Shown here: positions 1 to 64,000 of the stretch, piece after piece
Numbering within the stretch: position 1 is the stretch's first letter
Layout: every line of letters begins with the position of its first letter
NCBI GenBank assembly: GCA_001724265.1
Contig: MEDY01000025.1
Span: forward strand, 62,001-126,000
Length of the DNA stretch: 64,000 bases
Direction of reading: 5' to 3'
Source: Rhizaria sp. SCN 62-66
Lineage: Eukaryota
Position numbers and translations under genes: made by a program
The notes under the pieces: model-generated
Seen by the model: only the letters and a program-made list of their open reading frames with translations
Told to the model about the DNA's origin: nothing
The model's database searches: none

Positions 1-1122
1 GCACGCCCTGGCCGTTGTGGCGCTCATCAAGGGCGGCGCTCACGTGCTCTCTCTCGGCGGTAAGCCCTCCGAGCGCGTCATCCAGGAGATCATGAACGCC
101 TGCGCGCAGCGCCCCGCGGTCCAGGCCGCGCTGGGGCCGAACGTGCGCGTGGGCGTGCTGTCGACCTACGCCTACACCGACAACGCGCTGCGCGTCCGGA
201 ACTCACGCCGCCGCGAGGCCGAGAAGTGGGCCTCGCTGGCCACGCTGGGCGAGCTCACCGAGCCCGCGCCCGTGCCGCTGTGGCGCCGCATCTTCCGCCG
301 GGCCGCCAAGAAGGGCGCGGCGAACCTCACCCCCAACGGCTCTGTCACTGGGACCGCCGTCGTGACTGCAGTGGACGATGTCAACGTGAGCGTGACGCAG
401 AAGATGAGCGACATCAGCGTCGCCCTGCCTGGCGCCCCCGAGGAGCTGATCGCTGCCACCACCGCCGCCGCCGCTGTGAAGGCTAATGCTGCAACTGCTG
501 CAACTGCTGAGGCTACTGATGCTGCTGAGGCTACTAAGACTGCTGCTGCCGCCGATGCGACTACGACTGCGAATACTGATGCGGCGGCGGCGGCCACTGC
601 GATCGACCCCGCGACGGGCATGCCCGTGGCGCTCAAGGAGCGTTTCGCCGGCCAGGCTCAGCGCGCCAAGGACCACGCGGTCGACTACTCCGGTTGGGGC
701 CGCATCTGGAAGGCGCGGCGCGTCCAGGTCGTCATGCATGTCATCGGCGACACGGACTCGGCGCTGCTGCTGGCCGAGGTTGAGAAGAAGCACACCGGCT
801 GGAGCGACCTCTACCAGGTACGACATTTATGATGAGAAACAAAGACATCTTGTGGTATTGTTTGATTTGAAGTAGTATAGGGTAGAAGCGGACTTTGATT
901 TTTATGAAACTCACTTTTTTTGTTGATCGCCCAATTTTTGTACACCTTTGTTACTATTTATCACAGGGTTTCACGGAGTTCCGCACGTTCCAGTTGGTGT
1001 CTCTGACGACGGGCAAGGTGCTCAACATGGAGGGCCCCGAGCAGGCGACTCTGCTCAACAACGCCAAGCTGACACAGCTCTTCAACACCATCCCCGCTCC
1101 GCAGCCCAACCCCTACCTGTGA
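1..1122 (+). CDS. Partial (5' truncated) Tim21/Coa1-like mitochondrial inner-membrane protein; exons <1..817 and 967..1122
   Basis: A phase-0 intron 818..966 (GTACGA...CAG) joins ...SDLYQ to GFTEFRTF...; the stop is TGA 1120-1122. PSERVIQEIMNACAQRPAVQAALGPNVRVG and VQVVMHVIGDTDSALLLAEVEKK resemble the Tim21/Coa1 pattern (helix, LG-x-P/N, then beta strands), interrupted by an Ala/Thr-rich insertion. The family call is by eye. Confidence 0.4.
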
Positions 1123-2059
1123 GCGAGTCATCCGTCAGTGACCCCCATCGCCAGTCAGTCAGTGAGAGAGAGAACGCGAGGCGCCAGTCAGTGAGAGAGT
1201 GAGTCGGTGGCGGTGAGGCTGGGGTGACACGCGCTCGCACAGTCACACTAAAGTCATCGTCACAGAGTCATTGTCAATGGCAGTCCAGTGACGACTGCGA
1301 GGTATTGAGAAGAGATGTAGAATGTGTTGTTGTGAGGATCGCTTATTGTTGTTATTATTATAAGGTTACTTAGGGCCAAGGTGTTACGTATCCCTGTTGT
1401 TGTTGTTGTTGATGTTATTGGAGTTATATTGAAGCGTCATTGTGTTCAGAGTGCTTTCGTTGCGCTGTTTACGGAAAGGATAGAACGCTTAGTTGGACTT
1501 TGTTGGAGGTATTTATCACGGCAAATACATATATTTATTGTTAAAGGACTTGATTTTGCAAGGTTATCTTGAGTAGTGGCTATTAAGCAGTGTTATGCAG
1601 TGGAATGCGGCAGTTTACGGTCTTTGAGTGCTTGAGTTTGTTGCTCTCAGCCGACTGTGTATTGAACACAATCGACTGGCTAAGATAAGATTTATCTCAG
1701 TAGGGAGACCGTCATATGGACTGTGGCAGCACTGACGCGATTTAACTTAATGCAAAATATTATTTATGCTTTTTATAGTTTGTGGAAGTGCAGTTTGACC
1801 TCTGTGCAAGTCTTGTTTGTTTCACTCTCAGCACCACGCGACGTGACCTGGCTCGTGGCATAATTTCTCTCGATGCCTCACGCTCACATGCACTCTCTTT
1901 TAAATGCCTCTTTGCAACCTTGCCTTTGCTGTTTCTATGATTCCATTTCTCAGGTATTTCGTTTCTCTTGCGTTGACTCTGCGTCAGTATCTCGGAAAGA
2001 AGAGACCGTCTTCAAGCAATCTTGCATTGCGCGGCTCTTTGAGGCTTTGCACTCGCGAT

Positions 2060-2877
2060 ATGTCGTCATTATCGCACTCTAAGGGCAGCAAGAGCGGCAG
2101 TGGCAGCAGCAGTGGCAGTGATCAAGCTGCTTCTGCCACGACTGCGACGGCGACTGCGTCTGCTGCTGCTGCTAGTGCGAGTGCTGCTGCCGCACATGCT
2201 AGCGACGACGATGACGACGACGACGACGGCGAGGTGTACTTCCCCGATAACTACTACCACGCCCCCGCCCCTGCTGATGCCCCTGCGAGTGCGAGCGTTG
2301 GTTTTGTGACAGAGAGCGGCGATGTGACTGCAGCTGCGGCTGAAAGCGGCATCAACAGCAACACCGCCAACGCCCGTGACAAGAGCCCTGCTGTCAGCAC
2401 CAACACGATCGCTGCGCCCGCGGCTGCAACTGCGGCTGCGGGTACGGGTGCGGGTGCGGGTGCGACCGAGAGTGCGAGTGCGAGCGCTAATGCGAGCCCT
2501 ATTGCGACTGAGAGCGCCAACAACGCTGATGCTGCTGCTGCTGCTGCGGGTAGTAACAGCTTCGATGACTCGGCGACGTTCAACTTCGACAGCTTCATGA
2601 GCGACATCAACGGCAGCAGCCCCACTACCCCTCACACTCATCTTCACAACAACAACAATAACAACAACGGTAAGAATGATGACGCTGAGGCTAAGGCCGA
2701 AGCTAAAGCTAAGGCTGAGGCTGAGGCTAAGGCTAAAGCAGAGGCTGAGGCCGCCGCCGCTGCTGCTGCCGCCGCTGCTGCAGCTGTGCTGCCCCCGCTG
2801 CCGTCTTCACACCCTTGGGCCGCCGCTGTCGCCGCCGGGACCGCTCATATGAACAGCAACAACGCTAATATCTACAA

Positions 2878-2909
<32 letters not shown>

Positions 2910-4081
2910 GTCGCGGCCTCACTGGTCCTCGCCCGAACACGAATGACAATGACGCTGATGCAAATGCAAAGGCTGCTTTTCAGGCTGCACCTATGACTGA
3001 GAGTGAGCGTTTGCTAGCGCAGGTGCCCTCGGCTCTGTCGCAGCAGTTTGCTCCCGGGTTTGTGCCAAGTTTAGCCGCCTTGTACAGCAACGACGCCGCC
3101 AGCGCCGTCATTAGTCCGTTTTCACCCTTCAACAACAAGAACATCAACAAAAAGCGTGACAACTACAACAAGAGCAATGATAACCCTAGCTCATCTGATA
3201 TTGGCACCACAACTGCTGATACCGCGAGAGCTGAGACTGGTGAACCTGCGACTGAGACTGAGATTGCTACAACCCAGTCCCCTAGCTGCTCACAGTCACC
3301 CTCTAGCCCTAGCCCACGGTCACTCTCGGGCCCGCACCCTCTGTCCCGCTCGCTGCCGCCGCGGCCCGCGCTGCCCGCGCTGGTGGCCCAGTGGCTCATT
3401 GCCTCGGGCGCGCTGGCGTTGCGGGAGCAGGTCCATGCCGCCGCCGCCGCCGCCGCCGCGGGGAACCGCCAGTGTCCGCCGCTGCAGCCAGACTTCACCA
3501 CAAGCACCGCCGCAACCGCACCCACAGGGTACTTAGAGGGGTACTTAGAGGGGAGTAAGTACACGGAGGCCGAGTGGCGCGCGCCCGGGGTCGGCGTAAG
3601 CACCGGCACGTACTCGCGGCCTCTGGCGCTGCTTACAGTCCCCGCTACTGCTGCTGCTGCTGCTGCTGCATCGTCTTGCTTTGGCAACACGGGCGGCAAC
3701 GGGGGCCATTTGAGCAACACGATGAGCAACGACTTGAGCGGCAGCTCGGTCCCCGGCTCCAGCGGCTCCAGCGGCTCCAGCAGTGCGGGCGTGTTTGGCT
3801 TCAGCAGCTTTAACAACAACAGCAACAACAGCAACGTTGTTCACAGCTCTACCTGCAGCTCGAATAGTCAGCAGTTGGACCTCGACTTGACTAGTGCGAG
3901 TGCACACCCCTCCGGCGGCCTAACTTCCGACGGCGGCAGCTGCGGCCTGACTTACCTCGATCTGTGCCGCCAGTACGAGCTCTATCTGTGCGCGTTTGCC
4001 CACCTCAGCAACGGCGGCGCCGGCGCCGCTGCCCGCAGCGCCGAGATCGTCGCCTTGACGCAGTTGCACTCCAAAAGCAGC

Positions 4082-4113
<32 letters not shown>

Positions 4114-7100
4114 CGACAATAGCGATAACAAGGTGAAGTCTAAGTGTGCTGAGTGTAAGTACAAGGGCTGTGGTGAGAGTGCTGCTTCTGTTAGCGATGC
4201 CACTTCTGAGTCCAAGTGCGGTGGTGATGGTTCAGAGTCTAAGGGTGTCGCAGCCGACTCCGAGTCCCGCGATAGTACCGAGGCGGGGGTCGCTGCACCC
4301 CAGAGTAAGGATGCGGGGGACTCGGCGATGTGGTGCTACGAGCTCCCCACGTCTGCCGTTTTGCCTGATGTCACTCAAGTGGCCCCTTTTGCTAGCCACA
4401 ACCACCCCCCTCTCTACCGCAGCAACAGCAGCAACAATGGCACTCATGCTGCGCATATCAAGTGCGAGTGTAAGTGTTGCTGTGCCACTGACGCTGACGC
4501 CGACGCCGACGCCGACGCTGACACAGAGACTAGCGCTGTGTCTAACGGCAATGGCGGTGAGCTGAAGAGTGACCGTGACCCTGACCGCGACTCTACGACT
4601 GACAGTGACAGCGGCAGCGGCAGTGATGATGATGAAGATGATGGCGACAGCGACTGTCTCAGTACCCCCTTACTCTGGTCCCCGCACGCCACGTACCCGT
4701 CGTTTTTCTCAGAGGCCGCCGCACTCTCCCGTACTCTCGCCAGCGGCCTCGTGTCAGTAGCCATGAGCAATAATAACAACAACAGCAACAACAACAGAGC
4801 GGGCAACGGCACTCATACCTCGTCAGCAACTACAGCAACTGCGACTGCACGTGCGCGTGCGCCTGCGCCTGCGTCAAACACCCCCCCCGCGCCGCCGCTG
4901 CCGGTGCCCGCGGCGCTGCTTGCGGCCATCGCGTCGCGGCCGCGGCCCGCCTTCCTGGCCTGCGATGACGATATCCGCAAAGACCTCAGGCGCTCACACC
5001 CCAGTCTCCCGCTCTTCCGCACCCACCAGGTACGTCAAAAACCAATATTTGACGACATATACGTTATGATGATTTTGATATATGATGAAAATATTATTTT
5101 TATATCGTTTTCCCAAAGTTTTGTGGTATTATAACTTTTCTCATTCAATTTAACTTGATGTTTTGTTATATTCATTCGTCCCTCGGATATAACCAGGGTT
5201 TGCTGCGTTTGTACCGCATTCTGACCGCGTTCGCTGTCCGCGACGGCGGTGTTGCCATCGGCTACTGCCAGTCGATGAACTTCATCGCCGGCGCCTTGTT
5301 GCTGCTCACGACCGAGGCCGCGGCGGCCCGCAAGGCCGCGCTCAGTGCACTCTCAGCCAGTGCCGCTGATGATGATAATAAGACTGAGGTTAAGAATGCG
5401 AGCGAGAATGCGATTGAGGCCGAGACAACTAGCGCTGATACGACGACGACAGCGCAGTGTGCGAACGCTCGTAGCAGTGCAGCAACAACCAGCGCCGCGG
5501 CAGCTGGCACGGTGTGTTATGCGTCCCTGACTGCTGCCGAAGCGGACGAGGCCGAGGAGGCCGCCTTCTGGCTGCTGTGCGCTCTGCTGGCACCGCGCTC
5601 CGGCTGGTACTCGCGCGGGCTCTCGGGCCTCGAGCGCGACATCGCCGTGCTCGAGTCCCTGCTCGCGCTGCACATCCCCTCGCTGTCGGACCACCTGTCG
5701 CGGCACGGCGCGCGCATCGGCACCGTCGCCGTGTCGTGGACGCTGTCACTGTTCCTGTCTTCGCTGGCGCCCGCGCCCGCACTGCCGCTGTGGCACGCGC
5801 TGCTTTGGCGCGGCGACGAGGCGCTCTTCCACGCGCTGCTCACCAACACCGCACTGGCGCAGCCGCGGTTGCTGCGGGCGCGCACCGCCGACGAAGTGCT
5901 GTTCGCTCTCGTCCGCGGCGACTCGCGTGGCGGCCCGGGCGGCCCCGGCGGCTCCGGCGGCGGCGCTGGTCTCGGTGGCGGCGGCGACGGCGACGCAGGC
6001 AGGGGCGACGACGCCGCGCGGGTCGATTGGGCCCGGGCCGTGGCAGCGATGCCCATGCCGCCGGTGCTGAGCAGGCACGCCGTCCGCGTCGTCCGGGCCG
6101 CCGCGCGCGCGCAGAGGGGCTTCGACGCAAAGGGGGCGGCTAAGGGGGCGGCTAAGGACCCCCTGAGAGCGGGTAAGGGGGGTTCTAAGAATCAGTCTAC
6201 GTGTAAGTCTAAGTCGATGGATAACAGGTATTTGGATGATTCTAAGTACTTTAAGCTGATCAACAAACTCTCGCTGCACAGCAGCAACATCAGCAACATC
6301 GAAGACGTTGGTCGCGGCACTGTCGGGAATCGCGGCGCCACTGCTATCGAGCTTGAGGTCGCTGCAGAGGAAGCTGAGGCTGCAGCAGAGGCGTCTCTTT
6401 CTGACGACTTCTGCGCGAGCACGAGTAGCAGCGCGAATGTTGGGAATAATACCTCGCAGTCAACGCGCTCACGATCATTGTCACAATCGCACTCAGCCGC
6501 TGCTGCGTCGAGTGAGTCGTCCAAGTCCAAGGGCCTGCGGACGCTACTTAGCCTCGACGTCCAGGAGGACAACGACATGACCGTGAGCACCCTTAGCCAC
6601 CGCAACGTCACCGTGCGGTACTTAGCCATGTGCGCCGCGCTCTCGTCTCAGGGGGTACTTACATCCCACAGCGACGTCAGCGTCGTTCGCTTTGCTTTGC
6701 CTCTGGTGCCGACTGCTTCATTCATCAACACTTCGTTCAGGTCTAAGAGGGTACTTAATGCTGTCGCCTCGGTGCTCCTACCGACGACCACGGCAGCCTC
6801 ACTTGCTTACATCCCCAAAAATCCCCCCTTACCCCCACCCTTACATTCTGCGACAGCTAACCCTCATGCCGGCTCTAGTTCGACCTTGATTGCGACCGTT
6901 GCTCGGTCAAGGGTCAACAGCACGCACACCAACACGCTCGTCAACGCGCCTGTAAGTGCCTCCAGTGGTGTAAGCGGGTCGCTGTCGACCTCGAACAGCA
7001 GCAGCAGCAGCAGCAGCGGCGGCGACAGCGCCAGCGACTTCGACTGCTTCCCTACGGCCACTGCCACCGTCTCACTGGCCCCGACCGTGGCCGCGTACCG

Positions 7101-10100
7101 GCTGCTCCACACGCCCGGCCTGGCGGCTCCCGCGCTGGCGCTGCCGCGCGCCGCGGCCCGCCGCCTCACCGCCGCGCTGAGGCTGCGCGAGGCCTTGCAC
7201 GCAGTCGTCGTCGCCGCCGCCGCGGGGGGCAACGCGGTGGCCGCGGCTACGCTGGCGGCCACGGCCGGCCCAGGCCCAGGCACCGGCGCTGCGCAGAACC
7301 AGAGCCAGATTCAGAGCCAAACGCAGAGTCAGAGTGGAGCAGGGCATGCGAGTGTGGGTGCCGGTGCCGGGGGGAGTGAATACACCTCTGCCGGTGTAGG
7401 TGGAGGTGGCGGGAGAGTGAGTAGGTCCGTCTCGTTCGCTCCGTTGCCGCTGCCGACGCTGACGCCGCATAACACTCTGATCAGCGCTAACAATAACGCT
7501 GGCGCCAATAGCAATCTCAATAGTAATCGCAATGCTAGCGCGAGCGCGAGCGCGAGAGCTGCGAGCCCGGTGCCGTCACCGCTGTTAGCCTCGCAGCAGC
7601 AGCAACACCAACAGCAGCAGCCGCAGCAGCAGAAGAGCAAGGACAGCAACAGCAACCCCGTGAGCGCGACGAGCGTCGACGGCTCTGACGGCACTGCTGG
7701 GGGGGCTGAGCAGCTGCAGAGTGGCGGCGCTGCTGATGGCGCTACCGCGAAGGCCAGCCGCGCTGGTAGCGAGACCGGACTCCGTAGCCGGTCTGTGTCT
7801 TCTGTGTCCGACGTGAACAATAACGGTGCGCTCGACTCTGAGCAGCAACCGCTGCAGTTTGATAAGGACGGCAATCCAAAGGACAAGAGCAAGTCGGTCC
7901 GCTCGATCTTCAGCTCTTTGTTCAAGCGCAAAGACAAAGACAGTACATCGACAACGCCGGTGCCACTCACAGTCAATATTGGTGACAACAGTAACGCCGT
8001 TACTGCTGCTGTTCACGGTCACTCTGCCCACGGTCACTCCGCTCACGGCATCCCCCCACCTACTCCTGCCGCTGCCTCTGCCGCCGCCGCCGCCGCCGCT
8101 GCCGCCGCGGCTGCCGCTGCCGCCGCCGCCGCCGTTGCTTTAGACGCAGCCCGTGCCACGGCAGCAGCCGCCACAGCTAGTAATAACATGAACGCCAACT
8201 CTATCGGCAACACGGCTTCTACTGCTCAGACTCGGAGAAAGAGCAGCAGTAGCCCCACCACGACTGACGCCGATTCCAGTCTATCGAACGCTGTGACAGC
8301 CGACGGCACCGACCCCGGCTCTGCCTCAACCGCGACTGCTGCTGTTGCAACTGATGCCAATGATGTGAGTGCGAATGGGAATGGAACTGGGCCTGGGCCT
8401 GGGGCTGCGGCGGGCGCCGGCGCCTTCAGCTACCAGTACACCGAGGAGGACGAGGCCGCCGAGGAGGCCGCGGCGTTGGCAGCGGTGGCGGCGGCGACCG
8501 CGGCGGCGGCGCTCATCGAGGAGGCCGAGGCGGCGGCGGAGCGGGCGATGGCTTTCATGATCGCGGAGCAGGAAGCCACAGCCGCCGCCAACGCGGTCAA
8601 CGCTGCCACCAAGGCTGCCGCTGAGGCTGCTGAGGCCGACGCCACCGCTGCTGTCGAGGCTGCTGCTGCTGCTGATGCTGCTGAGGCTGAGACCAAGACT
8701 GGGACTGAAGTAGAGGCAGTCGAGGCTAATGCTTCTGAGACTTCCACCGAGGCCGAGGCTGAGGCTGATGCTAAGCCCTTTGACTCCAAGGACTCTGTCG
8801 AGGAGAAGCCTTTAGACGACGAGAAGGGACTCTTAGATTCGGCGAGGTTGCACTTACACTCGCTGCCGCTGCCTGCGGCCCTCACGGTCACTCTGCCCTC
8901 CGAGGGGGACGCCAGTGCAGGCAACGTCGTCGTCACCAGCGTGAGCTCCAGCGTCAACGCGAGCAGCAGCGGCTCCGTTGCCGCGAGCACGGCGGCGGCT
9001 TCCAACCCTCTGACTTACACTGCGCTTGTTCCAATGTCGACCAATAGCACCAGCAACGGCATTTATAGTAGCACTAATGCCGCTTTTGTTGCCGTTGTGC
9101 GGGCGTCTCAGCAGCACATGCTGCTCAAGCCCGCTCATTTACGCTACTTGCGTGCCGCTGCCGCCGCCGCCGCGCCTGCGATGGCTTCGCTGCCTCCGCC
9201 GTCTCTGGCACTCGCCCTGAGCAAACCTTCTAGCTTCACTAGCAACAACAACAACAACGCCAACGCAGGAGCTAGCGCTGGCTACAGCACCGGCGGCCGG
9301 GGTAATCCTTTCACCCCCTTCGCCGTGAACGACGCCAACGCGTCTCCAGTGGCGTCGCACCGCAGCAGCATCAGCAGCCCCGACAGTGGCAACGGCAACG
9401 CCTCGTTGCTGTCAACGGCGTCATCATCTTCGTCGTCGTCGCCTCTGTCGCCGGCAATGCCCATTGCGTTCGTCCTGTCCCCGCGCGCCGCCCGCAGCAG
9501 CGGCAGCGGCAGCGGCAGCCTGAGCCTCAGTGCCGGCCTGGCGCCCGGCTCGGCTGAGCAGGCGGCCAGCAGCCGCAGCAGCAGGGCTGCGCGCACGACA
9601 AACGAGCCCATTTCCAACAGCGCTACTGCTGCCGCGACGCAAAGCAATGCTGCCACCGCCGCTGTCGCAGTGTCCAGGTTCCCGCCCGTCTCTGAGGCCG
9701 AGGCCGAGGCCGTGGCGGCCGTCTTCACGCCCCCCGCCACAGCCGCCGCCGCCTACGGCCGTGCGCTGGGTGCCCCACCCCCCGCGTTGCCGCACAACTC
9801 GCACTCGAACTCGCAGTCGCTGTCGTACATCGCCGGCACTGGCTACAGCCACAGCCAGGGCCAGAGCCAGGGCCAGGGCCAGGGTGTGGGCGGAGGGCTC
9901 GGCGGCGTCCCCGCGATGCTGCCGCCGTCGTCCTCGTTCTCCCATTCCTACACCAACAACAACAACATCGGCAACGGCGTCATCAGTCCGTACCACGGCG
10001 GCGGCGGCGGCTTCGGCTCGCCTTCCCGCGTCACAGCCGCTTATTCCAGCAACAGCAACAACAACGGCAGCGGCAGCGGCAGCGGCAACGGTACGTACCA

Positions 10101-10680
10101 CACCGCCCACATGCTGCCCCCCGGCAGCCCCACCGCGGCGGGCTACGGCGCCAGCGCCGGCGCCGGCGCCAGTCTAGGCCTCAGCCTCGGTCTGGGCGGC
10201 GTCAGCGTTGCGCTGTCGTCGCTGGCGGCCTCGCAGGCGCTGGCTGCGCTGTCCGAGCTGGGCGTGGACCTGCTGACCGCACTCGCGGCGGACCCGGCGC
10301 TGCAGCGGTGCCAGCAGCAGCTGCAGCAGCAGCACATCAACACCGCCAAACAACAACAACAGCAACAGCAGCAGCATGGCTCTAGCTCGAGTCACGCAGC
10401 TGTAGCCGCCCTAGGCCACGCGTTTGGACAGCACAGCAGCAGCGCGCACCTCTCTGGCGCCGCAGCGAACTCTAATAACTCAAGCGCTGTTACTGGGAGC
10501 AACGGTGGCTCAAGCTTCTGGAAGTCGAGCAAGGCTTTATTCTCGTCGCCGTCAATCAAAGACAAAGAGAAGGAGAAAGAGAAAGAAAAGGACAAGGGTA
10601 AAGAGAAGGACAAGGATAGCTCTGGTGTGGCTGCTCATAACGCGAACGCGAAGGTGCTATTTTCAGAGAACTCGGACAAA

Positions 10681-10711
<31 letters not shown>

Positions 10712-11769
10712 CGACTGCTACTGCTACTACTGCTGCTGCTGCTACGACAGCTAAAATTGCTGACGCAACACCTTCAACAGCAACTGCTGCTGCGGCTAAC
10801 ACGATTGCTTCGACTGCTCTGCCAAGCAGCAGTAACAGCAACAGCGCCAATAATAGCACTCGGACTTCGCGTGTCTCCTCAGTCACTACGCTTTCCTCAG
10901 ACACCAACGTCGCAAGCTACACTCACACTGCGACAACAGCCGCTGCCGCGAATCCGAGCAGCAGCAACAGCAACAGCAACAGCAGCGCCGTCCCCGCGAC
11001 CAGTGCGTCTATCGATACGCCTGCGCCTGGTGCAAGTGTGACGCCCGCTCCTGTGCCAGCTCCAACGCAGGCTCCAACTCCATCGCCAGCTACGACAGCA
11101 ACAAGCTCTCTCTCACTGCTTGCTCCCCTGCAGCAGCCTCCTCCTCAGCAGCAGCAGCCTCAGCAGCCTAAGCCTCAGCCGCCTCAACAGCAGCTTCCGC
11201 CGACGCCTGGCGCGCTGGCCCTGAGCGCCGTGCTCTCTGCATGCAGCGACGCGTTCCTCACCCTGGCGTGGCAGCGCTTTCTTTCCCCGTCTCCCTGGCG
11301 CACTCTGCTCACCTCGTCGCTGCCCGGCCCACTCGCGTTCGCGCTCGCCTTTATCCCCGCGGCCTTCCCGCCGCGCCAGCGCCGCCGCTGGGCCGTCCCC
11401 GGTGACCTGGGGCTGGGCTGCGGCTTCGCGGCGCGGCTCTTCGCCGCCGTCAACTGCGCCGCGACGGGCGCCGTGGCGTTCGAGGAGTTCGCGGCCGCGC
11501 TGCTCGTGTTGCTGTGCGGCACGCAGCCGCAGCGGCTGTATCTCTGCTTCCGGTTCTTCACCGCCGCGGAGGCCGGCCGGGCCGACGCCAGGGGCCGGTT
11601 CCCGCCAGCGGTCGAGGTGACGGCCGCGACGACGACAACAACCACGTCCATCAACAACAGCAGCAATAACAGTAAGACGAGCTTGAGTAACTCTAACACT
11701 TTGACCAAGACGAACACTACTCTTGCTAAGACGGAGACTGCGACTGAGCTTGACGCAAATGACCGTGAT

Positions 11770-11801
<32 letters not shown>

Positions 11802-13023
11802 ATGTGAGGACGCCGTCGTCGCCGCCGCAGTGACTGCCTCGGCCTCGACGCTGTTGGCGCTGCCCAACCATTTGCGCGCGCGCTCCTTCGTCCCCTTCTC
11901 CTGTCTGCTCACGTCTTTCGCGCTCACGCACTCGCTGTACCACGGCGACGCCGACGCGGGGGCCGCGGCGCGCGAGCAGGCCGCTGTCTTCGCCGCCGCC
12001 GTCTGCGAGAAGGCTGACCAGCGCGCCGTCGAGCTGGCCTTCGAGGAGGCGGCGGCGGCCGAGGCCGCAGCTGTTACTCTCTCGGTCGAGGCGGCGGCGG
12101 CGGCGGCGGCGGCGGTCGCGGCGGCGGCGGCGGCAGTCGCGGCGGCGAATGCCAACAACGCCAGCAATGGCGACGAGTTGGCAGGACTGCCTATGCCGAC
12201 CGTTGATCACGATAACGATGACAGTGGCGAGAGCAGCGGCGACGCGGGCGCGGGTGCCCCCGGTCACTTGGTGACTACTGCTGCTGCAGCTGTTGGTGGA
12301 GCGCTTGCGTCGTCGCCGTCGTCAACGGACTCGGTGTCTTCGAGCAAGACCAATGGCAATAGTGACAGCAAGCGCACACTGGATCCCAACGCTGCCTGTG
12401 GCCGTGACGGTGACGATACAGTTGCTGCTGCTGCTGCTGCTGTTGCTGCTGATAAGGCGAAGGACGGTGGCAGTGACCGTGACGATGAGAGCGATGCCGA
12501 GGGAGAGAGTGGCGGTGGCTTAGTGTACTGCCCTTCGGCTATTAACATTACCGCAAACACTGACACCGTGGACGCTAGAGCTAAGACTATCTCTCAAGAA
12601 ACGAGTGATCAGCCTGCTGTGCGTGACATCAGCGCGAGCACTGTCGCAGCTGTTGCTTCTAATGGCAAGAATAGCAACAAGAAGGGCAAGAGCGCTGAAG
12701 ACAAGAGCAAAGCCAAGAGCAAGAGTGCTGATACTGAGGCGGACGGGGGCAAGGGCAGTCTCGCAGCCGCGTCTGCTGCTGCCCCTGATGCAAGTGCGAG
12801 TCCTGGCGTCAGCGCGAGTGCGAGTTCGAGTTCAGGTGCGAACAGTGCTGTTGCAGTTGTCAACGACAGCAGCATCACTCTTCTGCCTGATAGCACGCTC
12901 ACCCGCATCAGAATCCCCACGATTGACCGTGCACAGGACCGCGGCTTAACTTACGACGAGTTCTGCGAGTTTGTCGCGCTGCACCCGCTCACGGCGCTCT
13001 TGTTCGGACTCGAGCCGGTTTAA
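2060..13023 (+). CDS. Giant (~3600 aa) TBC-domain Rab GTPase-activating protein with C-terminal EF-hand-like region; exons 2060..5029 and 5197..13023
   Basis: A phase-0 intron 5030..5196 (GTACGT...CAG) joins DDDIRKDLRRSHPSLPLFRTHQ to GLLRLYRILTAFAVRD...GYCQSMNFIAGALL, restoring the TBC IxxDxxR and YxQ catalytic fingers; EEAAFWLLCAL follows. EF-hand-like segments RLFAAVNCAATGAVAFEEFAAAL and DRGLTYDEFCEFV lie near the C-terminus. Stop is TAA. The start ATG at 2060 is inferred. Confidence 0.85.
4081..4113 (+). repeat. (CAA/AAC)n microsatellite encoding poly-Asn in the TBC gene; representative of many coding trinucleotide runs
   Basis: About 11 consecutive CAA units read directly. Confidence 0.9.
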
Positions 13024-13636
13024 GTGGAGCCGGCTGTCAAAGTGACACTTTAGCGCAAGGCACATAGCAAAGCAAGAAGGAGACTGACGGGGTTCGCAGA
13101 TTATATACTTTATTTTGTCACATATAATAAGACTGATTAATACATTTGGATTATGAATTTTTAGAAACATGTGATTGTTAAGGGTATTACCAGGTGCAAT
13201 TTTAAACGGGAAGTCCTTCATCATGTTGCGCTAGACCTCGTTCGACTCGCACCATAGCATTAGTTAACAGGCGCAAGTGGTAGGATGGGAAGACTAGCTC
13301 CCTCCACAAACAAGTGCCAAGTCATGAATTGATCGTCAATAGATCCGAGTTTTTAAGGATTACATGTACCAGTTGCATGTACTTTGTATTCTTGCTCAGA
13401 TGATCATTTTGTGACGACCTCCTTGCGCTTTCTAGCAGAGTGGCGTATATTCCGGGCCTTCGTGGTGAAAAAAGAGAATACTGTATTTGAAAAGACTACA
13501 CAAACAGTATGAAAGCATAAAACATCCAAATATATAAAGTCGAGATACAATCATGAATGACTCACATAATCACTCCTGTCAAGCTTGCTACAAACTCTTA
13601 AGCGTGCGCACAACACAAAACACTTGCTTGGCACAC

Positions 13637-16600
13637 TTACACCGCGTTGTCACCGACGTCGACCAGCCGCACCAGCCGCGGCGCCGCCAGCCTGGCCGTC
13701 ACGCCACTCCCACCGGCATTCACACCCGCACCCGCCGCTGCGTTTGCGCCCGCGCCTGCGTTCGTGGTGAGCGCGAGCGCGGTGGGGGTGACTGTGAGCG
13801 CGAAGCACGAGAGGTCGTACACCCCCGGAACGGGCACCAGCGCCGTGACGGTGAACGTAGCCTCCCCGCCCGGGGCCAGCCGCTTGACCGTCTTCTTGGT
13901 GGTGCCCGCCCAGACCAGCCCGGCGCCGAGCCCGAGGACGACGCTGCCGCGCACGGCCGTCATCGACACGGCCACCGGGGTAGCCACGGCGGCCGCGGCG
14001 GCGGTCCCGACCGCGGGCGCCACGAACGTCACGTCCAGGATACCGCCGCCACCGCTGCTATTATCGGTAGTACTGTTGCTGATGCTGCCGCGGCGGTGGC
14101 GCGAGTTGTTAGCCGCGGCAGCAGCAGCGGCGGCGGCGGCGGCGGTGGTGACCGGCGTGTGCGCGACGGTGACCGTGACAGTGACGCCGACGGCCGCGGG
14201 GCCCCGAGCGAAATTGTGCCGCAAACTCGGCGGGTGCGTGACCGTGACGTACACCGGCCACGCGCCCGCCGCCACGGGCGCCCCCGCCCCGGTACTATGA
14301 TGGCCGTGTGCCACGGACGGCACGGCCATGCCGCTGGCCACGCCGAACCCGGCGCTGTTGTTGAGGTTCACGGTGACGAAGTCGACGGCGGCCAGAGTCG
14401 CCTGCAGCAGCGGTGGCGTCGTAACAGCCATGGCGCCCTCCTCGGGACTGGCCTCGGCCACGACGGCTCCGGCGCCGGCGGCGGCCGCAGAGCCGATGCC
14501 GAGCCCGACGCTGACGCCGCCGCTCGCCGCCTCAGCGAGCGCGGAGGCAGTGTTGTTGCTGCTAACACTCCCGGACCGGCCGAGGCCAAGACTGGCGGTG
14601 CCAGAAGAGTAGCTGCTGCTGCTGCTGGGGGGTTGTGTGGGGAGCTGGGACACCCAGGACGGGGCGCCGGCGCCCTTAGCCGTGATCGAGGACGATACTA
14701 CGCAGGCGGGGGATTTGACCGTCGGGGCGTGGACGCTCGACAGCAGCACGCTCGCGTTGCGCCCGGTAGAGCTAGAGCCAGAGCCGGAGCCGGAGTAGCC
14801 AGAGCCAGTCCGCGCCACAGCATTACCAGCGCCCGCGCTCGCGTTCGTGGTGAGGGCGGGAGGAGCGAGGCAGTCAATGCAGAGCAGCCGGGTCACGCCC
14901 TCACCGCCGCCGCCGCCACCGCTCGCAGACCCGACGTTCGCAGTGCTACTGCTGTTCACCAGGGCGTTGGCGTTGCTGCTTGCGCTGGGGACGGGCGTGG
15001 CGAGATCCCACGTGACGGCCAGGTCGGCGTACTTGGCGTTGTTGATGTCGATGGTCTTGGTGGCCGGGTTGAGCACCTTATTGAGGTGTTCGTCCTCGCA
15101 CAGCACGCGCCGCTCAAGCCGCAGCAGCGCGGCCGTGCGGGCAGGCAGCAGCGCTCCGCGCGCGACACGCGTTTGTGCCGCCCCCGGCAACATCTGGCGC
15201 CCCGCTGCGGTGCGGGACCGGGGGCCGGCGCCGGCAGCGGACGCGGCGCTGGCTGCGGGCGCGTGGAGTGACGGCAGGAGCACGGACGAGGCGGCGAAGA
15301 GCTCGCTGGACTGCGTGGGGGCGTGCGAGGACGAGGACGCGACCGCCGCGGCCGCAGCGGCGGCGGCGGCCGCGGCGGCGGCGGCCGAGGCGTCGTAGGC
15401 GGCGTCGAAGCCGGGAGGCTGCGGCGACCCCAGGCTGGCTGCGGCGGCGGCGGCGGCGGCGGCAGCCGATGTCGAGGAGGGCAGCGACAAGAGAGAGCTG
15501 ATGGGCGTGCTGCCGCTGTCCCCGTTGCCCAGGGCAGAGCCGTCCTCACCGATACCGCTGTTGAAGGCGCCGCCGCCGTCTTTGGCCTCTTCGTTGTCCC
15601 TGTCGCCGTCGCTGTCGTCTTCATTTTCCTCGCCGTCTCCGTCCTCATCGTCGTCGTCGTCATAGTTGTCCAGCATCGTCGTCGCTGCCACCGCGGCCGC
15701 AATGGCCTCTGAGAGCTCCGCCTCGGCCCGATCGCCCTCGGTCACGGCCTCGGCCTTAGCCTTGACGGCCGCCGCCCGCGCAGCAGCAGCAGCGGCAGCG
15801 GCGGCGGCGTTCGCCTCAGCCTTGGCCGCGGCCGCCGCGGCCGCCCGCGCCACGGTACTTTCGTACGCCGCGAGCGCGCGCATGTGGCCGGGCGCGCCGT
15901 CGAGCCCGATGCGCGGGTGTGACATAGGGATGGGGTCGGCCGGCACGGTGGACACGGTGCCCAGCTGCGCGCCAGAGCCCTCGTCGTCGTCGTCCTCATC
16001 GCTATCATCCTCGTCGCCGCTGTTGTCGCCGTCGCCGCTGCGGTGGCCGTCGCTGTCGCTCTCGAAGATGGTCGTCGTTAGCGGCAGACGGCCGCCGCCG
16101 GCGAGGAGGCTCTTGGTCGGCGCCAGAGGTGAGTTGTCGTAGCCGTAGCCTAAGTGGCTCTGGTCGAGGTGCTTTCTCTCGCCGCGCCGCGACCGCTTGC
16201 TCCGGCCACTATTGCTGCCAGCGGCGGCGGCCGCGTCGTCGCCGTTGGATGCGGCTGCGGTGCTGATGTAGAGTGTGTCGAGGAGGGCGGTGGCGCAGAA
16301 GACAACGCAGCTGCCGCGGGAAGGCACGATGACACCCTCGCCGTCCACGACCCTCATTCCAGAGCCCACGGAGCCAGCGCCAGCGCCAGCGCCAGCGCCA
16401 GAGGGGCCGGAGCTGCCACCGGCGGGCACGAGAGCAGTGCTGAGGTCGGCGTTCGCGCCTTCGGGGTTGTTGCCGTCACCGCCACCGTTGGCAGCAGCAG
16501 TCATCATGGCAGCGAGTTCGCTCATGCTCAGCTTCCCCGACCCGGCGTTGGCGCTGCCGCCGCCAGAGCGCTTAGAGTGGCCGTGGCCGTGAGAGCCCTT

Positions 16601-19600
16601 CTTTTGCGGCTGCACCGGGGGACTCAACGCCGAAGCCGTGATGAGAGGGGCAAGGCCGTGCGTCTTGCTGACGAGCGTGGCCCTGCGCAACCGCAGAGAC
16701 GGCACCAAGACCGACGACAGAAGCGCCGTCACGTACGCCTGCGACGCGAAGCCCGCCGCGATCGCGGCCTCCAGGTACACCGGCCGCCGGTTGGCATTAG
16801 CGTTGGCAGCGTTCACAAGAGCACCGGCGTTGATGTTGTTGTTACTATTGCCGCCGCCGCCGAAGCCGAGGCTGTTGTTGGGGTTGTAAATGTTGGTGGC
16901 TGCAACGGCGGCCGCGGCCGCGGCGGCAGCAGCAGCGGCGGCAGCGGCCGCAGCCTCCGCCGCCGCAGCCTCTGCCGCCGCGGCGGGCAACACGGGCAGC
17001 CCCAGGGACAACGCGGCCGCGGCGGCCGAGGCCGTGACGGTGGCCGCGGCGGCGAGCGGTGTCGATAACCGCGGACGCTTGTCCGCGATATCGATCGCCA
17101 GCAGGTTGGACCCGGGGGCCAGTGAAGGCAGTGCGCGCACGCAGAGCTGCAGTGCGGGGACGACAAAGACAGGCTGGGCGCACCGCAGCAGGCGCGACAC
17201 GCTCTCGGGCACCGCCGTGTCGGCTGCGGCGAGCGGCGGCTTCGCTGAGTCTGCGAGCGACGGCTTCGAGGCGACAGTCGTGTTGTAGTTGATGAGGAAG
17301 GAGATTGTGTGCAGCCCTGGGATGAGGGCGCGGAAATGCACCGTCACGGGCAGCGACGCGCCCGGGGGGAGGCAGGTGCCAGGCGGCAGACACAGCGTGC
17401 CGTCAGACCAGCTGTACGGGAGCTGACGCTCTTGGTGGTCGCCGTCGGCCGCGGCCGCGGACTGTGTGCTGTCATCGCCGAGCCGTTTGGGCTTGCCACT
17501 ACTGCTGCTGCTGTTGTTGTTCTTGGCAGAGGCGAAGGCTGCCGCAAGGGAACTGGCACTGGCACTGTTGTAGTCGCCGGCGCCCTCATGGGTACTCGTG
17601 CCGTCACGAGTACTGGCGCTAATCGAATTCGTAGTGTTGCCGCTCATGTCTTCCTTGTCAGAGGCCGAGGTCAAGGCAGAGGACCAGTTGCTGAGCTTGT
17701 TGATGTTGGCCATGGTGACCGTGAGCACCGAGAACGCCGGGTGCGACGACAAGATCGTCACCTCGGTCACCGGCGTGGCCCCGGTGTTCTTCAGCACCCA
17801 CTGCACCGACGTCAGCTGCCCGTGGAGCGTCAGGAGAGGCAGGTAAGGCGCGAACTGCGACTGTGAGTACACGGCCGCCGCCGCAGCAGCCGCTGCCGCG
17901 CCCTGCTGCTGTCCGCCGGTGACCGCGCCAGGAGAGCTCGCTGTGGAGTTAGTGGCGGCGGCAGCAGAGGCGGCGGCGAGCGCGGCTCGGGCTAAGATGC
18001 TGGCCGTAGCGGCGGGAACGCGGAGCTGCATCTGCTCGCTGAGACTGCCGCCGAGACCGGCCACGGCCGCCGCCGCCGCCGCCGCTGCCACCACCTCAAC
18101 ACCCGCGCTCGCGTTGAGACTATTGATGTCGCTGCCAGTGGCCGTGTTGAGGATGCCGGCGTGGTCAGGCAGGGCGAGCACGAGCTTGCCGACCCGCGGC
18201 TTGACCTTGATCCTGAGCGCTTCGGCGGGCGGCACAGTGCTGCCGTGGGGCTGGGGCGAAGACAGCGGTAGCGCGCGGCTGCTGTCATCCCGCGCTACGG
18301 TCGCCGCGGTCAACAACGCGACGCCGCCGCGGCGCGGGGACAGCGACCAGGTGCTCACGGGCGCCAGCAGAGGGTACGGAAGCATCGACAGGGAGCGTGC
18401 ACCGGGCTGCGGGATCTGCACGTTCGCGGTGCTCGCAGCGGCGGAGTCTAAGGGGGTACTTAAACCGGGGATCGCGGGGGTGCTCGGGGTATTTAGTCCC
18501 GAGCCGGGGGTACTTAGACTCCCCACGCCAGCAGCAGCCACCCCTCCTTGCTGGCCGCCTAGACCGCCTTGACCGCCCTGTGAAGGGGTACTTACACTTA
18601 CACTGATGGGCGTAATGATGTGCACGCAGGAGCTGGCCGCGCCGCCCGCCTCGGTGGCCGCATGAGACAGCCCGATGAACGACGCGCCCTCGGTGGCCGC
18701 GGCGGGCGCGACGGTGCGCGTGGCGGGCAGGTTGAACCGGTGGTAGCTGTGCAGGTGGGTCTGGGCCGTCCACGCCACGCCCTGCAGCGCGAGGTCGCCC
18801 GCGAGGCGCGGCAGCGCAGTCAGCTCGACCACCGCGGTTGCGTGGGGCGGCAGCACGAAGCTTACGCCGGGGGTCGCCAAGGCGGAGAAGCCGGCGGCGT
18901 CCTCGTCGAACGCGGAGGCGTCATTGCAGTCGCCGCCGTCATCAGCTCTGTTGGCGCAGTTCTTGATGATGTCATATCTAACACTGCTGTACGTCTTCGT
19001 GGTGCTGCTGCCGTTGCCGCTGTTTTTGTGATTCGCGACGACGGTTAGAGCGCAGCGGAGGCGCATGTTGGTGACCGTGAGTGCCAGCGCCAGCGGGTTG
19101 GTCACCTCCACGGTCACGGTCACGGCCTCCCCGGCGCGGCCGCCGCGCGCGGCCTGACGCAGCCAGCGCTCGGTGGGCGCGTACAGCGCGTCGGCGGGAG
19201 TCGCCAACGCGGGTGCCACGGCGCGGGCCGCAGAGAGCTCGGTGGGCGAGTGGCCGAACGACGACGCGAAGGCTGAGAGGGAGACCGAAGTGGCGGGTGC
19301 GGGCAGAGCGGGCAGCAGGGGCATCGGCGGCTGGCGGGACACGGCGGCCGCCCACGCGGCTTGAGTTAAGGTCGCCGGGACCGTGTTCGGGTCCTCCAGG
19401 TGGACGGTGAGCGTGTGTGTGTTGAAAGTGGGCAGCGCCAGAGACGTGATCTCGCCGAGCAGCGCGCCAGTCTCGGGGTTGAGGGACTCTAAGGATAACG
19501 GGGCCGGCTTGGCAGAGCTCACGTCGACACTGATGCCGTCGACGTCAGCAGCGGCCACCGGGACAGTGTTGTTCGCGGTACTGTCAGTTGTGGTGACGGT

Positions 19601-22600
19601 CGTGAGAGAGAGGCCGTATTGAAGCTGCAATTGGTGTTGTTGCGACTCGGCGAGCAGTATGTCGTGCCACTTAGACGCTTCCGCGACGAACTGGTCTAAG
19701 TACATCGCCTGCAGATTAGGGGGCAGCTCGCCACCCTTACACAGCGACGACGACAAGTTAGAGCCAGAACCAGAACCAGAGCCAGAGCCGGAGGTACTTA
19801 CACTCGCGGCACCCTTGGACGCAGAGCCGCTAGCCCCAACACCCTTAGGCTTCCCAGAGGCAGTCACCGCGCCGCTGGTTCCAGCACTGCTACCGCTAGT
19901 ATTGCTCGTGGCAGTGCCAGTGTTCGCAGCGGCTGCAGTCGTCGTCAGGAACAGAGAGCGCGACAGCAGAAGCTCTTGCGCCTCAGCAGCGCTCAGCTTC
20001 CGGGTGGAGCCCCCGCCCGCCGCGCCCGCCGCGCCCGCGCCCCCCGCCGCCGACGACGCCACAACGCCGTTGAGGCTGTTGTTCACACCCCCCGGGATCG
20101 CCCCGAGCAGCGCGGCCGAAGCGGCGGTGTTGCGGCCGATGATCTCGGCAAAGAAGCGGACACTGAAGGCCTGCAGTTGCGGCGACAGGCCTCGAATCCC
20201 GCACTCGTTGGCCAACATCACGCGGAGGTGCGTCTCCAGACTGCCCCAGCCCTTGCCGTCCACCACGCTGAGCGCGGACGCGTAGCAGCGCACGGCGTGG
20301 GCGAGGCGGCCTAACTTGCGGTACAGATGCGCCGCCATGGTGAGGTGGAAGGCGTACTTGCGCACCAACGGAGTCGGCAGCAACAGGTACGTGTACGACA
20401 GGTGTTCGAGCAGCAGCGCGCCGCGAATGCTGTTGGCCTCGCCGTCCGAGGCGCGGACCAGCACGGCGGCGACATCACGGATGCGCGAGCCGACGAGCAG
20501 CATGCGGCTGGGGTGCTGCGGCCACTGCTGCTGCTGCAGCTGCTGCAGCTGACCCAGCAGCGAGTAGCTCGACTGGATGCCCGTGATTGTATTCGTAGCG
20601 CTGGGACTCAGCATGCTGCTGGCGCCTTTCGCGGTCAGGCTCTTGTTGTAGATGGTGTTCCCGGTTGTCAGTGAGGTGTTGTAGTTGTACCCGCCGTTGC
20701 CGCCGAGGGTGCTCATGCTCATGTGCACCGGGTTCTGGGGCAGCACCGAGGGGAACCGATAGGCGTCCGCGAGCCATAGCAGCGCGCGAGTGGCCCGCCG
20801 CGAGTCGCCCAGCTTCGTGTACGCCGTCACGGCCGCCTCGATAGCGCTGGTTGCCTCCCGCATGGCCTTGCCGTACGCCTCGGTCTCCGCGGCGACGGCG
20901 ACAACGCCGCAGCCGTTGCTGCCAATGCCGCCGCTGCCGCCGCCGCCGGGGACTGTCAGCGTATTGCTCTTACTGCTGCTGCTGCTCGAGCCGGCGCCGT
21001 TGGGGGCCAGCAGTACAGGCGGCGGCGCAAAGAGCGGCACGGTGTTGTTCGTAGCGGGCGTCACGGTGGCCGCGAGCATGATGGCCAGACCCAGGTATTC
21101 GCTGGCGGCGGCGGCGTGGACCGGGGCCGACGCGTTGCGGAAGTCGGTCGTGGCGGCGCGAAGGTGCTCCACTGCGAGGTCAGTCCTCCCCAGCGAGAAA
21201 GCCAGGGAGGCGAGTGCGATGGTGGTGGCCTCAGGCGCGGTGCGGGGGAAGGCGAACGTGGACACGCCGGTCAACGACAGACGGGTCGTGTCCGCCGCGG
21301 TGGCCGCAGCCGCACTGCTGCTACTGGAGCCGCCGCTGCCGGAGCCAGAGCCGCCGGCGTCGGCCGCGGAGGTGGTGGCGGTGGTTTTGCGACCGCCGAA
21401 GATGGACTTGAGCGTGTTGCGAATGCCTTTGCGCTCCGAAGTCACCTTCTCCTTGAGGAAGTTAAGCCGCTTGTGGGCCGCGGGCATAATAACGCGCTGC
21501 ACGAGCTGCTTGGCGAAGGTGCTGAGGTCGTAGAGGTCATCTTCAGACAGCAAAGCACCGAAACCGAGGTACTGAGAGCTGATGTTGCTGTTGTTCGGGC
21601 CGTTGTAGTCATCTGCAGCTGTTGCGGCAGGGTCGCTTCGAGTACTTGAAGCGGAGTTTTGCGCGGTCGACGGGGAGGAGCGGTACGCGGTGGTCGGCGG
21701 CAGAAACACCGTCGACGTGACCGACGGCCGGCCGGTCAGAGACAGCCTCCCAGCCGCCGCCGCCGCCGCTCCGGAGGAGGCGGTGGACGCGACGGAGTTG
21801 CTGCGGCTGCCGAACTGACTCCCCGCGGCGGCGTCGGCCTCGGCGGCAAGGATTCTCGCGCGGGCGCAGTCCGAGGCGGCGGCGACCTCGGCCGCGGTCT
21901 GGGGCGGAACCTGCGCCGTGAGGGCCTGCGCCCAGAGCAGGCGCGCCACCGCGGGGCACCGCGCCCCCGGAGCAGAGGCCGGGTAGAGGGAACGCGAGCG
22001 GGCCAGCAGGCGCGCCCAGCGGCGGTGCGCCTCGGCGCGGAGGGCCTGGGACGGCGGGGAGATTTGGCCCGGGAGCAGCGTTTCAGAGAGCATGCCTGGG
22101 GTTTCAAGAGAAACAAAGGAGAGGAGAGAGGACATACATCGGGGTGAGATTAGTGCAGAGTGACAGAAACGTGTCATATTCTAGTAGAAATTAGCATGTT
22201 AGTTTTACATATCAAGTGTTAATGCAAAATGACGATGATTATGAAGCGTATATCTCGTCCCAACTTCTCTTCAAGTCGCCAGACTGAAGGCCGAACAAGT
22301 CGAGAGGAGAGTAGAGTCGAGTATAGTAGAGTGTCCAGACAAGACAGCTGGATTAGACCGGTGGGACACGTACCTGGGGTGAGCGTGGCGGCGGTGAGCC
22401 TGCGCCAGTAGACGAGCGCGGCGGAGGGCTGCGCGGGTGCCAGTGAGAGCGCGAGCGCGGCAGCCGACGTCTGGTCGAACATCAGGATGTCCGACGGGGA
22501 CGGAGCCGGGGCCTGCGATGACTGTGAGCGAGAGTTGGCACTCGCAGATACGGTCGCAGTCGAGCTCGAGCTGCTGTTGGCGGCGGTGTTAGAGCTAGAC

Positions 22601-24127
22601 GACGAGGGCTGCGCGAAGGGCGCTAGCAGAGTGATGCTTGCACTGCCACTGCCACTGCTACTACTAGAACTAGAACTAGAACTATTGCTGCTGCTGCTGT
22701 TACTAGAAAAAGAAGATGAGGAAGAGCTGACTTGCGGCAGCGTGATTTGATGCGGCGGCAACCACAGCGGGCCGCCGACGTTCGAGTTCGTGCTCGAGTT
22801 GACTGGATACGCGCCAAATACGGCCGTGATGTCGGTGTTATTAACGATGTTGGCGTTTGACCCGGTGCCAGGGCCGGGGGCGTTGCTACCCGCGCCATTG
22901 GCCAGCGGGGACTTGGCGCCGCCGCCCTGACCGTCAGCGAGCGATCGCGAGCCGGCCCCCGGCGACCCCGGCGGTGACCGCAGCCCTCCCTTGCGCAGTG
23001 TGACAGAAGAACACATGGTGTTGATGGCGATACTGCTCACCGTTGCGTCTTCGCGGGATAGCGAATGCACCTTGCGCAGCTCGTTTACTGCCCGCACGGC
23101 CCCGGCGGCGCGCGCGACCTCGAACTCGCGCAGACGGGGTTCATCGCGCGAAGCGGCGGCAGAGGCCGCGGCGCGGGCAGCGGGGTCGCGGAAGGCCTAG
23201 AAAAAAACAAGGATTGCGGGGGGATATAGCAAAAGTTGTTGGAAGATTATTTTGTTGAATATATCATGAGAAAATATAGATATTCGCGTGAATTTAAATG
23301 TTTAATATGCAGTAGTGCGCATCTGAGCGAGATACATGGCTGGAAAGTTACAGGGAGATACGGGGGGTGGGACGGGACGTACGAGTGGCGAGGTGACATC
23401 GTGGTCAGTGACGACGACGTAGGCCCTCGGGATGGTGGCGTCTGCAACGCCCCTCTGCAGTAGCGACGGCAGCCGGTGCATGGAGTGCAGCGCCTCGGCC
23501 GACCGGTCCGCGGAGTCCTCAGTGGCGGCCACGGCGACGATGACGGCGACGGGGAAGTCCGGCAGCTCGCAGTCGCTGGAGCGCAGGGTCTCAAGGAACT
23601 CGGCGCGGTAGCGCGTCCACCACGGGCAAGGGTCGCGCACGCGGCTCAGGAAGCCCGCCAGGTCGCCCGGGGACCGCAGCGCGTCGCGCGCAAGGGACGC
23701 GGGCGCCATGGGGGCGTAAGGCGGCTGCTGGAGCATCTGCGGCAGCGGCAGCGCGGCCTCGAGGTACGCGTTGGCGTTGTCGATGTGGGGGCTCTCGAGC
23801 TCGGCCGCGGAGACCAAGTTGAACGAGGTGACGCCGCGGATGCCGTTGGCGTCCCAGGGAATGTCGGAGAAGAAGGGCTTAAGCAGCTCGGTGAAGGTGA
23901 GGCCGTTCTTGACGCAGGACTCCTCCACGGCGGCCGAAGCCAGCACCAGGATTGTCGGCCGGTACCGGTCGCGGACCCACTCCGCCACGGTACGGTTCTG
24001 GAATAGCAAAATATAAACACAAAACAACAGAACAATAATAGGTTAGTACATGGCATACGGTTCGAACAAGTTGGTTTAGTTGGGGACATGGTTCGGCGGG
24101 CTGGCGAGGAGCAGAGAGACGTACCAT
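13637..24127 (-). CDS. TRAPPC8: TRAPP III complex subunit TRAPPC8/Trs85 (~3300 aa); exons 24127..24125, 23997..23383, 23196..22374, 22095..13637
   Basis: The N-terminus M|NRTVAEWVRDRYRPTILVLAS...NGLTFTELLKPF and the blocks LSEDDLYDLSTFAKQLVQRVIMP, PEATTIALASLAFSLG...AAAASEYLG and RKYAFHLTMAAHLYRKLG...RCY...KGW match TRAPPC8. Three GTACGT...AG introns (23998..24124, 23197..23382, 22096..22373) keep the frame. Stop is TAA. Confidence 0.88.
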
Positions 24128-24942
24128 GGGGAAGGTTTGGGTCCGAGGGGACGAAGTTGAAGGGGGAGTGTTCTGGAGAGACTATGGTGCATGCGTAGAA
24201 AAATGGGAAAATAAAAAGTGAGATGTGCGCAGGTTTAATGAGTAAGGGGAGTTACAAAGCTATCGACGATCAGAGTCAGGCGCATGAAGCGCCGGAAAAC
24301 GAAGGGTTCGCCTCGTGTGTGGTTGCCTCGTGACTCGTCATATCTTAGGGCGGCGCGATATGCGCACTGTACCCTACTTCTCAGAGGTTATAAAATAAAA
24401 CATGTGAAAAACAGCACAATTTCCACGCGGGACAAGATGTAGATTACAAAATCACGATTGCAGCAACGCGGATTCACACCTCTCTTTTTAGCCTTCGTAG
24501 TAGTTCATGGTTGCAGCCACAGCCGACCCCCCCACAGCCGCCACCGAGGCGGAGCAAGCTCACAGTGCGAAAAACAACAAAAGTAATGGTAGCGGGATGC
24601 CTTGTCAAGGAAGGACTACGAATTCAAAGTATATCACATTCCAATACGATACATATACAATACGTCTGATTCAAATGTATTTGTTCAAATATACGCAGTC
24701 ATTGACCACTTCTAGTGATATTCAAGTGGGCCCTTCGCTGATCATTACCACGGAGGACTCAAGAGCAAACAACAGGGTTTTTGTTCATGTCAACACCAAA
24801 ACCACGCACTATAGACCGCTATTTCTACGCTATACCAACTGATATGCGCGCAGAACAAGTGTTCTTGACAAACACATTGTCTGCCAACACACATACACTT
24901 ACATTTCGCTCCTTAGCTCACAGCCAGTAGTTCATTTCGCAT

Positions 24943-26665
24943 TCACTCCGTCGCAACGGCCGCCGTCTCCGCCTCCGTCTGCGCAGTCCCAACCTTGCCC
25001 TCCTCCTGCTGCTGCTGCTTCTGCTGGCGTTCAGCCCTCCCCGCAGCGTAGCTCGCCACAGCCATGTCCTCGAGTTCACCGAGACTATAGACGAACCAAT
25101 CGGCGCCGGTGATCACGGCGGGCCGCGCCGCGATGCCGCCGAAGCCAACCACGGCGGCCGCGGGCGGGCGCGCCTCCAAGTCTAAACAAAACATGTAAAA
25201 ATAAACGAAGCAAGTGGCATCAGTGAGACAGCAGACTTTTTTTTTTACTTTGCTCTCATGATCACGATTGTCCATTTGTTTCATTGCCATACTAGTATTA
25301 TTATGTACGTTGCGAAGCTGCGTGTGTAGATAGTGCATATATTGTTTATATCGCGTACCTGTGGCGCCGTCACCGACCATGAGAACTGTGCGCAGCCCGT
25401 GCGTGTCCATGAGGCTCTGCACTGCGCGCGCCTTGCCGCCCGAAGACGAGGTGGGCTCAGTCAGGTCGAACTGGGGCGCATGGGGCAGAGCGAGGGGAGG
25501 AGCAATGCGTGGTGTGAGATGAGAGTTCATAAGTGAGCACACTGAGTGACAAGAGTGTAGTGTTCATTGATAGAGAGGTTTTCATAACTTAACACGTTTT
25601 TTTGTGTGTTCATAGTGGCCGCGATGAGATTAGACGTGACACGTACCGTTGCATACACACTGCTATCATCAGCGCCAGTAGTAGCTGCGTTGTCGTCAAA
25701 CACGAACGCGTTGGCCACGACTTCGGTCTCTGGATTGAGCCCCAGCGCAATGGCAGCGGGGGCGATCAGGGGCCGGAAGCCGCCGGAGACGAGGAAGACG
25801 CGCACGTCAAGGGTGTTGCGGAGGGCGGTAACAAGGCTCAGGGCGCCGGGGGTCAGCACGGGGGGCTGGACAGGCAGAGCAGAGCAAAGCGAAGTGAAGC
25901 AAGGCAAACGGGGCAAGAACAAAGCGAACGTAGAACGATACATAAATGAGACATGTTAACGTTTGGACAAATACAAAAGGAGTTGAGATATGGAAATTAG
26001 GTTTTTGATTATAATTTTCATAGTATCCGTAAATATAGTCGATTAAGGGTCACAATAGGTCGAGATATCTCAGTTCGAATGTGTTTTTGATTTGTGCGAC
26101 GTGCGTGTTGAGTCACAAAGCTGTTAAGGCTGTCCTTGGTAATCTTCATTGCGGCTAGGCGCTCGGAAAGGGCCGTGCGGAAGTCCATAGAGCCCTCCAT
26201 GGCCTAGTGGTGGCGCAGTAGCAGGTGTGAAAGCGAACCAGAGAAAGAGCAAGAGTGTCAAGAAAGATGCAAGACAAGGAGAGATACTTTGTGAGCAAAA
26301 TGTGCATTTTCACGACAAAGATAAACAGCGTGAGGATACAAACAAAAAGAAATAGAAACAACAGCACAAAACCTATGCATTGGGTAGCGACGGGCGTATA
26401 GGTGGTTATTGGTGTTGTGTAAACTGCGATTTCGTCGTACCTTGCGAGTGACTTGGGCAACGGCGTCGCCGCATCCGAGGAAGGCAGCGAACTCGTCGAT
26501 GCCCTCCGTGGTGCAAATCGTGCTGTCGACATCGAAACACACGGCGTCGATGGCACCCGAGCGGAACAGCGCGGACACCGACGCCGGGCACGGCGCAGTC
26601 ACGGGGGCCTGCGCGGCGGCGGGCGAAGCGGCAGGGGCGCTCGGCGCGGCTGTGGCGTTTGACAT
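24943..26665 (-). CDS. PSPH: Phosphoserine phosphatase (HAD family); exons 26665..26441, 26203..26105, 25865..25647, 25470..25359, 25181..24943
   Basis: HAD motifs are present: AVCFDVDST, GIDEFA, AMEGSMDFRTALSERL, PPVLTPG, VFLVSGGF, EPTSSSGGKA and MVGDGAT|DLEARPPA...GFGG. Four introns keep the frame, and the second has a GC donor. Stop is TGA. Confidence 0.93.
25866..26104 (-). other. GC-AG spliceosomal intron (239 nt) in the phosphoserine phosphatase gene
   Basis: Donor CAC|GCACGT and acceptor TCCAG|CCC give KITKDSLNSFVTQH|PPVLTPG in phase 0. Confidence 0.75.
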
Positions 26666-27181
26666 GAGGCGCTCTGGGGGTGGCAGTAGGGAAGGGTGTA
26701 GAGGCAGGATGAGCTATTTTGAGAGTAGAATTTTGTGTAATTAATTATTTAACCGCTGCAGACTTCTACTTCTTTTGATACCGGTGTTGACGGTGGCTGG
26801 AGTGCAAGTGAGAGAGCCGAGCAATCATGTCCACATGCGCCTTACGAAAACGGACTTAGCCGAAGCAGCTCTAAATCGCATCTATGGCCATATATTCCTT
26901 ACTCAAGCAGGGATTTACTGCAATTTTCAGGAACAATCAACTGAATTGATTTCAAAGCTCACGTTCTGTTTGTGATTACACTTTGTATTCTTCCACAAAC
27001 GTCCCTTTTCAGTTTCCACGCGCGCCCAAGTCAGGCCTCCCCCTTTGACTGCCGCCACTGCCAGCTTTGAGCTGCACCCTTTACCTTTGCCTTTGCCACT
27101 ACCCCGCTCTACTGTGCGCTATCCTTCTCTATTGCCTGCTTTGCGCGCACATTGCTATCTTCTTATTTCACCGCTGCCAGC

Positions 27182-30100
27182 ATGTCCTGCTCTCAGCCGC
27201 AGCAGCAGCAGCCGACAAGCAGCAGCAGCCCTCCTGTTAACTCAACTGCAGCAACTGCCGCAGCGTCCGCTTTAGGGGCGATGACAACGAGGAGCTACGC
27301 CCATGACGACAGCGACGACGAGTTCGATGATGACGATCGCGATAACGATCACCCGCCGACCGACGACGACGAGTGCGGCGACGACTACGACGACGATGAC
27401 AACGATGAGAGCGAGACAGACGGCGATTGCGACAGAGCCTACCGCACCGCTAGAGCTGCGGCTGGCTACAACGCGAGAACGAGCAACGGCCCAGTTTCGC
27501 CGCGCACAAGGTCCAACAACTCAACCAACTCGAGCAGCTACCAGCACCACACACACCAGCAACAACAACAGCAACAGCAGTAGTCTCAGGCCCAGTCTCA
27601 GTCCCAAGCTGTCTCTACTTACACTGCGTCTACTCACGACGGTGTTTCCGTCCCAACCGACCTCTCAGGCACTTACATCGGAGGCACTGATAACGCCGCG
27701 GGCGCCTACACGCACACTCAAGCTTCAAGCGGCTTGTTGCCGTATCAACAGCAACCGCTGCAGCGCAGCTCGTCCCCTGCTCACAGTCACTTGAGTGCGC
27801 ACAGTCAGCTGAGCTCGGTCTCACAGCAGTCTCTGGACGAGAGCGGCACGCATCCGCATCCGCAGTCTCAGTCTCAGTCTCAGTTTCAGTCTCAGTCACG
27901 GGTGCAGCCGCATGTGTTGCCACAGGCTGGTCACGGGTACAGTAACAACAACATCAACAACAACAACAACGGCGGCGGCAGCTCTCAGTTCGCTCTCAAC
28001 ACCCAGCATCAGCCTCAGCTTCAGCAGCAGCCACAACAGCATCCGTCCCAGCCGCAGCCGCCGGGTCTAAGTACCCCCGCTCTAAGTACCTCTGCCAAGG
28101 CGCCCGCCCGCGCCCCGCGCCGCGTGACCGAGGACCTGCTCGAGCGGCGCCTGTTGCAGCACGACTTTGTGTACGTCAAGTGCGACGGAGACTGCCCCGC
28201 CGACGGCATTGCCCCCTCGGCTGCGAGCGCACACAGTACCGCGAGCACCAACTATACCCCCAACTATACCAGCAACACTGGTTACGCGCGCGTAGGCAGT
28301 GCCGGCGCTAATCATGCGACGACCGCGAGCGCGGCGCGTGTGAGCGGCACGGGCGGCGCTGCTGGATCTATTTCTGACATTGTGGCGACTCAGGCGACCG
28401 TGAGTGCGTTTCACGCTGATGTGGACCGCAAAAACAACAGTTTTTCTCCGAGTTTGAGTGAGGCGTCCACTGTCACCGTGTCGGTGCCGCCGCCCGCAGG
28501 CGTTCACAACAATATCAACAACAACAACAATCTCAACAATACCAGCAATACGAACACGTGCTACAACAACTTTGCTGCCAGCGCCGGTGCCAGTGTCGGG
28601 GCGAGTGCGAGTACCGTTTACTCTTGGAATCCTCCGGTAGGTTCCAATCACGCCCACAGTCGAAGTGCCGTCTCGCGGGCTGTAAGTACCCCCGGGGTAA
28701 GTACCCCCGGGGTAAGTACCGCTGCTAGCCCCCGCAGCAACGTCACGAGTCTCAGCACCGCCCACTCGGCCGCGCTAAGTACCCCCTTAGACAGTGCAAG
28801 TACGCAGACGCAGCTGTCCCCGAGTACGCCCCCCCACGTGTTCCCCTCGTCGCCCCAGCCACAACAGCCGCGGTCACCAGAGAACGACTTCGCCAACTAC
28901 AGTACTAACAACAACCATAACGGCCATAACAACAACCACAACGGGGATAACGCTGATGCGGGCAACGCTGTCACCGCCACCAGCAGCAGCGCCAACAGCA
29001 CCACGACTGCGAGTAGTTTGGGCAGTGCCGCTGCGAGTCCGAGGGCTGTTAAGGCTTCGAGCGCGTTGTCGATGCACACGCCTGAGCGTGTTTCGACTGT
29101 GCCGATGCTGCCAACGCCAGAGACCGGAACTGAGGCTGAGACTGACGCGGAGTCCCTGACGGGGGGGCTGAGGACTGTTGGAGTGAACGACATTGCTCTC
29201 GCCGTCTCCCCGCAGCAGCAACAGCAGCAGCAACAACAACAACAACAACAACAACAACTACAACTGCAGCAGCAGCAGCAGGTATCGAGAAGCAGTGCGT
29301 GTGGCTGCATTGCCACTCAGCCCGACGGTGTAAGTACCCCGGCCGCGAGTCCAAGTACCCACTCAGACTCCACGGTTGCGAACCGCAGCAACGTTCTCGC
29401 TAACAGCGCTAGCAGCCCGAGTGCCGGTGTCACTACCATGAGCACTGGTGTTGGCTATGTGAATGAGCTCGGTAACATCAGTGAGGCAGACTCACCTCCG
29501 TTTGCCTCCATGTCACAGCTGCCGCAGTCTCAGTCTCAGTCTCGGCCGGCTACAGCATCGTCTTCGAGCTCTAACCCGACTGCGACTGGGATTGGGGCTG
29601 GGGCTGGGATCGGTGCTACAGCGATGTCCGCCGCCGCCGCCGCCGTGGCCGCCGCCGCTGGCTCTTCCGCCACAACCACGGGCACTCCGGGCGCGGGCTC
29701 CAGCAAGCTGCGCTTCGCGTGCCGCCCCTCGGCAGTGCTCGTGGTCAAGAAGCACAATAACAGTCACGTGTCCTCGGACATGGCGCTGCTATGCGACTTC
29801 CTGATCCACACCTGCGGCCTGACGGTGTTTGCCGAGCCCCTCGTGGTGGCCAATGAGCCCGCGCTGCGGCACCTGACCCCCTTAGACCCCGCGCACCCGG
29901 GTAAGGGGGTCGACTTCGCCATCACGCTCGGCGGTGACGGCACGGTGCTGCATTACAACTCGCTGTTCAAGGCTGGACGGCCGGTCCCGCCAGTTGTGTC
30001 GTTCGCGCTCGGCTCGCTCGGCTTTCTGACGCCGTTTCCGTTCTCCAAGCACAGGGAGGTGATCGCAACCATCTTGCGCTCGTATTGTAGCAACAATAAC

Positions 30101-31087
30101 ACTGTGAGCGGGAGTGTCACACCCTTGAGCAGCAGTCCGCCCGCAGCCGCAGCCGCTGGGAGCAGCTTGCAACAACAGTCGCAGTTTGAGGATAGTGGCA
30201 ATATCAGCGGCAATATTAGCAGCAGCAGCAGTAGCAGCAGCAGCAGTAGCAATGGCAACGGTGTCAGCGCCACTACGAGTCTGAATACCAATAGCATTAG
30301 TGCTCATGGTAACGCCGGTGTGACCGTGAACACCAGCAACAGCAACTCTCTCGGTACTGTGATCTCCAGTCCAAGCGAGAACGCTTCCGTGTACGTCAGT
30401 GCCCGTGTCAGGCTGCTGTGCCGCGTCGTCAAAGCGCCTCGCAACAATAACAACAATAATAACATCAATATTAGTCACACGAACGCGAGGACCGGCGCGA
30501 GCTCCTCTGTCGTTGATGACACCAACAGTAGTAGCACTCTTAGCAGTACCAGTACTCTCGTGGGCGGCTTAACTTCTCCCGCGACTGTGGTGAGCACCCA
30601 CCAGCCGCTGAACGAAGTGGTGATCCAGCGCAACCTCGTCCCCTCGATGGCGCTGCTGGAGCTGTTCGTCGACGGGCACTTCGTGACGACTGTGCGCGCG
30701 GACGGACTGATCGTGGCTACGCCGACCGGCTCGACGGGCTATAGTATGAGTGCGGGGGGGCCTATGCTCGCCCCGTCGACGCCCTCGATCGTGATTACGC
30801 CGCTTTGCCCGCACAACCTGTCGTTCCGTCCCGTCGTCGTGTGCGACGCGACGCTCATCCGCGTGCGAGTGCCGCCGACGCTGCCGGCCGACTCGCCGCC
30901 GCTGACTGCGTCCTTCGACGGCCGCAGCGCCGTGGAGCTGTACCCCGGTGACAGCGTGCAGATCTCGGTGTCGCATTTGCACGTTCCCAGCATCGTCTTC
31001 ACCGAGTTCAACTGCGAGTGGTTTAAGAGCATCAAGCATAAGCTGCACTGGAACAAGTCCTTTTTGGACCGGCCACCGAGGAAATAA
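27182..31087 (+). CDS. NADK: ATP-NAD kinase with long low-complexity N-terminal extension (~1300 aa if TAG 27581-27583 is read as sense)
   Basis: NAD kinase motifs are VDFAITLGGDGTVL, SFALGSLGFLTPF, PLNEVVI, ADGLIVATPTGSTGYSMSAGGPM, ITPLCPHNLSFRP, SFDGR and WFKSIKHKLHWN. ORFs 27152..27583 and 27734..31087 share one frame separated only by a TAG. Stop is TAA. The start at 27182 is inferred. Confidence 0.9.
28682..28720 (+). repeat. 15-bp tandem repeat GTAAGTACCCCCGGG x2.6 inside NADK (encodes VSTPG repeats)
   Basis: Read directly from the sequence. Confidence 0.9.
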
Positions 31088-32030
31088 GTAAGTACAATGT
31101 CCTATGTACGGATCCATATCAACACATTAAGTCCTACCGCACTACTACGTAGTATCCATATAAGAAATACAAAACGATTTTTGTCCCTTAGACACGTGTG
31201 TCTCAGTCACGAGGGATGACCAAACAGGACATTGTTAGGAGGCATATAAGCAATTCCTATTGCTGCTGCTATGTTTCTATGTCTTGTACTCACATGGTGT
31301 AAGTGCCTTTCGTAATTGCAATACTTTAGTCTGATTGTCTCCGGATCACGAATCGCTTGCACAAAACAGCACAACAAGTAGCCCACTTTATTACTACATA
31401 TTCACCACAATAACCGGCATGATCACACTGTGGCCGTCATAAGAGCTCTACAAAGGCTGTATATTAAGTATATTTAAGATTTGTAGATATAATCAACATC
31501 CATGCTCGATATAGTGGCAATGACACACCACACCACATTAAAGATCTCTTAGTAGCCCAAAGGCTCAGGGTAGAATTGCCGGGGGCGAGAGAAAGCGAGA
31601 CTAACGGAGCGTGCGATATTTATTGTTTTAGGTATTTATTAAGTCGATTGATAACAAATCGACTCATATTCATGCCATTTTTTATTGGTGACTTTGATCG
31701 TTCCCTATATTTCCACGTTGAAACATATATATGCGTCATGCGTAAAGCTTTGTACGGAGATGTTTTTATTATTACATGTAGATTGTATGTGGACATTGTA
31801 TGTTGATACGTAAGAATGACATTATTCGTACGTATTTATATTAGATCGGTATTGGGTAGAAATGAATTTAAAACAACGACAAAAAACAACAACGAAAACA
31901 CTGAAGAGTATCACACGTGCGTGACCTGGCTGGTGATCAAGTCATCACAGGTGAGAGTATGGCTGCTGGCGTCTGGTTGTTATGTCTTGTCAGTTTTGCT
32001 GTCGCTGAAGTCCGTATTGCTGTTTTTGCT

Positions 32031-35000
32031 TCATTTTGGTTCTCGGTGTGAAGTGTCAGTAATATGAACAATGCGTACTGACATCATTCCGCCTTTGTAG
32101 ACTTCTAAGGCCTCTTGATAATCGTCATCGTCGGCAAATGGCACCGGGGTGATATCCATAATATACAACAGCTTGTTTTCCGTCGTTTGAGAAAAAACGT
32201 AAACGCAGCAATCGACGGAATCAAAAGATTTGTGGCTGTCACTGTTCCCACGTTTGCGGATTTTGGTGCTGTTGACATCACGCTTGCGCTTGCTTTCGGT
32301 TTGCTTCCGCAATGCAGATTCGACTGTCTTTGTCAGCTTCTTAACCGTCCGATGCATTGCGCCCATGCGAAGAGCACACTTGCCAGATCGCGCAAGTCGA
32401 ATCAGTCCGACAAGCGGATTGCCGGCGACTCCCGTTGGAAATTGAAGCAATGCTGACTGAAAGTGAGGTTGCGTCGAGAATTTGACGTCAAAGCGCCACG
32501 CAAAGTTTGCATACGAACAAGTGCTGTGAGCAGAAGAATCTGATTTCTGTGTGGCAAGCGTGATTTCATCACGGATTTCGACAGCTTTCCTGGCGATCTT
32601 TTTGATGAATGCCTTCGAATCTAGCTCGCCATCAATAACTGTCACGCGTCGGTTCAATGAGCAATCCTGATTGCGGTAGATATGCGTCATGTCTACGTCG
32701 CCCTAACTGTATAGGGTGCCACTTTCGGTGACCAGATCATACGGTTTATGATGCTTGCGAAAAAGGAGTGGGAGCTCATCTTGACCCTCCACATCCTTGC
32801 CACCACGAACCAGAGAGTACATAGAGCGCAGCATGCCAGTAGTTCCGTGGTATGCAACTTGGTCAAGAAGCCAGTACGGGGCCTCTGGACTTGCCCACTC
32901 TAGATCGCAGTTGAGATGGCGTTGATAAGCTGGGCTGTCATCCATAGAGTTAGTGGCACGAACACACACATCATGTTTGCAGTTGCTTAGCCACACTTGT
33001 GGCGACCAAGCGATAGGGGGCTCGCTACTTGAGGGCTCGATTGTCCAGATGGCATGTGACAGCTTAAACGCACTTGTACTGACAGTTTTATTGTCGTACA
33101 AGACATGAATTATATTATTAACACTGCTAACAGAGCTTAGCTTGCTCAATGCTAGCGCGTCAATCGCGGTGATTGCATCCTTTAGGCGAGTACGAACGGT
33201 CGCTTCACTCTGATCCCCACATGCAGCTTCCAAGGCAAACTTGAAATCACCTTTTGCATGTTCGACAGCATCGTCCACTTTTGGCGAATAGAACGTCTTA
33301 GTGAGTTCAAAGGCTTCCTCGATCTCCTCTGTTTTCCAGGCATATGACCATAAAGGAACGAAATTTGCAACAGCACTGTCGGTTGCTGACTTGCAGATGT
33401 TACTGTAACGCTCCAAATAAGGAGGCGTTGATATCACAGTTGTTGCTGCAGCCGTCGCGCCATGTACAGGCAGGCCGTTGTCGCAGCTAGAGTCAAAGAG
33501 ATACAGCGTGTTTTCGTGAGCCAACTTGAGCTTGACTTCGTCGCGATCAAGCGCTTCAACACTATCAGGCAAGAAGGAATCGGAGTCATCGGTCGACGCA
33601 GCGTAGTGATGGATATCATTATTCGGAAAGTGGCAGATCACGTTCATGTTGAGCTTGAAGCGCGCAATGTACCACAACAAGTTCAGCATCGCAGACTTGC
33701 CCGTGCCAGGCGGGCCGCGCACAATGAACGTGGTTCCAGGAACAGAGCGGTCAACCTTGCGCGTGCTCAAGTGAGTCACGAGACCTTTGTAAAGACCGTT
33801 ATGCGACTTACGCAGCAGCAACCTCTCGATAAAGGCGTCGTTGGGACCTGTGCCGCTAAAGGGAAAGAAAGCACCCTTAGGTGCGTCAAGCGTGTGGAAA
33901 AAAGTTGAGGTCGAGTCAAACGTCATTAGAGCATGAGCCTTGCTAAAAATCTCAGCGTAAGCTCGAGCAACACTTAGCTGAGTAGCGGCCGCTAGCCGCT
34001 GCTTGTATGCTTTTAGCCTGGCCTTGGCCTGTGCCTGTGCAGCCTTAGCTGCGACAAGTTCGCTGTGTGCTTTTAGCCGGTTTGAGGCGTCGGTCGCCTT
34101 ATTGAGCGTCGCATGTGCATTGTTGACAGAACTCGTTTTTTCCACGAAGCTGTGCTTTACTGCGCTGAGAAGGCGAGCTAGCCTGGCGATACTTTTTGCG
34201 GTCAAGGGTGCCCGTGCGCCTAGCAGTGCCAGTACACATGAGTACACGTGGAAAAAATCGAGAAGTACAAATGCAAAAGTATGAATATGTGAGATATTGA
34301 TAATGTTCGATAAACATGCCAATGATATAGATGGCAACAATATGTTGATTCATTATCTCCTTCAAAGTTAATCGTGAACAATTAATTGGCGACGTACGCC
34401 TAAGATCCGGCAACATTGCTTCCAGCTATTTTTCAGCATCTTCCCGTGCACAGTTTGCTTGCCAAATCTAGAGTACAGCGTTAGAAAGAGGGCCATTTGT
34501 TTCATCCGAGACATTGCTGCGCTAGAAAGAATAGCTCATCATAATGTACCCTTGAAGGGTAGATTCAAGATACTCAAGCTATTCGGAAAGGGATTCCATA
34601 CTAGGGTTTTCCAGCAACTTACCTTCTTCAATCTACTCTATCTCTCGTCGAACCCTGTTGCACTCTTGTTTGCATTTTTTTATCTCAGCAGCTAGCCACT
34701 ATTCTTCAAACTCCTATTGTGCGTGCTCCATCAGGGTATCGCGCCTCGGCCCCGCAGCTTCATGCTCGTCGATTTTCGCTTTGTAGATTCGTTCCTTTGC
34801 GTGCTCGAGGTCACGCTCAGCTGCGAGCCCCTTCTACAAAGCAGATCTCAGAGTGTTAGGCTCGAATTCAGGGTACTCCCCTTCGTCGATGGTTGAAAGC
34901 ATGGCTTCATCTGCAATTGTAGAAGGACGATATTAAGAAATACATTTAATATATTATTATATTGCGTCGAAGCGGGGATTTTAGGGCACAATGAGTGGAT

Positions 35001-35882
35001 AGTACTAGTATTACAAAAGAGAAAAACATATATCGAATTTGCGTCTACGTATTCGGAAACAAGTGATTCAGTTATGTTGCAAGAGTGACGTACCTTCAGT
35101 ACTGCTAAGAGAGCGGTGAGTGCTTGCGGTAGCAGAGACGTTGAGTCGAAGGGGCAAAGACGAAAATGTACGAGTGAAAAAAGACGCTGCACCTCCAGTT
35201 AGGGCCATCGATGATGCGTGACTGTTCTTGTTCTAGTTGGTATTAATAGGGATGTTGAGGCGCGGAGTGCGGGATGCTGCCCTTGCACTTGTGACAGCAA
35301 TGTCCTCGGCGTTGTCGTTGTCGCAGAATGGTGCCTTCTACAGATGCCAGAATATCGAAGGGGAGAGAGCCGAGTGAAATACAGTGTGTTTGTGAGACCA
35401 AGAATAGCAAGAGAGCAAGAGGACAAGCAAAGTACGCTGATATGAAAATTGGGCATACAAGTCGGAGTACAGCTTCAAACAAGACAACGCATTTTGTAGC
35501 AAGAGGCGACGGTAAATCACATACGCAGTTACTTGCACGGTTGACAGAGGCGTCTAACTTATGACTGATGTTGGTTTGCACTGCATCTGTGTCCTTGCGG
35601 ACACGCGCCAGGGCTACTGCTGCAATGGCGAAAGACGGTGTAGAAGAGCAAAGAAGGTAACCTATTGGGAACAAAGCATATGTGATCTTCCGAGTCGTGA
35701 GACTTTCGTTTGAAAACAGTGCCATTCGCCTCCTGGGGAGAGCTCGAAGTACGAGTTAAGGAGGCCAAGAGTGGCAAGCCCCAGTGTTCCCAATGAATTT
35801 ATCGGGCGAAGATGATAATTGAGGATGAACACGTACCCACTTTGTTTGTCAGTAAAAATCCCTTGGCAGTTCTACCGAGCAT
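32031..35882 (-). CDS. Crinkler/RHS-type (CR) protein: N-terminal coiled coil, P-loop NTPase and possible degenerate REase-like C-terminus; proposed exons 35882..35837, 35619..35525, 35337..35094, 34910..34398, 34219..32031 (1028 aa, 10 in-frame TAG)
   Basis: Walker A FIVRGPPGTGKSAMLNLLW, Walker-B-like TLYLFDS, TVISTPP..ERY..ICK and VPLWS...EEI follow the CR-NTPase pattern. Four GT-AG introns (35620..35836, 35338..35524, 34911..35093, 34220..34397) have matching phases and give a 3087-nt spliced frame with no internal TAA or TGA. The first two exons and the 3' end are less certain; another GTACGC donor is possible near 32078. Confidence 0.65.
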
Positions 35883-36868
35883 CTTAGCTAGAGTTCTTTC
35901 CGCAAACAAGGGAGTGCAAGAGAACCTGGATTAAGTGATCAACTTCAGCGCTTCGGACTTCAGGCCCGGTCTGGGTGGCTGTCAGATTGAGGTCAGAAAT
36001 ACGTCAATAGAAAAATTGAGTCGAATAAAATAAACACAAATCGTAGAGTTGTAATTTTTGTGAGCATTGGACGTCGGGTCCCATGGAAAAATACAGAAAG
36101 ACAAACGCAAAGAAATGACACTTGCTGCATGCGATGACACCAGAGCATCGTTAGATATCTGCGAATGCCTCGTTCTAGCTAGAGACAAGGGTTCATAAAA
36201 TGTCTCTAGTACCATTAAGGACAAACCAAGGTGGCATATGCATGGCAATTTCCAGAGCTTTATCAGAGAACATGTATGGGTCTTACAAGGGCCTCAATAT
36301 TCTCACGCGTTGGCGGAGTGCACTGCTGGGTTTTTCGGAACTTGGTCATAATGGATCTGGCACATCCAATCGCGTGGACATCGTCACTCTTGCGATAGGT
36401 AGTGATTATTTTAGTATCAACGATGCATGATTGATTTTCAATCTAAGCTTACATGGATATATACACATGTAATATGAAGTTGTCTGTTATGCGCAGCTGA
36501 CGTATGAGAACCTGTTACGTATACTAAGTAAGCTTACTGTACTAGTATTGATAAAAAAATTGCGTATTCTCGTCACGAGTACATCTCCAAAGATCTTGAG
36601 TTCTGCTACATTTGCGTGGACTTGCTTTCTGTCCTTAGGTATACAGTGTACATAGAGTGTAATATGTCAATGGTTCATGAATAGCTATCTGTCCAAGGAG
36701 TCAGTAAGAAATCTTTGGACTTGCCCAAGCAAGATTACGTTTTGGGGGACTCGAATTACTAGTGTATCGTGAATACGTATCTTAATGCATGTACATCATT
36801 GAACATTTTTAACTTGTCTGAATATTGTTGTTTGCGCACCCTGTTGCGCAATCTCTTAGCACTTGCGC

Positions 36869-38310
36869 TTATTCCTTCAGCTGTTGCTGTTGTTTTTGTT
36901 GTTGTTGTTGCAGCTGCTGCTGCTGCTGCTGCATCAGCGCACGCCACAGCCTGCGTTCCTTGCGCGCCTCGCGCCTGCGGTTAGCAGCTCGTCTCAGCCC
37001 GTCTTCGTGGAACTCCCGGCTCGAGGGCCAGTTCTTGATCTCGCTCATCATCATCTCACCTACGACCCGGCCCTTGCCGCCTCCCCTACCGCCACCGCCG
37101 CCGCCGTCGCGGGTGACAGCGTCGCACGATGACGTAGCGTCGCCATGGTGGTGCCTGTGCTTGTGGTGGTGACGAAGCTTGCTACTGCCGCCCATGCCGC
37201 CGCTGGCGCCGCCGCCGCTGCTGCCGCTGCTGCCGCTGATGGTGGCGGAGATCGTAGCCCGAAGCGCGCGCACCGACTGCGACTGCACGATGGCCTGCGC
37301 CAGAGCCTGGGGCAGTCCCAGTCCTAGTCCCAGTGCCGGCGGCGGCGGCAGCGGCGTCAGCGGCGGCGGAGGCGTTGCGCTTGACGCCACTAAGGGCGAT
37401 AACGACACCGCAGCTGACGACAATGCAGAGCTGGCAGTGTTGCTGTCGTCGGCAGTCGAGTCAGCGTCAGTGGGCGTGGGGGCCGTTGCAGCGGCAAAGC
37501 CGTCAAACACAGTGTCAGTGCCGTCGCCATACGTGTCCCGTCGCTCATTGTCACTGCCTTCTTCACTGTCATCGCCGGTCTCGCCGATTTTAGTCGCATT
37601 GTTCGGAGTTGCGCCAAGTGCACCCGTGTTGCTGTCGTCATCGCTGGAACCACCACTTGCACTGCTGCTCCGACCAGTGCCATCCGAATCAGAGAGAGAG
37701 GATGACACATCGCCTGTAGCAACAGCTGTTCCACCAGTCGCAACATTCTTTCGGCCGCGCTTGTTTGCCATGACACCAGAGGCGGATACAGACGAGGTCG
37801 CAGCCGCTGCCGCTGCAGTCGCGGCGGCGGCGGCGGCGGAGGTAGCAACAGCGGCCTTGGCTACTGCAGCCGCTGCCGCTGCTGCCGCTGCTGCCGCCGC
37901 GGCGGCCTCTGCGCGCCACCATGGGTCGCCGCCCCATTCCCACCCCCACCAGCCACCTCCGCCGCCGCCGCCGCCGCTGCTGCCGCCGCCGTCATTGTCG
38001 TCATCGTCGTCGATGTCGGGGCCGAGGCCGGGTACGCGTGGGGGCCACCTGCGCTGCTGCTGCTGCTGTGCGTTGCGGGTATTGACTGAGCCTGCACGGC
38101 CCTTGCCAGTCGCCCCCGCGGCGTTAGCATGGCCACTGCGAGTGTTCTTGCTCTTGCTGTTGTTGCGTTGGTTGTTGTTAGCGGGACCGAGACTGGCGTT
38201 GTTATTCGCGGCGCCACCGTAGCTGGAGCTGTAATACCCACGCTCGGCCGCTGCAAGGCATAGTAACGCGTACTCGCGGCCAAGGGCGAGACACATGCGG
38301 TAGTGCCTTC

Positions 38311-38342
<32 letters not shown>

Positions 38343-41300
38343 GCATCACAGTCGTTGCCATTGCTAGTCAAGTGACTCTGTTGCTGATCAGCAGGGCTAG
38401 TCGCAGCGGCAGCAGAGGGGTCAATGGCCCTTGCGGCGGCTACCATCACACGGACAGGCTCTATGGGCCACTCTGCACAAGCGGGGCTTACACTCGCCGC
38501 AGCCTTGCTGCCGTTGTTGCTGGCATCCGTCGCAGCGACTACGAGAGCAAGTGCTGCGCACCGACGCATTGCAGAAGTCGCCTGGGACAAAGACGACACC
38601 ACCACCGCAGTCGCCTCGGCGTCGGCCTCAGCCTTCGCCTTAGCGGCAGCGGCAGCGGCGGCACGTTTTGCCTCGGCGTCGGCCAGCGCGGCGGCCTTCG
38701 CTACCTCCGCCTCTGCCTCTGCCTCTGCCTCAGCGTCGCCGTTGCCGTTGCCGTAGGCGTCAGGGGAGCTACGACCAGGAGAGTTGCCGCCGCCGTCCAT
38801 TACCAGTGGTTTGTTGGCGCCAACAGCCGCCGCTCTGGGGGTAGGAGCCTGGCTTGGAGCCTGGCTGTGAACTCGGCTGTGGTAGTTCCCCGCTTTCGTC
38901 GCCGTTTTACTGGCGTTGCGCGCGCCGCCACTGCCCCTGCCGCTGCCGCCGCCGGCCAGCGCGTCGACGGCTGCAGCCACGGCTTCGTGGCCGCCTTGGC
39001 GTCCGCTCAACCCCGCGCCCACGGCCACCAGCAGCGCGTGCAGCGCGGAGGCGGCTTGAGTTAAATCGGCCAGGGAGTACACGGGGCGGGACAACAGCTC
39101 AATGAGGTCGGCATCCGGGTTATACAGCGCAGGGCTACTTCCATTGCACGAGCTACTTACATTCGCGGCGCTGGGACTCGCGGCGGTGTCACGACCAATT
39201 GTACTTGAGCTGTCGTTGTTACCAGCAGAAGAATCAGCCTCAACACACACGTTTGCCGCTTCAGCGACGCTAGCGCCCGTGACCATCGCGAGATTGGCCA
39301 CGAAATTTTCACTGGCGACGGGTCCCAGCCCTAGGGGGCGCGCCGCGCCCAGCGCCAGCGCCAGCGCCAAAGTGCGCGCCCTTTCAGCACCGTTCACACT
39401 GGCACTCGGCTCCCTCGTACTGTTCCTGCTCGTCGCGTTGTCGCTGCTGTTGCTGTTATTGTTATTGTTGTTGTCGTTGCTAGCATTGGCAAGGTCGTTG
39501 GCGTTCGCGGCGAGCGTCAACACATGTGACAGCGCCTCCGTCTGCAGCCGCGCCCACCACCTGGGTCCGCCCCCGCCGGCACTCGACGCGCCGACACCCG
39601 AGCCGCCGCCGCCACCGCCGGTGGAACTGCTGGTATTTGCACCTGAAGCACCACCGGCGACGGTAGCGCTAATGAACGGCCGCAGGAGCTGCTGTCGGAC
39701 CGAAAGCGTCCACCCGGGGCGCGCCGTGTTGCTGCTGCTGCCGCCTGTGGAGGAATATACGGACACAGATGCCGACGCAGAAGGCGACTGTGCCGGCGGC
39801 GGCGAGGGCGACAGTGTGCTCAGACTAAGACCAGGACGAGTGGCGTCTAAGTGGGTACTTACACGCAGCGCACTGCCGTCGCCGTCAGCCAGCTTGCTCC
39901 GCCCATCGGCTTCAGCGGCCGCCCGCTCAGCCGCTGCGACCGCGGCCGCCCTCGCCGCCGCTGCTGCCGCGGCCGCTGCCGCGGCCGCGGCCGCCGCGCG
40001 CGCGTAGGTGGCGGCGGCCCGGGCTCGCGCGAGGCGGCGGTGCCAGGTGATGGCGACCCGCGATCGCATACGGCCCGCGGCGGCCGAAACGCGGGCCAAG
40101 AGGCGGACGACGGGAGTGCTGTCGCGGCGGGCGAGCAGGGCGAGGACGTGCGCCCACCGTAGTAGCGGCGGACGCTGCGCAATCGTAGACTGCGCAGTTG
40201 ACGTATGTGACTGTGCGATGGAGCCCTGCTGAAGAGAAGACTGCTGCGCCGAGAGACTGTGCGCAGCTGCTGCCGAATGAGAGTGACCGTGGTCGTGGGG
40301 AGGAAAAGCGGGGTTCGAGGGGACTGGGACTGTCGCAACGGTGGCAGCGGAAGCGGTGAAGACTGGGTGAGAGTCGTACTGGTACACGACGCCTGCCCGG
40401 CGCCGGTGGGCTGTCAGACGCGCCGCGCGGGCGGCGATGGAGCCCGGCGCGGCGGCGTCGGTGCTGTAGAGCGCCACCAGAGAGCTAGTTGCACTGGCTG
40501 CGCTGGCAGAAGTCGTGAGGGCAGGAGACTGGGTGGCGACGACGGCTGATGAGAGAAATGCCGCGGGTTGAGTGTCAAGGGTGACGGCTGATGAGAGCGA
40601 GGTCGATGGAGGAGGGAGCAAGCCTGGCAGTGACGACGATGCTGAGAGGGGTGAGGCATGTGCTACAAACTGAGAAGAGGCTGACAGAGACGCGGAGTCA
40701 GTGGGGGATGCAAGTGGCGCGTGCACAACAATAGGAGTGGGACCAACGTTGCGTGACTCGCCCTCTGTCTCAGCCGCGGAGGCTGCGGCGGCTGCCTGCG
40801 CCAAGACGGCGCGCGTGTGGCGTTTGTGGCAGTAGAGGCAGTCCAAGGCGTGGTTGCGATGGTAGCCGAACAGCTCATCGCCATTGTCGCCACCGATGGC
40901 GCTACTGAGACCGGCACTGCCGCTGACGCCATTGACAGCCGCGTTGGTGTGATTAAAAGCGTTAGAGATTACGGTGATGTCAGCGACACCGAAGGCGGAT
41001 AAGGGGCCATCGGGGTGACTGAGAGCTGGGTGACTGTGGGCAGCCATCGCGGCGCTGTGGCAGCGGCAGGTGCAGTGCGCAGACTGACTCACTTGTTGTT
41101 GTTGTGCGAGGAGGGAGACTGTAGTGAGATCAACTGCAGAGTAAGGGAAACCACCAGTGCCACTTTGTCCACAAACAGGGCTCACTGAAACGGAGTTACG
41201 GCCAACGCCGTTCGTGTTGGTCGCGGAGCAGGTGATCTTGCTCGTCGTGTCAACCATAGCAATGCTCTTGCAATTGCTTGACTCCGGGAAGTTTGACTCT

Positions 41301-44300
41301 GAGGAGTTTGACTCGCAGTCGTCAGAGTCCGAGGCGAATGGCCCCGCCGGCAGCGACTGCGCCACAGGAAACAAACCAACCACGACTCTCTCGCCCACAC
41401 TTACACTGCCGCCCGCCCCAGAAGTACTTAGACTCTGGGCAGTATTCGCGTTACTGACACCCGACAGACAACAACAACCACAGCCACTTACACTGTGCAT
41501 TGCTCCCACAGCAGCGCTGGTGCTGCTGCTGCTGTACGCAGAGTTGATACTGCTACTGCTGCTGACACTGGCGCAGTGCGCCGCAGCGGCCGGCAGCGTC
41601 CGCGCCCGCCTGCGCAGAGCCGCTAGCCGGGCAGGGGCGACCGTGAGCAGGCGGCAGTGCGCCGCGGTGGGGCGAGCGGACCGGACGGGCGGCGGCGGTC
41701 GCAGCGCCGGCAGCGAGGGCTGCTCACACAGCGTCGCCTCGCAGCTAGAGAACGCAGCGGTTGTCGTGTTGTTAGACTGGGGTCGCGGCGGCGCCAGCGC
41801 CATCCGCCAAGCGATAAGGAACGGTGCGTGCGCAGTGAGGGACAGCACATCAGTGAGCAAAGTTAAACCGCATTGCTCAGCGGAGACTGTGGGAACGGCA
41901 GCACGAGTGATTGGCGTCATAGCACCGGCGGCGTTGCTCATGGTCACCGGACGAGGGGCCGCAGTCGTCGTGCTTGCAATCGCGCTCAAAAGGGTTATAC
42001 TAGTGGCCGTAGAGGTGTCAGAGCGCTGACTGTTGTTGCCTATCTTCGTGCAATTTTCGTTATCCTTGCTGTTGTTACGGCTACGATAGCGTTCGTCGCG
42101 GTTGCGAGATGTTGGTGTGTCGGCGTCACTGGCGGGGACGAGCACGCGCGCAGCCTTATACTCCCGTTCAGCCTCCACATCCGTATCGTTTTTGTCGTCA
42201 TCACTTCTAGTCTCAGCATCGACACCGTGTTGAGGATTAGCAGTAGACTTGGCACGACTGCTGCTGCCGCCGCCGCGGTTGCTACTACGGCGCGCAACAC
42301 GGATCCACTTGTTTTGCTCGTCACACCACTCGAACTTGCTGCCACCAGGGTTGTCTTTGGTGCTGTTGGGGCTCATCATCGACGCGTTAACATGCTTAGG
42401 AGCGCCGTCAGCAATACTAATACCGTCGTTATCGGTGTCATAGTGACTGCTGCGACGCGACGCCGCGCTATCTGTGTTGGTGTCTACGTATGCGTTGCTG
42501 TTTCCTTTCTTCTTGCTGAGACTGTTACTGCTGTTGCGGACAATGCCCGACACAGAGTCGTCGCCGATCGCAATAGCGTCGTCATCGTTGCCGTCATTGT
42601 CGTCATCGTTGAGCACTAACGAGTCGTCACGGCCAATGCCGCCACCATTCTCATCGTCATCGTCATCGTCATCATCGTCATTGCCACCGCCGTCATCGCC
42701 GTCGTCGTCGTCGTCGTCATCCTCGTCACAACTCAGCTCACTGTCCTCTGCAGCGAGATCAGCCGCGCTGGCACCTATGACAGCGACGCCACCGCCGCCA
42801 TTACCCACGGTCACGCCGCTGCCCTTGCCACCAGGCTGGCCGCCCTCGCCCTCCCCGGCGGCGCCCGCGGCGAGATGACCGTGAGCGGCACGAGTACCGC
42901 GTCCGTCGCCGCTGCCGCACAGCGCTCGCGCGAGCGCGATGCTGCCGCTGCCGCCCTCGCCAACGGCGGCCGCCGCCGCGACCCCGGCCGTGACCGCCGC
43001 GGCGGCCGCGGCAGTGGCGGCGGAGGCGGCGAGAGCGGAAGCGGCGGCGGCGGACGCGCGTTGAGCTCGTAGCCGCGTTGCAGTGGCGGCTGCGGCGGCT
43101 GCGGCTGCGGCGGCAGCGGCGGCGGCGACAACGCTGCCACGGACTGGGGTGCCAGCAGCCTTCGCGACCTTGGCAGCAGCAGCAGCAGCAGCAGTGGAGG
43201 CAGCGGGGACAGTGTTCTTGGCGTTAATACTGTTGTTGTTCTCTATGAGTGGGACAGGCGCAGGCAAACGCGCGTGTTGCTGGGTCGGGGTGCTTACACT
43301 CGCTGTGTTAGCACTTACAATCGGCGACGAGAGCGCTTGCGACAAAGACTGAGACTGAGACTGAGACCTTGATTGTGTCTGTGAGGGCGAGTGTGACTGT
43401 GCGAGCAGCGACTGAGGAGAGCGATTGACTATGGTGGTTACACCGGCCTTAGGGGTACTTACATCGCCAGCAGCCGTGCCATGCTCGGCATTGTCCTTAT
43501 CACTGTTTTCGCCGTCCTTGTTAGAACTCAACATCTGTCGTTTCGTATTGCCACCCAGTACAGCGCCAGTATCACCGCCATCAGCAGTTAGAAGCGACTG
43601 CGGTTCAGGCCCTTGCCCAGAGCTAGAGCTGAAGGTAGGTCCGTGAACACTCCCGTCGCCAGGGTGTGTGAGAGTTGCAGGTGCGAACGACGATGACTTA
43701 GTGAGCTCATGGAGCGGCGAGTACACTTCGTCATTTACCGTACTATCGTCAGCACCACTGCCCTCAAAACGCTTGACATCTAAGTACCTCGCCGAGTGTA
43801 AGGGTGTCGGGTCCCGCGACACAACGACGTGTGCGTGCGAAATCGGCGACGTCAGCTCAAGTGCAAGCTCTGATCTAAGTGCCAGCGAATCGCCGCCCTC
43901 AGCAGCTGGAAGTACCCCGCCACCCGGTGTGAGTAACTCCCCACTAGGCGTCTCACTGCCACTCTGCATATCTCTTGCAGTGCTGACACTCGAGCTGCTG
44001 TTGGCGCTGATACCTGCAGACTGCGACTGCGGGGAAGTTAAGCCGCCTGTACTCACTTGACGTGACCTCGCAATCTCGTTCCGTAACTGCATTTGCTGCA
44101 TCTGCTGCATCTGCTGCTGCTGTTGTTGCTGCTGCTTTACAGTACTTGCGGTCAGATTAACACCGGACCCAGAGGGTTTTGTACCAGTCAACGTCTTACT
44201 CTGTGTCGTGACATTTGCGCCCGCGTTTGTATCCCCTGAAGCAGCAGCAGGAGACTTGCTCGGCAACGCTTTCGTTGCCTTGCCACCCGGGGTGGTTACG

Positions 44301-47300
44301 CCTTTGCTCTGCGTCTTAGACTGCGCCTGTGCCTTTGACTGAACTTGCGATTGTGCCTGTGCTTGAGACTGCGGCGACTGTGCTTGTGGCTGTTTCACCG
44401 CCAACGCCCGGGCCCACACGGCGCCCAGCGCATGCGCACCGGTCAGGGCCCACAGTCGCACCGCACCGCTGTCCCAACCGCTGGGACAGTCAGGAGCACC
44501 ACGTTCACAGTCAATCGACTGATCGGGGTCGCCAACAGCAGTCGACTGCTCACGGTCACCATTGGGTGATGGCTGCACACGGTCACCGTTACTAGTCACA
44601 GCGATCGAGTTGTCGTCGTCGTCGTTGTTGTTGGTGTTGTTGTTGTTGCTCTTGGAGTTTGCCACCGCTGTCCAGGCTTGGTGCCCCCTCAGCAGTGACA
44701 ATGCAGTCACACGGACTGGCTTACTGTTCGTAGTACGGGTACTCGAGCTGACTGGGGGCGCAGTCGCAGGTTTCGCCACAGACTCTGTATCGGTGCTTGT
44801 GGCGGGGACTGCTGCCGCTGCTGCAGTTGTTGTTTTCTGACTGACCGGAGGCACCATCATCGCCCACAGAGACTGCGCTGCAATCATGAGTCCGCGGGCA
44901 GCAACCGGGTTCCCTCCCGTTTGACCTCCGTCGTTGCTCGTGATAGAATCACTCGCACTGCCATTGAGACTGGCGTGGCCAATACTGGGAGAGCTGATGT
45001 GTCGGGGCACTGCGCTCGCCAAGGCGGCTTTCATTAGCTCCACCGCGATAGTTAAGCCACCCGGGTGCATTTGCAGAGGCTGCAGCCGGCGCGCAGTCAC
45101 ACAACACATCACAGTCTTTGTCTTTGCAGTTGCTGCTGCTGCTGCTGTTGCTGTTGTTGCCGTCGTGTCGTTGATCGTGGTAAATGCATAGCAGTACACG
45201 AGTCCCCAGCCTGCGGCGTCGCCGGTGTTCACGGCCACACCCTGTTCACGGTCACCCCCGCCGACGACAGTCCTGGACGTCGCGCTCAGAGTCGCCACGC
45301 TTTCGTCGCCACCAGAAGCAGCGTCCGCATCGCCACTAGGCGCTGTCACGGCGCGGGGGAGGCGGAAGGGGCAGCAGCAAGCGTGCTCACAGCCACTCGC
45401 TGCACTGACACTGCCGCTCGAGTGGTAGCCCGAGCTCTCTGACTGTGACTGGGAGTGGTGGGACGACTGTGATGGAGTGTGTAGCCACAGACCACTCATC
45501 CCTTCCGCGCTCACAGTTACATCGTAATGATCGTCGTCGTCATAGTCGTTGCCGTCAAGACGACTGCGATCGCTCGAGAGACTGTGATCACCCACGGTGG
45601 AGTGACCGTGAGCGACGGAGTGACCGTGAGCATCTGAGTGACTGTGGGCATCTGAGTGACCGTGGGCATCTGAGTGAGCGTGAACAGCAGCAGTCAGCGG
45701 CAACGGCATCGCAGGGCAGTGCACAACTCCTCCGGCGGCGTCGCCCCCGCCCACGGCAGCCGTCGCGATCGCCACAGCCATCGCCGACGCCGCGGCGGCG
45801 GCGGCAGCCGAGGCCGCAGCAGTGGCGGCGGCGGCGGCGGCGACGGCGGCGGCGGTGGCGGCGGCAGCAGCGGTTGCGCCCGCTCCTAGCGTTGATGTTG
45901 AAGTGGCACCCTTGGACTGGGTGGTCTTGCTGTTGGTCTTAGACTGGTAGTTGGTGGGGTGAGAGTCTGTCAGCTGAGTCGAATAACCATCGTTAGGACC
46001 ACCGTTGTGAGAGTTCGCATGATTGCAGATACAAGCAGCAGCAGCTGCGGCAGAGCTATTGTCACTGGGAGTGGCGTTAACACCGCTGCCGCTGCTGCTG
46101 CTGCTGCTGTTGTTGTTAACATTGCTACTCCCACTGCGACTGGGGAGTCCGCATCCGTAGCAAACAGCTGCATTGAAAGCCATGTGGTTGCTGTTCTTGT
46201 TGTTAAACAGTCTCGTCGGGTTCAGCGCCGCCGCCTGTGCACCGCCCATAACATCAGTGTAAGTACCCTGCTGCGGCGAGGTGTAAGTGTCTCTCGAGTC
46301 GCCGCCGCCCTCAGCCGCGTCTGGGTGCAGCATCGGCGGTTGCGACGCCACGGTGGCCAGTCTAAGTACCTTCTTGGCGTGTAAGGGTGCCTTGGCGCGG
46401 TGCCGCATGCCGGTCAGGCCGGTGAGTAATCCTTCTACTCCCGCTGCCGCTGACGCTGCAGCAGTCGTCAGGTCCCTCGATGCTGATGCAGAGGCAGAGG
46501 AAAATGCTGTGGCCGAGGCAGAGACAGGAGAATCGCTACGAGTAGTCGTCGAGTTTGCGATGCCATTATTATTGCTGCTGTTGTTGTTGTTTTTCTTGTT
46601 CGTATTGAATAACAAAGGACACACATCCGCCCATGAGATACCCCACTCACGGTCACCGTCATTGCCACCGCCACCGTTGCAGTCAACCCAGTCAACATCA
46701 TTGTCACTGCCACTGCCACTGCCAACACCGTTGCTGGTGTTGAAGCTAGTCGCCGGTGCTTTCGCCTTTATCGCGGCTAAACGGAGCTTCTTCGTGACGG
46801 CAAGCAGCAACTGCACCAGCAGCGGATCTGGCAAGGCCGCCCCCGCACAAAGCACTACCCTCGCTACCACGGCGTCTTCGGCGACCTCAGCAGAACCCAG
46901 GCCGCCGCCGCCTGCTGCGGAAGGTGAGCCGCCACGCCGGTAGAGCTCTGGGGGCCCGCAGCAGAGACAGCCGTCAAGCGACAGCAATCTCCGTGACACT
47001 GCTGGCTTCGGCAGCAGCAGCAGTCCAGCAGAAGGAGCAGAAGTAAGGGTCGCCTCAGGTGTAGGTGTCGCACTCGGTGTAAGCGCCGCCGGTGTAAGTG
47101 CCGCCGCGAGTATCGGCGGCACCCGTGGGTGGCACGGGCATAGCAACCCCCGGGACGCGCCCAATAGCAGGAGCCATGCGGCGGCCGCGGGGGACACCGG
47201 CATCGCGAGCGGCCACTCTTGCTGCGTCTGCGTCTGTGACCGTGACAGCGCCTGTAACTGTGTTTGTGGTGGCGGCGGCGGTGGGGGTGGCGGAGCGAGC

Positions 47301-47749
47301 AGAGGCAGCAGAGGAGAGTGTTTGTGTAGCGCAGTCGCAAACGTATACGCTGCGTTGGCGTCATGATAGCACCGACCCAGCTTCATCGCAGCAGCAGCGG
47401 TCAGCGCGGTGATGCGAGAGCGAGAGCTGGAGCTGGAGTGCAACTGCGAGCCAGAGCAAGAGCCAGAGCCAGAGGCAGCAGTGTCAGTGGTGTTTGAGTC
47501 GTCGTCGTTGTTGTAGTGAACTTGTTGTTTGCGGCTCGCAGCAGCGGGCGGCGGCAGTGGCGGGCCGTGCACCCTGTCGACCGCGCTCAACGCGCTCTCG
47601 CAGACGCCAGCAGATGTCTGCGCTGCCGCGCAGCCAGAGTCAGGGCCGCTGGAGTGACCGTGAGGGTGACCGTGGGCGGGGGCGGAGGGAGGGGGCGGCT
47701 GTGTCGGCCGCTGGAGGAGTTGCTGCCTGCCGTCGCTGGGGGGCGGCAT
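36869..47749 (-). CDS. Giant (~3626 aa) intronless low-complexity protein of unknown function
   Basis: A single 10.9-kb open frame runs from ATG 47749 (MPPPSDG) to TAA 36869-36871, with the same Ala/Ser/Asn/Gln-rich style as neighbouring genes. No domain recognised. Confidence 0.75.
45600..45683 (-). repeat. Imperfect 18-bp tandem repeat encoding (A)H(G/S)HS(D/V) units
   Basis: The plus strand shows about 4-5 copies of a GAGTGAC(C/T)GTG(A/G)GCATCT-like unit. Confidence 0.75.
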
Positions 47750-48204
47750 CGCAGTCACAAAGCGCGGTCAGCGGCTCTTAAGCAACGGGTGCGGTGTGGA
47801 GGGAAGAAAAGCACACGCTTGGCTGTTGAGATGAAGTGGCGCGAGCGTGTGTCACGCTGACAGAGAGAGCTGCGTGAGGCGAGAGACGTAGGCCGGGAGA
47901 GGGGAGGCGTCTGGGAGGTGAGTTGTTGCCGGTAAGAAATATAATTTTGAAAATGTTATTAACACGCACAGAAAGAACTCGTGGTACTGAAACGCACTCT
48001 GCTTACGGAGAGTGGTGTTCGATATCTTATGTTTTCGAGAGGACGAAGTGTCCGGACGAGTTGGTGGCCACAGTCGGGAACTTTGAATGAGGTGTGATTT
48101 GAATAGCAAATATATAACCACATAGACCGTCAAGCACGTATGGGACACAATCTTGCGATTTAGTTTGCTTACAAATTATTGTTTTTCTTTTTAATTCACT
48201 TGAC

Positions 48205-51200
48205 ATGTCCGTTAACGCTCTAGCCCAGACTCGCGAGGTTTCTCTCCGCTGCAGTAACGCCTCGCCCCGCATCCCCGCGTCGTTCCCAGCGAGCCCTGTC
48301 TCCCCGATGGGCCAATACGCCTCCACCGCGGGTCACGCCGGCGCGTTGCACAGTCCCGGCACCCCTGCGCAGACCGGCCGCCTCCGCCTCGCATCATCGC
48401 CAGCGGGCCAGGCGCCGCTGGCCTTCCACTCGACCTCTGCCGTACGTCCCCTCACTTGCTCGTTATCTTTCGCGCACACAATGCGTCGTCGCAAGTCAGT
48501 TTATAAATAGCATAGAAATCACGCTAACATATCATTTTGTTGTGTTCTATTGTTTGAATATAGTCGCACCCATTGCACCTGGAGGTTTTTCTGCCGCCGC
48601 AGCCCTCCCCGCTCCTCAAAGCCACTTTCCCCCCCGCCGCCGCCGCCGCCGCCTCCGCCTCGTACTCCGCGGCGCTCGCGCTGCTGGCGCTGCTCGCGCG
48701 CGGAGCCGCGGCGGCGCAGAACGCGGGAGCATGCGTCACCGTTCTCGTGCATCCCCCGGCCTTGACCCCAGGTGCGAGCGCAGAGGCCGATAGCTCAATC
48801 CATTACTATCGCCACTTGAACCCTCATCACAGCATTACAGGCAGCAGCACCATAAGCAGCAGCAGCAACAGCAACATCAGCAGCAGCAGCAACGCCCACG
48901 TTAGATCTACTATCGGCGGCAACTCCGACGCGATTGAGGCTGCACCGGTGGCGGCAGCCAATTTCGCCGCAGACCGCCGCTACCACGGTCTCCTCACAGC
49001 CCACGGTCACTCCGCTCACGGTCACTCTCAGAGCCAGAGTCAGGCCGAGGCAGCGGTTGCAGCGGCGGCCGCGGCGGCTCTGGCGGCTCGGCTGGCGCAG
49101 GCGCGGACGGCCTATGACGCCGCCACCGCAAGTGCGACCACAAACGCAAACGCCTCCGCGGCTACCACTGCCACCGCCACTGCTGCTGCTGCCGCCGCCA
49201 CGACTGCGAATGGAACAGCACCAGCTTCATCTGGCGCCGCGAATGCGAGCGTCAACGGCGGCAACATCCCTGCTCATGCGCCTGCTACGAACGCGACCGC
49301 GATGACTACGGGTGCGATGACTGCGAGCTCGAATGTGACTGTCAGTGCTGCCATGGTGGTGGCGGCTGAGGCCCGGGGGGCGGCGACAGCGGCGGCGGCC
49401 GCGGCGGCTACTGCTGCTGCCAAAGCGGACGTTGCATTCCCTTTACCTGCAACGTTCTTGCCTCTTGCTTGCTTTACTAACAACAACAACATCAACGCTA
49501 GTACCACTGATAGTGAGACTGTAAGCAGCACGGGTTCTGCTGCAAATGTAAGTGCCAAGGGTACTTACACCGACTTGCTCTCCGCCCACAGCCGCTACGT
49601 CAAAGCGTATGGCCGTGAGCGCAGTGAGATCGCGTCGAAGTTAAGCCGCGTGCAGCCTAACATGGACGGTTATCTCCTCTGCTCTCTCCCCACCACAAAC
49701 TCGGCTGCGGTCGACAAAGAGGAGGATGATAATTCTGAGGACGCCTTTATCAGTGACGACGATATTGCGACTGCCTATGGTGCTACAGGTCATGTGAGCA
49801 GTCTCGTCCCTCACGTCTCCATGCCCTCGTGTCCGCCCCCCTTCGACCTCTCCCAGTGCGGCGGCCTGCCTTTACCGGCCTGGATGCGGCTTTACTTCAA
49901 AACACGCGACGCCGCTGCGCTGTACTGGCCGCTGTGGGCACTTACATCCAGTCTAAGTGCTGCGGCGCAGACGTCGGCGTCGAGTCTAAGTACCCCAGGC
50001 CCTGTGCTAATGACTGTGAACGGCTCTCGGTCACTTACCCTGCCCAACCTCAGTCTCTCTAGCACTTACAAGCACAGCGGCTTCAGTGCTAACGGTCTAA
50101 GTACCTCTTCGTTGAGTCTCAGGGACGCCAGCGACTGTGGGTTTTGCTGCTTACAAGGCTGCACAGACTGCGGACACGTCAACTCCAACTCTCCTAGCAA
50201 CAACGAGCAGCAACAGCAGCAGCAGCAGCCATATCAGGAGGATTTACTGTTTGCTGTGCCGATGCCAATCATCCCCTCAATCAACGCCCTTACCTCGAGC
50301 TCTAGCTCTGAGCAAGAGTCACTCTCTCAGGCCGCGAACGCGAATGCCAATACTGCGCCCGCCCCCACAGCGTTGTCCGTGGCGTCTGCGTCCCGGCGCC
50401 CGCCGCCGCAGCCGCCGGTGCTGCCGTCGCAGCTGCCGGCGACGCCGCTGTCCCTGGCGCTTTCTCTCGCGGTCGAGGTCTCAGTTGCACTCAAGAACAA
50501 CAACAGCAGCAACAACAACAACAGCAGCAGCGCCATTAGTAATAGCTCCACAACTGGTGGCGGTAGCTCTAATACGGCGGGTATGGGAGTGGGTAGCTCC
50601 GGGGTACTTACAGTCACGCAGCACCAGGCCCTTACATTCTCCCCGACTGAGCCCCTCACCCTGCACCCCTTACCTGCGCCTGCAGCGCCCTTACACGCAT
50701 CTAAGGGTGCACAGCCACATTCCCAGTTGCAGTCGCGGGTGCAGTCTGAGGGGCGTGCCTGGCTGCACACTGTCCCTGCCTCTGCCTCCGCCGTCGCCGC
50801 TGCTGCTGCCTTTGCGGCGGCACAGACGCTGACGGCTTTTGCGCGTGCTGTGAGTGTGGGCGCCTCTTACACCGGGCTAAGGGGTACTTACATGGGTGAG
50901 GACGAGGTACTTCGGCGCGCGTGGGCCGCTGCCCTCGCCTCAATTAGCGACACCACTACGGCTCACGGTCACTCTGCTGCTCGCAGTCACTCCGCTGATA
51001 ACAGCTACAGTGCGTTCTTCAGCAGTGACGACGACGACGGCGACGATGATGATGATGATGATCGCAAAACCGATTATAGCAACAATCACAGTCGGATTGC
51101 CAAGGCTAATCGTAACATGAACAAATTCGGCGTCAGTAACGGCGCTTACAACGCTGACAATACTAACGATGACTATGACAATGACAACAATAGTGACGGT

Positions 51201-52697
51201 TTTGCCGACGATATCAGCGGCGGCTTACGTTCCCGTCGCGGCGGCCTAACTTCCGTCCCCACCAAGTCAGTCCAAATGGCGACCCTCGGTCACAGCTCCC
51301 CCACGCCTCGCCTCACCACGACTGCAACTGGAGCTGGAGATGGCCTGACCCCGCAGCGGAGGCGGCAACAGCGCTCTGACCGCCGCCGCTGTCGCTGGCT
51401 CCTGGTTGCGGCGGCGCGGGCGGCGCTGAGGTGCGGCCTAACTTTGAGTGACCTCGCCGCCGCGAACCAGCAGTCTGCCGCGCTGAATGAGGAAGGGAAA
51501 GCAGAGACTGGTCTTCCTCCCCAGCGCCAACACGGTCACTCTCCTGCCGCTGCCGCTACGGTTACTGCCAGTGCCAGTGTTGCGGCAATGGAGATGGCAG
51601 CAGCTGCGAGGCTTGCAGGCCGCTCCGCTGATGCCGGTGTAAGTACCTCCCGTCTAAGTACACCTCGCCACATCGGCAGTGGTTCTGCCTCCTCTAAGGG
51701 TACCCCGTCATCTAAGGACCTTCTCACGACAACGACGGACAGAAAGGCTCAGTCTCCGTCTAACTCTAAGTACTCGCCCCCGTCTAAGGGTGCCCGCGCA
51801 GCCCGGTCGGCGGCCGCCTCGGCCGTCGCCGCCTCGGCCGCCGTGGAGCTGGCCGAGCGGCTCCGCGTTTTGATGGCACAGAGCAGTGGAAACAGCGATG
51901 ACGGCAACACAGCGACTACCAGTGCTCACGGTGGTAAGACGGTGGGTACACGTGGGACGCGTGGTGGTGACGGTACTGCTGACGTCACGATTCTCATCAC
52001 GGATTCCGATTCCGACTCTGTTGATTCTGACGCACCTAAGAGCAAGACAACTGCTAACAAGGGCAAGTCAAATACGGCTACTGCCAGCCGTGGCCGCTTA
52101 ACTTCCCCCGCCCAAGACGTTCTATACTACGAAGACTCCACCGACAGCAATGAAGATGAAGATTGCACTGGCAGTGACGATGACGCCAGTGCAGGCGCTG
52201 ACGATGCGTTGAGTGACATGAGTGTGCCGGATCTCACTGACAGCGGTGATGATGACAGCGACGACAGTGGCACTGACATCAAACCGAAGATCACTGCTCG
52301 CCTCAATAGCAAAGGTGCTTCTATCACTAGTGCAACTGCTGCGAACACTTTCAGGACTGCGTCTCAAGTGCAGGGCTTAGCGCCCCGCAACAGGGCCCCA
52401 TTGACTGTGGCTAACACTGTGCCGGCGGCAAACAATGTGACTGTGTCTAACACGATGGCGTCGAAGACCACAGGGTCTAAGAGCAATGTGACTGTGGGCA
52501 AGGCGACTGTGGGCAAAGGGCCGCTGCCTCCGCCGCCGCCGCCTCTGAACCCCACTGCTCCACCTAACAAGAGCCAGAGCCAGAGCCAGAGTCAAAGGCA
52601 GTCTGGGCCGTTACCCCCCGGCTCTGCTGCTGCCTTAGCTCAGGCACTTCGCTCACAACAACAACAAGAGCAACATCAACGTCCGTCTCAGCAGCAG

Positions 52698-52728
<31 letters not shown>

Positions 52729-55700
52729 GAGTGAGTGGACAATCCGGTGGGAATAACTCTGCTGGGTTTGACTTCATGCAGTTTGCCGACTACTCTCAGA
52801 TGCAACAGCAGCAGCAGCAGCAACGCGTCGCTGTCGACCCTTTCGCCACTGCGGCAGCCAACGCCCGCCGCGCCCACAGTCACTTAGCGAGTACCAGTGC
52901 TGCTCACGGTCACTTGGGGGCGATCAACGGTCCCGGCCGTAGCCGCATTGGAGCCGCTGCCTCTACCTCTGTAGCTGCCTCTACATCTGTACCTACGTCT
53001 GTGCCGACATCCGCTATGCCAACTGGCGCATCCAATGCAAAGACAACCTCTGACGCGGCCAAGCTTAGCGTCGAGGCGGCTAAACTTACCGCCGTCGACG
53101 AGATGCGTGCATTGATGGCCGAACTTGACCTCGATATCAAGCTTGCTAAGGAAGCACGGGAGCGGCTTAAGTTAAAGCAACAGCGCCGCACTGGTGGCAA
53201 GCCTCTGCCTGAGAGTGACCACAGTAATGACAGTGGCAGCGGCGATGACGATGACGATGATGACGATGATGATGATGGTGCAGCTTCTAAAAACAAGCGC
53301 CGCGAGGAAGTTAAGCCGCGCTCGGGTAAAGGTAAGCCGCCTCGCTTGTGCGTACCTGTTCGTGTGCACTTGCCTGTTGCGCCGATGACTGTGGGCGGTG
53401 ACGGCTTGACTTCCTACAACGCCGTGCTTCTGCCCTTAGACGGCGAGGATACTGGTCTAAGTACCTTTTCCAGTGCTGGTGGATCTAAGGGCGCTATCAC
53501 CGTGTTGCCCTCATTGCCTATCTCGACACTGGCACCTTTCTCGCTGCCCACGGTCACCAGCAACTACATGAGCATCACCAGCAGTCAGAACACGGCTGCT
53601 ATCAACGCGCCCGCAACTGTTTCAGCTGCGAGCGCGGGTGCGCGTGCGGTTAGTGAAGGATTGGTGTCATTTCAACCCCCTGCACTGCCGCAACTGCTGT
53701 CCCTTGTTTCGACTCTGTCGTCACAGAGCAGCTCGCAGTCGCAGGGCTCACAGCCGCTCGAGTCGGATGCGGCGGCGGCGGCAGCGGCTTACTTTACCGA
53801 TGTAAGGGCCTTCGCGCTCACACTGCTTGAGCGTGCTGTGTCACTCAACAACAGTACAGCCAGCAACAACAGCAGCAATGCAACAAGCGCCACGAGCCGC
53901 TTTAAGGGCTCTGCTAATGCGACTGCTGCGAGCAATACGGGCGCTAATGTAAGTGCCTCATCTGCCTCAGGTGTAAGTGCTGTCACGAACCGTGTTGCGA
54001 CGCTGTTAGCTGCTATCTCTGCCTTTGACAGCTTTTGCGCTCAAAGCCACGATAACAAGCACAACTTCAACACTCTGAACTCTGTCGCTGGCGGTGGTGG
54101 CAGCGCGACCCCGCCCTCACCCAATCGCAATAACAACAACAACAGCAGCGCTAGTAGCAGCTCTAATACCACTGCTGCTGCTGCTGCGGCAACTGTTGTC
54201 GCGCGTGCCTTAGCCTCGCATCTAAGGACCAGCTCCAAGAACAATCTAAGTTCCTCCTCTGTGAGCAGCAGTAGTCTAAGTAGTACCACCCCCCTTAGTT
54301 ACGTCAACCTCGCCCGCGCTCTTCGTTTTATCGCCTTGATCGCCCACCGCCGCCGCACCCCGGCCTCTCCAGCCCACGGTCACCCCTCCAGTTTGCCGTC
54401 GCCGCCTTGCTCTCACGCCCGCGCGTCCCGCCCCGTCGGCGGTCTGCGTACAGTCTCGCTCAACGTGCCGCTGCCGCCGCCGCTGGCCGCCACTGCTGCG
54501 GCGGCCGCGGCGGCGGGGGCCGTGGCCGGTGTGCTGGCGGGGGTGGAGCGGGCTCTGGCAGCGCTGCAGACTGAGATCAGGGACGCGGCGCTTGCTCAGG
54601 GCGGCACGGGTACCGGCAAGACTGCGAGTGCTGTTGCTGCGCAAGTCACGAGTACTCACCATATCACGGACGCTGCTGCTGCTGTTGCTCATCAGCATGG
54701 TGTTGTGAATGGAGCTGGCTTCACTGCGATTGATATGGGGGCATTGGGGATGAGTGATGATGTTGATGCTGATCATGATGACAGTGATGGCCAATTTGAC
54801 CGCGCCAACAACAACAACAACAAAAACATTACATCCAATAGCAAGAGTAAGTCTGCTGCTGCTGCTGCTAAAGCGAGCAACAAGATGAGTTATGCATCAA
54901 GTCGTAACATTGATAACTACGCCACCGGTAATCACAGTAATGATGACGACGATGACGACGACGCTGAGGCCGGTATCCGTTCTCTTTCTCGTGACGCTGC
55001 TGCCAGTGAAGATGATAACGACGTGTTTTACGACTTGGACGCTGCCGTTCTTCAAGAACTTGAAGATGCTAACGGCGACGAGGACGATATGGACCTCGAT
55101 CTCGACAGTATTCAAGAACTTGAAGAAGATCCTGCTACTACAGCAGCGCGCGCGCAAGCGCTTGCATCTCGCCAGCTTGGAAACACCGGCACCGACACTG
55201 GCACTGGAGACGGCGCGAACGTTGCGACTGTCACCCATGCAGACACCACCATGAACGCGAACAGCATTGCCTCCAAGTCTAAGCCTCGCACACAGGCTCA
55301 GTCCAACACAGCTAAGCGCACTGCTGCTGTTAATGCATCTTCGCAGTTTCTGTCGTGCTCACAGTTGCAACTGCCGTCTCATGTCCCCGCCACGGCCCTG
55401 AGTGCGTTGCTCTCTCAGTCAGCCCGTGTCGCCCCCGCCCGAGCGCCCGCCCTCCCCGCACCCACACCCAAACCCAAGGCGCTCTCCTCTTCGTCGGCGA
55501 CCGTGGGCGGCGCGCATAGCAGCGGTGTGACCGTGAGCAGCGGTGGTGGCAGTGACGTGCTGACTGAAGAGACGGTAAGCAAGGGCCGTCTCCCGGCTGA
55601 GGCGGCTCCCCCGACCGCTGACACGCTAGGACTGATCAAGCTCTTGGCCAAGATGACTGCGCAGAGCGCCGCGGTTGCCGCCGTGGGACTTGCACTGCCG

Positions 55701-55814
55701 CTGCCGTGGGCGGTGTACGCGTGGAGTGAGGAAAAGGGGCGCAAGAGGGCCGCTGTGACCGGCGCGGCGTGGGTGCAAGCGGCCCTGTTCGTTGACGTCA
55801 ACACGCTTTCATAA
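48205..55814 (+). CDS. Giant (~2495 aa) low-complexity protein of unknown function; exons 48205..48441 and 48564..55814
   Basis: A phase-0 intron 48442..48563 (GTACGT...TAG) joins ...FHSTSA to SHPLHLEVFLPP in the frame of the 2413-aa ORF. Stop is TAA. There is a short predicted coiled coil (DEMRALMAELDLDIKLAKEARERLKLK); no domain recognised. Confidence 0.72.
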
Positions 55815-56241
55815 GCACAAAACACATATATATCACACCGAACTAATATTATAATTTGTTACTTAGTATATTATTGGATAAAACATCAGAATACAAACAA
55901 TTGAACTACTCAGCAACGATTAAGTCTCTTTTCAAGTTCTGTTAGCTAAACTTAGACCGGTTGCTCTGTTTTGTGGCGGCTGGGTGGGGACAAGGGGGTC
56001 GTCGAAACGAGGTAAGATTAATGATCATTATCACTCTCTTCTGATCGACAGAAGCTTGCGTTACGCTGATGTCTGAGCATGAGCGTTGTAAATTTAGATA
56101 AAACTTTTACCATATCCTCATAACTGCAAAAATTGTGATGTTTTATCTACCCCTCGTCCTCCTTCCTAGAGCGCTCTCGCCCCGTCTCCGCAGCCTCTCT
56201 CTCCCCGCTCTCAGCGCCCTCCAGCTAGGCCCCCGAGCAAG

Positions 56242-59200
56242 ATGTCCGCGCCGCAGACCGCCATCAGTGACGTCTCCGTCACCTTCCACCTCTGGTACGG
56301 CAATCTATCTTGAACCATTCTCTCGAACCAGCTCCAGCACACCTCATCACGCTCGTTACTTGCCCTCTCTTGTATCCACTCGCTCACACTCGAATCTCTC
56401 CCTTTCTCCGCAATGTTACTCTCTGCGCAGGACTGGTGCGGCTCAGACGCTGCTGGTCAATGGCAACACAACCGTTGCTGAGGTCAAGCAACGTCTCTGG
56501 CGCACTCAAAAGCTCCCTGGAGGTATGTTACTCTGACACAAAGCTCACCATCAGAACTTATCTTTTACGACCTGATTGATCACGCTGATCACATTAGACG
56601 CCATGTAACTTCAGAATTCAGTTCAGATTCGTTGATTTGCTTTGAATCCGGCATATTTTGTCTTGTTTTTAACTCATCTTCTATCAATTATTTAATTCCA
56701 ATCGCTGCTTTCTTGATACCACCGCACCACCAACACCACCAACACCGGAAACTCTACAGAGATCGACTCTGCCTCCTACGTCATCGCTCTGTCAGACACA
56801 CGCGTCTACTTCCCCGACCCCACCCCGATGGCCGACGTGTTCGACTACTCGCTCCTCATCGACCCGTTCCCGAACTCCAACGTCCACAACAACAACCCTG
56901 CCAACGCCTCCAACGCCACCACGTCGTCAGTGACTGAGCTCACCATCGATGTGGACTTTCTCCCCGCTAACTGGCGTCTCGACCACGACCAGCGCACGCG
57001 CGGCCTTCCCAGCGCGCCCCTTAACACGCTGCGGTGCTTCCCGGCCTCGCGCCGTGAGGCTAAGGCACTGTTGAACCTATACATGTGGGAGCAAAGGTAC
57101 CTCGTCTTTGAGGGATACACTCTCTATGTGTTCAAATCGCAGAAACACGCCCTAGCCGGCGAGAAGGCGCAGGTTGTCGTGCCGCTGGAGGGAGCCCACG
57201 CGTACTCGGTGTCTAACTTGACGCTCACGGGCTCCAGCAGCGGCGGCGGTAGCGGACCCGGGGGGATTAGAGGCGACTCCACCCCACTGATGGCTGAGTC
57301 AACTTCCTCACACCAGAACCTGCTGTTGATCAAGCAGCACGACGCTGTCACCGCCACGCCATCGCCGATGGCTCTCACCGCGCACTCCCGCTCCTCCAAG
57401 GCGGTGCTGTTGGCCCGCAGCACGCCTGGTAACCCCGTGTTTGCGTCCATGTTCACCAAGGATGACTTGGCCAAGCCCAGGGAGGGCGTGCTTGTCTTCT
57501 CCTTTGAGACGATGGGGGCCCGCGATGCCGTGGCCACGGTTGTTTCAGACCGCCACTTTAAGCACTGCAGGGCGGTGTGGGCTGCTGGTGCCCGTGAGCT
57601 CGCTCGGTACGTTTTTGAGCTTTGTTCTGAACCTAGACATATAACTCGTTGATAAGTTGTCTTGTAACGAATTATTCTGCTGTATTCGACGAAATAAGTT
57701 TCATTTAAATCTAAGAAATGTCGTTTACCTTGAAAATACGCTCCTTACATTATTCTTCATTCTGTTTCATTCTCTTTGTTTTGCCTCTATCCAGCCGCAA
57801 CGCGTTGAACGAGCAGGGCATCTTCCGCCTTGCTGGCAACGGCGAGCACGTGGGCCGCGTTACCGCAGACCTCATGATCGGCACTCTTGACCGCCTGCCC
57901 TACGTGCGCGACTCCAACGCCGTCGCCGACGCCATCAAGCGCGCACTTAGGAACATGCCGGAGCCGCCGATGACGTATGCTTTGTACTCTGACTGGTTAG
58001 CCCTCGTCCCCAAGCCCCCTGCCGCGGGCGCTACTACGGCTGCGAACACGACGGACTCTGCGGTCAATTTGACTGCGATGCAGAGCGGGGTCGCCGAGCT
58101 CATGAAGCATCTCCCCGAACAAGTACGTCTCCTATCTCTAACTTCCACGTCATTTTGTGACTTGAGATATGTATCAACGAGACTATTGTTAATGTATTCA
58201 AAGATATAAAACTAAATCTGATTAAATTATCGTATTTGACTATCAGTTCACACCGTATATATATATCAAAATATCGTTTTTCTTGTTTTCGCCCCTAATC
58301 TACGATAGAACCGTGCGCTGGTCCGCTCCGTGCTGCTCTACTGCCACCGCGCTTCGTCCCCCTGCCACGCACCCCACTCCCTGATGACTCCCCGCAACCT
58401 CGCCGTAGTCTTCGCGCCCGTCCTGCTCCGCTCCCTCGCCGAGCTGCCTCACCAGGCGATCGCGAACCAGAAGCGCGCAGTCGAGCTCGTCGCCGTCCTT
58501 ATCCAGCAGGCCCCTCTTCTGCTCACGCTGCCGCCCAAGGTCGGGCCGTACTCAGACTTCTCTTTCACCACCACCGCCGCTGCGGCCCCTGTGCCCGCCG
58601 CCGCCGCCCGCGCCGCGCTTCCGCCCTCCCGCCCCCAACAGCAGCAACAGCAGCAGCAATTGCCGCCCCCGCTGCCGCAGACCTCGGGCCCCCCCGGCTT
58701 GACTTCCGTCACCTCGGGCGGTCCACCCCCCTTGCCCGCCACCGCCCCTGGCAGCAGCATGGGGGGCCCTCCCCCGCTCACGGTCATTGCGGGCGCCCCC
58801 ATGGTGACGCCTTCGGCCGCCGTCTCCCCGTCCAACACCGCCTACCCCCCCACTGCGCCGGCTACCACAACCAACGCCGGCTTTGTCGCCAACGCGGTGG
58901 CGCCGCCGCCGCTGCCGGCGCTGGCGGGCGTCAAGTCCACCGACGTCTACTCGACCTTCTCGGAGGCCGAGGCCGACGCCGCCGCCGCCTCGGCCGGCGT
59001 GCCTCCGCCGCTGCCCGCGTCTTCCATCCCGCCGTCGCTCCCCAACAGCAGCAGCGCGAATATGCGCCGTTTCTCAGGCATCGTCGGCGTCCCCATCGCC
59101 ACCCCGACCCCCTCGGCGGCTGCGCTCGCCGCCATCGTCAACGGCGCCGGCGCCAACGCTGCGGGGGGCGTAGTCGTGGGCGGTATCAAGCTGCCCCCGC

Positions 59201-59871
59201 CGCTGCCGCCGGCGTCTTACCCCGCTCCTGCCTCTGCCGCTGCCGCCGCTGCTGCTCCTGCTGCTCCTGCTGGCCCGCCAGCGCTGCCGCCGTCGCTGCC
59301 GCCGCTGCCGGCCGCCCCAGCCAATGACGCCGCCGCTGCTGCCGCGGCCGCTGCGGCGGAAGCTACCGCTGCCCAGGTAAGTCCTCAACGACGATTGTCA
59401 AAACAAGGACACCTCATGCTAATGAAAGAACATCACGATTCCATCATGCATTGCCTTAACTGTTTATGTACTGTTTTATTCCTATGCTCGTTTAAAACTT
59501 ATTTCATAACAATATGATCTCACTGTATTCACTTTTGTTTCCTCTCGTAACTCTGTTTCACCACAAATCGTGTTCTGCAGGCGCGTCAGGTCCAGGCCCT
59601 GCGCCAAGCCTACCTCGAGCAAGCAGCCGCCGCGACGGCCGCCGTGGAGGCTCTGGCGCACGTCGTCGAGGAAGCCCTGCGCGCCGCCGAAGACAACGAC
59701 GATAACAGCCTGAGCAACGGCGGCGTCGCGGCCGGGGGGTCACAGGAGCTCGGTGCCGCTCTCGAGGGGGTCTATCGCCGTGCGCAGGGGTACGCCAAGG
59801 CGCTGGCTGAGGGCGTGGGGAGCGAGATTGCGCAGGTTAAGGCGTGGACGGAGAAGGCGAAGCGGTATTGA
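56242..59871 (+). CDS. Rho GTPase-activating protein with N-terminal ubiquitin-like/RA-like region, PH domain, RhoGAP domain and proline-rich tail; exons 56242..56294, 56431..56522, 56760..57606, 57795..58122, 58309..59376, 59581..59871
   Basis: PH-like WEQRYLVFEGYTLYVFKS; RhoGAP motifs ALNEQGIFRLAG (arginine finger), AVADAIKRALRNMPEPPMT and LMTPRNLAVVFAPVLLR. Five GT-AG introns preserve the frame. Stop is TGA. Confidence 0.85.
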
Positions 59872-60106
59872 GGCTGAGAATTAGTGATACAATGGTTATG
59901 GTATGTTCTGTCACTCTTGTTCTGTATCTTGTGTGAGTGTACTTGTGATGGATAACAATTTTTTGTTGGAATAAATCCACGTTATATCTGTGAAACATGG
60001 CACTTCGAATAGCAAATCTCATAGTTGTGTCAACATAATAAGATTTCATGAAGATATAGACAGCTTCGTGACATTTTCAAGTTCTTGACTGCAATTGCTG
60101 GAGGCC

Positions 60107-60142
60107 AAGTGACCGTGAGCTGCCAGGCGCTCACGGTCACTT
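60107..60142. repeat. Perfect 14-bp inverted repeat AAGTGACCGTGAGC-(8 nt)-GCTCACGGTCACTT in the intergenic region upstream of QCR9
   Basis: Read directly: arms at 60107-60120 and 60129-60142. Confidence 0.9.
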
Positions 60143-60402
60143 AGAAAATGCTTGCTGGGCGACCGAGCAACAGTCGAGCTGGCCCCGAATGGGAGAGCCT
60201 GTAGCGCGAGACAGCGTCATCTGGATAAATTGTAATTAATGGATTAAATAGTGTGCATCATGTAGAAATTGTGAATATTACCCAGAAATCTATCCTTGTT
60301 CAGGAACGCGATCTGGAAGCTTTGTTTGTGCCCAACGCAGTGCGACTCACCCTAGCCTTGCTCCCCGCTCTCCCACGTTTCCCCCACCTCGCCATTCTTC
60401 AG

Positions 60403-60916
60403 ATGCTCGGTCGCTTCGTCGCTCAGGCTGCTAACAAGGGTATGTTGTATCCGCCTATTATTCACATTTACTATTACATCCTCGTTTCGATGCAAACAAT
60501 CCCCTCAAAGCCCAGCCCTCGCCCCCAAACCCACGCTTCTCTCACTGAACTCTTCAATCTTACCCCCTCGTCTCTGCTCTTGCTTTCGCCCTCTCACAGT
60601 CGTCCAGGGCCCCGCCCGCTCGTTCCACGGCACCCCCGCCGCGGCCGCTCACGGCTACAAGATGCCTTCCGAGGGCATCGTCGCCCGCGCGTCGGACCCC
60701 TACGCTTCCCGCACCGCTGCCATCCGCAACTTCCTCTACACCAACTTCGTCCAGAAGGCCTCGTCCTCGGCGCTCATGGTCGCCGGTCTCGCCGTTGTGT
60801 TCGAGCAGGCATACGAGAACGTCATGGAGTCGGCCTGGAAGAGCTCCAACGCTAACATGCAGTACGAGGACGTGATCGCCACGTTCCCCGAGGTGCCCCC
60901 CAACTGCGACGAGTAA
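60403..60916 (+). CDS. QCR9: Cytochrome bc1 complex subunit 9 (QCR9/UQCR10) with N-terminal extension; exons 60403..60439 and 60600..60916
   Basis: LYTNFVQKASSSALMVAGLAVVFEQAYENVMESAWKSSNANMQYEDV fits the QCR9 pattern (LY, TM helix, FE-x-A-F/Y, W..N). Phase-1 intron 60440..60599 (GTATGT...CAG). Stop is TAA. Confidence 0.72.
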
Positions 60917-61661
60917 ATTCTCTCACACTCCTCCGCTACCCCCTGTACTGCGCCTCCCTTGTTGTGAAATCATGACGGGGAAGCGTGTGATGGGGGTGCG
61001 TGGCGCCGGGACGCGGGATTTGTGGTTGAAAATACGTGTTTCACCGTCATTTGCGGGAAACATTTCTCTACATCACAACGCTTGTGAGGCTATGAGTTTG
61101 ACTCTGATCGGTTGCTCTTAACTCGCACCCGTGTCCCGGAGGCCCACACCTGGGGGCGCTGCGCCGAACACACGCCGCCTTATCGTTGTGGTGTGTTGCG
61201 GGCGCCCTCGCGCGACTCTGTCTCTCCTAGTTGAACACACAAACAAACTCCCAAACCATCCAAGTATGGCACGTTGGCTTGAGTCCAACGGCGTTGCTTT
61301 GGATGGTGAGGGGGGCCAGAGTCAAGCTATCTATTCGATTTTATTTTGTTCATGCTCTTATTGCGTTTAGCTCAATACATTGTGCTTTATGTCATGCAAC
61401 CACCGTTTTGTGGTTTATATCGCTTCAATTGATGCTTGTGAGACTTGAGTTTTTCGGTCCCGGCTGTCATGGGCAGCTCGCTCGCGAGATGAGCGATAAA
61501 GCAATTTGCGCAGCGACCTCTAATGCCCTCTCTAAGAGCACCCTACCTGCGTTGAATAGTAATGCGTCACTAAAGTTACAATAATTACGAGCGCTTTTAT
61601 AACATATTTTACTCACATTCTCTCACACCCACAACTCTACCTCTAAACAGACACTTCTACC

Positions 61662-62340
61662 ATGGCTGGTATGAACAAGAGCAAGGTACGTTAGTCATCC
61701 CTTTCCACCCGCTTCTGAGCCTCCCCGTCTCTGTTTTTTCGTCTACCATTGCACATCCGCGTTGCCAACGTGTGATTCTACGTAAATAGCGAGGCTATAT
61801 CCCTTGAAACCGTGGCCATCCACTCACATATCATTTTGTTGTATCTCCCACGCTCGCTCTCGCTCTCGCTCTGTTTCCGCCCTGCTTCCTTAGATCCTGA
61901 CGCTCGCCAAGGGCTTCCGCGGACGCTCCAAGAACTGCCAGATGCTTGCCCGCAACCGTGTGGAGCGCGGCCTGCAGCACGCCTACGTGAACCGCAAGCT
62001 CAAGGCGCGCAACTTCCGCGCCTCGTGGCTCCAGTCGATCGGCGCGGGCGTCCGCGAGACCGGCTTTAACTACTCCCGCTTTATCAACGAGGCGTCCCAG
62101 GCCAAGGTCGGGCTGAACCGCCGCGTGCTGGCGCTGCTGGCCGAGACGGAGCCGCTGTCGTTCCGCGCCGTCGCCATGCACGTCAAGGAGAACACCCTCG
62201 CGCGCGGCGCGACCCTTCCCGGCGTTGACCAGCTTACTGACTACGGACACGTCTGCTCGTCGATCGTTGTCTCCACGGTTCCCGTCGGCAAGATCGAGGT
62301 CAAGCCCAAGGCGCGCCGTGCCTCGATCAATTACTACTAA
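61662..62340 (+). CDS. MRPL20: Mitochondrial ribosomal protein bL20; exons 61662..61685 and 61894..62340
   Basis: MAGMNKSK|ILTLAKGFRGRSKNC...AYVNRKLKARNFRASW...YSRFI...LNRRVLALLAETEPLSF is the bL20 signature. Phase-0 intron 61686..61893 (GTACGT...TAG). Stop is TAA. Confidence 0.93.
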
Positions 62341-63206
62341 GCGGAAACGGCGAAGCACAGCGTTGCTGCTCTTGCTCTGCAGCAACGATGAGGATTGCAT
62401 AAGGATGTTCTTCCGTTGACAAGTCTCAATCGCCTTTGGTCACGGCAGCGTCCATTGCGTTTTTGCAGGTAATCCGTAGTAGTAAACGTGTGTTCACTAA
62501 GCGTATGCGCGATTTGGTTTAGCATGCGCACGTCTCAAGGTAAACACAACAAGTCTTAATTTATACCAATGACATCAGTCTCCTCTAAGCAGCCACACTC
62601 TATGTGGTGCTTAATAACGTGAACGACCATTGGTTCTCTCTATCTTTTCATCACTTTCTTACTTTCTCTAGCATAACACACGTGCTATCCGATCACAGCA
62701 ACAAATGCCAGTTGCGTACCCCGTACATTGGCACTGTTTGCTGTGTGTAAGTATGCACAACAAGTGTTCTGTTACCCCCTCCGTTACACAGTTATATCAG
62801 TCTCTCTGACACTCTGCTTTGTGAACTCGCAATACCTACTTGCATATGCACGTGCAGCATTCGATAACATTACCAACAACTGGCACTCTCAACCAGGTTG
62901 TTGTCCGTCGTCTTTGCTCTTGGCTTCAGCAGTTGGGACTGTTTGTCATATTTGTAGTGTGCCGTATTTTTAATCACATTGAAAACGATACTAATACACA
63001 ACATTAAACACAAAACAATGTCAATTGTTCATTATGTATTCAAATTGCTTAGTTCTACAACACTTTGGCCATCATACAGCAGACTCGCATTGCAGTCTCT
63101 CAACTTTTCACAATAACCGCCTTGCCTTCATTGCTAGCGCACAGTCAGTCACACGCACTCGCTTACAGTCACATTTTTTGCTGACTCAGCATGTTTGCCG
63201 ACTCAC

Positions 63207-64000
63207 TCAGCGGTTGGCCGCTAGCATCGCCGTCGCAGCCCCCACATGCCCCCCTGTCGCCTCGAGGGCCCTGACGGCGGCGGCCTTATCATAACCCAAA
63301 AGCACGAGATTCTCAGCCAAACCAGCGTACCGCGACTGCGACACAGCCGCCCCCGCCCCCGCCCCCACCGCCGCCGCTACCGCTACCGCTGCACTGCCGC
63401 TGCCACCCGCCAGCGACTGTGGCCCCAGAGGCGCCATCAGAGCCGACGGTGTGGCGGCAGCGGCCGCGGCGGCGGCGGCGGGGTCAGTCCGCCTGGGGTG
63501 GGTGGTGAGCCCGGCTACAGAGGCGTAGGGCAGCGGCGGCGCCACAGCGGCACCAGCGCCAGTGGGAATGTTAGTCGCGTGGACACTCGAAGTATAGCCG
63601 CCTCCGGAGAGGGGCGGGCGGGCACTATTGGTGCTGTTTCCGTAATTATTGTTGTTGTTATTGCTACTGCTAGTCCCCAGAGCCCTCGCAATCGCACTAC
63701 TCGCATTAGCGTTAGGATTAGCAGTGTTGGAGTTGGTGTTGCTCTGAGATGAGGCGATGGTTGCGACCGAGATGCAAGGTCCCGTGATGACACTGAGATC
63801 CCGACCGAGGCCCATCGCGTTCTGTAGCATCCCTCCAGTGCCAGCGCCAGAGCTGGCGCCAGAGCTGTTGGGGTTACGATTACGGCGCTGTCGCTGCTGA
63901 GAACGATGCTTCTGCTGCTATTTAGCTCCAGCAGCAGCAGCATCATCAGCAGCAGGACTCGCTCCAGTCGCAACATGCTCACGAGCATTAACGTCATTGC
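63207..64000 (-). CDS. Partial (5' truncated) protein with C-terminal UBA domain; in-frame TAG at 63918-63920
   Basis: The C-terminal YAGLAENLVLLGYDKAAAVRALEATGGHVGAATAML is UBA-like. The frame stays open to the window edge except for one TAG in ...GAK*QQKHRSQQRQ.... Stop is TGA 63207-63209. Confidence 0.7.

What the first reader, a model, noticed from the sequence alone, without database searches (positions are those of the whole stretch)
27182..64000. Non-standard nuclear genetic code: UAG appears to be a sense codon (probably Gln) while UAA and UGA remain stops
Seen in sequence: 12 in-frame TAG codons in three unrelated genes (NADK 27581-27583, ten in the CR-NTPase gene at 32-35 kb, UBA gene 63918-63920). 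None of these frames has an internal TAA or TGA, and none of the 12 genes here ends with TAG. Inference: UAG encodes Gln, because it occurs in or next to CAG/CAA runs and at positions where Gln fits coiled-coil-like text. Established knowledge: UAA and UAG are usually reassigned together. Uncoupled nuclear codes are rare; examples are UAG=Gln in the fornicate Iotanema and some phyllopharyngean ciliates, and UAG=Leu in an uncultured rhizarian. This GC-rich genome with 120-280 nt introns could be an independent origin, but I cannot identify the taxon.
Basis: partly seen in the sequence, partly recalled or inferred. Interest (0 to 1): 0.96.

Follow-up and report, generated by a model that had tools for sequence, protein, structure and literature searches.

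The report
TAG stop codon read as sense
In an uncultured wastewater eukaryote the stop codon TAG seems to be read as an amino acid in one fast-evolving gene family, yet its ordinary genes shun it, which may be a genetic-code change caught half-way.

Summary
The in-frame TAGs are real. Nine lie in a three-exon P-loop NTPase gene (35208..32031, minus strand), one in the NAD kinase gene and one in the UBA gene. None of 12 genes ends in TAG (7 TAA, 5 TGA).

TAG is not the end of the NTPase protein. Three homologues run through the column of TAG 32705, and the tail after it is homologous. Eight related metagenome loci carry 29 more in-frame TAGs and no TAA or TGA. In two close paralogue pairs 5-9.5 TAA+TGA were expected and none was seen, while TAGs arose at about the neutral number. 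Two other DNA assemblies carry the same TAGs.

Glutamine fits best, but arginine is not excluded.

Against an ordinary code change, six large neighbouring genes (13,782 codons, 386 CAG) hold no TAG, where about 126 would be expected if TAG were a neutral Gln codon.

Best reading (0.5): TAG is translated, probably as Gln, and is a poor terminator, but it is still costly and so survives only in weakly constrained genes. Rivals are family-limited or conditional recoding, or a relic copy from a TAG-recoded relative. No tRNA, eRF1 or whole genome could be examined.

The parts
35094..35208 (-). Exon 0 of the P-loop NTPase gene. ATG at 35208-35206, 38 codons plus 1 base, no TAG.
   Evidence: Sequence read. 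The GTACGT donor at 35093 is listed. The join to exon 1 keeps the frame (read by eye). Not confirmed by spliced reads.
34911..35093 (-). Intron 1, 183 nt, GTACGT...GCAG.
   Evidence: The same GTACGT donor stands at the ends of host exons at 5030+, 57607+, 58123+, 23382-, 24124- and 25646-.
34398..34910 (-). Exon 1, a coiled-coil-like stretch of 170 full codons. It has eight in-frame TAGs (first bases 34836, 34716, 34701, 34635, 34581, 34524, 34470, 34428), 0 CAG, 4 CAA and 0 TAA/TGA.
   Evidence: Shuffle test. The same letters are in DNA runs X2 and X4, and five of the TAGs are in a contig of polyA-RNA library X5.
34220..34397 (-). Intron 2, 178 nt, GTACGT...CTAG.
   Evidence: Homologue P0003 also becomes similar exactly from the residues that follow this acceptor.
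32031..34219 (-). Exon 2: a helical hairpin, an AAA+/STAND-like P-loop domain and a C-terminal domain. One in-frame TAG at 32705-32703; ends in TGA at 32033-32031.
   Evidence: Homologues. Fold. No Pfam family.
27182..31087 (+). NAD kinase gene with a long low-complexity N-terminal extension. In-frame TAG at 27581-27583, at the end of a CAG/CAA run. Ends in TAA.
   Evidence: Pfam NAD_kinase and NAD_kinase_C. There is no ATG in the 469 open codons after the TAG.
63207..64000 (-). 3' part of a UBA-domain gene, cut by the window end. TAG at 63920-63918 stands before CAG CAG.
   Evidence: Only 26 codons of context, so whether it is coding is open.
13637..22180 (-). Comparator: large exon of a TRAPPC8/Trs85-like gene, 2847 codons, 0 TAG. 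It stands for the six large host ORFs that hold no TAG: 1904-5134+, 5089-13023+, this one, 27584-31087+, 36869-47767- and 48564-55814+.
   Evidence: Pfam hits.

Best explanation
The organism is an uncultured eukaryote from bioreactor and wastewater samples whose lineage is unresolved. I propose that it translates UAG as an amino acid, most likely glutamine, and no longer relies on UAG to end proteins; UAA and UGA do that.

The change is not complete or not free of cost. UAG is kept out of ordinary genes as strictly as a stop codon. It survives where selection on protein yield and sequence is weak: in a fast-evolving, multi-copy family of coiled-coil plus AAA+/STAND-like P-loop NTPases, and as rare CAG-to-TAG changes inside poly-Gln tracts.

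Shown: TAG is passed through in the family, while TAA and TGA are purged. Inferred: the residue, the agent (a CUA-anticodon tRNA competing with eRF1), and that this holds genome-wide.
For: 1. The gene is intact apart from its TAGs. It has 939 codons in three exons, two GT-AG introns with the host's usual GTACGT donor, 9 TAG and 0 TAA/TGA.

2. P0005, P0008 and P0011 run through the column of TAG 32705, and the 223 codons after it align with them. That tail stays open in only 4 of 20,000 shuffles.

3. The family was examined in eight further metagenome loci. L003 and L007 were dropped as near-copies of L002 and L008, and L011 as bacterial-looking. These loci hold 5,409 codons with 29 in-frame TAG and 0 TAA/TGA, while the off-frames are full of TAA/TGA. 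After trimming probable 5' non-coding parts, 32 TAGs remain, including the window's 9.

4. Close paralogues evolve nearly neutrally (dN/dS 0.67-1.11, dS 0.19-0.28).
- L001/L002: 8.0-9.5 new TAA+TGA and 8.9-11.5 new TAG expected; 0 and 7 seen.
- L008/L010: 5.2-5.7 and 5.5-6.8 expected; 0 and 6 seen.
- Distant pairs show purifying selection (dN/dS 0.17 and 0.37).

5. Some TAG columns are shared between paralogues: L001/L006, L001/L005, L001/L002 and L008/L009/L010.

6. Residue.
- Partner codons at well-aligned sites are CAG/CAA at 4 sites, TGG at 2, GAG+AAG at 2, TCG at 1 and TTG at 1.
- BLOSUM sums put Q first: 8.1 against K 4.1 over 14 sites.
- The family-specific likelihood also puts Q first.

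7. The host's own genes: 0 of 12 stops are TAG. The NADK TAG joins an ATG-bearing stretch to 469 open codons that have no ATG. The NADK and UBA TAGs both touch CAG runs.

8. This is not an assembly error. Contigs of DNA runs X2 and X4, from other studies, carry exon 1 unchanged, at the same depth as the NADK region. A contig of polyA-RNA library X5 keeps five of the TAGs.
Against: 1. The six large neighbouring ORFs hold 0 TAG in 13,782 codons, with 386 CAG and 129 CAA. The synonymous T/C pair TTG/CTG is 132/405, so about 126 TAG would be expected if TAG were a neutral Gln codon (the expectation is my arithmetic). The smaller conserved genes also show none in their domains (bL20, QCR9, RhoGAP, HAD, Trs85).

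2. The published UAG-only lineages use UAG freely in conserved genes (PMC5304391, passages read).

3. In the family TAG looks cost-free. The proposed cost is therefore inferred only from its absence elsewhere.

4. Within the gene, exon 1 has 8 TAG and 0 CAG while exon 2 has 1 TAG and 8 CAG. This is unexplained.

5. No tRNA gene was found in the window or the loci. No eRF1 is available.

6. The RNA contig runs 11 nt into intron 2, so it does not show mature mRNA.

7. The NADK TAG is not covered by any listed contig piece of another run.

8. L001 and L002 share a TAG 35 codons before their TAA, and the tail differs at 9 non-synonymous codons against 1 synonymous. That TAG could be a true terminator.

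9. 0 of 12 TAG stops has a chance of roughly 0.03-0.07 if TAG ended 20-25% of genes (my arithmetic; the share is assumed).
Confidence: 0.5

Rival explanations
1. Family-limited or conditional recoding. TAG is still a stop for ordinary genes. The NTPase family is translated only when a suppressor tRNA is available, either stage-specific or carried by the repeat element that holds the family. Its TAGs would then gate its expression, as proposed for late genes of TAG-recoded phages.
For: TAG use is all-or-none between neighbours on one contig. In the family TAG is cost-free. The family is multi-copy, with 91-96% identical flanks between copies and a DDE_1 transposase fragment beside one copy. Its fold resembles STAND/AAA+ conflict-system NTPases, though weakly.
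Against: No tRNA gene was found in about 97 kb of window plus loci. The in-frame NADK TAG lies in a housekeeping gene. 0 of 12 genes ends in TAG. There is no shared sequence context after 32 TAGs. The phage parallel is recalled, not read here.
Confidence: 0.2
2. Relic copy. The window's organism uses the standard code, and its single NTPase gene came recently from a related organism in which TAG is a long-standing sense codon. It is silent here but too young to have decayed.
For: In this gene TAG/(TAG+CAG) is 9/17, the same as TTG/(TTG+CTG) at 18/34. That fits a gene at equilibrium under another code, beside neighbours with none. Its GC3 is 0.51-0.53 against 0.62-0.83 in the neighbours. Window and loci share no flanking homology.
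Against: Both introns have the host's GTACGT donor. Depth equals that of the neighbours in two other runs. There is no frameshift or TAA/TGA in 939 codons. 0 of 12 TAG terminators and the NADK TAG would both have to be coincidences.
Confidence: 0.12
3. Leaky termination without a dedicated tRNA. UAG is misread by near-cognate tRNAs (Gln, Lys, Tyr, Trp and others), so the residue is mixed and the yield is low.
For: Residues opposite TAG in paralogues are mixed (Q, W, E, K, H, R, S, L, A), and all lie in variable columns. Ordinary genes avoid TAG.
Against: Nine or more leaky stops in one gene would leave almost no full-length protein, yet the frames are kept free of TAA/TGA. There is no readthrough-type context after the TAGs. 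The mixed partners are also what the mutation spectrum predicts: the two transitions that create TAG, from CAG and TGG, account for 6 of 10 one-step sites.
Confidence: 0.1
4. Not a feature of translation. The alternatives are a decayed pseudogene family, a wrong strand or gene model, tiny introns that remove the TAGs, RNA editing to CAG, or an assembly error.
For: TAG-only open frames arise as antisense artefacts in this GC-rich window: 8 of 44 long ORFs. The plus-strand ORF 34378-34896 is the codon-aligned antisense of exon 1. Splicing is not confirmed by reads.
Against: Strand and frame are fixed by homology for exon 2 and for all the loci. Neutral decay would have given 5-9.5 TAA+TGA per close pair, and none is seen. 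Three assemblies agree, and the RNA-library contig keeps TAG. No GT...AG pair brackets the TAGs (read by eye). Editing would also rescue TAA and TGA, which are absent.
Confidence: 0.03

Closest known systems
UAG = Gln with UAA/UGA as stops: Iotanema spirale (PMC5304391, passages read); Hartmannula sinica and Trochilia petrani (PMC11687900, abstract read)
   Same: Only UAG is passed through. UAA is the main terminator and UGA the second. No TAG terminators were seen. Gln is the best-fitting residue.
   Different: In Iotanema 204 in-frame UAG were found in 126 conserved genes. Here there are none in 13,782 codons of six large genes, and UAG is almost confined to one family. The present DNA is GC-rich with large low-complexity genes, and its lineage is unresolved. 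tRNA and eRF1 are unseen.
UAG = Leu: Rhizaria sp. exLh (PMC5304391, passages read) and three uncultivated phyllopharyngean ciliates (PMC11687900, abstract read)
   Same: A UAG-only reassignment found in environmental or contaminant data. Terminators are UAA (56) and UGA (15), never UAG.
   Different: Leu fits poorly here: it is not among the eight best residues. In exLh UAG sits at conserved Leu columns of housekeeping genes (82 of 86 hyperconserved sites). Here TAG sits only in variable columns.
Context-dependent stop/sense codes (Condylostoma, Parduczia, Blastocrithidia; as summarised in PMC5304391, passages read)
   Same: A stop codon is read as sense inside genes.
   Different: In those codes the same codon still ends genes, and in-frame use is widespread. 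Here 0 of 12 genes ends in TAG, and only TAG is affected.
TAG-to-Gln recoding (code 15) in bacteriophages (PMC9523058, search listing and start of abstract only; its bias towards late genes is recalled, not read)
   Same: TAG is read as Gln in one set of genes but not in the rest of the DNA that shares the cell.
   Different: That is a virus in a bacterium. Here it is a spliced nuclear gene family of a eukaryote, and the family was not found in IMG/VR contigs.

Membership tests
UAG-only stop-to-sense nuclear code (TAG = Gln; TAA and TGA stop; like NCBI table 15) | In-frame TAG in protein-coding genes whose frames continue, with homology, beyond the TAG | tested here: met
   Window NTPase gene and eight related loci.
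UAG-only stop-to-sense nuclear code (TAG = Gln; TAA and TGA stop; like NCBI table 15) | TAG used as a sense codon across unrelated, conserved genes of the genome | tested here: not met
   0 TAG in 13,782 codons of six large genes, and none in the Pfam-matched parts of bL20, QCR9, RhoGAP, HAD, Trs85, RabGAP and NADK. Only single TAGs occur, in low-complexity parts of NADK and of the UBA gene. Only 64 kb could be examined.
UAG-only stop-to-sense nuclear code (TAG = Gln; TAA and TGA stop; like NCBI table 15) | TAG absent from true terminators | tested here: met
   0 of 12 genes: TAA 7, TGA 5. The sample is small and two of the stops are uncertain. One shared TAG near the end of L001/L002 could be a terminator.
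UAG-only stop-to-sense nuclear code (TAG = Gln; TAA and TGA stop; like NCBI table 15) | TAG aligns with Gln in conserved columns | tested here: inconclusive
   No TAG falls in a conserved column. Q is the best fit but R is close: -90.6 against -92.5 from 30 non-independent partner residues. BLOSUM sums give Q 8.1, K 4.1, R 3.6. TAG pairs with CAG/CAA at 4 sites.
UAG-only stop-to-sense nuclear code (TAG = Gln; TAA and TGA stop; like NCBI table 15) | A tRNA with a CUA anticodon, and an eRF1 altered in its stop-codon-reading motifs | not testable with these tools
   No tRNA was found in the window or loci. No genome is held, and there is no eRF1 gene in the window.
Context-dependent (ambiguous) stop/sense codes | The same codon both encodes an amino acid inside genes and ends genes | tested here: not met
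   0 of 12 terminators are TAG. One open case in L001/L002.
   No Pfam family matches the window protein or L001. The model (pLDDT 61) gives only weak AAA+/STAND matches: RFC, Cdc6/ORC, CED-4, NOD2 and AVAST5, with TM 0.13-0.20. No CR-specific model was available. The name is not confirmed.

The most novel reading that the evidence does not exclude
UAG is a quarantined codon. It is neither a working stop nor an ordinary sense codon. It is read as an amino acid but tolerated only in a rapidly diversifying STAND-like NTPase family that sits in repeat elements. Two readings follow. One is the long-postulated ambiguous intermediate of a stop-codon reassignment, seen in a living lineage. The other is a eukaryotic counterpart of phage recoding, in which in-frame UAGs gate translation of a conflict or selfish gene family.
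Probability: 0.25. Interest if true: 0.9.

Novelty: new variant of a known kind. Interest (0 to 1): 0.72.

Why it matters
Nuclear codes in which UAG changes meaning without UAA are rare. As far as I read, all published cases are finished reassignments, with UAG spread through housekeeping genes.

Here one contig holds a gene family in which UAG behaves as a free sense codon. Beside it are genes that exclude UAG as strictly as a stop, and none of them uses it to terminate.

If the organism does translate UAG, this is an independent origin in an unplaced, GC-rich lineage. It may also give a view of how a stop codon is captured: where the new codon first becomes tolerable, and what it costs.

There is a practical side too. 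Standard gene callers cut these genes into pieces. The database entries for this family (P0002, P0004, P0012) are fragments that end or begin at TAGs.

Tried and rejected
Searches that found nothing or could not run:
- The family is absent from IMG/VR contigs and from GTDB genome contigs.
- Exon 1 alone has no relative among proteins of 93-298 residues. Longer and shorter proteins were not searched.
- No tRNA and no Rfam family in the window or loci.

Taxon: the ESM Atlas hits and the NADK homologues do not place the organism. The best NADK hit is 87% identical and comes from an unnamed metagenome protein. After that come roughly 50% matches to green algae, a Cercozoa MAG, animals and fungi.

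Flanks of the related loci:
- Long GC-rich ORFs with TAGs, such as L001 3507-5012, show no codon periodicity in 36 mismatches against L003. I do not count them.
- The DDE_1 fragment on L003 has its TAGs outside the matched domain.

RNA:
- Library X5 covers the region only in patches.
- Its contig 34387-34647 reaches 11 nt into intron 2.
- Transcription, splicing and absence of editing are therefore not shown. Parts without cover say nothing.

An intron around the NADK TAG: the only GT nearby that could bracket it (27511) would shift the frame into a TGA, and the stretch after the TAG looks coding (read by eye). Rejected.

General C-to-T hypermutation of exon 1: 4 CAA are untouched and CTG/TTG is 4/3. 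Rejected as the sole cause of the TAG clump.

Leu, Glu, Trp or Tyr as the meaning: all score lower than Gln. One apparent TAG in L002 (opposite Ala) is an ambiguous base, not TAG.

Supplementary tables of the papers were not seen. They may hold UAG frequencies per gene class that bear on how unusual the skew is.

Full report
What the window is.

The window is GC-rich DNA (0.47-0.73 in 2-kb steps). It holds spliceosomal-type introns and several genes confirmed by Pfam:
- NAD kinase, UBA and RabGAP-TBC.
- Ribosomal_L20, UQCRX/QCR9, RhoGAP, HAD and TRAPPC-Trs85.

Near-identical DNA is held by bioreactor, wastewater and activated-sludge runs from several studies. No whole genome is held. The lineage could not be placed.

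The observation.

The NTPase gene can be modelled on the minus strand as three exons:
- Exon 0: 35208..35094.
- Exon 1: 34910..34398.
- Exon 2: 34219..32031.

They are joined by two introns of 183 and 178 nt, each starting with GTACGT. The same donor hexamer stands at the ends of exons of neighbouring host genes. The model has 939 codons, nine in-frame TAGs (eight in exon 1, one in exon 2), no TAA or TGA, and a TGA stop.

The NADK TAG (27581) joins 133 codons that begin with ATG to 469 open codons that contain no ATG. The UBA TAG has too little context. Twelve genes end in TAA (7) or TGA (5), and none in TAG.

Is it more than chance?

Exon 1 stays free of TAA/TGA in 13 of 20,000 shuffles. The tail after TAG 32705 does so in 4 of 20,000.

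This test cannot tell sense from antisense. 8 of the 44 long TAA/TGA-delimited ORFs of the window carry five or more TAGs, and most are antisense frames of GC-rich genes. The plus-strand ORF 34378-34896 is the antisense partner of exon 1.

The minus strand is taken as coding for three reasons:
- Exon 2's strand is fixed by homology.
- The splice joins keep the frame.
- Relatives carry the same kind of coiled-coil N-terminus on the same strand.

Is TAG passed through?

Only two proteins matched in the word-indexed search: the window's own product, cut at TAG 32705, and P0003 at 45% identity. The exhaustive search gave 12 proteins. Three of them (P0005, P0008, P0011) run through the TAG column and align with the tail behind it.

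A scan of JGI metagenome contigs gave 11 loci. In eight of them the family ORFs, delimited by TAA/TGA, hold 29 in-frame TAGs in 5,409 codons. I left out two near-duplicates and one bacterial-looking contig. With the window gene the total is 38 TAGs in 6,302 codons, against 87 CAG and 111 CAA. After trimming probable non-coding 5' parts, 32 TAGs remain.

Close paralogues differ almost neutrally (dN/dS 0.67-1.11). That allows a direct test:
- L001/L002: 8.0-9.5 TAA+TGA expected and 0 seen; 8.9-11.5 TAG expected and 7 seen.
- L008/L010: 5.2-5.7 TAA+TGA expected and 0 seen; 5.5-6.8 TAG expected and 6 seen.

TAA and TGA are therefore purged, while TAG accumulates like any tolerated change. Distant pairs show purifying selection (dN/dS 0.17 and 0.37), so the family is not dead.

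Contigs of two DNA runs from other studies carry exon 1 with no change at any TAG, at the same depth as the NADK region. A contig from a polyA-RNA library keeps five TAGs, but it runs 11 nt into intron 2, so it does not prove mature mRNA.

Which residue?

No TAG lies in a conserved column. In well-aligned sites of close paralogues the partner codons are:
- CAG/CAA at four sites.
- TGG at two sites.
- GAG and AAG at two sites.
- TCG at one site and TTG at one.
- CAC, CAT, CGT or GAT, two steps away, at three sites.

BLOSUM sums rank Q first. A likelihood built from the family's own substitutions gives Q -90.6, R -92.5, K -104.8 and E -112.3. The 30 partner residues behind that likelihood are not independent. 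Gln is the best guess, helped by the prior that UAG-to-Gln is the usual change (recalled). It is not established.

What does not fit a plain code change.

The six large ORFs around the gene hold 13,782 codons with 386 CAG, 129 CAA, 67 TTA, 50 CTA and no TAG. From TTG/CTG = 132/405, about 126 TAGs would be expected for a neutral Gln codon (my arithmetic).

In the NTPase gene, by contrast, TAG/(TAG+CAG) is 9/17, the same as TTG/(TTG+CTG) at 18/34. Inside the gene the TAGs are clumped: exon 1 has 8 TAG and 0 CAG, exon 2 has 1 TAG and 8 CAG. That split has probability 9/24310 by hypergeometric count (my arithmetic).

Published UAG-only lineages use UAG freely in conserved genes (PMC5304391, passages read). 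There is no shared context after the TAGs. No tRNA gene was found.

Reading.

The family evidence makes it very likely that UAG is translated in the cells that carry these genes. Three observations argue that the window's own organism does so:
- The gene has host-type introns.
- Its read depth equals that of its neighbours.
- No gene here ends in TAG, and NADK carries an in-frame TAG.

The strict exclusion from ordinary genes then needs a cost, such as residual termination at UAG. That cost would matter in genes under strong selection and would be invisible in a family that tolerates most amino-acid changes. I give this reading 0.5.

The rivals are:
- A suppressor that works only for this family or only at some stage (0.2).
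- A young relic copy from a TAG-recoded relative (0.12).
- Near-cognate leakiness (0.1).
- Artefact, pseudogene or mis-modelling, largely excluded (0.03).

The gene itself.

The gene has no Pfam family. The model (mean pLDDT 61) shows three parts:
- A confident helical hairpin.
- A P-loop domain followed by a helical domain.
- A poorly modelled C-terminus.

Foldseek gives weak AAA+/STAND matches. Copies in the metagenome loci share 91-96% identical flanks, and one sits beside a DDE_1 transposase fragment. The family therefore lies in repeated DNA.

Novelty.

My paper searches turned up no report of a UAG-only reassignment in a GC-rich non-ciliate lineage from wastewater, nor of UAG confined to one gene family in a eukaryote. 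There were four searches. Only listed titles and abstract starts were seen, apart from the three papers I opened. The claim rests on 64 kb plus about 36 kb of related contigs.

Noticed in passing
window 1904-5134, 5089-13023, 13637-22180, 27584-31087, 36869-47767, 48564-55814: Six ORFs of 1,076-3,632 codons are built largely of Ala, Ser, Gln, Asn, Thr and Gly runs. Two have no Pfam hit at all. All six end in TAA despite GC3 of 0.62-0.83.
   Followed up: partly
window 5030+, 57607+, 58123+, 23382-, 24124-, 25646-, 34397-, 35093-: GTACGT is the recurrent 5' splice site. A related locus (L004) has GTACGC at its intron, which suggests that the loci come from relatives of the window's organism.
   Followed up: partly
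L011 23-328: This contig looks bacterial (GC 0.69; MFS-, RidA- and amidohydrolase-like ORFs by eye). At its edge it has a 46% identical match to residues 165-275 of the NTPase. That could be a bacterial homologue of the P-loop core or a chimeric contig.
   Followed up: no
L003 6034-6561; L001 3301-3941 against L003: A DDE_1 transposase fragment lies beside a family copy. The flanks of two copies are 91-96% identical, and 28 of 36 mismatches are transitions, so the family sits in a repeat element.
   Followed up: partly
window 31430-31641 and 31189-31347: Runs X2 and X4 show a second haplotype at five positions downstream of the NADK gene. RNA library X5 holds a contig of a relative with 14 differences there.
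   Followed up: no
L001 and L002, last 45 codons of the family ORF: Both copies share a TAG 35 codons before the TAA. The tail between them differs at 9 non-synonymous codons against 1 synonymous, so this TAG might be a true terminator.
   Followed up: partly
window 14301-16592(+), 38086-39105(+), 22978-24333(+) and others: Antisense frames of the GC-rich genes form long ORFs with 5-7 TAGs and no TAA or TGA. This is a trap for any scan that looks for TAG-only open frames.
   Followed up: yes

Follow-up and report, generated by a model that had tools for sequence, protein, structure and literature searches.

In-frame TAG codons in a predicted NAD kinase gene and two further genes point to the probable use of UAG as a sense codon

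In the organism represented by the 64-kb stretch of DNA analysed here (the window), TAG probably stands for an amino acid and is not a stop, because one TAG lies within the frame of a predicted NAD kinase gene and nine more occur in a neighbouring gene. On balance, we favour the reading that UAG is a sense codon in this genome, probably for glutamine (Gln), and that UAA and UGA terminate translation. Gln is the best guess and most probably the amino acid concerned, because the TAGs in the GC-rich genes are both flanked by at least two Gln codons (2 of 2), which is true of 1.9% of all codons and 29.6% of Gln codons in the background.

An internal TAG in the NAD kinase gene

On the strength of its predicted domains, the gene at 27182..31087 (forward strand) is a NAD kinase gene (NADK). 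It consists of a single exon that opens with an ATG at 27182, closes with a TAA at 31085-31087, and has a length of 1301 codons when the TAG is counted as sense. Two Pfam domains of the read-through protein exceed the gathering score, with NAD_kinase (PF01513) matching residues 906-966 (E 3.7e-12; 47.1 bits against a cut-off of 25.5) and NAD_kinase_C (PF20143) matching residues 1143-1269 (E 2.2e-32; 111.9 bits against a cut-off of 23.7), and the translation contains the GGDG motif region ('ITLGGDGTVLH'). The catalytic region, as delimited by Pfam and by alignment with P0001, the nearest relative of this NADK, spans residues 839-1295 (29696..31066, forward strand) and carries low-complexity inserts; its two halves share 49-53% identity with P0001. 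The nearest relatives of the protein are protist sequences, followed by fungi, and the best named matches belong to the fungal part of the tree. None of ten alternative translations and control ORFs had an exact match in the collection searched; since this also held for the two TAG-free controls, the result carries no information.

The TAG is codon 134 (27581..27583, forward strand) and abuts eight consecutive Gln codons (CAG CAA CAA CAA CAG CAA CAG CAG; 27557..27580), which are preceded by CAC; downstream, the frame continues with TCT CAG GCC CAG TCT CAG. A preliminary description of the region 27556..27610 was right to place an in-frame TAG after eight Gln codons, although its start at 27556 is one base early. 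It also anticipated correctly that the frame stays open for about 3.5 kb into the kinase domain (3504 nt, as far as the terminal TAA, with both Pfam domains found) and that the next ATG lies about 1.5 kb downstream. This ATG is codon 631 (29072..29074), 1489 nt from the TAG; other in-frame ATGs follow at codons 642 and 753.

Comparison with P0001 reveals conserved coding regions on both sides of the TAG. The 133 codons between the initial ATG and the TAG (27182..27580), which include an acidic patch and had been described as a well-formed N-terminus, have a coding score of +0.39 bits per codon in frame versus -0.28 and -1.22 off frame, similar to the +0.43 of the 133 codons after the TAG. They are also co-linear with the N-terminus of P0001, with a local score of 64 that was reached by only 1 of 500 shuffles (38.6 +/- 6.1). 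Further downstream, a conserved motif at residues 302-361 (...RRVTEDLLERRLLQHDFVYVKC...; 28085..28264, forward strand), which matches residues 198-265 of P0001 (37.7 bits, E 3e-6), sits between the TAG and the ATG at codon 631. Because a coding signal and a P0001-like N-terminus precede the TAG, and a conserved motif follows it before any further ATG, the TAG is internal to the coding region.

That the TAG lies outside the mature frame, be it through removal of an intron, a non-ATG start after the TAG, or an internal transcript, is hardly credible. Introns do exist in this genome, and near-cognate start codons follow the TAG (e.g., ATC at 27677 and ACG at 27710), but the resemblance of the preceding segment to the N-terminus of P0001 and the properties of the local introns speak against it. 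The 13 introns read in the window have an AT-rich body of 120-260 nt, a GTAMGY donor (GTACGT in 11 of them, GTAAGT or GTACGC in the others), and a YAG acceptor. None of these three donors is present between 27182 and the end of the TAG (27583), and the closest GTACGT sites on the forward strand are located at 25305 and 28171, the latter within the conserved motif. The flanks of the TAG are GC-rich and coding-scored, unlike the AT-rich introns, and the GT...AG options at the G-TAG junction would remove only 10, 16, or 22 nt, each of which shifts the frame. In agreement with the earlier observation that neither an AT-rich intron nor a GTACG donor is visible nearby, an intron across the TAG was ruled out by the lack of a local-type donor and the coding score on both flanks. 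A search of the literature on whether the GTACGT donor marks a lineage yielded nothing useful.

Under the standard code, the TAG in NADK would be a nonsense allele, in which one CAG of the poly-Gln run has undergone a C-to-T change, or an artefact of base calling or assembly; in addition, the neighbouring P-loop gene would be a dead gene from a repeat-prone family, and a UBA-domain gene would start with an ATG at 63830. We consider this combination unlikely. It is true that a single transition converts CAG to TAG, that the site in NADK lies within a run of CAG and CAA codons, and that a shorter NADK is conceivable, with a kinase domain that begins only at about residue 839, after the ATGs at codons 631, 642, and 753. 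However, loss of the N-terminus would also remove the motif that is conserved with P0001.

Alternatively, UAG might be leaky under the standard code, with a near-cognate tRNA-Gln reading a few per cent of the codons in a Gln-rich context and giving rise to some full-length NADK, which we regard as rather improbable. Yeast genes for Gln-rich proteins that carry premature stops yield 2-8% full-length product with Gln inserted, as far as described in PMC13192750. The eight Gln codons before the TAG and the Gln share of the NADK protein (6.6%) are in line with this explanation, but the latter lies below the range of 7-20% given for the yeast cases (PMC13192750), and the flanking pattern of Gln-stop-Gln is broken in NADK, where TCT follows the TAG and puts a T instead of a C at +4. 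The yeast cases (snf5-Q225X and others) resemble NADK in that the UAG borders a Gln run within an N-terminal region that is rich in Gln and of low complexity; they differ in that they represent leakage of 2-8% with the standard code in place, with Gln codons favoured on both sides (PMC13192750), whereas the 3' codon in NADK encodes Ser and the neighbouring gene would require nine successive readthroughs.

TAG codons in the P-loop and UBA-domain genes

The neighbouring P-loop gene (35208-32031, reverse strand) consists of three exons that join in phase to 939 codons, with nine in-frame TAGs. Exon 1 (35094..35208) begins with an ATG at 35208 and is followed by a GTACGT donor at 35093. Exon 2 (34398..34910), which is in phase with both adjoining exons and has a coding score of +0.29 in frame versus -0.18 and -0.53 off frame, contains eight in-frame TAGs (34836-34834, 34716-34714, 34701-34699, 34635-34633, 34581-34579, 34524-34522, 34470-34468, and 34428-34426) and zero in-frame TAA, TGA, and CAG codons. 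Exon 3 (32031..34219) encodes a Walker A motif (GPPGTGKS) that is kept in the homologues, contains one in-frame TAG (32705-32703), and ends with a TGA (32033-32031).

The P-loop gene had no Pfam match. In a language-model feature search, its predicted protein scored 0.95 against eukaryotic clusters without a name and against one that was automatically named Crinkler (with the RHSP Pfam in 13% of its members), and 0.90 against an RHS cluster, so that, on features only, it is tentatively Crinkler/RHS-like. Families of this kind are prone to pseudogenes, and a degenerate fragment near the gene (36645-36735; a 92-nt match of 67%) may be what is left of another copy. Both the family resemblance and the fragment would suit a dead gene under the standard code. 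The terminal repeats found around the low-GC island, this match among them, are short or weak.

The distribution of stop codons argues against a dead gene. TAG occurs nine times in each of the three frames, whereas TAA (0 in frame, 11 and 18 off frame) and TGA (0 in frame, 19 and 41 off frame) are together absent from the 939 codons in frame (off-frame mean, 44.5), which indicates that, of the three stop codons, only TAG is tolerated in the P-loop frame. In a dead gene, TAAs, TGAs, and frameshifts would be expected beside nine nonsense codons, but none is found; the chance that all nine of nine random nonsense changes result in TAG is 1e-4 to 6e-4, and the splice sites and phases are intact. 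Leaky termination fares no better, because a readthrough of a few per cent per site cannot give protein across nine TAGs.

Overall, TAG use in the P-loop gene is comparable to that of synonyms (TAG:CAG 9:8; TTG:CTG 19:16), with a TAG:CAG ratio of 8:0 in exons 1 and 2 and of 1:8 in exon 3 (Fisher p ~4e-4, calculated by hand), a split that counts against UAG as a sense codon. The dinucleotide ratios at 34001-35000, with (CpA+TpG)/(ApC+GpT) at 1.46-1.47 and TpA/ApT at 0.78-0.83, ruled out that the TAGs arose from RIP-like, CpA-directed C-to-T hypermutation; the lack of such a signature is a further point against the standard code. Exon 2 retains 13 CTG trinucleotides versus only 3 CAG, and its four in-frame CAA codons are untouched, a pattern at odds with a strand-symmetric process.

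An attempt to read the encoded amino acid off the homologues failed, since the columns were either variable or coiled-coil. Exon 2 aligns with its homologues as a coiled coil, which is unreliable for residue assignment, and a homologue search with this exon alone returned 68 candidates, none at E <= 0.01. The only alignable TAG column is that of exon 3, which is reached by three of the 12 homologues; all three continue through it, with K, P, and R in P0127, P0130, and P0132, respectively. Two database ORFs (P0121 and P0126) are pieces of one P-loop gene. P0121 is identical to an ORF of the window and ends at the same TAG (32703) on a separate contig of at most 4502 bp, so that a separate, more fragmented assembly seems to carry the TAG of exon 3, which again counts against the standard code.

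A UBA-domain gene (63207..64000, reverse strand; UBA Pfam E 2.4e-6), which runs past the window end and terminates with a TGA (63209-63207), contains another in-frame TAG (63920-63918). The 26 codons before this TAG score +0.78 in frame versus -0.07 and -2.47 off frame. The CAG CAG that directly follows the TAG is compatible with leaky decoding in a Gln context, and the ATG at 63830, downstream of the TAG, opens an ORF of 207 amino acids with which the gene could start under the standard code; however, the standard code would then require three independent coincidences within 64 kb.

Gene ends, codon usage, and the probable decoding of UAG

The 12 genes whose ends were tallied, eight of which are backed by Pfam, terminate with TAA (seven) or TGA (five) but never with TAG. 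Assuming that 20% of genes normally end with TAG, the probability of this result would be ~0.07 (calculated by hand from a small sample). The absence of TAG ends speaks against the standard code and is left unexplained by leaky UAG. The seven TAAs, including those of NADK and the gene of mitochondrial L20, are located at sensible C-termini, which indicates that the window does not originate from a UAR-reassigned lineage.

The codon usage of the GC-rich genes, by contrast, is a point in favour of the standard code. Among 13,857 codons (six gene pieces), TAG is excluded almost like a true stop, occurring once in frame versus 62 and 134 times off frame. In the same codons, TAG and CAG occur at 1 versus 396, compared with 130 versus 405 for TTG and CTG, which differ by a comparable change of the first base; this makes TAG about 100-fold rarer than a freely used synonym. 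A UAG frequency comparable to that of synonymous codons was found only in the P-loop gene and not in the GC-rich genes; the GC content of the window ranges from 47 to 73% per 2 kb. That GC-rich housekeeping genes almost lack TAG suggests costly decoding or a recent change, so that most genes would avoid TAG, whereas a fast-evolving, low-GC gene would tolerate it.

If UAG is indeed a sense codon, it would terminate inefficiently and specify an amino acid, most probably Gln, and genes would end with UAA and UGA. The TAG in NADK would then represent the ninth Gln of the poly-Gln run, having originated by a synonymous C-to-T change in CAG, and the full protein of 1301 residues would be produced. 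By analogy with other lineages, UAG may be decoded by a tRNA with a CUA anticodon that is derived from tRNA-Gln, and eRF1 would be expected to read UAG poorly; in the 64-kb window, there were no tRNA genes detected by ARAGORN, no Rfam families, and no eRF1 gene. The preliminary description had already favoured Gln for the TAG in NADK. This reading holds up in that the TAG is internal, non-intronic, and without a usable later ATG, and Gln is the best guess, but TAG is nearly absent among the GC-rich codons, and the alignable column of the P-loop gene, with K, P, and R, does not point to a particular amino acid.

Tentatively, the organism may be a GC-rich, intron-bearing non-ciliate in which UAG alone has been reassigned to Gln, and which is at an uneven stage of this process. 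UAG would have been lost as a terminator and nearly purged from housekeeping genes, and it would occur at the frequency of a neutral synonym in the fast-evolving Crinkler/RHS-like gene.

Relation to known genetic codes

Iotanema is a case of UAG reassigned to Gln. Among nuclear genomes, changes of meaning that concern only UAG have been described from one fornicate and one rhizarian, as well as from some ciliates (PMC5304391, PMC11687900), and the rhizarian exLh is paired with Iotanema in PMC5304391. As far as described in these sources, the UAG-only codes of Iotanema spirale and two phyllopharyngean ciliate lineages (PMC5304391, PMC11687900) resemble the present case in that UAG is a sense codon in Gln-like contexts and genes end with UAA and UGA. 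The genome studied here differs in being non-ciliate-like and GC-rich, with spliceosomal introns that mostly start with GTACGT, and in that TAG is very rare in most genes but common in one gene of low GC content. A literature search found no description of a UAG-only code in a GC-rich non-ciliate.

UAG-only changes of meaning in nuclear genomes are very rare, and the present case, if true, would be a further independent one outside the ciliates. It would provide a test case for stop-codon capture, with a codon that is seemingly gone as a terminator and barely used as sense, and a natural snapshot of a freed stop codon re-entering genes. Annotation under the standard code would then truncate or split genes, as in the case of P0121 and P0126, which come from one gene, and would deprive the NADK model of its conserved N-terminal region. 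Should the TAG in NADK prove to be no more than an erroneous base or a nonsense allele, there would be nothing unusual about it.

Reassignment of a stop codon to Gln is also a feature of the UAR codes described for the ciliates of NCBI table 6, ulvophycean algae, Hexamita, Streblomastix, and the aphelid Amoeboaphelidium protococcarum, the last of which belongs to the fungal side of the tree, like the best named matches of the NADK; the present case differs from all of them in that UAA terminates. Stop codons that are usable as sense also occur in Amoebophrya sp. ex Karlodinium veneficum, Blastocrithidia, and Condylostoma, where such use is rare or gene-dependent. In Blastocrithidia and Condylostoma, the meaning of the stops is dual and depends on the context, as described in PMC5304391. 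However, two or three stop codons are reassigned in these organisms, whereas UAG alone is affected here.

The in-frame TAG of the NAD kinase gene

The NAD kinase gene (NADK; 27182..31087, plus strand, a single exon) starts at an ATG (27182) with A at minus 3 and a CT-rich leader upstream. After 133 codons, the frame reads CAG CAA CAA CAA CAG CAA CAG CAG TAG TCT CAG GCC CAG TCT CAG, with the in-frame TAG at 27581-27583, and then continues to a TAA (31085-31087). Reading through the TAG gives a product of 1301 residues in which two domains, NAD_kinase (aa 906-966) and NAD_kinase_C (aa 1143-1269), pass the Pfam cut-offs; beyond the TAG, the frame offers its first ATG at 29072 (codon 631). The glutamine series, the frame open into the kinase domain, and the distant next ATG all hold as stated in the preliminary description, which had placed the start of the glutamine run at 27556, one base before its actual position (27557).

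The TAG is inside the protein, as is evident from codon usage, N-terminal similarity, a downstream motif, and the absence of an intron. When codon-usage log-odds are computed with the other large genes as the training set, the 133 codons preceding the TAG reach +0.39 bits per codon (other two frames: -0.28 and -1.22) and the 133 following it +0.43. Of 7999 candidates scored in a homologue search, 270 proteins reached E <= 0.001, led by P0001 (49% identity) and P0002 (52%); fungi, mostly Basidiomycota and chytrids, follow (33-48%). Residues 4-86 of the N-terminal segment are co-linear with residues 3-79 of P0001, including an acidic DDEF patch, with a score of 64 (shuffles: 38.6 +/- 6.1; one of 500 as high); the same test against P0002 gave a weaker result (12 of 500). 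Past the TAG, residues 302-361 match residues 198-265 of P0001 (E 3e-6). Because there is no ATG between the TAG and codon 631, these residues can be translated only via the TAG or from a non-ATG start. A start downstream of the TAG was rejected, as was an intron over it: in line with the preliminary description, 27182-27583 contains no donor of the local type, and the nearest GTACGT sites on the plus strand are at 25305 and 28171, the latter within the conserved motif.

A neighbouring gene with nine in-frame TAGs

A P-loop NTPase gene on the minus strand is located 1 kb downstream of NADK in an island of low GC content (~41-52% per 500 nt; flanking genes ~60% or more). Its exons (35208-35094, 34910-34398, and 34219-32031), the first two each followed by a GTACGT intron, join in phase to 939 codons with nine TAGs, no other internal stop, and a terminal TGA. 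The spliced per-frame counts (TAG 9/9/9, TAA 0/11/18, TGA 0/19/41) document that TAA and TGA are wholly excluded from the coding frame (off-frame mean 44.5 for the sum of the two), whereas TAG is not excluded at all. Were the gene a pseudogene in decay, its nine nonsense changes would all be TAG with a probability of only 1e-4 to 6e-4, according to the transition bias assumed; the frameshifts expected of a pseudogene are absent, and no RIP-like dinucleotide skew was detected at this gene. Exon 2, which carries eight of the nine TAGs, scores as coding (+0.29 in frame vs -0.18 and -0.53), unlike the introns.

A Walker A motif is conserved in the encoded protein, for which a search gave 12 homologues at E <= 0.001. 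By its language-model features, the family resembles Crinkler/RHS proteins; a Pfam search gave no match. Three of the 12 homologues reach the column of the exon-3 TAG, and all three continue (with K, P, and R); the remaining nine end before it. Read with the standard code, the gene appears in the database in pieces, namely the ORFs P0121 and P0126; P0121 (514 aa), identical to the ORF in the window, terminates exactly at the exon-3 TAG. Since its contig measures no more than 4502 bp, it apparently stems from another assembly. The TAGs of the gene seem to occupy polar positions of a predicted coiled coil, as read from the sequence.

The main rival explanation for the NADK TAG is a nonsense allele or base error, but then both the pattern in the P-loop gene and the absence of TAG ends among the window genes must be coincidences. 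Another is leaky near-cognate readthrough, as in Gln-rich yeast genes, for which PMC13192750 reports 2-8%; however, the NADK flank misfits (Ser after the stop, T at +4), and nine serial events in the P-loop gene would yield no protein.

UAG as a candidate glutamine codon

Like the in-frame TAGs, the gene ends point toward UAG as a sense codon. Among the 12 placed in the window, seven are TAA (13023; 13637, minus strand; 31087; 36869, minus strand; 55814; 60855; ~62340), five are TGA (832; 24943, 32031, and 63207, minus strand; ~59871), and none is TAG. Eight of these genes have Pfam support (TBC, Trs85, NADK, UBA, L20, HAD, RhoGAP, and, below its cut-off, a QCR9-like match), and the six very large genes all end in TAA although their coding sequence is GC-rich.

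Another in-frame TAG occurs in the UBA-domain gene (63207..64000, minus strand), which runs off the right end of the window and reads GCT AAA TAG CAG CAG AAG, with the TAG at 63918-63920; the 26 codons before it score +0.78 in frame vs -0.07 and -2.47. Both TAGs in GC-rich genes (NADK and UBA) touch runs of at least two Gln codons, as do 1.9% of the 14,093 codon positions examined vs 29.6% of the 533 Gln codons. Only such context bears on the identity of the amino acid. The in-frame TAG of NADK is confirmed as an observation, and the earlier interpretation that its context points to Gln is partly supported.

Overall, UAG is somewhat more probably a sense codon in this genome than a stop, and the best-supported reading is decoding as Gln with loss of the terminator role. 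Several observations run counter to plain reassignment. Within 13,857 codons of the GC-rich genes, there is one TAG vs 396 CAG, with 130 TTG and 405 CTG for the analogous first-base pair; these genes exclude TAG nearly as strictly as TAA and TGA (one in frame vs 62 and 134 off frame). Over the full length of the P-loop gene, TAG:CAG (9:8) and TTG:CTG (19:16) are as neutral choice would predict, but TAG:CAG is 8:0 in exons 1 and 2 vs 1:8 in exon 3, with TTG:CTG alike in both parts (4:4 and 15:12); the N-terminal module may have a separate history. A 92-nt stretch at 36645-36735 with an in-frame TGA shows 67% identity to positions 32814-32905 in the P-loop gene (E 0.015) and is possibly what remains of a degenerated second copy, which would mean that the family does decay here. 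Decoding of UAG as Gln would be so inefficient or so recent that the majority of genes avoid it, with tRNA and release-factor steps presumably resembling those of other lineages.

Codes that read UAR as Gln, including that of a fungus-related aphelid, are excluded because TAA, a sense codon there, terminates seven genes in the window. Among known codes, those with reassignment of UAG alone come closest; they are reported for Iotanema, for a rhizarian (to Leu), and for phyllopharyngean ciliates (PMC5304391, PMC11687900). A literature search found no report of it in a GC-rich non-ciliate.

Introns and gene structure

The window is eukaryotic and GC-rich (47-73% per 2 kb), with very long ORFs rich in low complexity and short, AT-rich introns. 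Eleven of the 13 introns read begin with GTACGT (24124, 23382, 22373, 35093, 34397, and 25646, minus strand; 5030, 48442, 57607, 58123, and 61686, plus strand), the others with GTAAGT (59377) and GTACGC (near 25358). Throughout the window, 5' splice sites are thus remarkably constant, with CTAAC-like branch sites and AT-rich intron bodies of ~120-260 nt. Several TAGs bounding long ORFs are mere intron acceptors (e.g., 48561 and 58306).

Three loci, at 36869-47749 (minus), 48205-55814 (plus), and 13637-24127 (minus), encode giant proteins (2400-3600 residues) with many poly-Q, poly-N, poly-S, and poly-A tracts; two of these proteins lack any Pfam match. The RabGAP-TBC gene (1904-13023, plus) comprises the ORFs 1904-5134 and 5089-13023, joined across an intron (5030-5196) that contains the TAA at 5134. 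In the Trs85 (TRAPP) gene (minus strand), coding exon 1 seemingly consists of the ATG alone (24125-24127), directly followed by a GTACGT intron; exon 2 begins in phase at 23997.

Follow-up and report, generated by a model that had tools for sequence, protein, structure and literature searches.

A TAG-rich exon in a P-loop NTPase gene family points to a variant nuclear genetic code in an undescribed eukaryotic lineage

Is an exon that contains eight in-frame TAG codons and neither TAA nor TGA translated and, if so, as what is TAG read? The question is raised by a 513-nt frame on the minus strand of the window, i.e., the whole 64-kb stretch of DNA analysed here. Recounting of this frame gave the same eight TAGs and the same lack of TAA and TGA as in the original prediction, with the plus-strand CTA positions (34834, 34714, 34699, 34633, 34579, 34522, 34468 and 34426) all agreeing. 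The gene to which the frame was assigned is modelled as follows:

35094..35208, minus strand: putative exon 1, inferred to start with the ATG at 35208-35206 and to comprise 38 codons plus 1 nt
34911..35093, minus strand: putative intron 1 (183 nt), with donor GTACGT, acceptor TTGCAG and a GC content of 0.34
34398..34910, minus strand: exon 2 (513 nt), phase-1 start, with eight in-frame TAGs
34836-34834, 34716-34714, 34701-34699 and 34635-34633, minus strand: first four TAGs of exon 2
34581-34579, 34524-34522, 34470-34468 and 34428-34426, minus strand: last four TAGs of exon 2
34220..34397, minus strand: putative intron 2 (178 nt), with donor GTACGT, acceptor CTAG and a GC content of 0.35
32034..34219, minus strand: exon 3, encoding the end of the coiled coil, a P-loop NTPase domain, a middle region and a C-terminal domain
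33693..33716, minus strand: Walker A motif GPPGTGKS, invariant in nine of nine aligned family members
32705-32703, minus strand: ninth in-frame TAG of the gene, in exon 3

When joined (35208-35094, 34910-34398 and 34219-32034), the three exons yield a single minus-strand frame of 938 codons with nine TAGs and no TAA or TGA, for which the TGA at 32033-32031 serves as stop. Counted by frame, the model holds 9, 9 and 9 TAGs, together with 0, 30 and 59 TAA and TGA codons. Within exon 2, read on the minus strand from 34911 down as 171 codons, TAG is found as codons 26, 66, 71, 93, 111, 130, 148 and 162, with the three frames containing 8, 2 and 2 TAG, 0, 1 and 3 TAA, and 0, 4 and 12 TGA codons. As originally predicted, the splice phases fit both neighbours, such that exon 2 joins in phase to the ATG exon and to the P-loop NTPase exon. 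Intron 2 was proposed because exon 2 would otherwise be out of frame with the NTPase exon; its boundaries read C/GTACGT at 34398/34397 (donor) and ctgctag/G at 34220/34219 (acceptor), and the alignment with the closest homolog, P0003 (45% identity), begins exactly at ARAPL, directly after this acceptor. Intron 1 presents the acceptor ttgcag/AT at 34911/34910 and a donor corresponding to the host consensus, GTACG, found in six of the six introns read, one of them in the related locus L006. As the window gene carries such host-type introns, it is taken to be a nuclear gene of the host lineage. An in-frame ATG within exon 2 (34901-34899) offers an alternative start.

As judged from its sequence, the encoded protein is a member of a multi-copy, fast-evolving family in which a coiled coil is followed by a P-loop NTPase and a C-terminal domain, with no named family being matched. 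Pfam AAA_16 was detected in eight of nine members and nSTAND_NTPase5 in five of nine, all far below cut-offs, while searches of PDB sequences, PADLOC and NCBIfam gave just weak, sub-threshold P-loop or coiled-coil matches. Exon 2 would correspond to the N-terminal, partly coiled-coil region of the protein.

Taken alone, the exon 2 pattern is not beyond chance; its weight comes from gene context and from paralogs. Among the frames of the window, 134 extend over at least 150 codons with neither TAA nor TGA; besides exon 2, five of these hold six or seven TAGs, most of the five being off-frames of GC-rich genes:

14301-16589: TAG-rich, TAA/TGA-free frame
19606-20070: TAG-rich, TAA/TGA-free frame
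35071-35883: TAG-rich, TAA/TGA-free frame
38086-39102: TAG-rich, TAA/TGA-free frame
41911-42387: TAG-rich, TAA/TGA-free frame

These frames are in keeping with the possibility that exon 2 is a noncoding 5' leader with a chance open frame and that the gene begins at an ATG just upstream of exon 3, as in the gene-caller product P0002, in which case TAG may still be a sense codon elsewhere. The adjoining upstream frame (35883-35209), likewise TAA/TGA-free over 225 codons with six TAGs and not protein-like, is in line with this possibility, as is the fact that no homolog of exon 2 was found, whether by BLASTP against the N-terminal parts of the paralogs (E 4.1 and 5.9) or by a word-indexed search (0 matches among 73 candidates). 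A full HMMER search of exon 2 against 1.84 billion representatives returned P0128 as the lone match (E 4.9e-5); being a repeat-bearing secreted protein that matched residues 121-162 three times, it was judged spurious. Finally, the single contig from a polyA-RNA library (X5) at the exon 2/intron 2 border is unspliced, reading 11 nt into intron 2. By contrast, the TAA/TGA-free run that includes exon 2 extends over 277 codons in DNA of 47% GC, a length equalled in 3 of 2000 mononucleotide shuffles of this island, and the two predicted introns that flank exon 2 coincide exactly with a fall in GC content, from 0.47 in the exon to 0.34-0.35. Both donors, moreover, match the host consensus as GTACGT and both phases fit, the codon-position GC (0.57/0.35/0.51) and position-1 purine content (0.60) of exon 2 resemble those of exon 3, and family members on contigs that reach far enough have an N-terminal coiled coil of roughly 230-330 residues ahead of the point where exon 3 starts. 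As such, a noncoding exon 2 is considered unlikely. The predicted splicing of exon 2 agrees with signals and phases, with the unspliced RNA-library contig speaking against it. Contigs from X5 span 34387-34647, where five TAGs appear as in the window, and, beyond the ninth TAG, 32101-32497; no inference was drawn from the lack of X5 coverage of exon 1, the 5'-terminal half of exon 2 and most of exon 3. Because DNA carry-over is possible, X5 coverage is weak evidence.

Ten related loci (L001-L010) were found in another metagenome collection. As L002 equals L003, L006 is nearly L007 and L010 is a fragment, seven distinct loci were counted. Scans of a genome-contig collection (67 pattern stretches matched) and of a viral-contig collection (56 stretches matched) yielded no further relatives. 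Summed over the seven loci, the family frame contains 27 TAGs, with 31 and 21 in the other two frames; TAA and TGA are absent from it, their off-frame counts being 163 and 330. Family frames run for 508-972 codons, one frame staying open despite many length differences between members, and end with TAA in L001, L002/L003 and L005, and with TGA in the window gene. As far as sequence alignment can tell, conserved coding homology in the family continues past in-frame UAG. P0004, a gene call made with the standard code, ends at a TAG that in L002 and L001 is followed by approximately 300 conserved codons, and the tblastn match of exon 3 to L001 keeps to a single frame between 33977 and 32310, spanning the ninth TAG, with the part beyond that TAG alone showing weak homology (BLASTP E 0.013; hhalign E 0.0018). 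TAG occupies the same column in diverged paralogs (L007/L008/L009 and L001/L002), and the N-terminal TAGs precede the NTPase domain. In addition, a GC-rich ORF that flanks L001 extends over 502 codons with four in-frame TAGs and no TAA or TGA (6 and 19 off-frame).

A multi-copy family with a GC content below that of the host might also comprise dead repeat copies in an organism that uses the standard code, the TAGs being nonsense mutations, for example RIP-like C-to-T changes on CAG. Absence of the gene from one haplotype-like form is in keeping with this scenario, as are the whole-gene dN/dS values of close paralogs (0.67-1.09; 0.70-1.24 in the coiled-coil part) and the alignment of TAG with every one-step neighbour, namely CAG, GAG, AAG, TGG, TTG and TCG. 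TAG differences, too, equal the neutral expectation: when neutral mutation was simulated for five paralog pairs in both directions, 2.9-4.8 new TAGs arose per direction, with 3-6 TAG differences being observed per pair (both sequences together). Yet the same simulations produced 3.5-6.2 TAA and TGA codons where none was observed, the probability of finding neither being 0.0025-0.0275 per run. The accumulation of all three stops and of frameshifts at a neutral rate, as in pseudogenes, is hence not seen in this family, and dead copies are difficult to reconcile with the zero in-frame TAA and TGA count across the seven loci and with the long frames kept open despite length changes. Codons one might expect to decay likewise persist, with 13 CAA and nine CGA codons in frame in the window gene; four and three of these, respectively, lie in exon 2, where their survival had been pointed out previously. 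Lastly, dN/dS in the NTPase core is below 1, at 0.42-0.62 in five of six close pairs, 0.93 in the sixth and, for L001 and L005 as a distant pair, 0.27. An explanation based on dead copies is, therefore, very improbable. Signs that the original prediction had set against itself were encountered in part, in that dN/dS is near 1 in the coiled coil and residues other than Gln face TAG, yet the integrity of the frame is under selection. Its central claim, that TAG is translated rather than a product of pseudogene decay, is well supported by the paralog counts, by homology past TAG and by the host TAGs in Gln runs described below.

The origin of the segment that contains the gene was also considered:

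32029..36317: segment with the whole gene (4289 nt), missing from an X2 contig that is approximately 92% alike

The joint of 32028 to 36318 is seen in one X2 contig, with 93 nt on the shorter side, and the flank bins are at doubled depth. The GC content of the segment (0.47-0.51 vs 0.60-0.72 in neighbouring genes) would suit an assembly chimera or a recent transfer from another organism in which TAG is sense, and L010, with its bacterial-looking flanks (MFS transporter, YjgF), is evidently a chimera of this sort; these flanks were omitted as probably chimeric. However, contigs from X2 and X3/X4 extend over the segment and across both junction regions at flank depth, the introns carry the unusual GTACG donor of the host, and this low-GC gene recurs within GC-rich flanks in L001-L003. 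Chimerism or transfer is thus extremely improbable. As their tables are identical, X3 and X4 may represent a single data set. Runs X6-X13 contained at most 0.11 of the sampled words, providing no habitat evidence, and X15 contained next to none.

On the premise that TAG is read as sense, the identity of the residue was addressed by aligning the family loci at TAG columns, exon 2 itself having no detectable relative; the comparison with paralogs that had been called for covers the family. Across 17 family columns, crude scoring favoured polar residues (E 7.8, Q 4.3, S 3.3, K 1.0, L -28). CAG appears in the closest relatives at three columns and Q in P0005 at a fourth. The residues that face TAG (E, K, Q, W, L, S, H, P and R) are as under neutral mutation to TAG. 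The nine TAGs of the window gene lie between L/K, Q/E, E/W, E/I, E/L, F/R, L/I, K/L and S/G; one of the nine follows CAA and none is flanked by Gln on both sides. The Gln-codon context associated with readthrough (QXQ-type) is, by contrast, found for two TAGs in host genes:

27581..27583, plus strand: TAG directly after eight CAG/CAA codons of the host gene for NAD kinase (ATG 27182 to TAA 31085-31087), in frame
63918..63920, minus strand: in-frame TAG of a host gene with a UBA domain, the surrounding codons being AAA TAG CAG CAG (K-TAG-Q-Q)

The NAD kinase ORF comprises 1301 codons. After its TAG, the next in-frame ATG is 496 codons on, and this stretch contains no in-frame stops vs 15 and 15 off-frame; no GTACG donor was found near the TAG. 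TAG is, accordingly, most likely a sense codon for Gln or Glu. The originally proposed Gln is favoured by the host TAGs in Gln runs, with E ranking above Q in the column scores; glutamine would most likely be the residue inserted, Glu being possible.

Host genes otherwise shun TAG. Six giant host ORFs contain one in-frame TAG in 13,859 codons, as compared to 62 and 134 off-frame, corresponding to an approximately 100-fold avoidance that is nearly as strict as that of TAA and TGA. Were TAG a free synonym of CAG, some 128 would be expected in these ORFs, by analogy with TTG/CTG (131/405). Wide use of UAG in ordinary genes is thus not seen, with the six ORFs and the UBA gene together holding two TAGs. 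Five giant host genes all terminate in TAA, a small sample, and none of the host genes examined ends in TAG. The TAA of the sixth giant ORF is probably intronic. No tRNA gene of any kind, and so no tRNA(CUA), was detected in the 64-kb window or the 10 loci, nor were there Rfam matches in the window and L001-L003.

The contrast between host ORFs and a family that uses TAG freely could also reflect a standard code with TAG readthrough in special cases, namely in Gln-rich host contexts and, by family-specific or conditional suppression, in a selfish or conflict-type family, perhaps by analogy with TAG-recoded phages. Both host TAGs adjoin Gln codons, a context that in yeast causes Gln to be inserted at stop codons (PMC13192750), and the family gene is polymorphic for presence and absence. 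Still, the nine TAGs of the window gene are not flanked by Gln on both sides, and eight in one exon would require near-complete efficiency, amounting to reassignment. Nor is TAG depleted in the family relative to off-frames; no host gene examined terminates in TAG, and no suppressor tRNA was found in or beside the elements. Special-case readthrough is, as such, distinctly unlikely.

Overall, it is probable that UAG is translated as an amino acid, most likely Gln with Glu being possible, that UAA and UGA serve as stops, and that the flagged stretch is a coding exon. The nine in-frame TAGs point to a variant nuclear genetic code in an undescribed lineage. The host appears to be a GC-rich, intron-poor eukaryote present in metagenomes of bioreactors and wastewater. 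The NAD kinase tree, which comprised 34 rows (the window and 33 hand-picked sequences, 20 named and 13 unnamed, of 120 matches listed), groups the window only with unnamed metagenome proteins and puts it nearer Plasmodiophora and green algae than opisthokonts, although this placement is weak and relies on a single gene. UAG could be decoded by a tRNA(CUA), or by a near-cognate tRNA-Gln together with an altered eRF1; from the above, we infer both organism-wide UAG decoding and splicing of the two introns. The coiled-coil part, with its many GAG/GAA, AAG/AAA and CAA codons, is evolving almost neutrally, and eight TAGs would have gathered in one exon because single-base changes to TAG arise often and are tolerated in a near-neutral coiled coil. 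It is conceivable, if doubtful, that UAG capture in this GC-rich protist lineage has reached a stage that is early or costly. TAG would then have left termination and been almost purged from long housekeeping genes, while decoding, perhaps by a near-cognate tRNA-Gln with weakened eRF1, would let TAG drift to neutral frequency, such drift taking place in a dispensable, fast-evolving NTPase family. If true, this would represent a naturally occurring step that links the 'unassigned codon' model to the 'ambiguous intermediate' one, with the genome concerned being rich in GC and not in AT. The extreme skew in TAG use, with one family using the codon freely and core genes hardly at all, would offer a handle on stop-codon capture. 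At a practical level, standard-code gene callers cut P0002 and P0004 at TAG and leave exon 2 uncalled, and metagenome protein catalogues are therefore wrong for the host lineage.

The kind of change proposed, UAG-only reassignment, is already known; what is most likely new is its occurrence in an unplaced lineage. The tally of nuclear UAG-only reassignments in a 2024 review comprises a single rhizarian, a single fornicate, one genus of green algae and a few ciliates (PMC11687900), such that, if true, the present case would be an independent origin in a GC-rich, non-ciliate, uncultured eukaryote. UAG is reported to encode Gln, with UAA and UGA as stops, in Iotanema spirale, Hartmannula sinica, Trochilia petrani and Protocruzia tuzeti (PMC5304391; PMC11687900). 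As in these codes, TAG alone is in frame here, TAA is the preferred terminator and host-gene TAGs fall at expected Gln positions. Unlike in those ciliates and the fornicate, genes here are of 60-72% GC, in a genome that is neither ciliate-like nor fornicate-like, and whereas 78-91% of genes carry UAG in UAG-reassigned ciliates (PMC11687900), TAG is almost absent from housekeeping ORFs here. In the rhizarian exLh (Sainouroidea) and uncultivated phyllopharyngean ciliates, UAG is reported to encode Leu (PMC5304391; PMC11687900). There, as here, a UAG-only reassignment was read from sequence data of an uncultured protist, but Leu is the worst plausible residue at the present TAG columns (-28 vs +4 to +8 for Q and E) and both host TAGs lie in Gln-codon runs. 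Readthrough of stops by tRNA-Gln, promoted by Gln-codon contexts under the standard code, is described in a yeast preprint (PMC13192750); the two host TAGs share such contexts, with Gln as the expected insertion, in contrast to the window-gene TAGs and most paralog TAGs. Finally, in Blastocrithidia, highly expressed genes are said to avoid reassigned stops, the usage of which is linked to GC content (PMC12153298). Reassigned-codon usage is likewise strongly non-random among genes here and lower at high GC, yet where Blastocrithidia has reassigned all three stops in a GC-poor genome, the present lineage involves TAG only, is GC-rich and displays a far stronger skew.

The flagged exon lies in a minus-strand gene of the window for which the following features were read:

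35208-35094, minus strand: exon 1 (putative splicing)
34910-34398, minus strand: exon 2, the flagged TAG-rich exon (putative splicing)
34219-32034, minus strand: exon 3 (putative splicing)
32705-32703, minus strand: ninth in-frame TAG, the 'stop' that ends the window's gene-caller product, P0002
32033-32031, minus strand: TGA terminator of the joined frame

As originally noted, the 171-codon minus-strand frame read from 34911 holds eight TAGs (plus-strand CTA at 34834, 34714, 34699, 34633, 34579, 34522, 34468 and 34426) and no TAA or TGA. The splice signals, namely acceptor TTGCAG, donor GTACGT and a second acceptor, CTAG/G, are present in the sequence, and the phases fit both neighbours, such that the three exons join into a single frame of 938 codons containing nine TAGs and no other stop. 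By itself, a TAG-only frame is not rare in the window, since five other frames that lack TAA and TGA over 150 codons or more contain 6-7 TAGs each. Protein searches detected no exon 2 homologs; the coding status of this exon rests on internal evidence. Exon 2 falls within a run of 277 codons free of TAA and TGA; when the island was shuffled 2000 times, 3 trials gave a run of that length. Its codon-position composition resembles that of exon 3. Both predicted introns coincide exactly with falls in GC content to 0.34-0.35, both donors are of the host type and both phases are consistent. The alignment with P0003, the closest protein homolog, begins directly after the intron 2 acceptor, and in family members whose contigs extend that far, the position at which exon 3 starts is preceded by an extended N-terminal coiled coil. 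A single substitution would turn any of the 29 Glu and 9 Lys codons of exon 2 into TAG or TAA; its high TAG number fits this make-up and its place in the protein's least constrained part. Most probably, the flagged exon is real. Upstream of the ATG, the exon 1 frame stays TAA/TGA-free for 225 more codons (35209-35883, minus strand; six TAGs), yielding a translation that is not protein-like; this open frame could have arisen by chance, or could be a leader under constraint or additional coding sequence.

The polyA-RNA library (X5) provided one contig over 34387-34647, in which five TAGs were unchanged, and a second over 32101-32497. The first contig reads 11 nt into intron 2, reflecting either unspliced RNA or DNA carry-over. 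If this contig is RNA, the unchanged TAGs argue against U-to-C editing. The strain in sequencing run X2 and in X5 differs from the window at position 34509 (Ser to Ala, in exon 2) and at position 32376 (synonymous TGT to TGC, after the ninth TAG). A single X2 contig, some 92% alike, joins 32028 directly to 36318; the missing segment, 32029-36317, comprises the whole gene, its ends lying 2 nt beyond the TGA and 1.1 kb before the ATG. In X2, and also in X3/X4 (a pair that gave identical tables and is possibly a single data set), depth was doubled in the bins flanking this segment (about 6+6). The pattern resembles two haplotype-like forms of equal depth, of which one lacks the gene.

The protein encoded by exon 3 contains the Walker A motif GPPGTGKS, invariant in the family, and no Pfam family scored above threshold for it. 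Protein relatives are few (five at E<=0.001 among 8000 scored candidates, one being the window's own product). A metagenome scan revealed 10 related loci of 32-46% identity, corresponding to seven distinct paralogs (L002 equals L003, L006 nearly equals L007, and the fragment L010 was left aside). The paralog loci are about 50% GC, as is the window gene, and the flanks of L001-L003, where present, are 66-77% GC. Because L006 contains an intron with a GTACGC donor, the family loci belong to a lineage that shares this splicing signal. L010 (330-3165) adjoins 69% GC DNA whose ORFs, for an MFS transporter and a YjgF-like protein, look bacterial, and its contig is probably chimeric. In the window, 36645-36735 is about 75% identical to the coding part 32814-32905, in direct orientation and with mostly GC-to-AT differences, and is possibly what remains of a further family copy (tblastn E 0.11).

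In the family loci, TAGs are dispersed within conserved sequence, and TAA and TGA are absent up to the true end. Summed by frame over seven loci, TAG counts were 27, 31 and 21, as against 0, 163 and 330 for TAA plus TGA; in the window gene, the values were 9, 9 and 9, and 0, 30 and 59. Neutral simulation, in which each paralog was mutated with the observed substitution spectrum and amount (five pairs, both directions), yielded 2.9-4.8 new TAGs per direction, which agrees with the 3-6 TAG differences that each pair shows. The same simulation bore out the expectation that decay should also create TAA and TGA, with 3.5-6.2 expected and none observed (P 0.0025-0.0275 per run). One TAG column is common to L007, L008 and L009 and another to L001 and L002. 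P0004, a standard-code product, stops at a TAG, past which some 300 conserved codons continue in L002 and L001. Homology between the window gene and L001 runs in one frame over the ninth TAG, down to 32310; the post-TAG part alone shows weak similarity (E 0.013 and 0.0018). The family frame is kept free of TAA, TGA and frameshifts by selection that is blind to TAG. Given the absence of TAA and TGA, the occurrence of TAG at the off-frame rate and the homology past TAG, TAG is therefore most likely read as sense in the family.

Between close paralogs, dN/dS was 0.67-1.09 over the whole gene and 0.70-1.24 in the coiled-coil part. Residues aligned at TAG columns were Q, E, K, W, L, S, H, P and R. 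Such non-Gln residues and near-neutral coiled-coil values are what decay would give, yet the NTPase core showed 0.42-0.62 in five of six close pairs (0.93 in the other) and 0.27 in a distant pair. As the region holding the TAG columns evolves almost neutrally, the aligned residues say little of the one inserted. Scoring 17 columns by a crude BLOSUM tally (E 7.8, Q 4.3, S 3.3, K 1.0, L -28) suggests a polar residue rather than Leu; Glu ranks above Gln, the residue originally proposed, but the tally does not separate the two.

The window is eukaryotic, with GC-rich host genes (60-72%) greatly enlarged by low-complexity runs; homopolymers of N, Q, A, S, D and G expand the proteins several-fold. 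These genes include a TRAPPC8-like ORF (2853 codons), a TBC RabGAP, NAD kinase, a phosphoserine-phosphatase-like gene and a UBA-domain gene. Five giant ORFs and the intron donors (GTACGT, GTACGC or GTACGA) are as follows:

13637-22198: giant host ORF
5089-13023: giant host ORF
27182-31087: giant host ORF
36869-47767: giant host ORF
48564-55814: giant host ORF
5030: intron donor
25347: intron donor
26440: intron donor
34397: intron donor
35093: intron donor
L006, about 1526: intron donor

TAA terminates all five giant ORFs, despite a GC3 of 0.62-0.83. Introns are few and AT-rich, starting with GTACG in 6/6 read, an unusually strict consensus that might help in placing the lineage; CTAG/G occurs at two of the acceptors. 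The window DNA occurs in bioreactor or wastewater metagenome runs (X2 and X3/X4, besides the possible source run). In a NAD kinase tree of 34 rows (the window and 33 selected from 120 listed matches), the window grouped only beside unnamed metagenome proteins, outside opisthokonts, with the weak support of a single gene.

Six giant host ORFs contain one in-frame TAG in 13,859 codons, versus 62 and 134 off-frame and some 128 expected of a free synonym (from TTG/CTG = 131/405 and 395 CAG). Avoidance of TAG in host genes is therefore almost as strict as that of true stops. In the NAD kinase gene, TAG directly follows eight CAG/CAA codons inside a 1301-codon ORF; the next in-frame ATG lies 496 codons on, a stretch with no in-frame stops versus 15 and 15 off-frame. 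In the UBA gene, the context is AAA TAG CAG CAG. Both host TAGs found thus sit in Gln-codon runs. According to a yeast preprint (PMC13192750), a context of Gln codons favours the insertion of Gln at stops in the standard code; these two TAGs are therefore weaker evidence of reassignment than first apparent. No such Gln-run context was found at the nine TAGs of the flagged gene. Adjoining L001, a coiled-coil ORF (3507-5012; GC 0.69) has four in-frame TAGs in 502 codons, two of them inside a Q/E-rich repeat, and no TAA or TGA (off-frame, 6 and 19); a relative may, therefore, use TAG more freely.

In the window lineage, UAG most likely serves as a sense codon, specifying Gln or Glu. The change is of a known kind, UAG alone being reassigned and UAA kept as stop, as reviewed elsewhere (PMC11687900; PMC5304391), here in an unplaced lineage. 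Among the papers listed by literature searches, none described such a code in a protist that is GC-rich or from wastewater. What is unusual is that TAG is nearly missing from core genes, which does not fit plain reassignment. In Blastocrithidia, as reported (PMC12153298), reassigned stops are avoided in highly expressed genes and their usage is negatively correlated with GC, a skewed use to which the skew of TAG among genes seen here bears a likeness.
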